A stretch of 64,000 nt of DNA from Pachysolen tannophilus NRRL Y-2460 (Eukaryota). Under the pieces are notes generated by a model. It did not search any database, was not told where the DNA came from, and saw only the letters and a program-made list of their open reading frames with translations. The stretch's first letter is position 1. Each line of letters begins with the position of its first letter. Shown here piece after piece: positions 1 through 64,000 of this stretch. The stretch spans positions 1,538,418-1,602,417 of the forward strand of contig KV454012.1 in the NCBI GenBank assembly GCA_001661245.1. Reading direction: 5' to 3'. Both the position numbers and the translations under genes were made by a program.

Positions 1-802
1 TTTTTTTTTTTTTTTCACTTTTTCTGTAAAAGTGAAAAAAAAATCAAATTTTGCGAAAAAAAAAGTAACAGTAGAAACAGTTTGACGTGTAAATAAAATA
101 ATGGCTGTAAGGGTAATTTCTGGAACGGCATGTTAGTGCATATGCTTAGGTAGTAGGCAAGACGTATATGTGAGTACTTAAGACAGGGTAAATTGACAGC
201 ATAGCAGATAAATTGATCTTATTATTGCGGAAAACTATTAGTATAAGTATATTTATTTTAACCATTTATATCGAGAAGATCAAATAATATTAACAAGAAT
301 AAAAAGAAGAAGTATTTTATTGTATTGTATTGTATTACTCTATACACATCACATCTTTTAACTAATGTCCTGGCAATAGTTTAGCTGATGTTTGTCTTGT
401 AATCCATCAAATATAATTTAGTCGTGTGGTGGATGCAATTAACTTGATGTTAAACTTCTAGAACAAACTACTGTCAACTATTAGACCCTGTTAAGACGTT
501 CCTTTTACTTGTAAGAAGAGACACACGGCAAAACCCAAAACGAGACAAAACAAAACGAGACAAGAAGAGACGAGACGATAGAAAACACAAGATGAAAAAA
601 AAAAATCTTAAAATCTGATACATATGCACGATGTTTTTTTTTTTTAAATTTTTCTGAATTTTTTTCTTTATTTTTTCTTTTTTTTTTCGTTGTTGTTTAT
701 TTCTGTTTCTGTTTCTCTAGATACAATATGCATCATCATGCATATTAAGTACATTTTTTAGACATTTTTTTGACGTCTTTTCATGCATCATCGTACTCTG
801 TT

Positions 803-3800
803 TTACTTGTGGTAGTTGGACCATTTAGAATGATCTTTACCCATCAAGTCAAAGTCTTCGATGATCTCGTCATTTTTCAAACTCGTAGGAGGTTGGTAAT
901 GTCTCATTATCTTGGCTAATTGTTGGGCATTTTCTCTGCCGCTATTACCAATATTATTTTTATCTAGATTATCTCTAATGGTTCTTGAAGATAATGTATT
1001 TCTTGTAGAAGAACCTGAAATAATATTAGTGATGCTGTTGGTGTCTCCTCCAAGTGCTGCCACAACACTCATTGCATTTACTGTAGTGCCACTTCCAATG
1101 CCTCCTATGCCGCTTCCCATACCGCTTCCGCCGATAATGCTGCTACTATTGCTACCGCCGCTTCCTCCAATGCCACTCATGTTGTTAAGGTTCGAAGTAG
1201 TACTTCTCGTGTTAACACTAGAGGTGCTTTTCACATAATTATCCTGGTGCCTCATAAACTTGACAACGTTCTGATATATCTTTGAATCATCACTCGTCAA
1301 TACACTAAACTCTTCGGGTGTGATCAATGCCCCATAGTCGTCCAAGATGGAAAGTTCAATAGCAGATGCCAATTTCCGTTGCAGAGACTGTTGCTGATCA
1401 TGTGACAGAGACAATTTTTTATTAATGGCTGAATTTTTCCTCAACTCGCTATTACTTTGTTTTTCTAGTTTCTGCTTCTTATTTTGTTGTTGTTGCAGCT
1501 GCTGTTGCAGTTGTTGCTGCTTCCTCTTTCTCTTGGTGATATCATAGTTCAGAGAATTTCCCGAAGTCAAGCCAGAAGCACTTGTTGACGTCAAGTCCGT
1601 ATCAGAACTAGATGAATCTTTATTATTGGAAGCTGAAAGTAAAACCATGGAATCTGATTGATGGTTTGGCGAAAAATCTGGAGGAACAACACCGGAAGAA
1701 GAAGATGCAGATGCAGATGATAATTTTCTATTACTATCTGATTCTACTACTTCTTCAAAATCAGCATTATTATTTTCCTCAACATATTTATGTCCAAAAC
1801 TCTTGACTAACCTTGAACTTTTATTTGTGGAAATATCCAAATAATCTTTATCCAAATTATTAGTTAATAAATGCTTTTGATAAATTAAAAAATTTCTTAA
1901 TCTTTCTAATCTTTCCTTAATAACAAAATTCATCTCATTATAAATTCTTAATGTTTCATCATAATATAAATTCAAATTCTCATTTCTTCTATACCTCCTC
2001 CAATATTTTAATCTTAATAATTCATAATCTCTAATTTCACAATAATTTTTCAATTTAGCAAATAATAACCCATTGTAATTCGATCCTTCAAGAGTTGGAT
2101 AAGTCTTAACTATACCTTGTGCCCCGTTTAATGGACTCGTTAGATCTCGACATTTAGATTCTAATGCCTTTGTCTTGCCACGATATAACTTTTCTGAATT
2201 CTTGTTGAAAAATAAATTCATATCTTTGAGATAATTTTTCAAAATTTTACGCCTCTTCTCTCTATTATTACCATTAACATAAATTATATCTTGAGCTGAA
2301 AAATTTATTGAACGACTTTGCTTCCGTAACAATTCATCATATTTTTCATTTTTTTGCCCTTCTGTAACATTACCATCAGCTGTTAGGAATTTCATATAAT
2401 TGAACTGCTCATATAAAGCTTCCAAATCACCATTTTGATAATTAAGATATTCAAAACTTGGTTTCCTCTTGGAAGTTTTATTACCAGTTGTATTCACTTC
2501 TGCTTCTTCGCCTTCGTTATCTTCTTCAGCAAAAATATTAGTCTCCGAATCTTGGTCACTATCACTGCTGCTAAATGAACTACAACTACTATTGCAAGAC
2601 AAAAATTCATCTTCCTGTTCCGCATTATTTGTTTTTGTAATTGCTTCCTTGTTCTTGCTTTGTGAAATCATCTGATCTAATGAGTTAACTGCTTTATAAA
2701 AATCCATGTCTACATTTGGTAACTTGGTTGATGCATCTAAAAGTAACTTCAAGTTTTGTTTTTCCTTTTTTTGTAATTCAGGCTCAGGTAAAAATACTGC
2801 TGCTGCCGCTGTTGCTGTAGTAGCACGTGGTTCTGGATATGTTGTCGCTGCTGGTGGGGGAGGTGGAGGCTGTAAAAAAGGAGGGATTTCATTTATACCA
2901 GTAGCAGTAGCAGCAGTTTGACGTGAAGATTTCTTACTCTTTTTCGTTACTTTCCTTTTCCTTTTCTTCTTGCCTTTTTCATCTACTTCTAAGTTATCAT
3001 CTTGATTTACCATCATTGCAGGTGGAGGTGGAGGCGGCGGTGGAGGTGGCAAAGGTTGAGAAAATTGAGAGTGAATTGGGAACTGAGGCGGTATCATGCC
3101 GCGGTATGGGAAGAAGTTGTTGCTGTTGTTATTTTCTGGTTCTTCATTATTATTTGGACTACTCTGGCGATGTTGTAGCATAAACTCAGGTAGCAGCTGT
3201 TGTTGAGGCATCATTGGGAATGGGAAATATGGCGGAAACTGTTGTTGTTGTGGTTGTTGTGGTTGCTGTTGTTGCTGTTGTTGCTGCCGCTGCTGTTCTT
3301 GTCTTTCTTGCCGCTGAGGATAATACTTGTTTTCCACATTGTTGTCATTCTGTTCTTTATAAGGAAATTGTGTAAATGGTGTAGGTGGGGGGTACATTAG
3401 ATGACCAGGAGGTGGAGGCCAAAAGTATGGATATGAATGCATTTGCTGATTCCACAGCTGTTGCTGCTGCTCTGGATGTTGTTGCGGTTGTGATATATTC
3501 TCCTCTTTTCCACCAGCAGTTAAAGACGCAACCGCTGAGCTTCGATTATTATTGCCAAAGTCTGAATGTTGATGTTCTTGCTCTTGATTGGTATCGGCAT
3601 TATCAGTGACATGATCATCCACTGCACGCTGCTCGAATCCGTACTCTTCTTCTGACCTATCGTCATCATCATCATCATTATCATCATCATCGTAGCTATC
3701 ACGCTGTTCTTCATAATCCCTATGATGTTCATCGTCATCATACCCTCTGTCCTCATGTTCCATATCATCCTCACTATCTTCGAAGCTATTATCCATATCT

Positions 3801-4240
3801 TCTTCCTTAATCATTCTATGATCATTAATATTATTATCATCGGTATTATCCATGAGGCCATTATCGTCATCATGATCTTCAGCCGATTTAAGATCATCGT
3901 ATTCTATCAATGGCAATCCTTGCTGAAGTCTATCAAAATTTTCCTTATTTAATTTTTGTTGTCTTTCCATTCTTTTCTGTTTTGTAAAATAAAAATTATT
4001 TTGTTTTACTGTGCGTTCATTAGTATTTATAATTCTAAACTGCTTTCTTGGATTAAACCTCTTATCTGAATGCGGTACTATTATTCGACTAGAATGCTGC
4101 ATATTACCATCATTACTACTACTACTACTCTCTCTATGTTTTTTAGAATGTTTTATCTTTGGAGTAGCGGTAGTATTGGATAATGATGCATCCGGCGATG
4201 AAGGTGAAGTCGAATAAGATTTTTTCTTGGATGCCTTCAT
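803..4240 (-). CDS. Long low-complexity protein with an Sds3-like (Sin3/Rpd3L HDAC subunit family) coiled-coil domain
   Basis: First ATG at 4240; the ORF track starts upstream at a TTG. Segment REKRR...FFNKNSEKLYRGKTKAL...IRDYELLRLKYWRRYR resembles Sds3 RKDKRR...FYSERDNQYKDRLTAL...ERDLELVRLRLFEEYR, and the C-terminal LKNDEIIEDFDLM resembles Sds3-family ends. The rest is acidic, polyQ and polyP. Confidence 0.6.
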   Translation of the reverse strand: MKASKKKSYSTSPSSPDASLSNTTATPKIKHSKKHRESSSSSNDGNMQHSSRIIVPHSDKRFNPRKQFRIINTNERTVKQNNFYFTKQKRMERQQKLNKENFDRLQQGLPLIEYDDLKSAEDHDDDNGLMDNTDDNNINDHRMIKEEDMDNSFEDSEDDMEHEDRGYDDDEHHRDYEEQRDSYDDDDNDDDDDDRSEEEYGFEQRAVDDHVTDNADTNQEQEHQHSDFGNNNRSSAVASLTAGGKEENISQPQQHPEQQQQLWNQQMHSYPYFWPPPPGHLMYPPPTPFTQFPYKEQNDNNVENKYYPQRQERQEQQRQQQQQQQQPQQPQQQQFPPYFPFPMMPQQQLLPEFMLQHRQSSPNNNEEPENNNSNNFFPYRGMIPPQFPIHSQFSQPLPPPPPPPPPPAMMVNQDDNLEVDEKGKKKRKRKVTKKSKKSSRQTAATATGINEIPPFLQPPPPPPAATTYPEPRATTATAAAAVFLPEPELQKKEKQNLKLLLDASTKLPNVDMDFYKAVNSLDQMISQSKNKEAITKTNNAEQEDEFLSCNSSCSSFSSSDSDQDSETNIFAEEDNEGEEAEVNTTGNKTSKRKPSFEYLNYQNGDLEALYEQFNYMKFLTADGNVTEGQKNEKYDELLRKQSRSINFSAQDIIYVNGNNREKRRKILKNYLKDMNLFFNKNSEKLYRGKTKALESKCRDLTSPLNGAQGIVKTYPTLEGSNYNGLLFAKLKNYCEIRDYELLRLKYWRRYRRNENLNLYYDETLRIYNEMNFVIKERLERLRNFLIYQKHLLTNNLDKDYLDISTNKSSRLVKSFGHKYVEENNNADFEEVVESDSNRKLSSASASSSSGVVPPDFSPNHQSDSMVLLSASNNKDSSSSDTDLTSTSASGLTSGNSLNYDITKRKRKQQQLQQQLQQQQNKKQKLEKQSNSELRKNSAINKKLSLSHDQQQSLQRKLASAIELSILDDYGALITPEEFSVLTSDDSKIYQNVVKFMRHQDNYVKSTSSVNTRSTTSNLNNMSGIGGSGGSNSSSIIGGSGMGSGIGGIGSGTTVNAMSVVAALGGDTNSITNIISGSSTRNTLSSRTIRDNLDKNNIGNSGRENAQQLAKIMRHYQPPTSLKNDEIIEDFDLMGKDHSKWSNYHK

Positions 4241-4619
4241 CTTTTTACCGAAATAATACCACAAATGTGTCCAACAAAAAAACTTAAAGCAAAGTCAAAA
4301 TAACTGAATACTAGTTAACAAAACCCAAAATTAGAATATCAGATCCATATATCTATATATATATCTATTATCTGATACCTAACCGATATGTAGATAATCA
4401 AGATTGAAAGAGAAAAGAGTTACGGCCCTCTTTTTGACTTGTTTTACTTTGTCCTTAACAAAAAAAAATTATTTCCCTTTTTGTAACGTTTGACTTTATG
4501 CGCACTACTAATGCTACTAATAACATAATGAATACTACTGCTACTACTACTACTACTGCTGCTGCTGTTGCTGCTGCTGCTCGTGTCGATGATGCTGTCA
4601 CTGTTAATCATTATCTATA

Positions 4620-5621
4620 CTAGCTACTATACAGGATTTTTCTTTTCTTCAACAGTGCTGTTATTCCCGTTGCCCCAGCTGTTTTCCTTCTTCCGATTTT
4701 AACGAATTTCGGTTTCATATGTATGCTTGATTCTTGAGTGGATTCATCTTCAGAAGATGAGTTATAATCGACAATACCAGCAGTAGCACGATTGTTATTA
4801 CCATTGTCATTGCCATTTGAATTGTCATTGCGAGAACTTATACTTATACTTGTATTTGTACTTTCTAGTTTTTCAATAGGTTTAGACAAAGTGCCATCAT
4901 TAACGTTATTGTTTTTTTCTAGATTTCTATATTTTTCAAACTCTTGTTTTGCCAATTTTTCAAGTTCTTCATCGTCGTTATTATCAATATTTCTCTTTGG
5001 TATTGTAATTTGTGAATTAATTTTTTTATTTCTCGCCAATATGTTTGAAAGTTCATCATTGATCAATGATTCTTGTTCTTGTTGTAATAATTTTTCTTCT
5101 AATTCTTTAATTTTTTCATTTCTTGAAAGATCACTTTTATTTGATAAAGCTTGTTTTTCCAAAAGTTCTTCATGTTCCAATCTTTGTAAAATTTCATCAT
5201 AAGTTTCAACCCCAACACCACTGTTAGAGTTTTCCATTGCAGCAGCACCAGCAACTGTGGTTGTAATAGTCGATGAAGGTTTACTGCTGGTAAAATTTCT
5301 TACCCCTCCATTTTCCATTACAAAATCACTTGTCTTAGGATCAGTTCTAAAAATAATCTCATTATTACACATGGGACATCTGATATGAAACCTGAAAATC
5401 TTTTGTTGTAAATATTTTTCATCTGTATTTTCCTTTTTAGCATTAAATTTTTTACTACTAGCAATATATTCACCACAAGATAAGCATCTCATAGAAAATG
5501 GAGTCATCAACCTAACTGTTTGTAAAACATTTTTTTTATTTTTATCCTTTTTCTTCTTTGTTACCTTAGAAGGATCAAAGTCCGGTGGGAAATACTTGTT
5601 TATATTTTTTCTATCAGACAT
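4620..5621 (-). CDS. YJU2: Splicing factor Yju2/Cwc16
   Basis: N-terminus MSDRKNINKYFPPDFDPSK, then VRLMTPFSMRCxxCGEYI...KKFNAKKE and a second CxxC (CPMC) followed by FRTDPK. Confidence 0.92.
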   Translation of the reverse strand: MSDRKNINKYFPPDFDPSKVTKKKKDKNKKNVLQTVRLMTPFSMRCLSCGEYIASSKKFNAKKENTDEKYLQQKIFRFHIRCPMCNNEIIFRTDPKTSDFVMENGGVRNFTSSKPSSTITTTVAGAAAMENSNSGVGVETYDEILQRLEHEELLEKQALSNKSDLSRNEKIKELEEKLLQQEQESLINDELSNILARNKKINSQITIPKRNIDNNDDEELEKLAKQEFEKYRNLEKNNNVNDGTLSKPIEKLESTNTSISISSRNDNSNGNDNGNNNRATAGIVDYNSSSEDESTQESSIHMKPKFVKIGRRKTAGATGITALLKKRKILYSS

Positions 5622-5753
5622 TACCGACTTAAAAATTAATATTTATATATAATATAATAGTAGTATTTATAAAAAATGATTATAGTTTTATTTAACCTAA
5701 ATAAAAGAGAAAAAAANAATATTATTATTATTATTTATTTATTTATTTATTTA

Positions 5754-5986
5754 NNNNNNNNNNNNNNNNNNNNNNNNNNNNNNNNNNNNNNNNNNNNNNN
5801 NNNNNNNNNNNNNNNNNNNNNNNNNNNNNNNNNNNNNNNNNNNNNNNNNNNNNNNNNNNNNNNNNNNNNNNNNNNNNNNNNNNNNNNNNNNNNNNNNNNN
5901 NNNNNNNNNNNNNNNNNNNNNNNNNNNNNNNNNNNNNNNNNNNNNNNNNNNNNNNNNNNNNNNNNNNNNNNNNNNNNNNNNNNNNN
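5754..5986. other. Assembly gap (N run)
   Basis: Run of Ns; CCTAAATAAAAGAGAAAAAA occurs on both sides (5696 and 5987). Confidence 0.99.
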
Positions 5987-6174
5987 CCTAAATAAAAGAG
6001 AAAAAAAAAAAAAAATTAAAATTTTTTTTTTTTTTATTTTTAATTTATTTGTTTTTTGCTTTGTATCACTTAAATGGAAAAGATCTTTATTAATCAATAA
6101 TAAATATTTTATAATATAATAGTGATACATCAATAAAATCAAAGTAGAAAATAATAAAAATAATTTATTTAAAG

Positions 6175-6435
6175 ATGGATCTTTCGAATCTATCAAGTAA
6201 TCTTCCAACAACTCATCCAATAACGGAGGATTCAATTACTGAGCTTAACAAGGAATTAACATCAAATTTTAAGGATGCAGCTAAATCGGTTGCTGCTTTG
6301 TATAGGTTAGCAAATACCAAGAATTTATTAACTAGGCAAAGGGGGTATTTGGATTGCATTGATGATATATTGGAAGTACTTTCAAAAGGTGAAGATGTTG
6401 AAAATTGGGCGTTATTGAAAAAACTGGAGTTGAGC

Positions 6436-6469
<34 letters not shown>

Positions 6470-6969
6470 GTGATTATAACAGGAGAGAAAGAGCGGTTGA
6501 GAAAGGAGGGGAAGTTTCTAAGAAAGAAGACGTAGAATCCACTGGAATGGGTTCTGGAAGGCTTCCTGGAATTGTTTCAACACAAGCGCCTTTTAAATTT
6601 CATCCAAGCATGGTACCATTATCATTAAATCATAGCAATATCAAACATTACAAGAGAAAACAGCCTCATGGTCATACTCATCAGCGCACTTTCAATAATC
6701 TGTTATCAGTGCCTAAAAGCAATAAAGAAGAGATGGGATACGGTTCTTCAGCAGATGAAACAACATCAGAAGAACTTAATGACGAACAAGAACAGGAACA
6801 AGAACAAGAAATAGATGAAAGTAGTGCCATTGAATCTGATGATATCACCAATATGAATGACACTCACAGTACTAGCAGAGATAACAATGAAAATAATAAC
6901 CCAAATTCAAAGAGAAGAATCTTAGCCGCTGACAGACATGTAGAGAAAAAAATGAGAATAATAGAATAA
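6175..6969 (+). CDS. Conserved fungal protein of unknown function, YJR056C-like
   Basis: LSSNLP...ELTSNFKDAAKSVAALYRLANTKNLLTRQRGYLDCIDDIL matches recalled S. cerevisiae YJR056C (ELSQEFKLAANAVTRLYRVANEKNSLTKHQGYLTCLDDIL). Confidence 0.75.
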
Positions 6970-7226
6970 TTGAATTCACTATTTAATATTACACTACAAG
7001 CACTACAAATACCGCAAGCACCACACTAAAAGCACCGCTTTTTTCTTAAATCGTTGTGCGCTACTGTGAGCTAATATGCGCAGCGCTGTTTACTCAGTTT
7101 TTAATATTTATATATATATATATGCGCTTTTGTGTTGCGCTATTGTGCTCAGCTACTTGTGCTATTGCTCCTGTACGTTTGATACTTTTCCCACTACTTA
7201 CTTACTTATCCTTTACCGTTTACCCT

Positions 7227-7276
7227 TTACCCGTTATACTTTTATGCTTCTTTTGCACTACTTGTTTTTTGTTATT

Positions 7277-7324
<48 letters not shown>
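7227..7324 (+). promoter_or_regulatory. Reb1-type site (TTACCCG) followed by a 46-nt poly(dT) tract; likely nucleosome-depleted region upstream of SUR7
   Basis: TTACCCG at 7227-7233 within TTTACC repeats; T run at 7279-7324. Confidence 0.4.
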
Positions 7325-7325
<1 letters not shown>

Positions 7326-7521
7326 TTGTTTTCCTTTGTTTTCTGTTTTTTCCCTTTTCAATTTTTTATTTACTGCATTAAGACAATTGAAAATAAACAA
7401 AATTTCAAAAGAGAAAATTAATTGTATGCTAAGAGGTTTAATTAAAGCATTCCATTCTAGGATTTTTTAAGTAATACTACGTATTTTTTTTTTAAAAAAA
7501 AAAAATTTAAAAAATATTTAA

Positions 7522-7552
<31 letters not shown>

Positions 7553-7657
7553 TTATTTATATAACTTGAGACTGTTGGTTGCTGGCACAGATTTTTAATT
7601 ATTGATATATTATACCCCGGATTCAGATAGTTTTTTTATTTCGTTAATATCTTGACA

Positions 7658-8503
7658 ATGGTTAAAATTATTAGTTCGATTATTCAGTTCCTATTATTGG
7701 CAGGTACTACTCTTTTACTTCTTTTCATTGTTATGTCAGGGTCCATTGATCATGCTCCAATTGATAAATTTTATTGGATTCAAGCTGATACTTCTGGTAT
7801 TTCTGGAGCTCCTTCAATTTCAAAATGGACTTTTTGGGGTATTTGTTCATATGAAGGAGGATCTACAAATGGGAATTGTGATAATTTAGGTCCACTGTAT
7901 GCTTTTTCACCAGTTGATAATTTTAATACTACAACAAATGTTCCAACTAGTTTTGTTGATAATAGAGATACTTATTATTATTTAACTAGATTTTCATGGG
8001 TTTTTTATCTTATTTCATTAGTTTTCATTGGTGTTTCATTTATTTGTTGGTGGTTTAGTGGATTTATTGCATCAATGAAATTTACTTTAACATTTTTCAC
8101 TTCTTTAACTTTATTATTGGATACTACTGCTACATGTTGTCAAACTGCTGCAATTGTATTGGGGAAAAATGCATTTCTGAGTTCTGGATTATCTTCAAAA
8201 CTTGGTCCATCAATGTTGGGTATGGCTTGGGCTTCAGTTCTGTGTTTAATTTTATTATCATTTGAAACTTGTTTTTCTGCTGCAAGAAGTTCATTTTTAG
8301 AACATAAACAAAGACATGATTTAGAGAAACAACAAAGAGATTTATATAAACTGGATCCAGAAATGGGTGCATTTCAACAACTGCAAGTAACTCAACCAAA
8401 TACAGCACAAAATCAAGGAACATTGGCTTCTAATAATGAAGGAGGAATTAGATTTTTCAAAATTAGAAGAAATAATAGAACAAGTGATGAGGAATCAGTT
8501 TAA
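7658..8503 (+). CDS. SUR7: Sur7-family eisosome/MCC tetraspan membrane protein
   Basis: ATG at 7658 (MVKII...). Motifs FYWIQADTSGI, WTFWGIC, SPVDNFNT, YYYLTRF, MLGMAWASV, and a C-terminal GIRFFKIRR...DEESV typical of Sur7. Confidence 0.9.
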   Translation: MVKIISSIIQFLLLAGTTLLLLFIVMSGSIDHAPIDKFYWIQADTSGISGAPSISKWTFWGICSYEGGSTNGNCDNLGPLYAFSPVDNFNTTTNVPTSFVDNRDTYYYLTRFSWVFYLISLVFIGVSFICWWFSGFIASMKFTLTFFTSLTLLLDTTATCCQTAAIVLGKNAFLSSGLSSKLGPSMLGMAWASVLCLILLSFETCFSAARSSFLEHKQRHDLEKQQRDLYKLDPEMGAFQQLQVTQPNTAQNQGTLASNNEGGIRFFKIRRNNRTSDEESV

Positions 8504-9024
8504 AATAGAATTAAAAAAAAAATTTTTTAGTAAAAAAAAAAAAAAAAAAGAACATTTCTATTATTAAAAAAGCTAACAATTTTAATTGAGAAACCACACA
8601 TATATTACAATTACCAAATAATAATACTGTACTGCACATTAACACTAATAATTACTTTTAATCACTAGAATTTCATTCATTTAATTATTTTTTAATATCA
8701 TATTTCTCTTGAATTGTTTGTTTATATTTAATGTGTTGTTGTAACTATATCCGATGAATAATTTTTTTTTTTTTTTTTTTATTTTTTTATTTTTTATTTT
8801 CTTCTTTTTCTTTATTAATAATTTTGCTGTTTTTCTTTTCTGGTTTATAATTAATTTTTCTTAATTTTTTTTTTTTTTGTTACGTTCCCAATTTTTCAAA
8901 CTCTTTATTCTATCGTTTTTAAATTTTTTCTTTTATTTTGAGCTTTTATTAAAAGTTTAAATATTTTGAATTAATACTATCTTATATACCATTTACTTTG
9001 TTCGGTAGGGGAGGTTGAAAAAAA

Positions 9025-9059
<35 letters not shown>

Positions 9060-9077
9060 ATATAATTTAAATTAAAA

Positions 9078-9167
9078 ATGATTGCAAGATTTTTAACAAA
9101 TAGAATTAGGAAAAATATAAACCTTAGAACTAAATGCGTTAATTATAAAAATGTTTTTTACATTAAA

Positions 9168-9201
<34 letters not shown>

Positions 9202-9491
9202 TAAACATAAATGTAGGAATTTTTTTTTATTCAACAAGTATTAAAGAAAAACAAGAAGCATTATTAATTTATAATGAATTAAATTCAATATTGAAAAATA
9301 AAACATTAACAAATTCAATTAAAGAAGAATTAATATTAGATATTTTTAAAAAAAATCAATTTGGTTCATTATATGATAATAGGTATCAAGAATTATTATC
9401 ATTATTAAAATTAAATAAACAATATGATACATTATGGGACATTGCCCTGATTTTTGAACGGTACCACCAGGATAAGCAAGAAAATCATTAA
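9078..9491 (+). CDS. Orphan protein A, 137 aa, with putative mitochondrial presequence; paralog of the ORF at 10007
   Basis: ATG in an A-rich context; Arg/Lys-rich, acid-free N-terminus; core aligns without gaps to the neighbouring ORF. Confidence 0.55.
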
Positions 9492-10006
9492 AAAATAACC
9501 ATTCCATTCCATCTGTTTACCCCCGCCCCCAACCTCCTTTTCTTACACACACGACTTTATAATTACTATCATTTGCTGGTCAAGATAAATATTATTTAAG
9601 AAAATTAAGAAATTTAGGAAATTTAGTAAATTTAGGAAAAGTGGGTTAATAAAATATATAAAAAAGAAAAAGATGCTGCAAAAGCTTAAAATCGAATCAT
9701 CTTATTTAATTTCTCCACCTTTTAGTACTTTTAGTACTATTTTAAATATTTTTTAAATATTGATTTCTCCCGTAATACACAAATATATGAAATGAAATAT
9801 GAGTATAAATACCGGTATATATATCCTGAATAATATAATATAATTTAATATAATTTAATATATTTAATATTTATTTAATTTTTTTTTTAATTGTATTTTT
9901 GCTTTTTTTTCTTTTTTTTTTTAATTATATATAATAAGTATATATATATATATATAAATATATATATATATTTATTATATATGTATATGTGTATTTATTT
10001 GTAGCA

Positions 10007-10615
10007 ATGTCTGTGAAGTCAATTGTCTTTAATGGCTTTAAGAGAAGTGGTAATAAAGCTAGGTTGATTGTATTACCAAGGTCATCATTATATTCGACTA
10101 AAATTTTTAATTATAATACCATTATACGTACTATTTCTGGTAATTCTGGTAATTCTGGGAATTCTGGTAATTTTGGTAATTTTGGTTCTCGAAAGAATAG
10201 TGATTACGATAAGGTTTATAATGAAGCAGTTTCAGTATATTATGAGTTATTATCGATATATAATGATCATTCAATTACTCCTGCTTTACAACGTAAATTA
10301 ATTAAAGGTTTATTTTTAAGTAATGGTGTTAATAGTATAGCAAGTCCAATTTTCATAAAAATTAATAAATTTATTAGGCAAGATCCAAATTTAGTTGAAG
10401 GTGAAAAATTTGATTTAGTTTATTTTTTAAATACAAATGATTCATACCTTTTCAATAATAAACTGGGGAATAATGATACTTTAACTTTGAATTCTTCTAA
10501 AATTAGGCTGAAGAAAGAAATAGGTGCAAGGCTTAATAAAAAAGCAGCAACTGCTGGTGTAGTTGGACTGATGGGAATAATGGGGGTTTATGCTTTAGTT
10601 TCTTTAATTTTTTAA
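10007..10615 (+). CDS. Orphan protein B, 202 aa, with putative mitochondrial presequence and C-terminal transmembrane/tail anchor
   Basis: ATG at 10007 (MSVKSIVFNGFKRSGNKARL...LYSTK); (S/F)GN repeat linker; hydrophobic C-terminus KKAATAGVVGxMGIMGVYALVSLIF. Confidence 0.65.
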   Translation: MSVKSIVFNGFKRSGNKARLIVLPRSSLYSTKIFNYNTIIRTISGNSGNSGNSGNFGNFGSRKNSDYDKVYNEAVSVYYELLSIYNDHSITPALQRKLIKGLFLSNGVNSIASPIFIKINKFIRQDPNLVEGEKFDLVYFLNTNDSYLFNNKLGNNDTLTLNSSKIRLKKEIGARLNKKAATAGVVGLMGIMGVYALVSLIF

Positions 10616-10706
10616 AATTCCTTCTTGTTCCATCAAAATATTTTATTTATTGAAACTGTTAATTCTTATCATGCATACTCATTATAAGTGTTCAGAAAAG
10701 ACAGAT

Positions 10707-10944
10707 TATTTATGCTCATGACCAATTTTATTTATTCAACTTATTTATTTATTTATTGAAACGTTTTTCCTTTATGATAAGATAAGGGGAAAACGCTTAT
10801 TTATGCTCACGACTCTTATTTATTTATTTATTTATTTATTGAAACTGTTTTCAATACCAAGTGCAAAATGCAATTGATATTGATTTCAGCTTATTTATGC
10901 TCACGCCCGCTCTTACAGAGAACACAAATCTATTTATGCTCATG
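10707..10944. repeat. Four dispersed direct repeats of TATTTATGCTCA(T/C)G
   Basis: Copies at 10707-10720, 10798-10811, 10892-10905 and 10931-10944. Confidence 0.9.
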
Positions 10945-11118
10945 AATTAACGAATTTTTTTTTTTTTTTTTTTTTTTTTTACCTTTTTTTTATTTTTGAA
11001 AAACTCAAAAGGCTTCAAAGCGCAATCAATCCAATTTAAAACTAAATCTTTATTTTTTTTTATATTTATATATTCATATTTTTTTATTTATCAAGTATTA
11101 TCATTATTTTTAAATTAT

Positions 11119-11810
11119 ATTTTATTTATTTTATTTATTTTATTTATTTTATTTATTTTATTTATTTTATTTATTTTATTTATTTTATTTATTTTATTTA
11201 TTTTATTTATTTTATTTATTTTATTTATTTTATTTATTTTATTTATTTTATTTATTTTATTTATTTTATTTATTTTATTTATTTTATTTTATTTTATTTT
11301 ATTTTATTTATTTTATTTATTTTATNNNNNNNNNNNNNNNNNNNNNNNNNNNNNNNNNNNNNNNNNNNNNNNNNNNNNNNNNNNNNNNNNNNNNNNNNNN
11401 NNNNNNNNNNNNNNNNNNNNNNNNNNNNNNNNNNNNNNNNNNNNNNNNNNNNNNNNNNNNNNNNNNNNNNNNNNNNNNNNNNNNNNNNNNNNNNNNNNNN
11501 NNNNNNNNNNNNNNNNNNNNNNNNNNNNNNNNNNNNNNNNNNNNNNCATATTTTTTTATTTATCAAGTTATTATCATTATTTTTAAATTATTATTTTATT
11601 TATTTTATTTATTTTATTTATTTTATTTATTTTATTTATTTTATTTATTTTATTTATTTTATTTATTTTATTTATTTTATTTATTTTATTTATTTTATTT
11701 ATTTTATTTATTTTATTTATTTTATTTATTTTATTTATTTTATTTATTTTATTTATTTTATTTATTTTATTTATTTTATTTATTTTATTTATTTTATTTA
11801 TTTTATTTAT
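11119..11810. repeat. 9-bp A/T tandem repeat (TTTATTTTA)n, interrupted by an assembly gap
   Basis: Period-9 array directly visible at about 11119-11325 and 11593-11810. Confidence 0.92.
11326..11546. other. Assembly gap (N run)
   Basis: Run of Ns; the sequence after the gap re-reads the sequence at about 11075. Confidence 0.99.
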
Positions 11811-12075
11811 CTATCTTTTTTTTATTTTTTTATGATAGTTATCATCATCAATTATATATTTTTATATTTGAAATTTTTTTATTTTACATCTCTCTTTTTT
11901 ATTATTAACAATCAGTGAATAAATAATATAAAAATTTTTTTAAAACAAATATTTAATATATATTTAAATCTAATACAATTTGATTAATGGAAAGAATGTG
12001 AAAAAAGCAATTTGAAATAAAAAAAAAATGAAAAAAAAGCTAAAAATTAAAACTATTCCCTTTCTATCTTCATTC

Positions 12076-14946
12076 TTAAACATCTAAATGATGATGCCTA
12101 CACCTTGGATCAAAAGTCGAACAACATTTTTTAACATCTTCAAATTCAATAACAGGATGTTTCGATACTAATCCCGTTCTCATACCTTGGATTTTTTCTT
12201 CAAAACCTCTATTTTGTAAATCCAGCACATCATTTATAATGTTAAAATTGTTTCTCTCGTTATCTTGATGCTTTTCTCTCATTAAATGTTGAGATATACT
12301 AGCATCTGAGTAATCTCTTTGGTTTTCATGTCCTTTTTGTTCTTCATCTTGTTCTTGTTCTTGTTCTGTAATATTTTCATTCTTATCATTTTCTTCTTCC
12401 TCTTTATCTTTACAACTAGTATTCAAATGTAATTTTGATAAAACTTTTTTAGCCAACCCATCTACTTCATTTCCTTCTTGTTCATTATTAACCTCATTAA
12501 GATCCATATTAGAATTTTTAATCGTCTCTGATTCGAGTGATTCCTTTTCATCTTCAGGTAATAATGGTAAATCTTCAACCTCGTTGTTTTCCCTATCCTT
12601 TAATATACCACTACTTGACATGTGTGCATTCTTGTGTTCATAAGACTTCTTACGGTCCATAGATGCTGAACTCTCAGGAATTGGTGTTGGTGGAACTGAA
12701 TTCCCACTTCCACTTTGAGTTCCAGTACCAGTTCCGCTCCCATTCAGATTACTAGTGGACACACTAATACCCCCATGACCATTATTAATATGATTATGGC
12801 TATTTCCACCGTTCTGGCTGTGTACTGATCCACTCGAGCCTGCAACTACAACTCCACTCCCAAGCTCATTCGGATGTACATTTCCATGCCCATGTGCATT
12901 AACTTCTTCTGCAACTGCCAACATCGATTTGACTTGTTGCGGATTCCCATTGAAACTTGGAGCTCCAGTCGAATTACTACCTGAAGAAGAAGCTGATGAG
13001 ACCGAAGAAGTTCGTTTATCCAAATGAAGATATTGATGCTGTTGAGGAAATGAGACTCCACTGAAATCCAACATAGATCTACTATTATTCTTCGACATTG
13101 GCGACGAAGACAAACTATTATTTCGGGTATTGTTTCCTGTAGAATAATCAGTTGAATTCAAATCTTCTTCATCTTCTTCTTCGTCTAAATGATGGAGTTC
13201 ATCTGTGCATGTAGAAATTTTCTCGAAAAAGGGGTTTTTAAATAAATCAGCTAATGAATACCTTCTTTCTTGATTTGTATCGATTAATCTCCAACACATA
13301 TAAGCAGCATCTTTATTTTGAAATTCTCTAGCATATTGAAATTCTGGTCCAGGCCCATCCTTTGGATTTTTAAAATTTGGATTACCATGTAAATAAGTAG
13401 CAAGAGAAGTTTGATATTTTCTATAATTTTCATCATTTGGTGAACTTTCAGCAAAAGGTGTATGTTGATAAACCAAAGTTAATAATAACATACCTAACCC
13501 CCATGAATCCATTTTAAAAGGATTTACCTGTTCTAATTGAGTATTATTACTCTTAGCTATACTAGTACTTTGTAAACTAGTAGCGTTACTTTCATTATCC
13601 TTACCAGAGGAAGTTGGTAACAGCATCATTTCAGGTGGGGCATAAGGTGGACTTCCAACTCTTGATTTACAATAATTAATACCCGATTCTAAATTTCCCG
13701 GTTCTAAATGTCCAAAACATGATATACCAAAATCGGTTAATTTTACCACACCATTCAGTGTTAATAAAACATTTTCAGGTTTTAAATCACGATGACAAAT
13801 ATCATGTTCATGCATAAACTTTAAACCAAATGCAACTTGTTTGAAAATACATAATTTTTCTTTCAATGGTATATATTTAAAATTTTTCTTTACAATTAAA
13901 TCAAATAAATCACCACCAGTACATAATTCAAGTGTTAAACCCCAACCTCTATTCATACTTCCTATAGTTGGTGTTTTCAATAATGTATATGTTGTAACTA
14001 CATGATAACCATGCAGTAAATTTTTAGCAATGATATATTCATGAATTGCTCTTTTATAAAATTGTTCTGGAGTTTCTTTTTTAAATAAAATAAATTTTTT
14101 AAAAGCAATTTTTTTATTTTTATTTTTTTTTGAAAGAACAATTCTAACATCTGATGAAGCACCATCACCTAATCTATTTTCTTTTGATTTTTCTGGGAAA
14201 TCATAAAGATCTAATAAATCAACATTACTTTGTTTTAAATCATCTGGAAGATAATCATTTGGATTATCAATGGGTAATGGTAAGATATTTTTTGTTTGAC
14301 TATCTTCATCTTCTAAATAAAAACTAGGATTCTTTGGACCTCCAGCAGCATTACCAGCATTTATAAGACCATATGGATTATAAACGATTTTTTCTTTTGG
14401 TTTTGTAAAAGTAGTAGATGAATTGTTACCAGATCCAGATCCATGATTTTCATTATTATGATTAATATTTTTATGACTTGAAATTGAACCTGAAGCTGAT
14501 CTTCTCAATTTACTATTATTTCTAGAATTAATTATAGATGATTGAGAAGATGCTAAATCTGTGGTACTTCTAATGTGGAAAAATGATCTTGCCTTTTTCC
14601 TAAATTTATGATCTATTTCACCGCTATTTCCATTTCCATTTCCGCTTCCACTGCCGGCACCGACACCTCCACCAGCACCATCGTTATTTTCGTGGTGATG
14701 AAGCACCTTATGGAACGGGTTTCTCATTGCAGCTGCTGAAGAAGCTGTAGACGCGGATGACGAACCTCTTGAACGAAACACTTCTTTAGTATGATTACTA
14801 TTGATCCGTGGAGACGTCAGTGACAGTGGAGAACTATTTGAACTTTCTGTAATAAATGGATTCCTACTATGACTCACAATTGGATTTTCTTTAGTCAGTG
14901 GAGACAATTGTTTAGTACCGCTATTATTCTTTGTAGTTGCTGTCAT
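12076..14946 (-). CDS. PTK2: Ptk1/Ptk2 (NPR/HAL-group) Ser/Thr protein kinase
   Basis: First ATG at 14946. Motifs IVYNPYGL, LPLPIDNPNDYLP, ETPEQFYKR, RGWG, HRDLKPEN, KLTDFG and GSPPYAPPE match Ptk2. Confidence 0.85.
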   Translation of the reverse strand: MTATTKNNSGTKQLSPLTKENPIVSHSRNPFITESSNSSPLSLTSPRINSNHTKEVFRSRGSSSASTASSAAAMRNPFHKVLHHHENNDGAGGGVGAGSGSGNGNGNSGEIDHKFRKKARSFFHIRSTTDLASSQSSIINSRNNSKLRRSASGSISSHKNINHNNENHGSGSGNNSSTTFTKPKEKIVYNPYGLINAGNAAGGPKNPSFYLEDEDSQTKNILPLPIDNPNDYLPDDLKQSNVDLLDLYDFPEKSKENRLGDGASSDVRIVLSKKNKNKKIAFKKFILFKKETPEQFYKRAIHEYIIAKNLLHGYHVVTTYTLLKTPTIGSMNRGWGLTLELCTGGDLFDLIVKKNFKYIPLKEKLCIFKQVAFGLKFMHEHDICHRDLKPENVLLTLNGVVKLTDFGISCFGHLEPGNLESGINYCKSRVGSPPYAPPEMMLLPTSSGKDNESNATSLQSTSIAKSNNTQLEQVNPFKMDSWGLGMLLLTLVYQHTPFAESSPNDENYRKYQTSLATYLHGNPNFKNPKDGPGPEFQYAREFQNKDAAYMCWRLIDTNQERRYSLADLFKNPFFEKISTCTDELHHLDEEEDEEDLNSTDYSTGNNTRNNSLSSSPMSKNNSRSMLDFSGVSFPQQHQYLHLDKRTSSVSSASSSGSNSTGAPSFNGNPQQVKSMLAVAEEVNAHGHGNVHPNELGSGVVVAGSSGSVHSQNGGNSHNHINNGHGGISVSTSNLNGSGTGTGTQSGSGNSVPPTPIPESSASMDRKKSYEHKNAHMSSSGILKDRENNEVEDLPLLPEDEKESLESETIKNSNMDLNEVNNEQEGNEVDGLAKKVLSKLHLNTSCKDKEEEENDKNENITEQEQEQDEEQKGHENQRDYSDASISQHLMREKHQDNERNNFNIINDVLDLQNRGFEEKIQGMRTGLVSKHPVIEFEDVKKCCSTFDPRCRHHHLDV

Positions 14947-16236
14947 GATCACCTCTTCTACTTCCTCCAATCTCTCGCTAAATTTTTTTATTTTTTTATT
15001 TTTTTAATTTCTTTTTTCCAGAAAAGAGAAAGAAAAAACAAAAAAAATAATAAAAATATCTTTCACTTTTAATAATTAAATTGAATACATTTAATTTATA
15101 AATGTATACTATTTGATGATTCTCAAACGGTAATTTAAAAATAAAAAATTATTTTTATCATAAAGAATATTATTTAATTATTTCCTTACTTTAAATAAAT
15201 AAATAGAAAACAAAAGAAAAAGAAAAAGTAAAAAAAATGGTGATTGATATTAAAGAGAAAGAACTGACAATAACCTCAACAGTTAATTTTTAAAATAATA
15301 TATAATAATATATATATATAAATATATATATATTATTATTATTAATATTAATATTTAATAATAAAAAGAATATAAAATAAAATGTGCTGATGATTATATT
15401 ACTTATTCTGATTAGAAATTTTAGTTAAAAAAAAAATTAATTTTGATACCACCTGAGTCTTTTAATTTTTGTAATTTTTTATTAATTTTTTTTTATTTTA
15501 TTTTCTTAAATTTGCTTTGCTTTTTCCATTAATTAAATTCTCTTCTTTCTAATTCTAATTTCTTTCTGTCAATTTGTTATTTTATCTGTTTATTTTTCTC
15601 TGTCTGTTGTACTATCTTAAATGACTATCTATTTAAGAGACAATTAAATTTAATTTATCTGCCATTTTGTTCGCTCCGCCAAATTTCCCCTTAATCTTCT
15701 CCTGGAACTAGCGATGACTCCAAGGGGAAAAAAAAGAAAAAAAAAATTAGGGAAAAATAAAACGCAGCCTGCTGCCGCTTCGATATTTTTATTTTTTTTT
15801 TATAGCTTCTTTATGCCCACGAGGTCATAAAAATCAGGAAAGAGTTAATGTTAATAGAAAAAGAAAGAAAAAAAAAAGACGTAGCGTAACGTAACGTAAC
15901 GTAACCTAAATTTGAGTAATTAAAAATTAGAAATTGGGACAAGTTTTTGGATAAGTTTGGATTGGAATGATGAGGGAAGGGCACGGAGTTGTTTCCCGAA
16001 AGAGTAAGAAAGAATTTATTGATGATTTGTAAAACACAAAGGGGCTGTCTCTTGTCTCTTGTCTCTTGTCTTTTTTTGAAAAAAAATATAACAAGGGCTG
16101 TTGCAATGGTGTGAGGTGTGTATTTTGGTGTAGGGTGTGAGGGTTCTGATTATTTAATGTTACGGAAAATATAGTTAAGAGAAAAAAAAAGAACAAATTT
16201 TTATTTATTATAAGAAACAAGTGTATATAAAGTAGA

Positions 16237-16632
16237 TTAAGCTTCTAAAGCTAATCTTGCCTTTGGATTTGTAATTCTTACACCTAAAGCCTTAGCACGG
16301 GCTAAAATTTCAACTCTTTTTCTTGATGAAACATTATGAGCAATTTCACCAGCATAAGTCTTGGTATGCATCATTAAAACTTCTAAATCTTTAATGTTTG
16401 AAACCAAGTAAGACTTGTGTCCCGATGGAGCTAAATGTCTAGTTCTCTTGTTTGAACCATAACCAATTTTTGGTTGTGAAATAGTTCCTCTAAAACGTCT
16501 TCTAACACAAGAATCAATACCTTTTTGTTTTCTCCAATTTTCAGAAACACGGTGGTATCTGTCAGAATGATGACGCTTGAACTTCTTGGAATGCTTCTTA
16601 ACAATCTTTGGGTGTGGTAAAGCTGGAGCCAT
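16237..16632 (-). CDS. RPL32: 60S ribosomal protein eL32
   Basis: [45 protein letters not shown]. Confidence 0.99.
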
Positions 16633-17020
16633 CTATAATAAATAATAAATAATTTTCAAAAGAAAAATTTTTCTGTTAGTACGCAAAAACTTTATAATTT
16701 ATAAAATATATCTCATCTAATATTACCAATATCTGGATTCTAGTCAAGTCATTTGGTACTCAAACCCACACAAACACACACAAGAGTGTTACACAATGTA
16801 ATAACAATATTTCTTTTTTCTTTTTTTTATATATATAAATTTTTCAATTTCATTATTCTTCAAGTCATAAATAAATAAAACTCTCTCTTCTATAAAATCT
16901 CCATTTTTTTCATTTTAGATTTTTTAATATTAAACCTTTCCTGAATAACTTGACTATCTTCTTCATTCGCATACTTTGAGATACACTTATCATCATCATA
17001 ATAATAATACTACTACATAC
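16633..17020 (-). other. Spliceosomal intron in the RPL32 5' UTR (388 nt)
   Basis: Minus strand: AAG|GTATGT donor at 17020, TACTAAC branchpoint at 16681-16675, TAG acceptor directly before the ATG. Confidence 0.9.
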
Positions 17021-17305
17021 CTTCAACGATTGATATTGATATATATGATTAAAAATTATATATAATAGTTTTATTCAATATATTTTAATGATGAAAAAAA
17101 AAAAAAGTGGTTGGGATCCTCACTGCTAACAGAGAGAGAAAGAAAAAAAAAAAAAAAAAAAAAAATTTGCATGTAAAACTTTTGCACGACTTTTTTGTTG
17201 CTTTTTTTTTTAAAAGAAAAAAATCTGTCAAATTTAATGCGAAAAATAATGCATTGTAGCAGTTAATGTGGAAAAAGAATTTTAAAAGAAAAGAGAAAAA
17301 CCTTT

Positions 17306-17312
17306 TCACGTG
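17306..17312. promoter_or_regulatory. Cbf1-type E-box TCACGTG in the RPL32/MED19 divergent promoter
   Basis: TCACGTG at 17306-17312. Confidence 0.4.
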
Positions 17313-17670
17313 TCAATTAGTATTAATAAATATAGAAGTCACAGCAAAACCAAAAAAAAAATTGGGGCCTTGAGCACTATTTGTTAGGTCTACAAACCCT
17401 TAAAGTTTCAAAACAATATGCAAGGATGTACCTTTTGTTTTAATTAAAATTATTTGATAATTTTTTTATTTTAAGAAGTACTGTCATTATCTACACTACT
17501 ATTTAAATTTAGATTAATATATTGGAAAGTGTCATGTCGTTTTCTCGTTTTTTTATAATTTCTTAGTGGAGATATATGGGGTCATATGACCCAAAACAGT
17601 TTTAAAAGATGAAAAGAAGTTAAAATATAATAATAGTTTTAATTTTAATTATAATATTTTAAAAAAAAAA

Positions 17671-18198
17671 ATGACAATGGCAATTATGAATGAGGACAAT
17701 ATAGCCAATACCCAAGATGATGCTTTGCAGAATAATAGGAACAATAATTATTATTTCATAGATAAAACAAAGATATATGAACCTTTATTACCTTCACCAT
17801 CTTCAAACCTTATAGCACTTTATGGACTAAATGATATATCTAAATCAGTTCTGCGAACTAATCCAGATGGATCTAAAGGAGTTAAATTAAGAAAATCTTA
17901 TAAGAATCATATAGCAGATCTTCCAGGAAGACATAATATACAGAAAGAACATAATTTATCAATGATACTGTTTCTGCCTAGAGCAGAAGATAATTCATCA
18001 GTGGTTGATATTAAACCTTTAGATGATTCATATTTGAAAAGTTGTTTGAATTTTGAGAAAACTCCGTTAGCTGGAATACCGGGGTTTGATGTTTCACAAC
18101 TAGGTATGGATGATAGTGGTAATGATGAACGTAGAAAGAAAAGAAAGGATGCAAATAATACTGACAGTGGAGATGTTAAAAGAAGACATATTGCTTGA
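17671..18198 (+). CDS. ROX3: Mediator subunit Med19 (Rox3)
   Basis: YYFID...NLIALYGL..I...V(CTG)RTNPDGSKGVKLRKSYKNHIADLPG. Confidence 0.92.
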   Translation: MTMAIMNEDNIANTQDDALQNNRNNNYYFIDKTKIYEPLLPSPSSNLIALYGLNDISKSVLRTNPDGSKGVKLRKSYKNHIADLPGRHNIQKEHNLSMILFLPRAEDNSSVVDIKPLDDSYLKSCLNFEKTPLAGIPGFDVSQLGMDDSGNDERRKKRKDANNTDSGDVKRRHIA

Positions 18199-18328
18199 AA
18201 TTAATTTATAATATAAATATTGTCAATTTAAAAGAAAAAACAAAAACTGTATACTAATAATGTTACAAATTATTTAAAAAAAAATTCTATAATACCAATA
18301 AGATAAAAAAAATATTACAATTGGGGTT

Positions 18329-21300
18329 TTAAGATATTTCTTCATGTTCATTTCCATTTTTTTTTTGTAATTTTAATGAAGAATAACTTGTTATTTGCCT
18401 TAAAGGTTGTTTGATTCTTTTCTTTTTATGTACAGTTAATTTATTGGCAACAATTGACCCACTATGGTGCAATACAGCTTTAATTACTATTTTTTTCAAT
18501 TCATTCACCAAATCCATTGTAGTCCAAATCTTATTATTGAAAGTCATATCAGGTAAAGTCATTACAAGATTATTCACGTTGATCAATCTAAAACCACCTT
18601 CACCTTTAAAGTTAATACACAAGGCAAGACTTCTAATGGTTAATGAAACAATTGATTTATAGTCTGATGCACGTTTAACCATTTCGTTCACAAATTCACC
18701 ATCTTTAGCCAGCTTAGAGCTTTTTAATGATGAACCACTACTATAGTAATCGTCATTTTTATTATCATTTTTATTACCACTAGATCTTTTAAAATTAAAA
18801 GATTTTCTAGAAGTAGGACCAGTACTAGTAGCAACGCCTTGAGAGTTCTTTTCAGAACTCCTTGAATTTATAATATCTAGTCCATTTTCTGCCATTTCTT
18901 CCGAATCTAGATCTTCTGATATAGAGGAATCTCTATCTATATCGTCTTCAAAAATTTCATCGTTTAAATCACTTTCAGATTCATCTTGACCAGAAGATTT
19001 TGAAATGGATTTATTCTTATCAGATGGGAAAATATATTCAAAAAACTTCTGACCGGTGAATTGCTCCAAAGATAATTTGATAGGTTTAACTTCAATCACA
19101 AAATTTTTAATAATTTTAATACCACCAACCAGTTTATCCATAGCCCATTCAACTTGGAGCATATTGTTCTCTCTTTTTGAAATAGGAGCCTTTACTTGTT
19201 TAGGATTAAATGAAGTTAATAATTCTGGATATAAGATGTTTGAGTCCAAGTTAAAAGCTTGAATCATACCAACTTCGACCACATTATAATTTGAACCGTC
19301 ATTTTCAGATATTCTTCTAAAGACACCCTCTGCAACTGCAAGATCTATAAATGGTGCTCTTTTCTCATCTAACATATGTAAAATAATTTCATCCGATCTG
19401 ATCGTCCACTCAATTTGTTCATCCTTTTTAGAAGCTCCTGTAGTACCTGTCGTTATGACTCTCATTAAAAGAAATAATTCTGATAAGATATGTGTCTTTT
19501 GGAAGTTTACCACATTGAGCTGATTTGCCTCGCTTTCATTTAAAATTGTTCTTTTAAAAGTGAAGTTATCACTAAGTTGTATCAAAAATAAATAAGCATC
19601 TTGTAATGATTTAATCCTATCTTGCGTTCCGTTCAAATTAGAAAAATCAGTAGTTAATATCAATTTCCCTAATTTTTCATTCATTTCCTTATTCGAAGGC
19701 TCTGTGTACATCAACAAATTCACAATGATATTGTAAAGTGCATGGTATTGCTTAGAGTCACAAAAGGCAGCAACTTTGGGTACCTCAACAATTATTCGAT
19801 TTCTGTTATAATCACTCAAAACATTTTTCTTAATCATTTGGTTCATTTTATCATATCTTAAAACAAAAGAAGTTTTTTCCAAAACCATATATTCCATTAA
19901 CGATGATCCATCGTGACATAATTCTACACCAAGCCATGGCGGCCATATATTTTTTGAGCCATAGCTCCTACCACTGAAAAATGATGAGGAGTTTTTGATA
20001 ACATCTTCTTTATAAGCAACAAAGATGTTAGTATCACGGAATACAGAACCGTGTCTTCTCTCAAGTTCAAATTGGTCATCTATAACGATTTCATTTCCAT
20101 TCTTATCACGTTGAGTTTTTTGGCCGATTGAAACAATTTTTAGTTCAATATCTGGTGAAACAACTAAAACACATGAATCGCTTTTCAAATCATCATTAAT
20201 TAATTGAATTTGAGGAGATATTAATTTAACCAAGTAGTTATCAGAAGCTTCAAATTTTTTATCTGTCGATTTGCTATTAATAGATCTCAAATCTTCATCA
20301 AATTTTTCTAGTCTCTCTGAGCAAGAGATATCATCATAGGAATAATTGATGTCAGAAAAATCAGTCTCTGAAGCTCCTTCTTCTTCGGCAATTTGTTCTG
20401 ATTTAGCAGAAGATATCTTTTGCAACTTCAGAGATTCAGAATCTAATCCATAATTCAGTTTTTGTTCACGAATGATCTTCTCGACTGTATCAAATGCTTG
20501 GTATTTCAAATAATATGTATAAGCTTTTCTAATATCAACAAAATGAGCATATTTATAAACAAAATTTCTGTTTAGACGGTTCCATTTCAATTGCATATTA
20601 TGAACTAGGAATTTATTTTGAAAAGATTCATAAGATAATCCAAGGTTATTTTCATCAAATTTTCCTGTTGCGACTTCCGAAATAAGAGCTCCCACATTTT
20701 GTAAACCTTTATCGAGTTTCTGCAAAATTGCCTGTTTACTAGCATTATTTGATGTAGCTACCGAATCTCTGCGAGCTTGTAACTCTTTTAGTCTATCCTT
20801 CAATAATCTTAGTTGAGTTGCAGTTGACTTACTTTCTCCCATCAAGCAATCATGTATCAATGCACCTTCACTTTCGCCCGGTTCCTCATTATTATCATCT
20901 GTTTTTCTGTAATATGTAAATTTTGGAGTAAATAAAAGAGGAACAACTCTTGTTACCGATTTGACATCGGCGACAGATGGCAAATCAACCTCCTCAAAAT
21001 CATTGATATCGAACCACGTCTCATCGTCATCTCCAAGGTTATTAAAAACGTGAAGCTTAGTCTTCTGTTCTTCTTTTATGTCAGAATGATAAGTTGGATC
21101 TAAACCAGCAATTTCTAAAAACTCCTCTTTATGTACATCATAAGAATCATCAGCCACCTTGAATAAACTACGCAAGGCTCTCAAGTCGGTATTATTGATA
21201 TCAACCTCGCCTAAGTACATTTTCATTTTCCTGACTTTCTGAGTTTGATCTAATATTTTGTCATGTTTAACCTGTGATTCTTTCATTTGGTGCAAGTCGA

Positions 21301-24300
21301 CTGAAAATGTATCAATCTTAGCTTTTAAACCAACACATTCGACTTTGCTTTTTTCATCAGAAACGTCAACCGCTTCGTTTCTATAAACATGTGATAGAAA
21401 CAAAGGAGAAATCAAAAACTGGAATTTAAGGGATTCTAAACTGTTAGAAAATTTTTTGCTTTCTTTGTTAGGACCAAACATTTTTCCATGACGAATTGGT
21501 ACTGACAATGAACCGTTGAATAAATACCACCAGGAGAAGAAATGTGAAAATGTTCGAGGTGATAAATGAAGACTATTGTAGGACAGTGCGCCACTACTTT
21601 TTTTTTCATCTGATGATGACAACAGAATTGACATATGTATAAAATCACTTCTGAACCCTCTATAGGCATCATAATGTTCTATGTCGGGAATAAATTTAGG
21701 ATTTGACAATACAACCTCGTAATGAGCCTTAAAGTTGTTCGTTCTGAACTTTTCGTCTTCAGATTTTCTTTCGAAACTAATACCAAGCACGAATCGGATT
21801 TCTCCTGAAAGTTTAGCTACAGTTTTCTCGATAAAACATCTCGACATTTCACCGATTAGTTTTTTACTATAAACTTCAGGGTCATCATCATCTAGGTAAT
21901 AGCCGGCCATTGAAAATATTATATTGTTTCTTGATTCTGGAATAAAAACAGCTTTACTTGTTTCCTTTGACCAAACTAGCAACGGTTCAGACAAATGGTT
22001 GGGAATGACCCATGAAACTTCATTTGCCTTGACCACTAAAAACTCTTTAGGATCATCATGTTCATTAATGTTCAATTTGATATTATCTTTAAATGATAAA
22101 ACAAAACCAGATGAATCCCCTAGTAAAAAATACGGACTTCTTGATCCTTTGAAACATACTAATAAGTTACCCCCATAATTCCAATTAAATTCCACCTTTG
22201 CATGAAAGATGGATCTGATTTTATCCCAAAATCCAATCTTTTCTGAAGGGTCCAATTGCGGCTTTGAAAAATTGTCTAAATTTAGCATTACTTGCTGAAT
22301 TGCAGGTTGATAAGATTGACCTAATGTAAACTTTGTTGCGCTTTTGCTGTTAATTTCAAGGCTCAATTCAGTAAATATTTTAACCGAAGCAATTGTCTTG
22401 GGCACTTCTAGTCCAAAATACTCATGAAAACTATTTTCTCTGGCGCTTGGAACCAACGGAACATATATGGTTCTAATATTCTCTCTCCTTTCAACGAATT
22501 CCTCTCCAATAACCAAATTTCCTGAAATTCTTAATGCTGATAATTTTTTACGTTGGTCCGGAGAAACTGCTGGAATATAGACTAAAGGTAACGGATAATC
22601 TCTCAAATGCACCCTTAACTCCTTCACTTTCATATCCAAAAAAACTGGAAGTAGAAGAGTGTATTTTGTGTCCAACGGTACACCTTTACCAATATCATGG
22701 ATGTACTGTGGTAATTCAGATAGAGGAAATTTTGTTGTTCTGAGTGTCAAATCAAAATTTTCCAAAATAACATTCATCAATGGAGGATCAACGGAATACT
22801 GCAATAGTTTATCATTAAACATGAATGGATAACTATCATCATTCAACATACCCCACAAAAATTTAGCATTTTGATTGAACTGTTGCTCCATCTTTGCTTT
22901 ATAATCTTTGACAAGTTCATACCAAGACCGAGAGATATTTTTCCTCAATTTAAATAACTTTTTATCAATCTCATCTACCATTTCCATCTTTTTCGCTATA
23001 TTTGTGAGGTTTTTACGTCCTTCACTGTTCTTATTTGATGGTTCTTTAAATTTTATTTCACTCTGGTTTCTCCTTTTGAATTCAAAAACCTTATTTTCAT
23101 CATCGGAAGCCAAAACTTCTAAATTCTCAGTAGCCAGTTTGGATATTTTCTTAATATTTTCCTCTGTCTTTGGAGGACGAAGACTTTGATGACTTAACAA
23201 ATCGGAGCTATTAAGATTTTGCCGATCCATTCGTTTTTCAATCTCGGTAGTTTCATTTAACTCTTCCTTAAGTCCATCCCTGAAAGCCCTATACTTCGCC
23301 ATCCTGTTCTTTTGTTCAATAAGTCCCAACTGAAATATCATGTTCAATTCAGACTCAAATGGATCATCTTCCATGCAAAAGATAATTCTTTTCGATTTGA
23401 CTCTTGTCTTTGGAACATATAACGGCTTCATTGAGTGTGGATATATAACTAATTCATCACTATTATATTCCAAAGAATGATGTAATTGCTTCAGCGTCTT
23501 CACGGCAACAGAAATTTGATCGAACACTCGATGAATAACAAACTGGTGAGGAATTATAACTCTTGCACTTGAATTTGAAATCTCAAATAATGATTCCTCA
23601 GTAAAGCTTTCCAAATCAGCACCAGAAGCTAAAAATCTATCTAACTTGAATGTGATCTTCAAAGAGTTAACTGTACTCAATCTTGTCCAAAAGTCTGGAG
23701 CATGGACTGATTTCGCTAATACCCTCAAAAGTCTAGCCCTTAGTTGAAGTGGAGAGCCCGGGGAAAGTTGGATGTCGAAATGAAGACCGTCAAACTTAAG
23801 ATTGAAATTTTCAGCAAATTTGGTAATGATTTTAAATTGATGTAACCTGAATTCAAATACCGTGAAGCTTAAAAAGGTCTTCACCTGGCTTATCTTTCCC
23901 TCTTTAGTTTCTTCAATATTGTTTCCTACTTTTTCGTCATCGGCGCTTTTCTGCTTTTCATGTTCATCTTTAAATCTGTTAATTGCAGGATTAAACAAAG
24001 TGTTATTTAGCAAATGCACAGAGGAAATTATTAAAAAGTGTTTAATCAAAGAATAATGAACTGAAAGCTCATCACAATCTAAATCAATCTTTAAAAGATT
24101 TTTGGAACTGACCAAATCCTTAAATGACTTTATTTCAGCATCAAAAATTGGAATTTTCAACATCTTGGAAGGTTTCATTATATGGGGGTTTGGATTTTGA
24201 GTTCCATCATCATCATTTTCTTCTTCTTCCATATAAACACTAGAACCCAATTGTTGTAATTTCAAAGAAGCTTTCCAGTACTCATTTGTTTCACTATCTT

Positions 24301-26749
24301 TTTCTAATTCTGATTCTGATTCTGAGTCTGCTTCATCATAGTGGTCATAATCTTCCTGAGAACTGTTTTGAGATCCTATGGAGCTGGATGTAGTAGTACC
24401 ATCCAGCTTTTTGTTGGTTTTTAGTAAAGAATCATTAACAATTTCAAATTCCCATTTTTTCAACGATAAAGAAATTTTTCTAAAGGAGCCATCAATATTA
24501 TCAAGAATACCTGGAATTGTTTGTTGACGAATAATCTCTTGTGGAATCAATACCGACCTTGAGCATACTTTCAATTTCAAATCATAACCAACAATTTTAA
24601 AACTTTCAAACCATTTAGGTAAATAATCGAAAAGTTTGCGATGAGAATCTATTTTGAAATTTTTTTCTTTATGATTCTTCTGATGTTCAGTTTTTATATC
24701 ATCTAATATTAATATTTGGTCGGAAGATAAATATTTTGTATTAATATCGATGTCAGCTATCAAATCGCATAAACCATTCAAAATGAAAAGGTCTGATACA
24801 TCCAAAGAAATATAATTGTAATTTATAACACTTGTAAATTTTGCTCTTGGTAAAGTTTGTAAATTAAAAACAAAATTGATTTCTTGGGATTTTAAAAAAG
24901 TATGATCTTCAATCAATCTAGATTCGTAAGAATCTTTATGATTGGTAGTTTCTAACTCATCATTATATATTTTTTTATTATATGAAATTGAGAAATTCGT
25001 TGTACGACATGTTGAATTAATTGTATATAATAACTTTTTGTTTAAACTCAATTTCCTACTTGAAAAAATTTCTAAATTTATGAGAGAACAATCAATTACT
25101 GCCATTGATATGGTATTTTCGTTATCGTCAATAAATTTCAACAAAGCTGTAGGTTTTTCTATTAAAAATTTAAAATTTATCTGTGGCCAAATATTTGAAA
25201 CGTAATATAAGTAATCAATAAATGAACCATTTGAAGATTTTGTATTATTAGTACTTGTTGTGGATTCATGTTTACGTGTTTTATTATCAAACGAAATCAG
25301 AAGAGCTTTCGATATGATAATACCTAAATGTTTTGTTGAGATATCAACAATTAAATTGGATATTGAACAATTAAGGTTGGATAATCCATTAGATAATTTT
25401 TTTCCTTGTTTAATGGTGGATAAAGTTTGGAAAAAAGTGTTTGTAATAATTGATGTTGTAATACTTGGTACATTTACCAATTCAAAATATTTAAAAGATG
25501 AAGTTTTATACTTATCATAGCTGCTAAAATCCAAAATCAATTTTGATTGCATCATAGAAGCAATAAATTGTAAAGGGTAATCATTCTTACCAAAATTAAT
25601 ATCATAACCAGCATGATTGTGTTGTAAAGTGGAAAGAGTTGCAGTAATGGATTTAAAATTAAGTTCAAAATAAATCAAATTCCCATTATCTTGAAACTTA
25701 TCATTTAATATTTCCAGAAATTGGAATTGGGATATAAAAGGAATTTTTTGTATAGAAACATTATCCAAGTGGATATCAATTTCTCGTATCAATCTTATAA
25801 CTAAAGACATCCAATACATTTCTCTGTGGAAAATCGATTTGTAGGAATCAGCATCATTTTCTGATTTGTGTTTGGTTTCCATTGGAGTTGCAACTTTAGT
25901 TTCAATTTTTGAATGTTTAATTTTTTCAATTGCTGACAGGCATTTCAATAAAGTAAATATTGGTACAGTAATTGAGTGAACTTTTAACTGTGATTTGATA
26001 TTAGATATTGCACCATTATTCAAATCCAATAAACTTTCCAATTTAAATAAAGCGTCATCATTAATTGAATTGATTTTTTCTGTTTGGTATATCAATTTCA
26101 AACCAGATAATTTAAAACTGGAATTACAAACAAGATGAGTTTTCCCCTTTTTAACACTAGAATCAACAACAATATCAATCAAATCAACGTTGAAAGAAAC
26201 CCCAGTATCTTTTAACTTGATGCAACAATTCTGTAACTGAACGTCAATACTCGGTAAAAAAAATTTATAAAAAAATTTCAAAAAAAATTTAAGTTTCCTA
26301 TTATTTTGGGGATAAACCGAAATTGGATTGAAAACCCCAGAAATATCATCATCATCAATATTATTTATTTTATTACCCTTTTTGTTGGCATTTCGAACCT
26401 TCAGTGTATTCAATTCCAATTCTAAACCATTTATTAAGAAATTTATAAATTTATGATTCCGATCAAATGGACTAAACCTCACCTTAATAAACCGTAAATA
26501 AACCAAAAAATTTCTTTTTTTATAATAAACATTGTTAACTTTAGCAAAAAAAACATTAACTGACCCAATTGAAACCCCAAACAAATAATAAAACAAAATA
26601 TGAGTTACAAAATAATAAATTAAACATATTAAAATTAATAAACTAAATTCACTTGTTGTAATTGCGCTAAAAATATCGCCCAACAAGTGAATATAATCAC
26701 TATCATCACTAGAAGCGCTAGCGCCGTTTACCTGAATCACCGGAAGCAT
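18329..26749 (-). CDS. FMP27: Fmp27/Hobbit (BLTP2) bridge-like lipid transfer protein
   Basis: 2806 aa with an N-terminal TM helix, EDDPFE, HLRDYPLP, IGFWDK and WPPW motifs, and an Apt1-like C-terminus. Confidence 0.9.
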   Translation of the reverse strand: MLPVIQVNGASASSDDSDYIHLLGDIFSAITTSEFSLLILICLIYYFVTHILFYYLFGVSIGSVNVFFAKVNNVYYKKRNFLVYLRFIKVRFSPFDRNHKFINFLINGLELELNTLKVRNANKKGNKINNIDDDDISGVFNPISVYPQNNRKLKFFLKFFYKFFLPSIDVQLQNCCIKLKDTGVSFNVDLIDIVVDSSVKKGKTHLVCNSSFKLSGLKLIYQTEKINSINDDALFKLESLLDLNNGAISNIKSQLKVHSITVPIFTLLKCLSAIEKIKHSKIETKVATPMETKHKSENDADSYKSIFHREMYWMSLVIRLIREIDIHLDNVSIQKIPFISQFQFLEILNDKFQDNGNLIYFELNFKSITATLSTLQHNHAGYDINFGKNDYPLQFIASMMQSKLILDFSSYDKYKTSSFKYFELVNVPSITTSIITNTFFQTLSTIKQGKKLSNGLSNLNCSISNLIVDISTKHLGIIISKALLISFDNKTRKHESTTSTNNTKSSNGSFIDYLYYVSNIWPQINFKFLIEKPTALLKFIDDNENTISMAVIDCSLINLEIFSSRKLSLNKKLLYTINSTCRTTNFSISYNKKIYNDELETTNHKDSYESRLIEDHTFLKSQEINFVFNLQTLPRAKFTSVINYNYISLDVSDLFILNGLCDLIADIDINTKYLSSDQILILDDIKTEHQKNHKEKNFKIDSHRKLFDYLPKWFESFKIVGYDLKLKVCSRSVLIPQEIIRQQTIPGILDNIDGSFRKISLSLKKWEFEIVNDSLLKTNKKLDGTTTSSSIGSQNSSQEDYDHYDEADSESESELEKDSETNEYWKASLKLQQLGSSVYMEEEENDDDGTQNPNPHIMKPSKMLKIPIFDAEIKSFKDLVSSKNLLKIDLDCDELSVHYSLIKHFLIISSVHLLNNTLFNPAINRFKDEHEKQKSADDEKVGNNIEETKEGKISQVKTFLSFTVFEFRLHQFKIITKFAENFNLKFDGLHFDIQLSPGSPLQLRARLLRVLAKSVHAPDFWTRLSTVNSLKITFKLDRFLASGADLESFTEESLFEISNSSARVIIPHQFVIHRVFDQISVAVKTLKQLHHSLEYNSDELVIYPHSMKPLYVPKTRVKSKRIIFCMEDDPFESELNMIFQLGLIEQKNRMAKYRAFRDGLKEELNETTEIEKRMDRQNLNSSDLLSHQSLRPPKTEENIKKISKLATENLEVLASDDENKVFEFKRRNQSEIKFKEPSNKNSEGRKNLTNIAKKMEMVDEIDKKLFKLRKNISRSWYELVKDYKAKMEQQFNQNAKFLWGMLNDDSYPFMFNDKLLQYSVDPPLMNVILENFDLTLRTTKFPLSELPQYIHDIGKGVPLDTKYTLLLPVFLDMKVKELRVHLRDYPLPLVYIPAVSPDQRKKLSALRISGNLVIGEEFVERRENIRTIYVPLVPSARENSFHEYFGLEVPKTIASVKIFTELSLEINSKSATKFTLGQSYQPAIQQVMLNLDNFSKPQLDPSEKIGFWDKIRSIFHAKVEFNWNYGGNLLVCFKGSRSPYFLLGDSSGFVLSFKDNIKLNINEHDDPKEFLVVKANEVSWVIPNHLSEPLLVWSKETSKAVFIPESRNNIIFSMAGYYLDDDDPEVYSKKLIGEMSRCFIEKTVAKLSGEIRFVLGISFERKSEDEKFRTNNFKAHYEVVLSNPKFIPDIEHYDAYRGFRSDFIHMSILLSSSDEKKSSGALSYNSLHLSPRTFSHFFSWWYLFNGSLSVPIRHGKMFGPNKESKKFSNSLESLKFQFLISPLFLSHVYRNEAVDVSDEKSKVECVGLKAKIDTFSVDLHQMKESQVKHDKILDQTQKVRKMKMYLGEVDINNTDLRALRSLFKVADDSYDVHKEEFLEIAGLDPTYHSDIKEEQKTKLHVFNNLGDDDETWFDINDFEEVDLPSVADVKSVTRVVPLLFTPKFTYYRKTDDNNEEPGESEGALIHDCLMGESKSTATQLRLLKDRLKELQARRDSVATSNNASKQAILQKLDKGLQNVGALISEVATGKFDENNLGLSYESFQNKFLVHNMQLKWNRLNRNFVYKYAHFVDIRKAYTYYLKYQAFDTVEKIIREQKLNYGLDSESLKLQKISSAKSEQIAEEEGASETDFSDINYSYDDISCSERLEKFDEDLRSINSKSTDKKFEASDNYLVKLISPQIQLINDDLKSDSCVLVVSPDIELKIVSIGQKTQRDKNGNEIVIDDQFELERRHGSVFRDTNIFVAYKEDVIKNSSSFFSGRSYGSKNIWPPWLGVELCHDGSSLMEYMVLEKTSFVLRYDKMNQMIKKNVLSDYNRNRIIVEVPKVAAFCDSKQYHALYNIIVNLLMYTEPSNKEMNEKLGKLILTTDFSNLNGTQDRIKSLQDAYLFLIQLSDNFTFKRTILNESEANQLNVVNFQKTHILSELFLLMRVITTGTTGASKKDEQIEWTIRSDEIILHMLDEKRAPFIDLAVAEGVFRRISENDGSNYNVVEVGMIQAFNLDSNILYPELLTSFNPKQVKAPISKRENNMLQVEWAMDKLVGGIKIIKNFVIEVKPIKLSLEQFTGQKFFEYIFPSDKNKSISKSSGQDESESDLNDEIFEDDIDRDSSISEDLDSEEMAENGLDIINSRSSEKNSQGVATSTGPTSRKSFNFKRSSGNKNDNKNDDYYSSGSSLKSSKLAKDGEFVNEMVKRASDYKSIVSLTIRSLALCINFKGEGGFRLINVNNLVMTLPDMTFNNKIWTTMDLVNELKKIVIKAVLHHSGSIVANKLTVHKKKRIKQPLRQITSYSSLKLQKKNGNEHEEIS

Positions 26750-27116
26750 CTACAATTGTCCACTATCTACAACTTTGACCTTCCAATTATCCAAGTAATA
26801 TTTTCAATTACCAATTTTTCAATTTTTATAATAACCGCCATTTGATAAATCAGTAAATTACCTTGTATTTAAATTTAGTTTAAATCAAATTTAAATAAAT
26901 AAGAAAAAAACCTTATAATTACCAGCAGCAACCTTCTTTGTTATAAATAACTCTTTGCGCTTAACAACGCAAAACAAAACAAAACAAAACAAAAAAATTA
27001 AAAAAAAAAAAAAATGTTTGCGGTCGTGTTTTTGGTACTAAAAAAAGTTTTTTTTTTTTTTTTTTTTTTGAAAATTTATAAAAATTTTCCAAAAACATGA
27101 AAAAAACATGAAAAAG

Positions 27117-27126
27117 TGAAAAATTT
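27117..27126 (+). promoter_or_regulatory. RRPE-like element upstream of TIF3
   Basis: TGAAAAATTT upstream of a translation-factor gene; the region is A/T-rich, so a chance match is possible. Confidence 0.35.
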
Positions 27127-27353
27127 GTTAAAGGACGGTAGGTTTATTGTAATAAAAGAAATAGAGATAAGTTAACTTTTAAGTTTACATAGATTAATTT
27201 TCCAGATAATAGTTAATATATATATTTGGTATTTTATTCTCTTGATACAGTTAATTGTTAAGTTTTTAAAAAAAAAAAAAAAAGAAAAATAATTATTTTT
27301 TTTTTTATTATTAATAGTAATCGGAAATTAAATTTTTTTGAAATCGGCAAAAT

Positions 27354-28985
27354 ATGGGTCCAAAGAAAGGTATTAAGATGGACTTGGGTTCATTTCTCGC
27401 TGATGAATCTTATGGTGGGTCATGGGCTGATGATGATTTAGATTTATCTTCTATTTCGATTCCTACGAAACTGCCAGGCCATCAGGGACAACAACAACTG
27501 CATCCTGAGGATAAGTTTGGTTTTGGTGGGCGTTCTGGTTCTTTACGTCAAGAAAGAGAACCTCGTCGTGAAAGAACTGAGTTTCCAGTTCCTGAAAATC
27601 CTCCATATAAGGCAAGAGTTGCTAATTTACCATGGGATGTAGAAGAAACTGAATTAAAAGATTGGTTTATTAAAGGTTTATTAACAAAAGGTGAAAATAT
27701 TGAAGATGTTTCTATTCCAAAAGATCAAGAAACTGGTAAGGCAAGGGGTTTTGCATTTGTTATTTTTAATTCAAAAGCTTTATTGGAAGATGCTTTAAAT
27801 TTATCCAATACTTCGTTGAATGGTAGAACTATTTTCGTTAATGTTGCTGCACCACTGAAGCAAGATGGTTTTGATTTAGATTGGAGTGCTGCAAGAACAG
27901 GTTCCCAAAATCAAGCTTTTGGTAATAATAGAAGAGAAAGAGGTCCAAGAAGAGAACCTCAAGAATTTGATTTCGGGTCTGCAAGAGATTCGAAAGATGA
28001 TTCACATTATCAACAAAGACAAAGGTCAAGAAGAGGAGGAGATGAACAACAACAACAACAACAACAACAACAAGATTTTGATTTCAGTTCTGCAAGAGAA
28101 AGTAATGACAGACCACTGCATCTGTTTCAACCAAGAGAAGGAAGAGCTGCTGGTGGTGCTCCTGGTGCTCCTGGCGGTTTTGAAAGAAGAAGATCTAGAA
28201 GAGAACCTCAAGAATTTGATTTTAGTTCTGCAAGAGAATCACAGATGAAACCTCAAAACCAACATTCTGAAAGAGAAGAACCAGCTGGTGAAAGAAGAGA
28301 AAGAAAACCAAAAAGAGAAGAGCCTGAAGTGGATTGGAGTTCAGCAAGACAAACTCAAGAACTGCCAGCTGGTCAACAACAACAAGTAGGAGATAAGAGA
28401 GAAAGAAGAGAAAGAAGAGATAGAAAACCAAGAAAACCAGAAACAGAATTAGATTGGAGTGCTTCAAGAGATGGTCAACTGCCACCAAAAGAAAGAAAAC
28501 CAAGAAAATCCGAAACTGAATTAGATTGGAATTCGAAATCTCATACTCAACAAATAAAACCAGAAAGAAAACCAAAGAAACCTGAACCTGAATTAGATTG
28601 GTCTGTTGCTAGAACAGGACAAACTCTTCTGCCAAAGGAAAAGAAATTTGGTAGATCATCATCATCATCTTTATCAAAGAAAGATAAGCAAACTTCACAG
28701 CAACAACAACAACACCAAAATAAACGTCAACAACTGAAAAAAGAAGATAAAACAGAAGAAACACCAGTATCTGAAATTAAAAAATCAAGCTACGATGTCT
28801 TGGCAGTTGAAGATGACGAAGAAGAAGAAGAAGAAGAAGAACAAGAAACTCAAGAAACTCAAGAAACTCAAAAAGAAAGTGACTTACAGAATAAAGAAAC
28901 AAATTTGCAAGAAGAAACTGCTAAATTATCGATTAAGGAACGTGAAACTGATGGATGGGAAGTTGTTGGTAATGGTAAAAAATAA
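27354..28985 (+). CDS. TIF3: Translation initiation factor eIF4B
   Basis: KMDLGSFLADESYGGSWADDD N-terminus, RRM (VANLPWD...GFAFV), eight D(W/F)xxxR-type repeats, C-terminal DGWEVVG. Confidence 0.93.
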   Translation: MGPKKGIKMDLGSFLADESYGGSWADDDLDLSSISIPTKLPGHQGQQQLHPEDKFGFGGRSGSLRQEREPRRERTEFPVPENPPYKARVANLPWDVEETELKDWFIKGLLTKGENIEDVSIPKDQETGKARGFAFVIFNSKALLEDALNLSNTSLNGRTIFVNVAAPLKQDGFDLDWSAARTGSQNQAFGNNRRERGPRREPQEFDFGSARDSKDDSHYQQRQRSRRGGDEQQQQQQQQQDFDFSSARESNDRPLHLFQPREGRAAGGAPGAPGGFERRRSRREPQEFDFSSARESQMKPQNQHSEREEPAGERRERKPKREEPEVDWSSARQTQELPAGQQQQVGDKRERRERRDRKPRKPETELDWSASRDGQLPPKERKPRKSETELDWNSKSHTQQIKPERKPKKPEPELDWSVARTGQTLLPKEKKFGRSSSSSLSKKDKQTSQQQQQHQNKRQQLKKEDKTEETPVSEIKKSSYDVLAVEDDEEEEEEEEQETQETQETQKESDLQNKETNLQEETAKLSIKERETDGWEVVGNGKK

Positions 28986-29904
28986 AAAACGGATAATGGG
29001 GGTGTTAAATGTGTTATATGATTTAAAAACATTCTCATATGAAGATTAAAAATAAAAAATAAAAAAAAAAATAAATAAAAATGAAAAAAAGAAACTCTAG
29101 TGAAGGTAATAAAAAAGTAAAATGAAAAAATACTGATTTTTTTTAATTTAATTTAACTAATAATTAGATGCATTATATTACTAGTAGTCATTTATTATAT
29201 ACATTTTAGAGATTACACTTATACATCTTGTTTGATTTGTTTTTTGTTTGGTATGCTTTGTTTTTTTCTTTATTTTTTTTTTAAATTTTATTATTTTATG
29301 TTGTTGTTGTTTTCTTTTATTTTATCTTGTTGTATGACTTATTTTAATATGTGTTGCAATTCCATTTTTACCTTGAAAAATTTTATAGCTTAAGACAAAA
29401 ATGACAAGATTTTTTTGATATTAAATAATTAAATAGTTATTATTAGCTGTTATTTTATTTTTTTTTTATTTTGAAAAAAAAAAAAGCCAGACTGTAGAAA
29501 ATTTCCTTAAATTACCTGGTTATCATTATAGAGGATCAAATAATTAATTAAGTTAATTACTTGAACCAATTGATTTATGGGTCAATAACAATGACAAGAA
29601 AAAAGTTATTAAAAATTAAGAGTACATACATCCCAAGAAAAGACTAATAAATTATGTATATAAAAAATATGCGGATCACTGTCGAGTATCAACCAAACGT
29701 CACTAAAACCATCCTGTTTTAAAAGTTGATAAGAAAAAAGAAAAAAAATAGCTCCTATAAATAAAATTATTTCACGATATTAATAAGCTAACAGACTATC
29801 AACAAAAAATAAAAAAAATAAAAAAAATAAAAGTAATAAAGATAAAATAAAAAAAACAAAACAAAAACAAAAAAAAAAAAAACAATTTTTGAAAAACATT
29901 TCCT

Positions 29905-31611
29905 CTAAACAATGGTTTCCATATAGCTTCTTCTCTCACTAGCTGCATCAGAATTGTGTCCAATCTCAGTAACAGCAGAATTAGGATTATTCAGATGTTC
30001 TGTTCTGTTCCTTTCGATTAATTCACGTCTTTCTCTATCCAGTCTTCTTGCCTCATAGATACGAACAATGAGATAACTCTTTATATCATCTTTTCCAAAT
30101 CCCATTAATCTCCAGAAAAACTTTGATTTCCAATTGTAATAAGTTGGTAATTTTGCTTCTGCTTCTTCACGAATATTAATAACGTCAATTGGATTTATGC
30201 CGTTGTCCATATCATTGCCATTAGAGCTTACAGTAACATTTGTAGTTGCATCGGTTGTGATAGTAGTATTGGTGGTTGCATTATTGGTACCATTGCTGTT
30301 TTGGCTATTGTTATTGTTACTCTGGGTATTATTGTTATACGTATCGGCAACCAACAATAATTCGGCTGCTCTGGCAACAGTTGGTCTCGGATATATAGTT
30401 TCAAATTCTTCGGTATATGATTCATTATCATTGTTATTAGCATTATTTAGGCTAACGTCATCTTCTTGACTATTGGCATTTTGATTATCCTTCATATAGT
30501 AGTCTCTTTTACACATTGGACAGCAAGCCTTCCTTGTAATTAACCAAGGATCAAGACACTCTTGATGGAATACATGACCACATATTAAGCCTCTTACCAA
30601 ATCTTCGGGCTCTAATACTTCAAGACAAATAGCACATATTCCCGATGAAAAATGAAGCTCATTTGAATCATGCACATGTTCATGTCCATGTCCATGGTCA
30701 TGTTCATGCAGGCTATTGTCCTTCTTTTGGTCTTCGGCCAAATCTACTTCTTCTATCTTGGGATCCAGCTTTTCATTTGATGCCGTGAAATCTTCATCTT
30801 CATCTTCATCTGCAGTTACAGCACCTGTAACTTTCTTTAAGTGGCTTGAATTAGAAGAGGAAGGTAACTCTGTAATATCTAAATCATTTAGTTCTATTTC
30901 TCCCGTTTCCTCCAGAGCCTCATTACCGTTATTATTAGATACAGCTGTAATCACTGGCATGCCCGCTTGTGTAACTGCTGCTGTACCTACTGATGTGCCT
31001 GCTGTTGTAACTGCTCCTGCTCCTGCTACTTCTTCTTCTTCATCATCATCAATCACCAGCAGAGGTATATCATTACCATAAACAATTATTCCGTCTTCTC
31101 TTCTCAGATGATCTTCCTCTCTACCACCGTTGAGCCAATCACTATATGTCTTTACAGGAAATAAAGTTTCCACCTCATCTTTTGTTAACTTTCTCTTCTT
31201 CTTATATCTCCTTCTTTGAAGCCTTCTTCTTGCTCTGGCAGACAAAAGGGTATCATAATCTCTTCTAAAAGCATAAGCACTGTATTCACTATTTGGACCA
31301 TATTGGAGTCCGACAAAGGCAAATCTGCCTCTTGCGATAGCAGCAGCACCACCAATACTTGAGTTACTTGTTCTATAAGTATCGAAACTATTTGACTGTG
31401 GAATATAAAGACCAAATTTCGTCTTAAAAAAATATCTAAGTGTGAAAAATACAAACAATAATGCAATACAAACTCCAACAGCAAGTGCTATGAAAAACAA
31501 AACGGTTGATGGTGTATTTCCAATAAAATCTGATGAATTTGACGAACTACTTGTACTAGTCAGGGTTGGGGTAACAGAACTGGATGTCGAAGTTGTAGTA
31601 GTATCCAGCAT
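29905..31611 (-). CDS. Single-pass membrane RING-H2 E3 ubiquitin ligase (fungal ATL-like)
   Basis: First ATG at 31611. S/T-rich N-terminus, TM helix VLFFIALAVGVCIALLFVFFTLRY, RING-H2 CAIC...CGHVFHQECLDPWL...CPMC. Confidence 0.85.
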   Translation of the reverse strand: MLDTTTTSTSSSVTPTLTSTSSSSNSSDFIGNTPSTVLFFIALAVGVCIALLFVFFTLRYFFKTKFGLYIPQSNSFDTYRTSNSSIGGAAAIARGRFAFVGLQYGPNSEYSAYAFRRDYDTLLSARARRRLQRRRYKKKRKLTKDEVETLFPVKTYSDWLNGGREEDHLRREDGIIVYGNDIPLLVIDDDEEEEVAGAGAVTTAGTSVGTAAVTQAGMPVITAVSNNNGNEALEETGEIELNDLDITELPSSSNSSHLKKVTGAVTADEDEDEDFTASNEKLDPKIEEVDLAEDQKKDNSLHEHDHGHGHEHVHDSNELHFSSGICAICLEVLEPEDLVRGLICGHVFHQECLDPWLITRKACCPMCKRDYYMKDNQNANSQEDDVSLNNANNNDNESYTEEFETIYPRPTVARAAELLLVADTYNNNTQSNNNNSQNSNGTNNATTNTTITTDATTNVTVSSNGNDMDNGINPIDVINIREEAEAKLPTYYNWKSKFFWRLMGFGKDDIKSYLIVRIYEARRLDRERRELIERNRTEHLNNPNSAVTEIGHNSDAASERRSYMETIV

Positions 31612-32342
31612 CAGTATATCAACGAAATGAATAATAAAAACCAACCTAACCAAACAATATTATTATTATTATTATTAATAAAAAAAAATAAGATAAAAAA
31701 AAAAGTACAAAACCAAACAAACACACACTCTCTCTCACTCACTCTCTCACTCGCTAACAAATTCTTGTAGATCTCTATGTACCTCTATCTCCCGATATTT
31801 TCTTAATTATTTATATTGTATTGCATCTACGGCCTTTTTCTAAAAACCTCAATAACAAATTTTTTAATAAATAATTTAAAGAAAATATATTTTTATAGAC
31901 CAGATAACTATATCTAAAGGTCCAAAAACAGATACTATCAAATAAATGATTGATCTTTAAAAACAAGTATTGATGAACGATCAAATTATTTAAAATAAAA
32001 AGGGGAAATGAAATGATTCTAATTGTTAAATTTATTAATTCCTATTTTTAATTTTCAAAATTTTGCCCTTTTTGAGAAATTTTATTATTTGCAGCAAAAT
32101 TTGTTTATTTTTAATACATACAATACATACGAAAACAGTAGAAGATAAACATAAAAACCTATATTTTCTAAAAAATTGGGGGAACCTGGATGGAGGAAGG
32201 AAACAAACAGAAAGATTGAAAGAGTTGGTTGATGAATGATTTCAAAACTGAGAAGAAGAAAAGATATCGAGTGGTGGAAGGGAAAGGTGTAACGAACTAA
32301 TTTTTTTTTTTTTTTTTCTTGGTTATCTTCTCTTTGGCTTCT

Positions 32343-33500
32343 CTACGCAGCTTCAGTTATTTCTTGGTTTTCTCTTTTCACATCAGATCCATTCCCATTT
32401 ATGGTCTTAGTATCTGTTGCAAGTTTTTCTCCATCTTCGATGGTTGTTGAGACAGCTATGGTCTTTTCACTTCTTATCTGATGTAATAATGGTTCCCATT
32501 CATTCAATATCTTTCCTGCCCTTTCATGGAATTTAAAATCATCTTTTCTTTCCAAATCTGGTATTTTCAAAATTGCCTTTAAAACTTTATGCAATTTTGT
32601 ACCTTTTAATACTTTTAAATCAACTATTGAAGATAATTCTTCTAATTTGTTTAAAATTTTGGAATTGTATTGATAATCGTCATAAGCTGGAGGTATTTTG
32701 GAACTGATTAAACCTTTTTGTAATCTTGTTCTTATAAACCAAAAATTTTTCTGTTTTTCATCATCAGTCCAATTTTCTGGTGGTTTACTGCCATTACCAT
32801 TACTATTTTTGTCACTCTTATTTTCAGTTATACTTGGAGTGGAAGTTCGAGATTTTTTAATGGATTTTTTTGATAATTCAACATCATCATTCTTAGGTTC
32901 TGGTTTTCTTTTCCTTGAATCTTTTGAGTCTTTTAAGTCTTTTAAATCTCTTGAGGTACTTTGTGTTGATGGTTTTCTTTTTGATGACTTTCTTTTGGTT
33001 TTCACATCTTCATCATCAGACTCTTCATCTCCCACTTCATCACCATCGGCGTCATCCTCTACATCTCCTTCTCCTTCTCCTTCTCCTTCTTCGTCATTTT
33101 CTCCTTCTTCGTCATCTTCATTTTGTTCTTCTTTTAAATCTTCTTGATCACCATCAACCGCCGTATCATCATTTATAGGAGGAATAGCACTTAAAAAATT
33201 TGGACTTATATCAGTCGCGTGCTTCAAAGCTCTTTTCAATCCTGTCTTGGCCTTCTTCAAGCTCTTCTCACACTCTTCAACATCTAATGGTGATAACGAA
33301 TCATATCTATTCCAATAATATGAAGGTTCACTTCCTAAAAAGAAAACAGGATAAAAATTCTTACTATCTCTTGTGGGCTTCGAGTCTAGCACCGATACTG
33401 GTACCAAATCTTCTGGAACAATAACAGCTGGCCATTTCGGGAAACCTTGGATCTTGGAATAAACTAATTGACCCGGTTTAAATTGATTCTTCGACGACAT
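32343..33500 (-). CDS. PDP3: PWWP-domain chromatin protein, Pdp3-like
   Basis: ATG at 33500. FKPGQLVYSKIQGFPKWPAVIVP...VFFL...SYYW PWWP domain; C-terminal TKLHKVLKAILK helical domain. Confidence 0.7.
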   Translation of the reverse strand: MSSKNQFKPGQLVYSKIQGFPKWPAVIVPEDLVPVSVLDSKPTRDSKNFYPVFFLGSEPSYYWNRYDSLSPLDVEECEKSLKKAKTGLKRALKHATDISPNFLSAIPPINDDTAVDGDQEDLKEEQNEDDEEGENDEEGEGEGEGDVEDDADGDEVGDEESDDEDVKTKRKSSKRKPSTQSTSRDLKDLKDSKDSRKRKPEPKNDDVELSKKSIKKSRTSTPSITENKSDKNSNGNGSKPPENWTDDEKQKNFWFIRTRLQKGLISSKIPPAYDDYQYNSKILNKLEELSSIVDLKVLKGTKLHKVLKAILKIPDLERKDDFKFHERAGKILNEWEPLLHQIRSEKTIAVSTTIEDGEKLATDTKTINGNGSDVKRENQEITEAA

Positions 33501-34168
33501 AATAATCAATCAACTAATTCGTAATTCACAATTCGTAAAACCCAATATCGTCCGTCTAAAAGTTATCTAAGTTTACTATTTTTCTTTTAAAAATAAAAAA
33601 AAACTTCTTTTTTTCTCTCTCTTTCTCCCTTGAATTTCTCTTTTTATTTCTCAATAAAGGTAAATTGGGAAAACAATTACTAAAAGATAATCATATAATC
33701 AAACACAAATACAATTAGATTGAATAGAATTTAATAGAGAATCAAAGTTGTTCACGGTCCAAAAGACTAAAAGTTTCAATGATTTCCCTTTTAAGATATT
33801 TTTAGTGTGGCGGTGCACTACTATTGTGTTTTTTTGTTAATTTAAAAGTTGTTGAAGATGTGATGTTAAAGATCTCATCTCTGAAATTGATTTAAGAGTT
33901 ATTACAAATTGTTTTCGAATTTTGATTCCATAAATTAAAATTTAATTTTTGTAGTTATTTTATTTTCTGTTTAAATAACCAGTAACAAAAAAAAAATTTT
34001 TCTTTTTTCACCAAAAATTAGTTCCAAAAAAGAATGAAAAAAAGTATGAAAAAAAAACGCAAAACACATGCATACACACACAAAAAAAATCAAAAAAAAA
34101 AGCAATCTAGTCAACCAAAGTGAACAAAAAAAAATTATTTGGAAAAAAAGATCTATCTATCTATTTAT

Positions 34169-35779
34169 CTATTTGGTTGTCTCTTGAATTGGTGATTTTT
34201 TAACTTCGACTTCGTCTCCAGTTTCAGTTATTTCAGTGGTCTTTTCAGTGGTTTGATTACCATAATCTTCTAAAGTACCAGCTTGAGCATCATCACCTAA
34301 ACCAAATGTACCAGTCCATCCATTCAGTCTTAAGTAATTTTCATATCTGACATCTTCCATCATTAAATCTTCATCTGTCAAATGAGGAATGCAGAGAAAG
34401 GCAATGACAACACCAACGGAACCTAAGATTGCACCAATGATAAAAGTCCATCTCTTACCTAAATTGTCCTGAATTGCAGTAAAACATTGGTTACCAATTG
34501 CTGCTCCTGCTTTACCAACAGCGGCTGATAATCCATAAAAAGTTCCTCTAATTGGTGTTGCGTAACATTCACTTGAAGTTAATCCCATATTATCACCAGG
34601 ACCTAAATTACCCATAGAATTGAAAAGACCATAAAAGATAATGAATAATGGAACAATTTTTGTTAATTGTTCATAAGCACATCCTATGATAAGACCAATG
34701 ACTAAATAACCGGAAAATCCAATCATTAAAGTATATTTTCTACCAATGACATCAACCAAATAAGCACCTACAAATACACCTGGAATTGCAATGATACCCA
34801 AAAGTAAAGTCCATTCACCAACTCTTTCTAAATTTGAAGAATCACTAATAACTGAAGAAATAATTGTTGATGAAAAAATACCATTTGGAAAAGTAATAAA
34901 ATCATAAATAAACCAACAACCACAAGTACCAATAAGTCTTTTCCAATAAAATTTAATTGATAATAAATAAGGAACATTATGTCTTATAGCAGATTTTTTA
35001 TACAAAACTGAAGTTGCCATTCTCCAACGGAAATAAAAAATAGCCATTGGCCAAAAAATACCAATTCCTAAACAAACTCTCCATGCTGTAGATAAATGAG
35101 TTGGACCAGTACATTTATAAACAATAAGAAATACAATTGTTGCAAATGGACCACCTAATGATAAGGGTAAATTTGTTACAAGACAAAATAACCCACCTCT
35201 ACGTTTAGTACTTTCATTTGCAGATTCTGAAGCAGCAGTGGAACAACTTGGATATTCTCCACCAACACCAAAACCAGTGATACCTCTACTAACAACCATC
35301 ATCCAAAACATCCCTGCAGTGGTAGATCCATGTGCAACAGTACACATCAATGAACCCAAGATAATCAATAAAGTCGTAGATACAATAGCCCATTTTCTAC
35401 CCATATAATCACAACAAACACCAACCACAACTTGACCAATAATAGTACCAACAGTTAAAGAGTTGGAAACTCTTGTCTTAACCGTGGAAGTATATGCTTT
35501 AGGGTATTCCTTGGTGAAAACATTGTTCAACATAGTCATAATGTTATTCTGATAACCATCACTAATCAATGCAACACCAGAACAAATAATGGTCAAGATA
35601 TCTGAAATTGATTTGATCTTAACAAATCTATCTGCTCTTTCGCGCTTATCATATCTAATTACACCACCATCAAAACTTGAAGACGACACTGTGTCTTGTC
35701 TCTCAAATACATCATTTTGAGATTTGTCCGCAGTAGTTTCTTCCTGCTCGTGTTCAACTATACCAACAGACTTTGACAT
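34169..35779 (-). CDS. GIT-family glycerophosphodiester:H+ symporter (MFS)
   Basis: ATG at 35779. ALISDGYQNN, DYMGRK, GFGVGGEYP, GNLGPGDN...SSECYATPIRGTFYGLSAAVGKAGA. The specific paralog (GIT1 versus GIT3-like) cannot be resolved by eye. Confidence 0.9.
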   Translation of the reverse strand: MSKSVGIVEHEQEETTADKSQNDVFERQDTVSSSSFDGGVIRYDKRERADRFVKIKSISDILTIICSGVALISDGYQNNIMTMLNNVFTKEYPKAYTSTVKTRVSNSLTVGTIIGQVVVGVCCDYMGRKWAIVSTTLLIILGSLMCTVAHGSTTAGMFWMMVVSRGITGFGVGGEYPSCSTAASESANESTKRRGGLFCLVTNLPLSLGGPFATIVFLIVYKCTGPTHLSTAWRVCLGIGIFWPMAIFYFRWRMATSVLYKKSAIRHNVPYLLSIKFYWKRLIGTCGCWFIYDFITFPNGIFSSTIISSVISDSSNLERVGEWTLLLGIIAIPGVFVGAYLVDVIGRKYTLMIGFSGYLVIGLIIGCAYEQLTKIVPLFIIFYGLFNSMGNLGPGDNMGLTSSECYATPIRGTFYGLSAAVGKAGAAIGNQCFTAIQDNLGKRWTFIIGAILGSVGVVIAFLCIPHLTDEDLMMEDVRYENYLRLNGWTGTFGLGDDAQAGTLEDYGNQTTEKTTEITETGDEVEVKKSPIQETTK

Positions 35780-35927
35780 TTTCACAAATTACTTCTTCTG
35801 TTTTCAGCCAGCTGAGATTATATAACTGATTTTTCAAGAAAATAAAAAAAGATAAAAAAATTACTTGGTCAAGGAATAAGTGGTTTATTATATATGAAAA
35901 TTATTTGGGTATCGGCACATGTACTTT

Positions 35928-35937
35928 AATTCACATG
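35928..35937 (-). promoter_or_regulatory. UAS-INO/ICRE-like Ino2/Ino4 site upstream of the GIT permease
   Basis: AATTCACATG, i.e. CATGTGAATT on the minus strand. Confidence 0.5.
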
Positions 35938-36575
35938 TCTTTATTGTATTTCTACTCCCACCTTAGACTAGTATTATTGTTATCGAATCGAATGAGAACG
36001 AGCCAAAAAGAAAAAAATAAAGATTGAAAAAAAAAATTTTCATCCCTCGTGATAGCAATAACAAGAGGTAAAAAAAATAAAAAAGCGGAAAAAGAAACCA
36101 TTAAAATTGATCTCTAATAATACAGGTACAGAAACAATAGGACTTAGTTGAGCAGACACTTTTAGTTAGCTGTGAGACATCTAATCAAAGAATAAAGTAA
36201 TTCAAACTCATTTCATCCTGTACAAAGAAACATCAAATAGGTAATGCAAATGCAAGAATATGCATATCAGGGAAACAAGTAAATTGACACGCAAAAAGAC
36301 GATGGTGATCACTCACTATCTATTTCAACATTATCTATACAATATACCTACCATGTAAAGAAAAAAAATAAAATTAATTAATTATCAGAATTAGTTGTTA
36401 TAAATTAATATAATTTGAATTATCGAAAGTTAATTTAACTTTAAATTAAAATTTTTTCTTTAATCCAGTAGTTTCCTTGTTATATTTGGGTTTATTTTTG
36501 TATATATATATTTGTGTGTGTGAGAAAGTATGCTTTTCTTGACAGAATTATAAGATTTTCCTTATCAAGTAACTA

Positions 36576-36584
36576 GCACGTGGG
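36576..36584. promoter_or_regulatory. Pho4-type site GCACGTGGG upstream of the GIT permease
   Basis: CACGTG core with GC-rich flanks; a second low-affinity-type GCACGTT lies at 37081-37087 (minus strand). Confidence 0.55.
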
Positions 36585-37279
36585 AAGTTGCAGAAATAAT
36601 AGAGAGGTGCGTATCGAGCTCAACCTACTTCGCTTTTTGTTCGCTATCTGTCCATTGGCCGATGAGCTTTGGTAAATGAGTACTCGACCCATAACCTCAA
36701 CTTTAACCTCAACCCAAGTAAGGAAGTATGAAATGATGAAAGGGTAAATGAATTTGTAGATTTTTTTTTGTTGTTTTGTTGGTAAAAGAGAAAATTGGCT
36801 AAAAAGGTATAATTGTAATTTAATTTTTGAAAAAATTAAAGCAGGTACAATCTAGAGTTATACAACAAAAGATGAGAAAGATCAAAGCATCAAACCGATT
36901 ATTACAGACAGACGGTTTGAAAATTTCCATTCTGCTTGTTGCTGGCTATGTTATGTTCTCCGAGAATGTCCTCCACGTAGATCGATTATAGCATGGAAGT
37001 AGAAAGTTGGAAAAAAAATAGTTTAATCATTTTTGTGCTGCGGAAATAGACGCTTTTTCTAATTTTTAGATCTTTGTTGAAACGTGCTTCTGCAACTATT
37101 AAAAAAAAAAATAAATACAAATTTATTCATTAAATACTAAATACGTAACGTTATACAAGATTGAAAATGAAAAATTTTTTTTTCAATCATCAAGATAATA
37201 AATAAAAAAAAAAAGAAATATAATATATTGCGTAAAAGTCAAATAAGGTTGGAGTTTGGCCGAATAATAATATGTAACC

Positions 37280-38950
37280 TTAAAATGTATTGCTGATACC
37301 AATTTCTCTTGCATATTCGTTTAAAGATAGGTGCTTATAAGGAACACCCAAATTTTTGGCAATTTGAGCACCAAGTTGTTCATCCAATAAGCCAAAGTAT
37401 TGGGAAACTTTTTGTTTCAATGAAGGTATGGTTATAGATGATGCGTGGCCAACGACATTATCTATAAATCTTTTTTTCTGACCTTCATCATAAACTTTTT
37501 GATATAAAGCTCGTGGTTGTTCTAGGTCTATCTCTGAAAACCCACTTGTAAAATAGTATGATGTTTTTTCCCAAATCTTCAACTCGTGTTCTTTTAATTT
37601 TAATTCTCTTTGTATAATCAAGTCTTTGTTTTCATTGTCATGGGTGACAACACCGAAATATTTTTCATTTTTCGGGAAGGTCAATTCACCATTAGGTTTC
37701 AATTCTGCAGCGTTGATTGTATTATAGGATGCAATATAATTTGGCCTAAAGCCCTGATTATCATAAGCTGCAAAACCATCTCTTTGGAAATTACCAGCCA
37801 AGAATGGACACCCTGAAGATTTTTCAAAAGTTCTTGGTTTATTGATTGGTAATTGCTGGTAGTTAGCACCCAACCTGTGACGGTGTGTATCCGGATAAGA
37901 AAATAATCTCGATTGTAAAACTGGATCATTTGATGGATAAAGTCCAGGTAACAAGTGAGATGGTGAAAAGGCAATTTGTTCAATTTCAGCAAAATAATTA
38001 TCTGGATTTTTATTCAAAGTAATCTTACCAAACTCACGTAATGGGAACTCCTTGTGTGGCCAAATCTTGGTTAAATCATTGACCGAGTACCTAAAATTTT
38101 CAGCTTGTTCTGGAGTCATGGTTTGTAAATAACAAGTATAAGTTGGGTATTGACCCTTTTCAATCTCCTTGTATAACTTAGCAGTGTTATAATCTGCTGC
38201 TGAACCACTCAACTCGGCTGCTTTACTGCCCTCTGGGAAGGTTTCAAACCCACCATCCGCAAGAATATGTATTTGAACATATGTCAACTTGTTGTCAGCA
38301 TTCAACATCTTATAAGTGTGACCCGAATAACCATGCATCTTACCCCATGATGATGGAGTTCCTCGATCACCAAACATATACGTAACTTGATGAATCGATT
38401 CGATATTTTGGACAAAATAGTCCCAAGTCATTGTACTATCGGTATTCTGATTCAAATTAGTTGAAGGGTCCCTCTTTTGTGTATGGATAAAATGTGGGAA
38501 CTTGTTTGGGTCACGAAGAAAGAAAACTGGAGTGTTGTTGAAAACCCAATCCATATTCCCCCAATCAGTCTTGAGCTTAATTGCAAAACCTCTTGGATCA
38601 CGAAGAGTATCTGGAGTACCTCTCTCACCACCAACTGTGGAAAATCTCATAGATAATGGACACTCATAACCTTCTTTTGTAAGCATTGGGCAAAAAGTTA
38701 AATCTTCCAAAGACTTGGTCAATTTGAAAACACCATGACCACCACCACCTTTTGCATGAACAACTCTTTCCGGAATTCTTTCAGCATCAAAATGAGAAAT
38801 CGAATCAATTAAATTAAAATCCTGAAGTAACAATGGTCCTCCAGGATTAGACAATTGAGCACCATAAGGATGGTGCAAGTATGGAACACCATTGGATGTA
38901 GAGTAAATAGCATTATCTGTCTTGATACTTTTTGAAGCTTCGGATGCCAT
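37280..38950 (-). CDS. CTT1: Cytosolic catalase T
   Basis: NGVPYLHHPY, ERIPERVVHAKGGG, DWVFNNTPVFFLRD, ESIHQVTYMFGDRGTP and RLFSYPDTHRHRLG; no C-terminal PTS1. Confidence 0.92.
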   Translation of the reverse strand: MASEASKSIKTDNAIYSTSNGVPYLHHPYGAQLSNPGGPLLLQDFNLIDSISHFDAERIPERVVHAKGGGGHGVFKLTKSLEDLTFCPMLTKEGYECPLSMRFSTVGGERGTPDTLRDPRGFAIKLKTDWGNMDWVFNNTPVFFLRDPNKFPHFIHTQKRDPSTNLNQNTDSTMTWDYFVQNIESIHQVTYMFGDRGTPSSWGKMHGYSGHTYKMLNADNKLTYVQIHILADGGFETFPEGSKAAELSGSAADYNTAKLYKEIEKGQYPTYTCYLQTMTPEQAENFRYSVNDLTKIWPHKEFPLREFGKITLNKNPDNYFAEIEQIAFSPSHLLPGLYPSNDPVLQSRLFSYPDTHRHRLGANYQQLPINKPRTFEKSSGCPFLAGNFQRDGFAAYDNQGFRPNYIASYNTINAAELKPNGELTFPKNEKYFGVVTHDNENKDLIIQRELKLKEHELKIWEKTSYYFTSGFSEIDLEQPRALYQKVYDEGQKKRFIDNVVGHASSITIPSLKQKVSQYFGLLDEQLGAQIAKNLGVPYKHLSLNEYAREIGISNTF

Positions 38951-39464
38951 TTTTCTTCAAATATACTTTATAATTCTTTTTTAATTTCTTTATTTTTGTT
39001 ATTTTTGTTATTCATTTAATAAATTTTTTCATTACAAAATTATGGAAGTTTTCTTTCCTCCTTTTATATGGTTATGATCATATCATTTGTTTGCTCAGTA
39101 ATTCTACTATATAATAAAAAGAATTGTTCTATTATTTTCAATTCTTTGGTATTAATTACCCCTATCTCATCTCCCCATTTAATAATGATATGCGCCGCAA
39201 ATATACTATGCATGCTTGCTATTCTGTTTTTGGAACTTTTATTCTCGATCACCTAGATCTTACTAAAAAGGTATTAAATAAAGAAAGAATACTTTTTACT
39301 ATTTAAAAAAATATGATTGCTCAAACTATAAAAGACTGTAAAAGACTTTAAAATGAGGAGAAATAAATAGACCCTATATTTATTATTAATTATTTTAATT
39401 TATAATGTATGTATATGTATATATTTATGTTATTATTATTATTTAATAAATTAAATTAATTTGT

Positions 39465-40427
39465 TTACCAATTAAAGCAAACTTGATACTTAATTTCATT
39501 TTTCAAAAAAATATTTTTTGATTCTATTAATTTTAAATCTTTAATATATAACATATCATTAGAATTCTCTTTAATAATTTTTTCATTTTTTTGTTGTAAT
39601 AATTTTTCAATTTTGAAAGAATTAATTAATACCAGTTCTACAGTAGTTAAAGTTTTACCTAAAGATATAACCAAGTCCCCGCTTGTATAAAAATTATCCA
39701 TTAATAAAGCTGAAAATAAATCACCTGAACCTGAGAACTTTGCATCAATAATTGGTAATTTATAATAAAAAGGTTTTTCATTAAAAATAGAAGATCCAGC
39801 TGAATAAATTTTTTCATCATTTAGTAGATAAACTGATGTTACAATAACGTTTGGTACTTTATATAATTTATGAAATTTTATCAAAGATTGATAAAGATCT
39901 TGTAAAGTATTAATTTTAGTATTTGTTAATACTTCCATTTCAAATTGATTTGGTGTAATTAAATTTATATAACCTTGATTTAACATTTCAATATATTTTG
40001 GTATTATTTCTTTAGAAACATATAATTTACCATTATCACCCAATACAGGATCTAATACCCATAAACAATCTCCATTTTTAAATTTATCATGATGATATTT
40101 AATATAATCAATACATATATCATTAACAGTTTCTAAACTTTTAAAATCAGCAATATATCCAGTTAGCAATACATTATATTCATATTCATTAGCAATAAGA
40201 CCTTTATATATATCTCGAATTTGTTCAGATGAAGTTTTAAAACCTGTAAAACTCCCATATCCTGGATGATTAGAAAAATTAACAGTATTAAGAGCATCTA
40301 AATTCCAACCTTTAACTTGAAGTGGGAAAGTAGCTGCTCTATTACCAACATATCCATGTGTAACATGTGACTGTATAGAAAGAACATTTTTACCTGTAGT
40401 ATCAATATAAGATAACTGCGAAGACAT
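39465..40427 (-). CDS. BUD17: Pyridoxal kinase
   Basis: VLSIQSHVTHGYVGNRAATFPLQ, DPVLGDNGKLYV, TPNQFE, FSGSGDLF; Bud17-type rather than Bud16-type by memory. Confidence 0.85.
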   Translation of the reverse strand: MSSQLSYIDTTGKNVLSIQSHVTHGYVGNRAATFPLQVKGWNLDALNTVNFSNHPGYGSFTGFKTSSEQIRDIYKGLIANEYEYNVLLTGYIADFKSLETVNDICIDYIKYHHDKFKNGDCLWVLDPVLGDNGKLYVSKEIIPKYIEMLNQGYINLITPNQFEMEVLTNTKINTLQDLYQSLIKFHKLYKVPNVIVTSVYLLNDEKIYSAGSSIFNEKPFYYKLPIIDAKFSGSGDLFSALLMDNFYTSGDLVISLGKTLTTVELVLINSFKIEKLLQQKNEKIIKENSNDMLYIKDLKLIESKNIFLKNEIKYQVCFNW

Positions 40428-40641
40428 ATTTTTTTTTTACATCTATTAACTATTATTACAAATCAATTTAATATAATTAAAAATTACAACTGCCATTGAT
40501 AGATGATACCCTTAATACCCTAATACTAGAAGCACTTCTAACCCCATTCAAAATTCAATTTCCCCTATTTTTGATTAAAAAATTAATAATTAAGCGAGAT
40601 GAAGGAAATTGACTAATTTTTACAAAAATGGAAAAATTAAA

Positions 40642-40683
40642 ACGCGTTAAAAGAAAAGAAAGAAAAAAAAAAAAAACACGAAA
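40642..40683 (+). promoter_or_regulatory. G1/S elements upstream of HCM1: MCB (ACGCGT) and SCB (CACGAAA)
   Basis: ACGCGT at 40642-40647 and CACGAAA at 40677-40683; HCM1 is a known SBF/MBF target in S. cerevisiae. Confidence 0.6.
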
Positions 40684-40843
40684 AAAAGGGTATCAAACAA
40701 TCAAGACACGCTATATAATATATATATATATTTAATTAATATATAATTAATATATATATATATATATATAAAAGAATACCATAATATTATAATATAATAA
40801 ATCGGATATTGTTGGTGGATTTTCTTTAATTTGAGGAATAAAA

Positions 40844-43021
40844 ATGGATGTTAACTCAAAGAGAATACGTCAGCCACTAAGAGAACAAGATATAAATAAT
40901 AATATTATTAATAGTAATAATAATAGTACTGATATGTTAAAACAGCAACAAGGTTTATTACCACCGCGGTCAGTAACAGCGTCTATTCCCACAATTACTG
41001 TTTCGCCTTCAGATGGGAATCAAAGTAAAAATAATAACAACGTGAATAATAATAATAATAATAATAATGCAGAAAATGTTGAAAATGCAGAAAATGAAAT
41101 TAATGATAATGGTGTTTTCAAATTACCAAGTTTAACTACTCCACCACAAACAGTATCTAGAACTCTTTCAGAACAAATTATTTTAAAAGAAAAATTTTCT
41201 CCAAGAAGTCCATTTGCTAATAATAATGAGAAGTTGAAGAAAAATAGAAGAATTAGTCAGATTGCTTCCAAGTCATCATCATTATCTTCCTCATCTTCTT
41301 CCATGAAAATTGGTAATGGCGGTATTGATAATATTAACAATCAGGCCTTGCTTTCGCCAGCTTTTTCTTCACCGTCCACAAAGTTAAAAGATAATAATAA
41401 TAATAATAAAATCCCACCACCAGAGTTCCCAAAATTGGTAACAACAAAGACAACAACGGCAACTTTGAAAAAAGAAAGAAAACAAGAAACTGTTGAAGAA
41501 CTTAATAGACAAGTACCTCCTCCTGAAGAAATGCCCGTGGTAATTGATGATACTAAAGATTTCACCAAGAAACCTGCTTATTCTTATGCCATGTTAATTG
41601 GTATGGCCATCTTAAGAGCTCCAGGAAGAAAATTAACTCTTTCTCAAATATATGCTTGGATTTCAGATACTTTTAAATATTATAAAAAAGGTGATGTTGG
41701 CTGGCAAAATTCAGTGAGGCATAATTTATCATTAAATAAAGCATTTATTAAAAGTGCAAAGTCAAAAGATGGGAAAGGTCATTATTGGCAAATTGAAAAA
41801 GGTTATGAATATCAATTTTATAAAGGTAAAAATACTAAAAATGGTACAAGTTCTGGTAGCAACAATAATAATGCTAATAAGATTAATTCAGTTGAATTAG
41901 TATTCAATAGAAACCAAATTCAAAATAATACTATTGATATTAAATCATCATCAGCTTCTACATCTTCTTCCTTCACAGAAGAAGATGGAGAAAATGATAT
42001 TTCTACAGAGTCACTGTCAGAAAGTGAACATAATGTTATAAATCACCATAACAAGCATGATATAATAAAATCAACTCCAAAATCAAAAATCATAGCTGAT
42101 AGAGGAGATGAAATGTTTGAACAATCGTCAAAAGCATCAAGGAATTTACAACACTGCATATTGAGGAAACGATCATTGATGGATGATGAATATAGCGCCG
42201 AGGATGACGAGGATGAGGATGATTTGGTTTATCAGCCTCCAGTTAAAAAACAATCTACTTCAATGTCGACATCAACTGCAGCATTAGCTAGTACAGCTGG
42301 AAATTTATCGTTGCATAATATACCAAATTTACAAGCTCCATCACCTTACTGGTCTGCTTCTGCAAGTGGGAATAGAATAATATTTGGATTGTTAAGAACT
42401 CCTCCAAAACTGATTAACCATTCTTCCTCAAGTGTGATGACATCACAATCATCAATTTTTGATTCCCCACAACATCATCCATTATCATCTTCAATCACCA
42501 AGGCAAATAAATACGGTCCATATACATCGTCGTTTAGTTGTATTTCAAATTTTGATCTTTCGCCAATAAAAGGAACAGAAACTGGGCCATTATTAGAACC
42601 ATTAACTCCAAGATTTTCAAATTCTAATAATTATAATAGTATAAGCAATGGCGGTATAAAAAAGTTGTCAACAAGAGATAGCATTTCAAAGACACCCAAC
42701 TGTTCCAGTAGCAACAACTATAATGGCAATATTAATAATAATAATAATAAATATAGTAGTAGCACCGGTAATAGTAATGGTTATTTAAACAAGACTCCAA
42801 ACTTCATTAAAACACCAGGATCTTCATCCACTATGAAGAAAATTTGGAATTCACCGTCTTATTTAGATGATTTTTATACTTCACCTGTTATTTCAAGAAA
42901 CTACCCAGTTTATAATGAAGACGATATAATTGCTAGAGCATGCTTTGGATCTCCGAACAAAACTTCTGGGTCTACAAGTAAGGATAGTAATAGTGGAGAT
43001 AGTAACAGCAGTGATCATTGA
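40844..43021 (+). CDS. HCM1: Forkhead transcription factor Hcm1
   Basis: [16 protein letters not shown]...[11 protein letters not shown]...[16 protein letters not shown]...DGKGHYW; no FHA domain; many TP/SP sites and SSFSC.SNFDLSP. Confidence 0.85.
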
Positions 43022-44021
43022 ATGGACAATCAACTTTTATTGGGAAAATCATTGGGGATTTCAAGGGAAGACGTTTTGCGAAAAAAGGATTTACAGAGTG
43101 GTCAACACCTGTTTTGAAGGCTCTAAAGTAAAAGAATTATTTATGTTTTTGATATGATATCTTTTTGGAATGTTGGGTTTATTTATTATTTTTTTTTTTT
43201 TTTTTTGATATATATATATATATATATATTTCAGACCTTAAGTTTGGAATTAGATTTGAATTAGTTGAGGGATATTTTGAAGGCTTTTCTTATATATTAT
43301 TATCATTATTATAGCTGTATTATTTTCTATTGTACAATTGTTTGAAAGTAGAAAGTATAGGGTAATGGATGCCATTTTTCCCAAAGACTATTAAAATAGT
43401 TTTGATTAAAACACTTTCTGTATGACCAATATGGCTCATTAAGGTCTTTGAACGTACATTACTAGGAACCTGTCCCATAGTCCACTTAACCTGGATCCAA
43501 TAAATTTCTTGAAATCAATATTTAATGGTATAATGATGGTATTGGAAACATTTCTTTTTGCAAATGATTGGGAAGCAAACTTCCGGATGTCGGATTCTAC
43601 AATTTGGTAGCTAGTATGTTGTTCTTGATGGAAAAGTGACACTGAAGTCGTAGAAATAACGACCCAAACATGGAGAAGAGAGGTTGAGCACACATTGAAG
43701 AACATTTGAAAAGGTTTCAACGAATATCACTTAAAAATGTTGTTTGAAAACATTTATTTGAAAATATATCCGGCTCATCTCTTAATCTTGGGTTAATGAA
43801 CTTGATTAAGAAAATGGGTTTATAAGCATATTCAAGCAATGTTATTGACTATATGCAAAAGCTCATACGGTAAAGTGGGTTTTTACGGGGTTAAATGATG
43901 ACAAATTTCGAATATGGCATTAGAGTTTCTTCGTTACTTTTCATTATAATTATAAATGTTTTGTTCTCTTTTGAATGAATTTTTTTTTAAGATGCCGTTA
44001 CTTTTTGAATAACATTTAATC

Positions 44022-45035
44022 ATGTCAACTATTCCGGAATTTCAAAAAGCAGTTTTATTTCACGAACCAGGTGGACTCGATAAACTCAAGTATGAAGAAA
44101 TTCCAGTTCCTAAAGATTTAGCAGATGAAGAAGTTTTAATTGCTAATAAATATGTTGGAGTTAACTTATTTGATTCACTTCTTAGATCAATGGAACAATT
44201 GCCTTCTTGGTACCCACTGACTTACCCAATTATTCCAGGGTTTGAAGGCTCTGGTATAGTTGTCAAGGTTGGTAAAAATGTTACCAAATTGAAAAATGGT
44301 GATAAAGTTGTTTATGCGGGAAGCAGTACTTTTACGCAGTATACTAAGGTTAACGCTAACAGCGTTCTTAAATTGTCAAACGATCTGAAGGATGAAAAGC
44401 TTCTGAAATATACTGCACTAGTCAGTGGTGGTTTAACTTCTTTATGCTTGACCAATGAAGCTTATGAACTTAAGAAGGAAGATTACGTGTTGTTGTATGG
44501 TGTTGGAGGTGGTGTTGGATTGGTATTGACTCAATTACTGAGCAAAAAAGGAGCACATGTAATTGCAGTTGCTTCATCAGATGAAAAATTAGCTCTGGCA
44601 AAGCATTATGGAGCTGAATTTCTTATCAATCATAAGAAGGAAGATATTTTGAAAAGAGTTAAAGAAATAACCGATAATAAAGGTGTTCAAGTGGTTTACG
44701 ATAGTGTTGGGAAAGAAGTGAGCGATATCTCATTTGAATCGTTGGCCGTTAAAGGTACGTGGGTTATATTTGGTTTTGCATCTGGGCCTACTCCACCTGT
44801 TAATCCGCTTCTCTTGTTCCAAAAAAATCTGAAACTTGTTAGTTGTACCTTATACAACACTCTTACTTCTCCTTCTGCATGGGAACATTACTATGATGAA
44901 TTCTCACATGTTGTTGAGAAAGATGGTCTTGAAGTTCCTATTGAGATTTTTCCTATAGAAGAATATTCAACAGCAATTGCTAAATTGGAGGGTAAAAAAG
45001 TTGTTGGGAAATTGCTATTAGAGATTTCTTCATAA
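44022..45035 (+). CDS. Zeta-crystallin/NADPH:quinone oxidoreductase (MDR family), ZTA1-like copy 1
   Basis: NKYVGVN, PGFEGSGIVV, GGGVG, GAHVIAVASSDEKL, VYDSVGK, FGFASG, GKLLL. Confidence 0.9.
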   Translation: MSTIPEFQKAVLFHEPGGLDKLKYEEIPVPKDLADEEVLIANKYVGVNLFDSLLRSMEQLPSWYPLTYPIIPGFEGSGIVVKVGKNVTKLKNGDKVVYAGSSTFTQYTKVNANSVLKLSNDLKDEKLLKYTALVSGGLTSLCLTNEAYELKKEDYVLLYGVGGGVGLVLTQLLSKKGAHVIAVASSDEKLALAKHYGAEFLINHKKEDILKRVKEITDNKGVQVVYDSVGKEVSDISFESLAVKGTWVIFGFASGPTPPVNPLLLFQKNLKLVSCTLYNTLTSPSAWEHYYDEFSHVVEKDGLEVPIEIFPIEEYSTAIAKLEGKKVVGKLLLEISS

Positions 45036-45531
45036 TTCAAGTAAAATATATAATTTATTGCTGAATTGAGATTGCCACAACGTTTTAGTGTTTTTAATTA
45101 AATATATTAAATTCAATTTCGATTTTAAACGAAACCGAATATCTTATCGTTCTTTATTAATAATGATTAATAATTGAACTATCATGTAAACTCCGAAGAA
45201 TTATTCTTTGTAACGTATTTTTACTACAAGGTTAAAAGGGCATTGAAAGTAATCTTTGAATGTTTCAAGAAATTGAGTTTGAAAGGATCTAAACCATTCT
45301 TGTAACTCGGTGTTAATGAAAAAATGGACCACACAAGAGCGGACCAGGTTTAGAAAATTAATGTCGATGCCTCTGCTCAAAAAATTACAGCTTATCTCCG
45401 TTATTAGAGAAGTTGAACAATCAGCATGATCGTGATTACTAATAATAGTTCATCTATAAATATGTGGACATCGATGCTCTGTACAATGAAAAGTAGACAT
45501 ACCAGATATTGATATTAATCTATCATTGACA

Positions 45532-46533
45532 ATGACCAATATTCCAGAAACTCAAAAAGTTATCTTGTATCATGAACAAGGTGATCTTGATAATCTAAAA
45601 TATGTGGAAAATTACGAGGTTCCTGAAATTATAGAAGATAATGATGTATTAATCGCCAATAAATATGCTGGTGTTGGATTCGTTGACTCGCTTATAAGAG
45701 GTTCAGAAGGGTTTCCTCCTTGGTATCCAAAAAAATTTCCAATTATTCCTGGACTTGAAGCTTCAGGTATTGTTGTCAAGGTTGGTAAAGGTGTGAAAAA
45801 TGTTAAACCTGGTGACAAAGTTGTTTACACTGGATTTTACACTTTTGCTCAATTTACGAAAACTCCAGCTTCAATTGTTTTCAAATTACCTGATGACACT
45901 TCTGATGAAAAACTCATAATATACACTTCATTAATCGTGAATGGTATAACGGTTTTAGGTCTAATCAATGAGTCCTACAACGTTCAAAAAGGTGATTATG
46001 TATTGTTATATGCAGCAGGTGGTGGATGCGGCTTAATTTTCAGCAAATTATTAAGTCAAAGAGGTGCTCATGTTATAGCAGTTGCATCTACCGATGAGAA
46101 ATTGGCTTCAGCAAAGGAAAATGGTGCAGAATTTTTGATCAACCATAAGAAGGAAGATGTTTTGAAAAGAGTTTTAGAGATAACAGATAATAAAGGTGTT
46201 CAAGTGGTTTATGACAGTATTGGGAAGGCCAATGTTGATATTTCCTTTGGATCTTTAGCTAAGAATGGTTCTTGGATTATTTTCGGATTTGCATCAGGTG
46301 TTCCAGAATTTAATTTACGTCTGTTGGTACCAAAAAATGCAAAAATTGTTGGTGCCTCCATGTTTAATTTCGACTATCAAAGACATGGTTCTCAATTACA
46401 AGATTTAGTTGAAAATCAAGGTTTTAAGATTCCATATGAAATTTTCCCTCTACAGGATTATAAGAAAGCAGCTGCAAAGATGGAATCAAGAGAAGTGGTT
46501 GGTAAATTGATATTGAAGATTCCCCCTTCTTAG
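45532..46533 (+). CDS. Zeta-crystallin/NADPH:quinone oxidoreductase, ZTA1-like copy 2
   Basis: ATG at 45532; colinear tandem paralog of 44022-45035. Confidence 0.9.
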   Translation: MTNIPETQKVILYHEQGDLDNLKYVENYEVPEIIEDNDVLIANKYAGVGFVDSLIRGSEGFPPWYPKKFPIIPGLEASGIVVKVGKGVKNVKPGDKVVYTGFYTFAQFTKTPASIVFKLPDDTSDEKLIIYTSLIVNGITVLGLINESYNVQKGDYVLLYAAGGGCGLIFSKLLSQRGAHVIAVASTDEKLASAKENGAEFLINHKKEDVLKRVLEITDNKGVQVVYDSIGKANVDISFGSLAKNGSWIIFGFASGVPEFNLRLLVPKNAKIVGASMFNFDYQRHGSQLQDLVENQGFKIPYEIFPLQDYKKAAAKMESREVVGKLILKIPPS

Positions 46534-46820
46534 ATTCTTACTGGTTTAATGCACATTTTGTCTAAGATTAATGCGCAAAAAGTCTTTACAGATCCTAAAT
46601 TGAATTATATCTTTTCCTTTTTTTTTTTTTTCTTAACAACTGACAGAAATAACCCATACTCATACTTCTATTGTATACACCAAATGATTAAAAAAACAAT
46701 GAAAACAACTACTAGATAACTAAACTAAACTAAACTAAACTGATTGTGAATGACCTTTTCCTCTATAAATAAATAAATCAAGAATATATATATAATAATA
46801 ATAATAATAAAGTACACTTT

Positions 46821-48332
46821 TTAAGGATTTAAAAAACTCTCTAAGTAACTATTGCTAGCGGTGTAAGAAAATCCTTCAAATAGTTTGGCTTGAACATTAG
46901 TAAGTCCATCTTGCTGTTTTGATTTACTGTTGTTGTTAGAAGTTATTGGAATTCCTTTACTTTCATTATACTCTTCCTCTTCTTCAACATCTTGTACACC
47001 AACGGCGCTGAATTTCATTTCCGTAAATTGAGGATCAAAGTTTTCAGCTAAAGCTGGATCAGTAATCACAGGAACTATCGGTGGAACCAAATCATCTGAT
47101 TGAGATTTTATCTTTTCCCAATCAATATGTCTAAAGAAACGGTGTTCTTGAAATTTTTTAAAATCTTGATCAACTTTAAATCTCTTATTTGTATTCTTAT
47201 TTATCAATTTATTTAATAAATCTTTTGCTTCTTGTGTAAAATAAAAAGGGTACTTGATTTTTTCAGTTAAAATTTTGTTCATGACGATCTTATGATTATT
47301 CCCAGTAAACGGTGGTTTACCACTTAACATATCGAAAATAACGCAACCAAGAGACCACCAGTCAACCTCGTAGCTATAATTTTCACCTCTCAAAACTTCT
47401 GGTGCCATATATTCTGGAGTTCCAATAATACTATTACAAACATCTTCATCTCCATTATCTGAAGATTGTTGCTTAGATAATCCGAAATCTGTGAGAACCA
47501 AATGACCTCTTGCATTCAACAAACAATTTTCAGGTTTCAAATCTCTGTAAACTATACCAAGTTTATGTAAATGAATTAGGGCCAAAGCCATTTCACCAGA
47601 ATAAAAACTGGTTATCTTATCATTTAAAAATTTTTGATTAGATAAATGCATAAATAATTCTCCTCCTGGAACGTAATCTAATATTAAATATATTTTAAAA
47701 GGATCATGTAAAGCATAAAATAGCTTCACTATGTTTGGATGATGAGTTATCTGACTTAAAATCTTCTTTTCTGCAATAGTTCTCTCTCCATGTCTACTAA
47801 CAACAATAGAAGCTTTTTTCATTTGTTTTTGAGCAAATAATCTACCTGTATTCTTATGCCTAACTAATAATACTTTCCCATAAGCTCCTTGCCCCAAAAC
47901 TTTGATGGGCTCAAAATCTTCAATCACTGGTTTATAATTATTATCAGGCGAAATACAGTCATCAGCAATTGCTCCACTTGTATTATCTGTTTTCTCCACC
48001 ATATTATTATTATTAGTATTATTATTATTATCACTATCATCCATGTAATTCTGGAAACCTATCTCAATGCTAGAAGGTGAAAACCCACTTATCACCGTCG
48101 TTGCCAACGAAGATCTTCTCCTAACCCTTATACTGTTCGGTGCTGGAGGTGGTGGCATTAAAAAAGACCCATTCTGATTAAAAGATGATGGAATTCGAAG
48201 TGAATTTAAAGAAGAAGATAACTCATTTGCTGACGTAGAAAATGTATCAACGTTAACCGATTTAGCTCCAGAGCTTCCAGCAGTCACCGGCAATACCACA
48301 GAGTCCTCATCAAACTTGAATAGTTCCGACAT
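46821..48332 (-). CDS. YPK3: AGC kinase Ypk3/Psk1 (S6 kinase-like)
   Basis: RRRSS motif, DFEPIKVLGQGAYGKVLLV, HPNIVKLFYA, GHLVLTDFGLSK, PVITDPALAENF, hydrophobic motif FEGFSYTAS. Confidence 0.88.
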   Translation of the reverse strand: MSELFKFDEDSVVLPVTAGSSGAKSVNVDTFSTSANELSSSLNSLRIPSSFNQNGSFLMPPPPAPNSIRVRRRSSLATTVISGFSPSSIEIGFQNYMDDSDNNNNTNNNNMVEKTDNTSGAIADDCISPDNNYKPVIEDFEPIKVLGQGAYGKVLLVRHKNTGRLFAQKQMKKASIVVSRHGERTIAEKKILSQITHHPNIVKLFYALHDPFKIYLILDYVPGGELFMHLSNQKFLNDKITSFYSGEMALALIHLHKLGIVYRDLKPENCLLNARGHLVLTDFGLSKQQSSDNGDEDVCNSIIGTPEYMAPEVLRGENYSYEVDWWSLGCVIFDMLSGKPPFTGNNHKIVMNKILTEKIKYPFYFTQEAKDLLNKLINKNTNKRFKVDQDFKKFQEHRFFRHIDWEKIKSQSDDLVPPIVPVITDPALAENFDPQFTEMKFSAVGVQDVEEEEEYNESKGIPITSNNNSKSKQQDGLTNVQAKLFEGFSYTASNSYLESFLNP

Positions 48333-48520
48333 TTGCTCTTGTCAGGTCTCACCTTTGTATAACACGTTTCTTCTGTTTTCATTTATTATAGAAAATTTTT
48401 TTATTTATTTTTTTTTAATTTTTTTATTTTATTTTTTTTAATTTTTTTTTTGAGTATTTTTTAAAACATAATCTGTTAAATGTTAATATTGATATTGATC
48501 TATATGGCTTTCAGGGTATA

Positions 48521-50614
48521 ATGTCATCATCATCTAACATTCCGAGGCATATCTATGAGAATTTGAAAGTATCGCCTTCGATGCCAGACTTGGTGGCCAG
48601 TAGGGGAAATTATGATAAGAAGAAAAATGGTTTTAACTTGGACAATTTGAGTAAAGAGCAATTTCAGTTTACTTCAAAAAATGGATCAAGCAATATGATG
48701 CTCTCAGATGATGATAATAGTAGTAGTATATCTAATAATGGTTTACGCGTTCCAGTGATTAATGATACCATTGACAGAGGACATTCTCCTGATGGTTCAA
48801 TTGGGAGTATATTGGAATGTTATGCTTCAAATCAGATTTCGAATCAGATTTCAAATCATATTAACAAGAACAATATCGACGTAGTTGAAAATAATAAGAC
48901 TTTAGATGGAGAAGAACAAATAAACAATTTTGAAGAAGATCAAGATAAATTTGATTTAAATACCCCCATTTATGATTCAAGAAATAATAGCACTGTTTCA
49001 GAAATTACTCGCAATAGTAATAATAATAGCTCTATTGTTAGCAAACCACACTCGTTACTGTCAATAAGATCATCTCGTAACTCTGCAGATATCGTTAGAA
49101 ACAATATAGAGGCAAATTTGAAAAAGACAACAAAGGATTTATCCTCCGCTAGTACACACCAGCATAGTAGTCTTCGCTACAACAACAGCAATAGCAATAA
49201 TAATAATAACAATAACAATAACGTCACGAAAAATAATATAAAAGATCCTATTTTGCTCGGTGACAGAGATCGATATGGATTCAAAAAAAATTCAAATTTT
49301 ATATCTGCCAATGATTACAATGAATGGTGGGTAGATTACTCGAAGTATTTAATCAGAAGAAAGAAAAAATGGGAGTTAATGATGAATAAAAATGGATTTC
49401 ATACAGAAAAGAACAAGCCACCAACCAGATTCCCTCCGAAATCAGATGAATTAAAAAGATTTGTTAGAAAAGGAATTCCTGCAGAGTGGAGAGGAAATGC
49501 TTGGTTTTATTTTGCTAAAGGTTTCGATAAATTAAAAGATAATGTTGGTGTTTACGATAAATTGTGTGAAGAATCGATAGGTTTGAATAACGAAAATTCT
49601 GAAGCAATTGAAAAAGATTTGAATAGGACCTTCCCCGATAACATTCATTTTAATGATCATTATGGCACACCAGGTATAGAATCACCTTTGATCGAATCTT
49701 TAAGAAGAGTTTTGTTATGTTTTTCAGTTTATAAACCTAAAATTGGGTATTGTCAATCATTAAATTTTATAGCAGGATTATTATTAATATTCATGGATGA
49801 GGAAAAATCTTTTTGGATGTTAGTCATTATCACAGAGAAGTACTTACCTGGAATTCATGATTTTACGTTGGAAGGAGTTAATATTCATCAAGGAGTATTA
49901 TTGTTATGCATCAAAGAATACTTACCAAATGTCTGGCCAATTATTTCCCCTAGTTATAGTCATGGTCTGAACAAGCACAATAATGAATTTTTAATAAGGT
50001 TGCCTCCATTATCATTGTGTACCACAAGTTGGTTCATGAGTGTATTTATTGGAGTGTTGCCAATTGAAACTACATTGAGAATATGGGATTGTTTATTTTA
50101 TGAAGATTCAAAGACATTATTTAGAGTTAGCTTGACCATTTTCAAATTACTCGAGCCACAATTATTATCATTTACTGAAACCCATAAAAATCATGTCAAT
50201 GGAAGAGTTAAAAATAGAAATAGGCATTACGGTGGCAATGACGATGAAGATGATCATGATTTGATGAACGTTGAGATATTTCAAATTATTCAAAATTTCC
50301 CAAAAAGACTAATAGATTCAAATTCATTAATGGAATCATGCTTCAAAAAAAGAAATAATGGATTCAATAATTTATCCCAAACAGAAATTAACAGTTGCAA
50401 GAAATTTGTTAGAGAGAAAAGAGAAAAATTCCACGAATTAGAAAAAAAAAGTGGGTCGAACGCTACTGATAATATCTTGACTCAGAAAGAGAGGAAAAAA
50501 TTAATTTCCGAATCTTTACAAGTTTATGGAGACAAGAAAGTTGGGTTAAGAGGATTAACATGGAATGGGAAATTAAATAGTAAGATGAAAAAAATGCAAC
50601 ATAAATTGAAATAA
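48521..50614 (+). CDS. MSB3: TBC-domain Rab GAP, Msb3/Msb4 (Gyp3) family
   Basis: DRYGFKK, RFPPKSDELKRFVRKGIPAEWRGNAW, IEKDLNRTFP, GYCQSLNFIAG, LPIETTLRIWD. Confidence 0.85.
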   Translation: MSSSSNIPRHIYENLKVSPSMPDLVASRGNYDKKKNGFNLDNLSKEQFQFTSKNGSSNMMLSDDDNSSSISNNGLRVPVINDTIDRGHSPDGSIGSILECYASNQISNQISNHINKNNIDVVENNKTLDGEEQINNFEEDQDKFDLNTPIYDSRNNSTVSEITRNSNNNSSIVSKPHSLLSIRSSRNSADIVRNNIEANLKKTTKDLSSASTHQHSSLRYNNSNSNNNNNNNNNVTKNNIKDPILLGDRDRYGFKKNSNFISANDYNEWWVDYSKYLIRRKKKWELMMNKNGFHTEKNKPPTRFPPKSDELKRFVRKGIPAEWRGNAWFYFAKGFDKLKDNVGVYDKLCEESIGLNNENSEAIEKDLNRTFPDNIHFNDHYGTPGIESPLIESLRRVLLCFSVYKPKIGYCQSLNFIAGLLLIFMDEEKSFWMLVIITEKYLPGIHDFTLEGVNIHQGVLLLCIKEYLPNVWPIISPSYSHGLNKHNNEFLIRLPPLSLCTTSWFMSVFIGVLPIETTLRIWDCLFYEDSKTLFRVSLTIFKLLEPQLLSFTETHKNHVNGRVKNRNRHYGGNDDEDDHDLMNVEIFQIIQNFPKRLIDSNSLMESCFKKRNNGFNNLSQTEINSCKKFVREKREKFHELEKKSGSNATDNILTQKERKKLISESLQVYGDKKVGLRGLTWNGKLNSKMKKMQHKLK

Positions 50615-51356
50615 TTGAATTTTTTTTTTTTTTTTTCGTCTGTTAGATCTATTCAACCCTTAATTTTTTGCATATTTACATTTTTCCCAATGGATTCTTC
50701 AGCCTTTTGAAAATTTTTAAATTTTTATTTTATTTTTATTCTACTTTTTCTAGTTCGTTTGGGTTTATACATTTCACTGGTTTGAATGCTTTTAGTTATA
50801 TATTTTTGTTTTGAAAATGGAATCTTTATAGTCCTTTTTAGTATTTCTGTTGTCTTGTGTCACATTTAGATGATATATGCAGTTATATGCTTGTTGGTGC
50901 ATATAACTGCATTTATAGTACATGAACATGCATTTATGTTTACAACTTACATTACACAAAGTAGAAAAATGAAATAAAATACACAAAAGAAGTGATTGAA
51001 AGGTTATTACAATTGACCTATGATATAGGTTTTGTACTCTCCGTAAATTTTTTCGTTAACCTAGAGTGATTATATGATGCTTACAATTTAAACTTTGTTT
51101 TCTTCACTTAGATTTTGGGTTTGACCGTAAGATATTAAGAAACACAGTTAGAACTGAACGATGATCCATCAGTTGTTCTTTAAATCTTGATTTCCAAAGA
51201 ACTCAGTAATTTTTATTCTTTTTTTTTCTATTTATTTTCCTAAGCTAGTCAAAATTATATCCATATATGAAAGTTAGGACATAAGGCTTTAGATACTAAA
51301 GTTTAGCAAGAGAGGTTTTTCTTTCTTTTTTTCTTTTTTTTTACTTTATTTAAATA

Positions 51357-53768
51357 ATGATGACTTCGTTAATTAACAATCATTCTAATTTGAATTCGAC
51401 CCTTGGAGATTATGAGGAAACTTCACAAATGATGAGCTCTGCAATAGAAATCAGAAGTAATAAAGGTAATATCAACTTGGCTAAGCAATCAATGAAAATA
51501 AATAGTGGTACCTCTTTTATTTCAGAAAAGAAACACATTGATCAGTGGGGTACAGCGAGCGAGAATTTAGATGAAATTGAGGATGAAGACGAAAGAGAAG
51601 GGCATGTGAAAAGAAAGAGGTCGGATGATATTGTTAAAGACAAGGCTTTTATTAAAATGCTTGAAGAATATCGTGTTGTTCCCGAGACTGAATTTACAAA
51701 ACAGAAACTTGTTCCACATTCATCACTGGCTGAAGAACAAATTGAAACCAATTATGTTTCACAAGCAAACAATAATAAAGCAAGCGGTGTTATTGAAGAC
51801 AAAGAAACAGAAATAATTTATTCTGGAACTTCAATACAACTGCCTAGCTCCAGTACACAAACAATTAACTCTGCAGTAAATTACCAAGAATTTAAAAAAT
51901 TTAGAAATGCTATCCAATATTGTTTATGCATTTCTATCACAGGGTTTCTTTTCGGATACGATATAGGAACAATTGGTGGATTAGTCAATTTACCTTCATT
52001 TAAACAAAAGTTTGGTGACGATAGAACTATTGAGTCATTACCAAGTTTTAAAAGAAACACATTAGGAATTATAATTGGTAGTTTTAGTATTAGTGCAGCT
52101 TTTGGAGGATTATTTCTTTCTAGCTTTGCAGACAAGATTGGAAGAAGATTTGTTTTAATTATTGCAATGATATTATATATCTTGGGTGATTTTGTCATTA
52201 GTTTAAGTTCGCAATGGTATTTTGTATTGATTGGTCGTTTCTTGAACGGTTCCGGTATTGGTTGTTCTTCTTCAGTTTCCCCAATGTTTATTAGTGAATT
52301 AGCTCCTGCTAAATTAAGAGGTACTTTAGTTTCAGCTTTACAGTTTTTAACAACTTTAGGAATCTTGACGGGATCATTTGTTATATTTTTCTGTAAGAAC
52401 TTGCAAGGAACAAATCAATTTTTAGTTCCTTTATACATTGGATTTGGTCTGGGTATATTTTCAATTGGTTTACTTTTAACAGTTTTGGAATCTCCAGTTT
52501 ATTTAGTCAAATCAAATAATTTGGAAGATGCTAGGTGTGCGATAGCATATTTGAATCATATCACTTTAGATCATTGGTATGTTGAGCATTGCATGACTGA
52601 AATTAAGTCAAGGTTTCGGGAAAAAATTGAAGATTTGCAAAATACATACCAGCAGCAAAAGGGTCATAGCATTAAAGCAAAAGGTTATTCTTATCATGAA
52701 GATAACTTACTCCCTTACGCAATTTGTGGGATTATATTAATGTCACTTCAACAATTTACAGGAATCAATTATTTTTTCTTTTACGGTACATCAATCTTTG
52801 GTAGTGCCGGTATAGATGATCCATATCTTACATCAATTATATTAGCTGCAGTTAATTTTATTTTTTCTACAATTGCTCTTTTATTAGTTGACAAATTTAA
52901 GAGAAGATTTCTATTATTTTTGGGTAGTCTGATTATGTTTTCATGTATGATAAGTTTCTCTAGTATTGGAACATTTGCATTGAGCAAATCTTCTGGTGAA
53001 CAAAATTCTTTTCCTGGTATAGTTATGATTATATTCACATGCATATTCATTGCAGCTTTCACTTTGAGTTGGGGTCCTTTATCATATGTGGTTGTCAGTG
53101 AAGTTTTTCCATCAAAATTTCAAAGTAAAGGTACTTCAATTTCAACAACTGCAAATTGGGTTTCTAATTTCTTAGTTTCCTTCTGTACTCCATTTATTAC
53201 GGAGAAAATTGGTTTTAGTTATGGGTATGCATTTGCATTTTCATTATGCTTGAGTATGTTATTTGTATGGTTTTACATTCCAGAAACTAAATTGAAGAGA
53301 ACGAATGCATCACAAAATGTGATGGATCAAGCAGAAGAAGCTGAAATAGTTTCTGATGAATTTTTTGAAATGAGACATATTCCAATTGATAATAACGAAA
53401 TAGAAATTAATCCTCGAGAACGTCGTGAAATAATTGAAATACATGAAATAAATGAAACTAGTGAAACTAGTGAAATAAATGAAACAAGCGAAAAATCTAG
53501 TGGAAATATAGATAACCTCAATATAAACAAGAATAACAATAACTACCAACCAGATCATCGTACAATTACAACAACTTCTCCAGGTTCAGTATTATACACC
53601 TTACCAACACCACCATTGGGTGAAAATGGCAATGTCAACCCGGTTAAAATTGCAAGAAATGCAAAAGCAACAGAAGGTATCGGCATACAAGAAGTAAAAT
53701 TACAAGAAGCAAAAGATGTAGACAAAAATGAAGGTAGCAAAGACATTAACTTTAACCCATTCGACTAA
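51357..53768 (+). CDS. Sugar porter (hexose transporter, HXT14-like) with long N- and C-terminal extensions
   Basis: GFLFGYDIG, DKIGRR, PMFISELAP..LRG, LESP, QQFTGINYFFFYG, SWGP, SEVFP, PETK. Confidence 0.88.
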   Translation: MMTSLINNHSNLNSTLGDYEETSQMMSSAIEIRSNKGNINLAKQSMKINSGTSFISEKKHIDQWGTASENLDEIEDEDEREGHVKRKRSDDIVKDKAFIKMLEEYRVVPETEFTKQKLVPHSSLAEEQIETNYVSQANNNKASGVIEDKETEIIYSGTSIQLPSSSTQTINSAVNYQEFKKFRNAIQYCLCISITGFLFGYDIGTIGGLVNLPSFKQKFGDDRTIESLPSFKRNTLGIIIGSFSISAAFGGLFLSSFADKIGRRFVLIIAMILYILGDFVISLSSQWYFVLIGRFLNGSGIGCSSSVSPMFISELAPAKLRGTLVSALQFLTTLGILTGSFVIFFCKNLQGTNQFLVPLYIGFGLGIFSIGLLLTVLESPVYLVKSNNLEDARCAIAYLNHITLDHWYVEHCMTEIKSRFREKIEDLQNTYQQQKGHSIKAKGYSYHEDNLLPYAICGIILMSLQQFTGINYFFFYGTSIFGSAGIDDPYLTSIILAAVNFIFSTIALLLVDKFKRRFLLFLGSLIMFSCMISFSSIGTFALSKSSGEQNSFPGIVMIIFTCIFIAAFTLSWGPLSYVVVSEVFPSKFQSKGTSISTTANWVSNFLVSFCTPFITEKIGFSYGYAFAFSLCLSMLFVWFYIPETKLKRTNASQNVMDQAEEAEIVSDEFFEMRHIPIDNNEIEINPRERREIIEIHEINETSETSEINETSEKSSGNIDNLNINKNNNNYQPDHRTITTTSPGSVLYTLPTPPLGENGNVNPVKIARNAKATEGIGIQEVKLQEAKDVDKNEGSKDINFNPFD

Positions 53769-53931
53769 AGGCTAATAAATTATAAAATGAGTAATTAAAA
53801 ATAGATGAATTATCTTTAGAAATTAATAGTCCAAGTAATTTTGTACCATATACCCATCTATCTATCTTTTAGTTATATATATATATATATATATAAAACT
53901 CATTCTTTTTCCTTGTCAACTTTTCACCTTT

Positions 53932-53941
53932 ATTTCACATG
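53932..53941 (-). promoter_or_regulatory. Consensus UAS-INO (CATGTGAAAT) upstream of CDS1
   Basis: ATTTCACATG at 53932-53941; CDS1 is an Ino2/Ino4 target in S. cerevisiae. Confidence 0.65.
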
Positions 53942-54320
53942 TTAAAATGTGTAAAAATTTTTTTTTTTTAATTTTTTGCTGCTTTTCTTTTTTTTCTTTT
54001 TTCCCTTTATTATTAAGACTATTTTTAATCAACTAAACATTTTTATTTATTTTTTTTTTGTTCTTTTTGCTTTCTAGCGCCATCTCGGATTAGATTCATC
54101 AATCAATTGATTAAGTGATCTTTGATCTTTATATTTCTAGAAATTTTTTGTTTTTCATTTTTCTTAATAATTTCTTTTCCATTAGGAGTATTAATTGATT
54201 GTTGAAATTTCATTCACTTTGCAGTTTTCATTCTTTCAAAAGCAAACATATATATCATTTAATTATTTTTTTTATTTTTTTTTTCTTTTTTTGTTATTTA
54301 TTATTATTAAAGTCTAAGAG

Positions 54321-55592
54321 ATGGGTAGAAAAGTTTCATCTTCTGTTTCAAAAGAGAAAAAAAATGATTCTAAGCTGTCTACACCAACAAAGCAAAATCA
54401 AGTAACAGGTGGGTCTGACCTTGTTAAAAAAGATAGTGATAAACAAAAGAAAATACAAACTTTTATTGTTAGGACAGTATGGACACTAGTTATGATTACA
54501 GGTATGTTTGCTATACTTGCATTTGGACATGTTGTTACAATTATGTTTGTATTGGTTTTACAGACATTAGTTTTCAGAGAATGTATTAATATTACTACTG
54601 AGAGAGCTAGAATTGAAAAATTACCATTTACACAATCATTAAATTGGTATTTTTTAGTTACTTCAATTTATTATTTGGATGGTGAAACTTTTATATATTA
54701 TTGTATTAATAATTTAAGAAATCCATCTGTTGAAATTTTTCTGAGACTTTTTTTAAACAATCATAAATTTATTTCTTATTGTCTATATGTTTTAGGTTTT
54801 GTATTTTTTGTTGCTAGTTTGAAAAAAGGATATTATAAATTTCAATTTGCTCAGTTATGTATAACTCATATGACTTTATTATTGGTTGTTTTCCAAGCAC
54901 ATTTAATTATAAATAATATTTTAAGTGGTTTAATCTGGTTCTTACTACCAGTTGGTTTAGTGATTACAAATGATATCTTTGCTTACTTATGTGGAATAAC
55001 ATTTGGTAGAACAAGATTAATTGAGATTTCTCCAAAGAAAACAGTTGAAGGTTTTGTTGGTGCATGGGTTTGTACTGCATTGATGTCAATCTTGTTAACT
55101 TTTATATTATCGAAATATTTCTATTTAATTTGTCCCGTTGATGATGACCTAACAATAAATGCTTGGTCTGCTATGATGTGTGATCCAAATCCAGTTTTCA
55201 TTTCACAAGTTTTCAAATTACCTCCAAATATAGCAGAATTGGTAAAATTTGAATATTTTGGTTTAAAACCAATTTATTTCCATTCAATGGTTCTAGCAAC
55301 TTTTGCTTCTTTAATTGCACCTTTTGGTGGGTTTTTCGCAAGTGGATTGAAAAGAGCATTTAAAGTGAAGGATTTTGGAGATACAATTCCTGGTCATGGA
55401 GGTATCACAGACAGAATGGATTGTCAATTTTTGATGGGTTCTTTTAGTTATTTATACGTCCAAACTTTTATTGATAGTCACAGACTAAATATCGGTACAA
55501 TTCTACAAATGATTTTAATGAATTTAAATGACGATCAAATCGTCACTTTAATCAATAGTTTGGAAACTTATTTAGCTAATAGAGCTCGCTGA
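54321..55592 (+). CDS. CDS1: Phosphatidate cytidylyltransferase (CDP-DAG synthase)
   Basis: NDIFAYLCGITFGRTRLIEISPKKTVEGF and SGLKRAFKVKDFGDTIPGHGGITDRMDCQ. Confidence 0.97.
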   Translation: MGRKVSSSVSKEKKNDSKLSTPTKQNQVTGGSDLVKKDSDKQKKIQTFIVRTVWTLVMITGMFAILAFGHVVTIMFVLVLQTLVFRECINITTERARIEKLPFTQSLNWYFLVTSIYYLDGETFIYYCINNLRNPSVEIFLRLFLNNHKFISYCLYVLGFVFFVASLKKGYYKFQFAQLCITHMTLLLVVFQAHLIINNILSGLIWFLLPVGLVITNDIFAYLCGITFGRTRLIEISPKKTVEGFVGAWVCTALMSILLTFILSKYFYLICPVDDDLTINAWSAMMCDPNPVFISQVFKLPPNIAELVKFEYFGLKPIYFHSMVLATFASLIAPFGGFFASGLKRAFKVKDFGDTIPGHGGITDRMDCQFLMGSFSYLYVQTFIDSHRLNIGTILQMILMNLNDDQIVTLINSLETYLANRAR

Positions 55593-55932
55593 GCAGAAAC
55601 ACATTCAACAAAAAAATAAATAAAAAAGATAAAAAAAAAAAAAAAGAAATCAAAGGAAAACAAAAGGAATAAAATACTCGCTTTGGACGAGTCTTGTAAG
55701 TAGAATGAATGAATACTAAGAAGAGCAGAAAAAAAAATTAAGAGAACAAAGAGAGAAGAAACAGAGAGAGAAAATTAATGTGTAACAGAACCATATATAT
55801 ATATATATATATATTATATAAAATATCTCGTCTTGTCTTAATACTACTATTATAACTATTACAACTATATCTTAACTAAAATGTCTTATATATAAATTAA
55901 TTTCCTATTCAAGTAATTTCCTGTTTTGTCAA

Positions 55933-55959
55933 CTCATCTCGAAAAGATAAAAATTTTCA
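55933..55959 (-). promoter_or_regulatory. PAC (GAGATGAG) and RRPE (TGAAAATTTTT) ribosome-biogenesis elements upstream of UTP10
   Basis: CTCATCTC at 55933-55940 and AAAAATTTTCA at 55949-55959. Confidence 0.7.
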
Positions 55960-56131
55960 AGTAAAAAAAATTTTTTTTTTATTCTTTTTTGTTTTGTTAA
56001 GTAAAAACATCAAATTTTATCGATATAACAAAGCTTTGGTTTTTTATATTTTTGTTCTATCTCGTTACACAGTTCGCTGTTGGAGTTGAGAGTTGTGGAG
56101 GGTTTCAGCGGTTAGCTAGAATTGTTTTAAT

Positions 56132-59100
56132 ATGTCGTTGTCGCAACAGCTATCGACTATTGCTGGTGCTAATCAGACGTTGGCTTTAGATAGGAAGAAA
56201 CGTTCAAAACTTCATTCGGTTTCATTGATTTATGATCCAAAATTTGCTTCGACACAAGATTATGATTCCATTTATCAAGTTTCTTTAGATGCTCTAGAGG
56301 AGTTAGAGTTAATAGATAAGAGATTTGGCCGTTTTAAATTGACCATTTTCAGTGAAACTTCAATATCGGTTGATAGGTTAATACAAACAAAAGAACAAAA
56401 TGAAAATTTGAATAAGACAATCGATGCTTTTTTAAGTTTGCTATCACCTTATTGGAATTTGAATATTGCTGTAAAGGCTGCAGAATGGCCTTTACGTAGG
56501 TTTCAAATGAACGTTTATAACTCAGAAACTTTTTTGTTATCAGCGCTTCCATATTTTGACTATCCAGTTTTTAATAAGATTTTATATGTTTTACCGTCTG
56601 GAAATAATGGGTTCCCAAATATTTTCCATTGGTTAATAAATTTTAAAAAAAATAATGAACTTCCTTCTAGGAATGTTATTATAAAGGCATTTACAGATTT
56701 AGATTTTTTCAAATTTTATTCAAAATTTTTAATCGAACAATTACATGTTAAAAATGAAAACCAAAAACAATTGATTTTTTATGTTACATGTTGTATATCT
56801 AGTATTGCTTCATTGGCTTCAAATGATAATGAAAGATTGAACAATGACTTCACTCCTTTGATATTAGAAGTTAGTGCAGTTTTGTTGAATTCGAATAATC
56901 AAGATTGTAAAATCTCGAGTTATACTATTTTATCAGTTTTAACTACTGCTGTTCCGTTATCAAAAGAAACTATATTTGCATCGATTGAAGCAATTTTAGA
57001 GAAAAATTCTTCAAAATTAAATAAACAAGCTTTAATTTGTATTTTAAAATTATATCAATCTTTACAATCAGGCAGTTATGAAAAATTACCTACTAATATA
57101 TTGAATAAATTACCACCATCGGCAACATTATTCAACAATGAAGAATTTATTGGAGTATTAAATAATGGAAATAATAGTAAATTTATTTCCAACTATTTAA
57201 GGTCTTGCATTGTTAATGATAAATTGGAACAAAGTGTATTGGATTTCTTAAGGAATTATAAAATCAAATCATCAAGACAGTTTAAAGATATATTAAATGA
57301 TTTGTTGAACAAACTAAATACTTCACCAGAGAAAAGTTCGAATTTAACTCTGTATTTTGAATGGTTGATAAGTTTGAACAGGGACTTATTTTTAATCACA
57401 TTAAAGGAGCAAGATTTCGAATTACAATTATTGGAAATGAAATTGCAGACAACTTTGATCACTGATGATATATCAACCGATGAAGTGAATAATGTAGAAG
57501 TTATAGACGAATTGTCGGATGAAAATGATTTACAAATAAATTCAGAAGTAAATGTTGAAGAATTAAGAAAATCATTTGAATTAAATAAAGTAAATGTGAA
57601 ATCTTTTTTACATTCAACAACATCAAATGATAGTGATTTTAAAAAACTATTACCTTTATTTTTTACATCGATTGAGTCAAAGACTTTTCAAATTTTTAAT
57701 AAGAACTGTTTGATATCGCCATCATCAGCTATTTCTTTCCTTTTAAGAGTAGCAATTTCATTGAATATTCCCACTAAAGCAAGACTTTTTGCTATTGTCA
57801 CATTGAGGAAAAGGTTTAAAGAGTTGCAATCATCCTTTTCGCTATATACTTTAGTTCCACTTTTGATCGTTTTATTGGCTGATAGTAAACAGTTGATTAG
57901 ATTAGGTGCCATTGAATTGATCAAAACTATAAATGATAGACCAAGTGAAAAGATTGGAGAATCTTACATGATTAATGATATTTATGGTGAAGAGTTATCA
58001 TCAAACTTAGTCAGTTTAAACCCAACAGACGGAAAGAAATTTTTAAATGAGCTCACATCATTAATAGATTCTTGTAAATTAGATGGCGAACAAATTTTTA
58101 GAGTTGTGGACAGGTTTATGGAACAGGATAAGAAATCGAGTAAGCTATACTTAGCTCTATTTGTTTCTCATGCATCTTCTAACAATTTACCAATTGCTAA
58201 GCTGAGATTACTTAAAATTGTTGTTAATGGTACTAAAATTGTAAAAAATGCTGCTTCGCCTTCTCAGTTGTTTGATACATTATTGACTACATATATCGAC
58301 AAAAGAATTCATTGGCAAACAAAATGCATTGAATCGGGTACTAATTTTCAAACCTTCGAAGCGCAGATTGTTGATTTGATTTCTTTCAAAGAAAAGAATT
58401 TATCTGCTATTGAATTTTTAGAAAAATCGTTTTCATCTTCATCGGAGGAATTAGCCAATCTTTGCTCCTCAAAAATTATCAGGATTTTTGAATCTTTGAA
58501 ATTTGATTATCAATTGCGTTTTGTAAAGTTTATTGTCGATAACACAGCATCTGGTGACTCAAATATAAGCTATGATCCTGTTGAACTTTTACAATCTTTG
58601 ACTTTAACGAATGAGATTTTTGTTCAATTATTAAAAGACACCACGTTAACACAAACGCAACCTACAAATGGCTCTGTTCCAAAAAGAAGAAGAAGATCGT
58701 CTCAGTCTACCAGGCAAGCTATGAAGGATTCTTCAGTTTCTAAAATTGCCATAAATCATTTGAAAAAGGTTATTTCGATTTTGGAAGTTTTAGAAAAACA
58801 TTCATCGTCGCTTTCAACAAGTACGTTGAAGCCAACATTTGATTTATTGAAAAAATTGTTCGACGTTTTGAGTGACTTTGAAACTTTAGGAAATGATGGA
58901 AATTTGCCTGTGTTATATGCTCAAGAAATTTTAGCCTCATGTATGCTCAATGTGGTTAATTTCTTGAAAAACAATAAGGATAGATCAAAAATAGAGTCAT
59001 CATTGATCAGAGCGGATGTTATAGTTGCTGCGATTAGATCTTCTAGCTCGCCTCAAGTTCAAAATAAGTTATTATTAGTTGTTGCAGCTTTGGCATCTCT

Positions 59101-61501
59101 ATCTCCAGAAATTGTGTTACATTCAGTTATGCCAATTTTCACATTCATGGGAGCTCATACGATCAGACAAGACGATGAATTTTCAAATCATGTTGTCGAG
59201 CAAACTATATCGTGCGTTGTCCCTGCATTAGCAAATGTTGCAGAAAATGGAAAGACTGATGAAATTGAGTTTTTATTAACAAGTTTTGTCAGCGCTTTTC
59301 AACATATTCCTAGACATAGAAGAGTTAAATTGTTTATGACTCTTTCGAAGACTTTAGGTACAGATTTATCCATAAGTACGATTTTGTTTTTATGTGGTCA
59401 GCAATATTCATTTTCCTTCAGTAAGCATAAGATCACTGAATGTAGATCTATATTAGAATTTTCGTCGTCATTTTTGAAAAATTTCAAAGCTGAAGAGCAA
59501 TTAAAGTCATTCTTAAAATTTTTGGAGTTATGGGAATTGTTGCCAAGTAGCCCCATTGAAAAGAATTCTTCAAAAGGTTTAGAATTGTCTTCAAGATCTA
59601 TATTCGGAAGTACCATTTTGTCATTGACAAAGCCTGAGTTATTTAATTTGAGAAATAATTTAATCTCATTCTTGAATCAATCATTAATTGGAAATAACGA
59701 TTTGAGCTCATTACCTCGTTTGAAAATCAAAATTGCCACCTTATTGTTAGATCCAGAGAGTAATGTAGTTGAAGTTGAGCAAATTAATAACTCATTTGGT
59801 GAAGTTGTTAGTTACATATTGACCCTATTGGATTCAAGTGCTCTTGAAAACGATGATGATGATGTTTCTGGAAATTTGTATAAGTTATTGGGCGATGTAC
59901 TAAACTTATTGCCTATTGATCAGTTTGTCAAGTCTGTTATAGATATTTTGACATCAGAATCTTTAGATTTGCGTGTAAAGAGACATTTGACTATGTTAGC
60001 TGGTTCTAAATTTGAATTAGAACCAGTAGATAATTTTGTTGCTCTAGAGTGCGCTGAGAAGTTCATTCCAATTTTAACGTCAACTGTTGAACTTAAATTA
60101 GACGTCGATGTTTCTCAGGCTTCGTTAGACACCTTAAGTGCTATATTCAATAAATTTGGCTCAAGACTTGACGATTTGTTATTAATGAACACTTTATCCG
60201 TCATTGTTACAGAATCCGGTTTGCTTAGCAACTCACCAGAAATTGTGATTTCAGCAGTTAATTGCATAACAAATATCATTTCTGTTATTGGTGTTAAAAT
60301 GATTGGGTTCTTCCCAAAAATAGTTTCACCTGCTTTTAAGATATTTGAAATGTCGAAATCTTTTGAAGATGAAAACTTAATTGAGATTACTCAAGTTTCA
60401 ATACTAATCTTGTGCTCCTGTATGATTAAAAAGATACCTGCATTCATGATTTCTAGTTTGGAGCAGATATTGAATCTTGTTTTGAATGCCAAGTCTCTCC
60501 CATCAGCTACAAGAGTTTCTTTGTTGGATGTCACTGTTCAGCACATAGATACAACAGCTCTTTTGAAGTCTTTATGTTCTATTTGGCCGGCAGTTTCGAA
60601 ATTAGATCCAGTAGCTATAGGATTGTATTTACATGCCTTGGAACTAACGGTAGACAAGTTAGATAAGAAGGCCGCATTAAAACATGCTCCTACATTCATG
60701 AAATTCTTTGTTCATTCCCTAGAATATAGAAGTGGCAGTGATTTCGATAATAACACCATTCACAGAATTGAGGCTTCGTTATTTCAATGTGGTATTCATT
60801 ATGTTATGAAGTTAAATGACAAATCATTCAGGCCATTGTTTGCAAGTATTTCGAGGTGGGCTTTTGATGGTGAAGGCATAAACAGTACTATCTCAGAAGA
60901 AGACAGATTATTGGCCTTCTTTAGATTTTTCAATAAATTGCAACAAAATTTAAAGTCCATCATAACCAGTTACTATTCTTACATGCTAGAATCAGTTGAG
61001 AAATTGTTGAATAGATTTGTTTCAGGTAATTTGAAGGACATTAATTTACGGCGAATTATTATCATTTCCTTGAATACATCCTTTAAATATGATCAAGATG
61101 AGTTTTGGCAGTCACAAGCTAGGTTTGATGTCATTTCTAAAGCTTTGTTGAGTCAATTGGTTAATATTGAAGATGGTATTGGCAAATACTTGGTTAAAAC
61201 AATAGCGTCATTATCCCAAAGATGTTCTTCGGATGATCATAACAAGATGATTAATGAACAGTTAATTTCTCATATGAGATTGTCTTGCAATCCAAAGGAG
61301 AAGTTTTGGGCTTCAAGAACTTTTAAGATGATTTATCAAAAAGTCGGAGAATCTTGGTTAAGCTTACTTCCTCAATTAGTTCCTATTATAGCAGAATTAC
61401 TAGATGATGATGATGAGGAAGTTGAGCATGAAGTAAGAACTGGGTTAGTAAAGGTCATTGAAGGCGTTCTAGGTGAGCCATTGGATCGATATCTTGATTA
61501 A
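56132..61501 (+). CDS. UTP10: U3 snoRNP/UTP-A HEAT-repeat protein Utp10
   Basis: MSLSQQL...LDRKKRSKLHSVSLIY, SVMPIFTFMGAHTIRQDDEFS, KLNDKSFRPLF, LLPQLVPIIAELLDDDDEEVE...LGEPLDRYLD. Confidence 0.97.
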   Translation: MSLSQQLSTIAGANQTLALDRKKRSKLHSVSLIYDPKFASTQDYDSIYQVSLDALEELELIDKRFGRFKLTIFSETSISVDRLIQTKEQNENLNKTIDAFLSLLSPYWNLNIAVKAAEWPLRRFQMNVYNSETFLLSALPYFDYPVFNKILYVLPSGNNGFPNIFHWLINFKKNNELPSRNVIIKAFTDLDFFKFYSKFLIEQLHVKNENQKQLIFYVTCCISSIASLASNDNERLNNDFTPLILEVSAVLLNSNNQDCKISSYTILSVLTTAVPLSKETIFASIEAILEKNSSKLNKQALICILKLYQSLQSGSYEKLPTNILNKLPPSATLFNNEEFIGVLNNGNNSKFISNYLRSCIVNDKLEQSVLDFLRNYKIKSSRQFKDILNDLLNKLNTSPEKSSNLTLYFEWLISLNRDLFLITLKEQDFELQLLEMKLQTTLITDDISTDEVNNVEVIDELSDENDLQINSEVNVEELRKSFELNKVNVKSFLHSTTSNDSDFKKLLPLFFTSIESKTFQIFNKNCLISPSSAISFLLRVAISLNIPTKARLFAIVTLRKRFKELQSSFSLYTLVPLLIVLLADSKQLIRLGAIELIKTINDRPSEKIGESYMINDIYGEELSSNLVSLNPTDGKKFLNELTSLIDSCKLDGEQIFRVVDRFMEQDKKSSKLYLALFVSHASSNNLPIAKLRLLKIVVNGTKIVKNAASPSQLFDTLLTTYIDKRIHWQTKCIESGTNFQTFEAQIVDLISFKEKNLSAIEFLEKSFSSSSEELANLCSSKIIRIFESLKFDYQLRFVKFIVDNTASGDSNISYDPVELLQSLTLTNEIFVQLLKDTTLTQTQPTNGSVPKRRRRSSQSTRQAMKDSSVSKIAINHLKKVISILEVLEKHSSSLSTSTLKPTFDLLKKLFDVLSDFETLGNDGNLPVLYAQEILASCMLNVVNFLKNNKDRSKIESSLIRADVIVAAIRSSSSPQVQNKLLLVVAALASLSPEIVLHSVMPIFTFMGAHTIRQDDEFSNHVVEQTISCVVPALANVAENGKTDEIEFLLTSFVSAFQHIPRHRRVKLFMTLSKTLGTDLSISTILFLCGQQYSFSFSKHKITECRSILEFSSSFLKNFKAEEQLKSFLKFLELWELLPSSPIEKNSSKGLELSSRSIFGSTILSLTKPELFNLRNNLISFLNQSLIGNNDLSSLPRLKIKIATLLLDPESNVVEVEQINNSFGEVVSYILTLLDSSALENDDDDVSGNLYKLLGDVLNLLPIDQFVKSVIDILTSESLDLRVKRHLTMLAGSKFELEPVDNFVALECAEKFIPILTSTVELKLDVDVSQASLDTLSAIFNKFGSRLDDLLLMNTLSVIVTESGLLSNSPEIVISAVNCITNIISVIGVKMIGFFPKIVSPAFKIFEMSKSFEDENLIEITQVSILILCSCMIKKIPAFMISSLEQILNLVLNAKSLPSATRVSLLDVTVQHIDTTALLKSLCSIWPAVSKLDPVAIGLYLHALELTVDKLDKKAALKHAPTFMKFFVHSLEYRSGSDFDNNTIHRIEASLFQCGIHYVMKLNDKSFRPLFASISRWAFDGEGINSTISEEDRLLAFFRFFNKLQQNLKSIITSYYSYMLESVEKLLNRFVSGNLKDINLRRIIIISLNTSFKYDQDEFWQSQARFDVISKALLSQLVNIEDGIGKYLVKTIASLSQRCSSDDHNKMINEQLISHMRLSCNPKEKFWASRTFKMIYQKVGESWLSLLPQLVPIIAELLDDDDEEVEHEVRTGLVKVIEGVLGEPLDRYLD

Positions 61502-61708
61502 ATAATTATGTATATGTATTCTTAGAAGAGGTTTTTCTTTTATTTATAGATAGATTTACAATTTTTTTAAACTTTTTCTTTCGTTGTGTATCATTTCAAT
61601 GATGAATGAACGTTACGCTTGATCTCAAAATGTATTAGGTTACCAAAGCTGAAATTAATATGAAACGAAGAGAATAGTTAACTATATACAGCATCGATGA
61701 GTCAAAAC

Positions 61709-63019
61709 TTATGGTGTTTCAGAAATTTTTTTTACATCATTCAATTCTTTCCACATCTGATTTATTTGCTCTCTACCAGAACCTATTTTAAATTTTCCAT
61801 TTTCATGAAGGAATTCATCTTTATTCTGAAAGTGTAAGCTTCCTTTCGCAGTCTTTGTAATTTTCTGTATTTCGTTGTCCTTGGATTGTAAATTAATATA
61901 CCTATTATCCACTGCCCTCTTTATACTTTGAATAACAGGTCTACCATTAAACCTTATCAATCTCCTCAAATCATTAGTGATGGTCTCAAGCATGATTCTA
62001 TCATTTAAACTTATGATTTTATTCCACTTATTGGCTAATAATGAATCCTCTTGGGATTGCTTCAGTTCATGTTCATTTATGTTATTGAAGTAATCTCTTG
62101 CATTCAATTGTCGCTGTAATGTTCTTAATGGAACATCATCAAACTTATTTGATGTCAACTGATTTGTTGAAGGAGAAATCCCCAAGTAAGATACATTTGT
62201 AGCTGGAGACGATGCATTTGATGACTGTGATTGACTCGTTCTACGATCGGGGCTTGAGCTTGTTCTATAGAGTTGTTCTGCAGGAAAAAAATTATCTACT
62301 TTTTGTTCTCCCTCTTCATCTAATTTGTTTGAACTTTCTAGTGATCCGCTTCTAAAAGCAGTATATGAATAATTTAATAATGATTTTTTGTGTTGATGAT
62401 GTTTTTGCCAATTTTTATTATTTGATTTCCTTTCTTTATTATCTTCTAATTCAAATTCAGGACTAAAAGAAGATATCCAATTATCGACATTTTTATTTGT
62501 TGATTTTGAGGTTAACGTAGGTGATTGGTATTCGACTATACTTCTTTGTTTTTCTCTTAAATTTGCAGTGGAAGTGGCCTCTGTTTGAAAAGTATAATTT
62601 GAAGAAGCACTTGACTGACGAGAATGACTTCTATAACGACTGAAGTTACTATGAAGGTTTCCAGGAACAACCGTATCAGAAACTGTATTTTCATTGTAAG
62701 GTAATAATAATGAATGCTTGACCTTTGCTGTGGGTATTGGCTTATGATTAGAAACAAAGCTTGATTTTGAATTATTTCTGGTGGTGTTCTTAAAACTATG
62801 TGTGGAATCATTTCTTAACCTAGATTGTTGGCTTAAAGCTCTTTCTGCAGTAGTTCCTCTAAAAGGTATATTTTTTGTATTGTTATATTCATATCTTGCT
62901 GCTATTTGAAACTGACGTCCCCTTCTTTGTTCAGAGGGAAGTTTAGCATTAGAGTCATAACTTGAGATATTATTATCATTATCTCCAATTACATGTGCCT
63001 CTGCATCCCGTTCCATCAT
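61709..63019 (-). CDS. Ser-rich, mostly disordered protein; C-terminus weakly resembles the Tco89 family
   Basis: 436-aa ATG ORF. RTLQRQL...RIMLETITNDLRRLIRF...PVIQSIKR loosely recalls Tco89 SRTQQKL...FERISRE...RRF.NP....R. The ORF is likely real; the family call is weak. Confidence 0.5.
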   Translation of the reverse strand: MMERDAEAHVIGDNDNNISSYDSNAKLPSEQRRGRQFQIAARYEYNNTKNIPFRGTTAERALSQQSRLRNDSTHSFKNTTRNNSKSSFVSNHKPIPTAKVKHSLLLPYNENTVSDTVVPGNLHSNFSRYRSHSRQSSASSNYTFQTEATSTANLREKQRSIVEYQSPTLTSKSTNKNVDNWISSFSPEFELEDNKERKSNNKNWQKHHQHKKSLLNYSYTAFRSGSLESSNKLDEEGEQKVDNFFPAEQLYRTSSSPDRRTSQSQSSNASSPATNVSYLGISPSTNQLTSNKFDDVPLRTLQRQLNARDYFNNINEHELKQSQEDSLLANKWNKIISLNDRIMLETITNDLRRLIRFNGRPVIQSIKRAVDNRYINLQSKDNEIQKITKTAKGSLHFQNKDEFLHENGKFKIGSGREQINQMWKELNDVKKISETP

Positions 63020-64000
63020 ATAAATGATTTTAATTGCTGTGTTGTCTGTGTTGAAAAAATCGACAGTTTTCCTGGAATTAAAACCTCCTCCTGTTCTATA
63101 TCATATAAATGATCTCTACTTTGAAATATTTTATTTTATTTCTTTTCTTTTTTTTTTGCGCTTTTTGCTTTTTGCTTCTCTTTATCCAAGATTAGTTTAA
63201 ACGCAATGAAACCCATCAAACTGCTTAATTCAAAAATTGGTTTTATTTTAGTTAATATGCTTTTTCAAATTCAAAGGAAAGGGAAACAGTTTTATAAATG
63301 AAATTCAGCCAATAGTTAAAATGTCGATGAAAATAATTTGTTAACTGATAGAGATCAAATGTATATATGGCTCTATTTTATAAGTACAAACTAGACAATA
63401 ATAATAGCCTTGATATTATGCTGCTTTCTATAATACCGAGCATCGATTATGCAGAAGTTAAAATTTGACCAATGAAATGTTATCGATAAGAAGAGAAAGA
63501 AAGAAGAGCCTACCTGACTTTGAAGAGCATATACAACTCTGACATTCCAGTTACAAGTATCATTCAGCTGCTTCCAAATAAACCCATCTCAAATTTAACA
63601 TCACCATTTACTAATGTTCTTCCAAAGTCCCAGTTTTTCAAATAGGAAGCTGGAATGATAAATTGTCTTATTGATGAAAAACTTTGATACCTTCATTAGA
63701 GCTGATAAGGTTTGCCAATTGCATGCATAAACTTGCATGATAGGCCCGAAGGGGCACACGACCTTAATTTGATTGAAAAAGGAAGGGCACAACAGCAAGA
63801 TAGTAAGTACAATTAAGGGAAGGAAAGAAACATACTTTGGCAATTAGTTATTTGTTTTCAAAATCTACATGATAAAAGTAAAAAAGAAAGAAAAAAAAAG
63901 ATAAAAAAAAAAAAATATTGTAGCAGATTTTATGATAGCATAAACTTCGATTAAATGATCTATAGCTGTCTATATTTCTAGTCATAAATTTCAATTGGAG

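Follow-up and report, generated by a model that had tools for sequence, protein, structure and literature searches.

Reassignment of a sense codon in a nuclear genome is rare and interesting. In Pachysolen tannophilus, CUG is read as alanine (NCBI table 26; PMC4937558). Mass spectrometry assigned alanine to 97.2% of 907 CUG positions (PMC4937558), and for P. tannophilus Supplementary Table 1 of PMC5951914 gives alanine at 243 of 256 sites, leucine at 3 and serine at none. In peptides, CUG has been published as alanine for three species of the clade (PMC4937558, PMC5951914). The corresponding order, Alaninales, consists of Pachysolen, Peterozyma and Nakazawaea (PMC5951914, PMC11182611), and its diagnosis is the alanine meaning of CUG (PMC11182611), which the genome analysed here shares. 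The CUG-Ser codes (Ser1, the 'CTG clade', and Ser2, the Ascoideales; table 12) concern the same codon, likewise captured by a tRNA with a changed anticodon. However, those codes use a serine tRNA, which has a long variable arm, whereas the tRNA used here is one for alanine.

We analysed a stretch of 64,000 nucleotides, hereafter the window, together with the genome from which it comes. The initial annotation had proposed, from in-frame CTG codons, that CTG means alanine and that the DNA belongs to the CUG-Ala clade. That the nuclear genome uses table 26 is, in our judgment, almost certain, given a tRNA(CAG) with an alanine-type body, alignments that exclude leucine and public records that translate the codon as alanine. 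Membership in the clade, order Alaninales, is supported and that reading upheld; the same tRNA lies beside the clade's 'vlphppls' marker gene. The strongest evidence, and the decisive one, is this tRNA gene, which is located outside the window. No difference of the nuclear code from that of P. tannophilus (PMC4937558) was found. The code itself was published in 2016 and is applied in public protein records; the window contributes examples, not knowledge.

The tRNA with a CAG anticodon and a G3:U70 pair that the initial annotation proposed to look for is present as a single-copy gene of 72 nucleotides (G000:C6:217831-217902, minus strand). It forms a cloverleaf with G1G2G3C4, G3:U70, A73, G37, a variable loop of 4 nucleotides and no long variable arm; PMC4937558 describes the same G1GGC4, G3:U70, A73 and G37 and the same lack of an extended variable loop. 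Its first 12 bases are identical to those of the genome's own alanine tRNAs, to which its overall identity is 54/73 for Ala(AGC) and 51/73 for Ala(UGC). This corresponds to 70-74%, compared with 62-77% to GCN tRNAs in PMC4937558. Identity to four leucine tRNAs is 44-53 of 82-86 positions, and to two serine tRNAs 44-45 of 82-84, although identity alone separates tRNA types poorly, as a glycine tRNA reaches 50/73 and one Leu(CAA) 53/82. An open reading frame that adjoins the gene (C6:215686-216975) contains the motif VLPHPPLS, and the legend of Supplementary Fig. 5 in PMC5951914 names 'vlphppls' as a marker gene of the Ala-clade tA(CAG) locus. Judged on that marker as named in the legend, the arrangement matches the published locus of Alaninales. 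The published tRNA sequence appears in a figure; searching the PMC5951914 supplement for it as text gave no match.

ARAGORN labels the tRNA(CAG) as leucine, a label it assigns from the anticodon, and tools of this kind will miscall it as 'Leu'. Further searches for a CAG anticodon used exact patterns on a draft and possibly incomplete assembly, from which a divergent tRNA could escape. A pattern for the D-arm of leucine and serine tRNAs matched 19 distinct places in the genome, 18 of them tRNA-like, none with a CAG anticodon; this includes 10 serine-type tRNA genes. A pattern combining the A-box with CAG gave 4 matches, of which 1 is a tRNA, namely the alanine-type gene on C6. An earlier anticodon/T-arm pattern, which required a gap one base longer than that of the C6 gene, gave 22 matches including 1 tRNA, a Leu(CAA). 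The tRNA(CAG) is not listed among the 63 Rfam candidates that were scored out of about 1,003, and ARAGORN found no CAG anticodon in 30 of these 63 loci. No tRNA gene was found in the window. Two approaches were discarded: a relaxed ARAGORN run that allowed introns returned only implausible, AT-rich folds, and minimum-free-energy folding of the tRNA(CAG) was no better than for shuffled sequences (z -0.59) and was not used as evidence. The one element that may be unreported is a side observation, which concerns the mitochondrial code and its tRNA, a short-arm tRNA(AAG).

Within the window, CTG accounts for 85 of 15,409 codons in 25 open reading frames. It occurs in 21 of these 25, which compares with 80% of genes in PMC4937558; the claim that the code changes every protein here is thus slightly too strong, although it holds for most of them. 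Three window proteins were looked up by exact match in NCBI/UniRef. The table-26 translation was present for all three, and none of the six versions translated by table 1 or table 12, with leucine or serine, was found.

The most informative sites are in two proteins, for both of which the initial annotation had correctly stated alanine in homologs. In Rox3/Med19, the in-frame CTG for residue 61 (17851..17853, plus strand; SV-x-RTNPDG) falls in the most conserved alanine column that was tested, with alanine in 39 of the 42 best matches and 66 of all 85; serine occurs in 1 of the 42. In the Sur7-family protein, the in-frame CTG for residue 80 (7895..7897, plus strand; GP-x-YAFSPVDNF) is likewise in a conserved column (46 homologs: Ala 35, Asp 7, Gly 3, Leu 1, Ser 0), and the Pfam SUR7 score of the whole protein is 165.2 bits with alanine, 163.1 with serine and 158.8 with leucine. 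A second Sur7 codon, which the initial annotation did not cite (residue 195; 8240..8242, plus strand), is also informative, the same 46 homologs having Ala 36, Val 6, Thr 2, Gly 1, Phe 1 and neither leucine nor serine. The closest named Sur7 homologs (47-51%) are proteins of Candida arabinofermentans, Ogataea and Kuraishia, the latter two genera belonging to the sister Leu2 clade (PMC5951914).

Two further sites lean mildly toward alanine. The sugar porter CTG (52929..52931, plus strand; GS-x-IM), in frame as had been claimed, is aligned in 9 paralogs with Ala 4, Pro 2, Val 2, Gly 1 and no leucine or serine. In the Hobbit/FMP27-family protein, which has 13 CTG codons, that for residue 2540 (19130..19132, minus strand) has Ala 12, Pro 10, Asp 3 and Asn 1 among 26 homologs, and the 11 scorable CTG columns of the protein give log-likelihoods (lnL) of 4.5 for alanine, 3.4 for serine and -12.3 for leucine. 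An Ade5,7-like protein was compared with PDB chains by eye and left uncounted; the human chain has alanine opposite two of its CTG codons, the fungal chain opposite one.

Several other cited codons are present without speaking for alanine. The Ptk2 CTG ahead of the DFG motif (13756..13758, minus strand; LLT-x-NGVVKLTDFG) is in frame, but its column is variable among 69 paralogs (K15, A10, D6, P5, S4). It is not leucine-like (kinase Pfam score: Ser 132.9, Ala 131.0, Leu 128.0 bits) and is otherwise uninformative. In the GIT-type transporter, the CTG close to the C-terminus (34325..34327, minus strand; YLR-x-NGW) is also in frame but uninformative: it is outside the Pfam stretch, and the one paralog that spans it, L206, has aspartate. 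The two codons in the glutamine run of the Sds3-like protein (QQQ-x-QQQ-x-QQQQ, open reading frame 803-4240, minus strand; the CTG pair at 1496..1510, within CAG CAA CAA CTG CAA CAG CAG CTG CAA) are best explained as point changes from CAG to CTG; since this takes one base change and CAG or CAA codons flank both, they are silent on the residue. The RING protein does begin ATG CTG GAT (CTG at 31606..31608, minus strand), but this is weak evidence for a Met-Ala-Asp start, as the second codons of the 25 window reading frames include CTG once, TCN nine times and GCN twice. GQ-CTG-PP, noted as an exception, is present at 27354 in the RRM reading frame.

Pooling the columns gives a clearer result for leucine than for serine. 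In a profile test over 81 CTG columns, lnL was +11.7 for alanine, +0.8 for serine and -50.9 for leucine, which is thus 62.6 natural-log units under alanine. Alanine was best in 4,243 of 5,000 bootstraps (85%), serine in 305 and leucine in none. Applied to all 61 sense codons, the same test recovered the standard residue for 58 and missed it for CGC (n=7), CGG (n=6) and CTG. Left out were the kinase L150 (stop in the frame used) and CTG columns with occupancy below 60%, which removed 15 of the 56 CTGs in kinases (any in L150 among them) and 2 of the 13 in Hobbit. Only Hobbit, Sur7 and Rox3 rank alanine first. Sugar porters rank methionine first and alanine second, the ZTA1 family favours valine and leucine (Leu 2.6, Ala 1.7), and the kinase paralogs lean toward lysine, glutamine and serine (Ala -5.6, Ser 1.5); the kinase columns were rejected for naming the residue, being too divergent. 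A majority residue exists in 16 of the CTG columns, and it is alanine in 4 of them and leucine in 4. In 27 Pfam domain stretches elsewhere in the genome, alanine scored above leucine in 24, below it in 2 and equal in 1 (total +60.2 bits); 56 of 146 CTG-bearing reading frames were left out of this comparison, as were 2 of 29 domain stretches, which are WD40 repeats. Against serine, alanine scored higher in 16 of these stretches, lower in 9 and equal in 2, with +11.3 bits and p=0.23 in a sign test. For 15 window proteins the tally was 5 wins and 6 losses, and these scores were set aside as too weak to discriminate the two residues. The profile and Pfam scores agree that CTG shuns conserved leucine columns. 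By the alignments, leucine is firmly excluded, and the separation of alanine from serine is only modest.

The alternative that survives best, though we consider it unlikely, is that CUG is mainly alanine with a leucine fraction, of a few percent or dependent on conditions, through mischarging of the tRNA(CAG) or wobble by tRNA-Leu(UAG). The tRNA(CAG) does carry A35, G37 and A73, elements that the papers give as those of leucine tRNAs, and the ZTA1 quinone-reductase pair has CTG columns dominated by leucine. Copy 1 of ZTA1 has CTG (44829..44831, plus strand; KN-x-KL) opposite GCA in copy 2 (46339-46341), as had been put forward as an internal control, but among 118 homologs this column has Leu 88, Val 9, Cys 9, Ile 6 and Ala 5. 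The control is double-edged, and we do not accept it by itself as evidence for alanine. A second CTG of copy 1, opposite TCA (44595..44597, plus strand), counts against alanine, with leucine in 82 of 118. A third (44538..44540, plus strand; QL-x-SK), correctly noted as an exception opposite TTA, is mixed: leucine in 11 of the 15 best matches, and Ala 72 and Leu 22 among all 118. Published leucine sites number 3/256, 4/497 and 1/137 in three Ala-clade species, and the data allow low-level incorporation of other residues (PMC5951914). However, the same Supplementary Table 1 has similar stray counts for other residues and in other clades, CUG was found to be as unambiguous as AUG (PMC4937558), and an origin of CTG from leucine codons by single base changes would account for its presence in leucine columns. 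If the mixture were real, genes such as the ZTA1 pair would yield mixed Ala/Leu proteins, under an ambiguous code that the papers cited here do not report for the clade.

Serine, as in table 12 and the Ser1 or Ser2 clades, is very improbable. Pfam hardly splits serine from alanine, with serine ahead in the 9 stretches and 6 window proteins mentioned above, and serine took a small share of the bootstraps; however, it is virtually absent from the Sur7 and Rox3 columns, none of the 10 serine-type tRNA genes has CAG, the only tRNA(CAG) found lacks a serine variable arm and has A73, and none of the three serine translations is in the public collection. The standard code, with CUG read as leucine by a CAG tRNA or by wobble of tRNA-Leu(UAG), has next to no probability, for although leucine dominates two ZTA1 columns and is the majority residue at two kinase CTG columns, some true Leu(CAG) tRNAs also carry G3:U70 (PMC4937558) and the acceptor stem of this genome's Leu(AAG) includes a G-U pair, the leucine lnL of CTG is strongly negative where those of CTA (+71.0), CTC (+30.8) and CTT (+185.3) are positive, leucine falls below alanine in nearly all Pfam stretches, and the tRNA(CAG) lacks the long variable arm present in all four nuclear leucine tRNA types shown (82 nucleotides or more).

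Under the alanine reading, alanyl-tRNA synthetase would charge the tRNA(CAG) through G3:U70 and A73 with the anticodon not being read, and the absent long variable arm would keep off the leucyl- and seryl-tRNA synthetases. The single tRNA-Leu(UAG) may offer little competition at CUG. Since two or more base changes separate CTG from every GCN codon, new CTG codons would probably arise from leucine, glutamine, methionine, valine, proline or arginine codons. Such an origin would cluster CTG in variable regions and glutamine runs, place some CTG in leucine columns, and leave an alanine signal in alignments that is weaker than for GCG.

The alanine meaning of CUG is confirmed by mass spectrometry, gives its name to a taxonomic order and is in use at NCBI/UniRef. 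For this organism it means that proteins need to be translated with table 26, as leucine is otherwise misplaced at conserved alanine sites, and that CTG codons need handling when genes are transferred into or out of P. tannophilus.

The initial annotation of this DNA read CTG as alanine, and we find that reading supported both by alignments, which exclude leucine, and by a tRNA(CAG) with an alanine-type body. CUG=Ala is an already known code here (NCBI table 26), and nothing in it is new; PMC11182611 gives it as the diagnosis of the order Alaninales. The species here is probably Pachysolen tannophilus. Translated with table 26, Sur7, ZTA1 copy 1 and the GIT-type transporter all match NCBI/UniRef entries letter for letter (3/3), while none of the six translations of these genes under table 1 (CUG=Leu) or table 12 (CUG=Ser) is found there. 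The annotators of this DNA therefore apply alanine already.

The window (G000:C2:1538418-1602417) is AT-rich budding-yeast DNA with a GC content of about 0.30. CTG accounts for 85 of the 15,409 codons in its 25 ORFs and is present in 21 of these ORFs; all CTGs cited by the initial annotation are in frame and correctly located. Pfam families found are SUR7, Rox3, Pkinase, Sugar_tr, RRM_1, ADH_zinc_N, Hobbit and RING. The gene names Ptk2, GIT, TIF3, ZTA1 and, provisionally, Sds3-like are those of the initial annotation. Runs of N lie at 5717, 5754-5986 and 11326-11546, where naive scans give spurious ORFs. Two short AT-rich ORFs, of 137 and 202 aa (9078-9491 and 10007-10615), occupy a stretch with a GC content of 0.18, and their N-terminal parts contain much Arg, Lys and Asn.

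We masked CTG in profiles and scored all 20 residues for each codon over 24,910 columns, taken from 70 kinase domains, 10 sugar porters, Hobbit (26 homologs), Sur7, Rox3 and ZTA1. As a control, the standard residue was recovered for 58 of 61 sense codons, the misses being CGC (n=7), CGG (n=6) and CTG itself. Over the 81 CTG columns, log-likelihoods were +11.7 for Ala, +2.0 for Thr, +0.8 for Ser and -50.9 for Leu; Ala won 4,243 of 5,000 bootstraps, followed by Thr (345), Ser (305), Gln (105) and Lys (2), and Leu won none. By family, Ala came first only in Hobbit, Sur7 and Rox3, and its signal per CTG column was 0.14, versus 0.81 for GCG. In a separate Pfam test on other loci, 146 CTG-bearing ORFs were found and 90 sent to Pfam; CTG fell within 29 of 49 domain stretches, 27 of which were scored under tables 1, 12 and 26. 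Ala beat Leu in 24 of these 27, with 2 losses and 1 tie (+60.2 bits), and beat Ser in 16, with 9 losses and 2 ties (+11.3 bits; p=0.23). These sequence comparisons therefore argue firmly against Leu at CTG, but favor Ala over Ser only modestly.

Individual sites vary in the same evidence. The proposed alanine columns at Sur7 7895 (of 46 homologs, 35 have Ala, 1 has Leu and none has Ser) and Rox3 17851 (39 of the 42 best matches have Ala, as do 66 of all 85) are strong, and a Sur7 CTG uncited in the initial annotation, at 8240, faces Ala in 36 of 46 homologs. The remaining CTGs in Sur7 (three) and Rox3 (two) lie in mixed columns; Rox3 17968 has Leu in 24/85 and Ala in 18/85. Sugar porter position 52929 leans toward Ala (4 of 9 paralogs, with no Leu and no Ser). 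The in-frame CTGs at Ptk2 13758 and GIT 34327 are real, but the former is opposite a variable column and the latter opposite Asp in the sole paralog spanning the site. The CTG of ZTA1 copy 1 at 44829 is indeed opposite GCA in copy 2, which had been offered as an internal control, but 88 of 118 homologs carry Leu in this column and 5 carry Ala. At ZTA1 44595, 82 of 118 homologs have Leu, and CTGs 44538 and 46321 have Leu codons opposite in the paralog. The poly-Q CTGs are set among CAG and CAA codons. The tandem quinone-reductase genes themselves (44022-46533) are 57% identical, and copy 1 has 6 CTGs, several in Leu-leaning columns. Proteins of Saccharomyces, Lachancea and Kluyveromyces (43-47%) are their closest named relatives, and the 120 matches listed include no named Pichiales protein.

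The initial annotation had also proposed a search for a tRNA with a CAG anticodon and a G3:U70 pair. A search with a pattern based on the acceptor stem of alanine tRNAs hit 20 places, one of them a tRNA, and this is the tRNA in question (72 nt; C6:217831-217902, minus strand), with one gene copy in the genome. Its anticodon is CAG, its variable loop has 4 nt, and it carries G1G2G3C4, G3:U70, A73 and G37, the features that PMC4937558 gives for the Pachysolen tRNA. It is identical to the genome's own Ala(AGC) at 54/73 positions and to Ala(UGC) at 51/73, sharing the first 12 bases; identity is 44-53 of 82-86 to Leu tRNAs and 44-45 of 82-84 to Ser tRNAs. The adjoining ORF (C6:215686-216975) contains VLPHPPLS; according to the legend to Supplementary Fig. 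5 in PMC5951914, a gene called 'vlphppls' lies at the tA(CAG) locus of the Ala clade. A Leu/Ser D-arm pattern matched 19 places, 18 of them tRNA-like: Leu-type with anticodons CAA (2), UAA (4), AAG (1) and UAG (1), and Ser-type with UGA (3), GCU (3), AGA (3) and CGA (1). None of these 18 has anticodon CAG, and among four matches to an intron-independent A-box+CAG pattern the sole tRNA was again the one on C6. A rival Leu- or Ser-type tRNA(CAG) is thus likely absent, though unproven because the patterns are exact and the assembly has 197 contigs. The tRNA(CAG) on C6 settles the residue at CUG as alanine. The only nuclear tRNA-Leu(UAG) found (G000:C8:422116-422249) is single-copy, with an intron of roughly 50 nt, and is the one tRNA that might compete at CUG through wobble.

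On the mitochondrial contig, C10, CTT is read as Leu. In Cox1 exon 1 (L104:6084-7013, a locus cut from C10), Leu is opposite all six CTT codons in both PDB chains compared, and ATA codons mostly have Ile opposite in an alignment read by eye. This pattern suggests table 4 (CUN=Leu, TGA=Trp) for the mitochondria. PMC9154068 places P. tannophilus under table 3, an entry that looks to be in error if C10 is from the same species. The only mitochondrial CUN-reading tRNA found (C10:25987-26059, L105:6987-7059; 73 nt) has anticodon AAG with G37 and no long variable arm; its closest match is mitochondrial Leu(UAA). Codon usage agrees with this anticodon: CTT 22, CTA 3, CTC 0 and CTG 0 among 3,622 codons of Cox1 exon 1 and 13 other ORFs. 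A thin literature search met no paper on this tRNA among the results listed, and it may still have been reported. Two other C10 frames (L103:9146-9893 and L105:7349-9279), presumably cox2-like and nad5-like, are each broken across two reading frames; assembly error, a short intron and frameshifting are candidate causes.

What we observe of the nuclear code is an Ala-bodied tRNA(CAG), no rival tRNA(CAG) found, and CTG kept out of Leu columns. PMC4937558 gives G3:U70 and A73 as the main alanine determinants, holds that the missing variable arm should block mischarging, and reports Ala at 97.2% of the 907 CUG positions that had full support. Counts of Ala sites in PMC5951914 include 243/256 for P. 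tannophilus, 472/497 for Peterozyma xylosa and 134/137 for Nakazawaea wickerhamii. Alanine charging of the tRNA(CAG) here would probably be the same as published. Because every GCN codon is at least two changes from CTG, new CTGs would arise from TTG, CTA/CTC/CTT, CAG, ATG, GTG, CCG or CGG. Such an origin from non-GCN codons would explain the poly-Q CTGs, the CTGs in Leu columns and the weak Ala signal per column.
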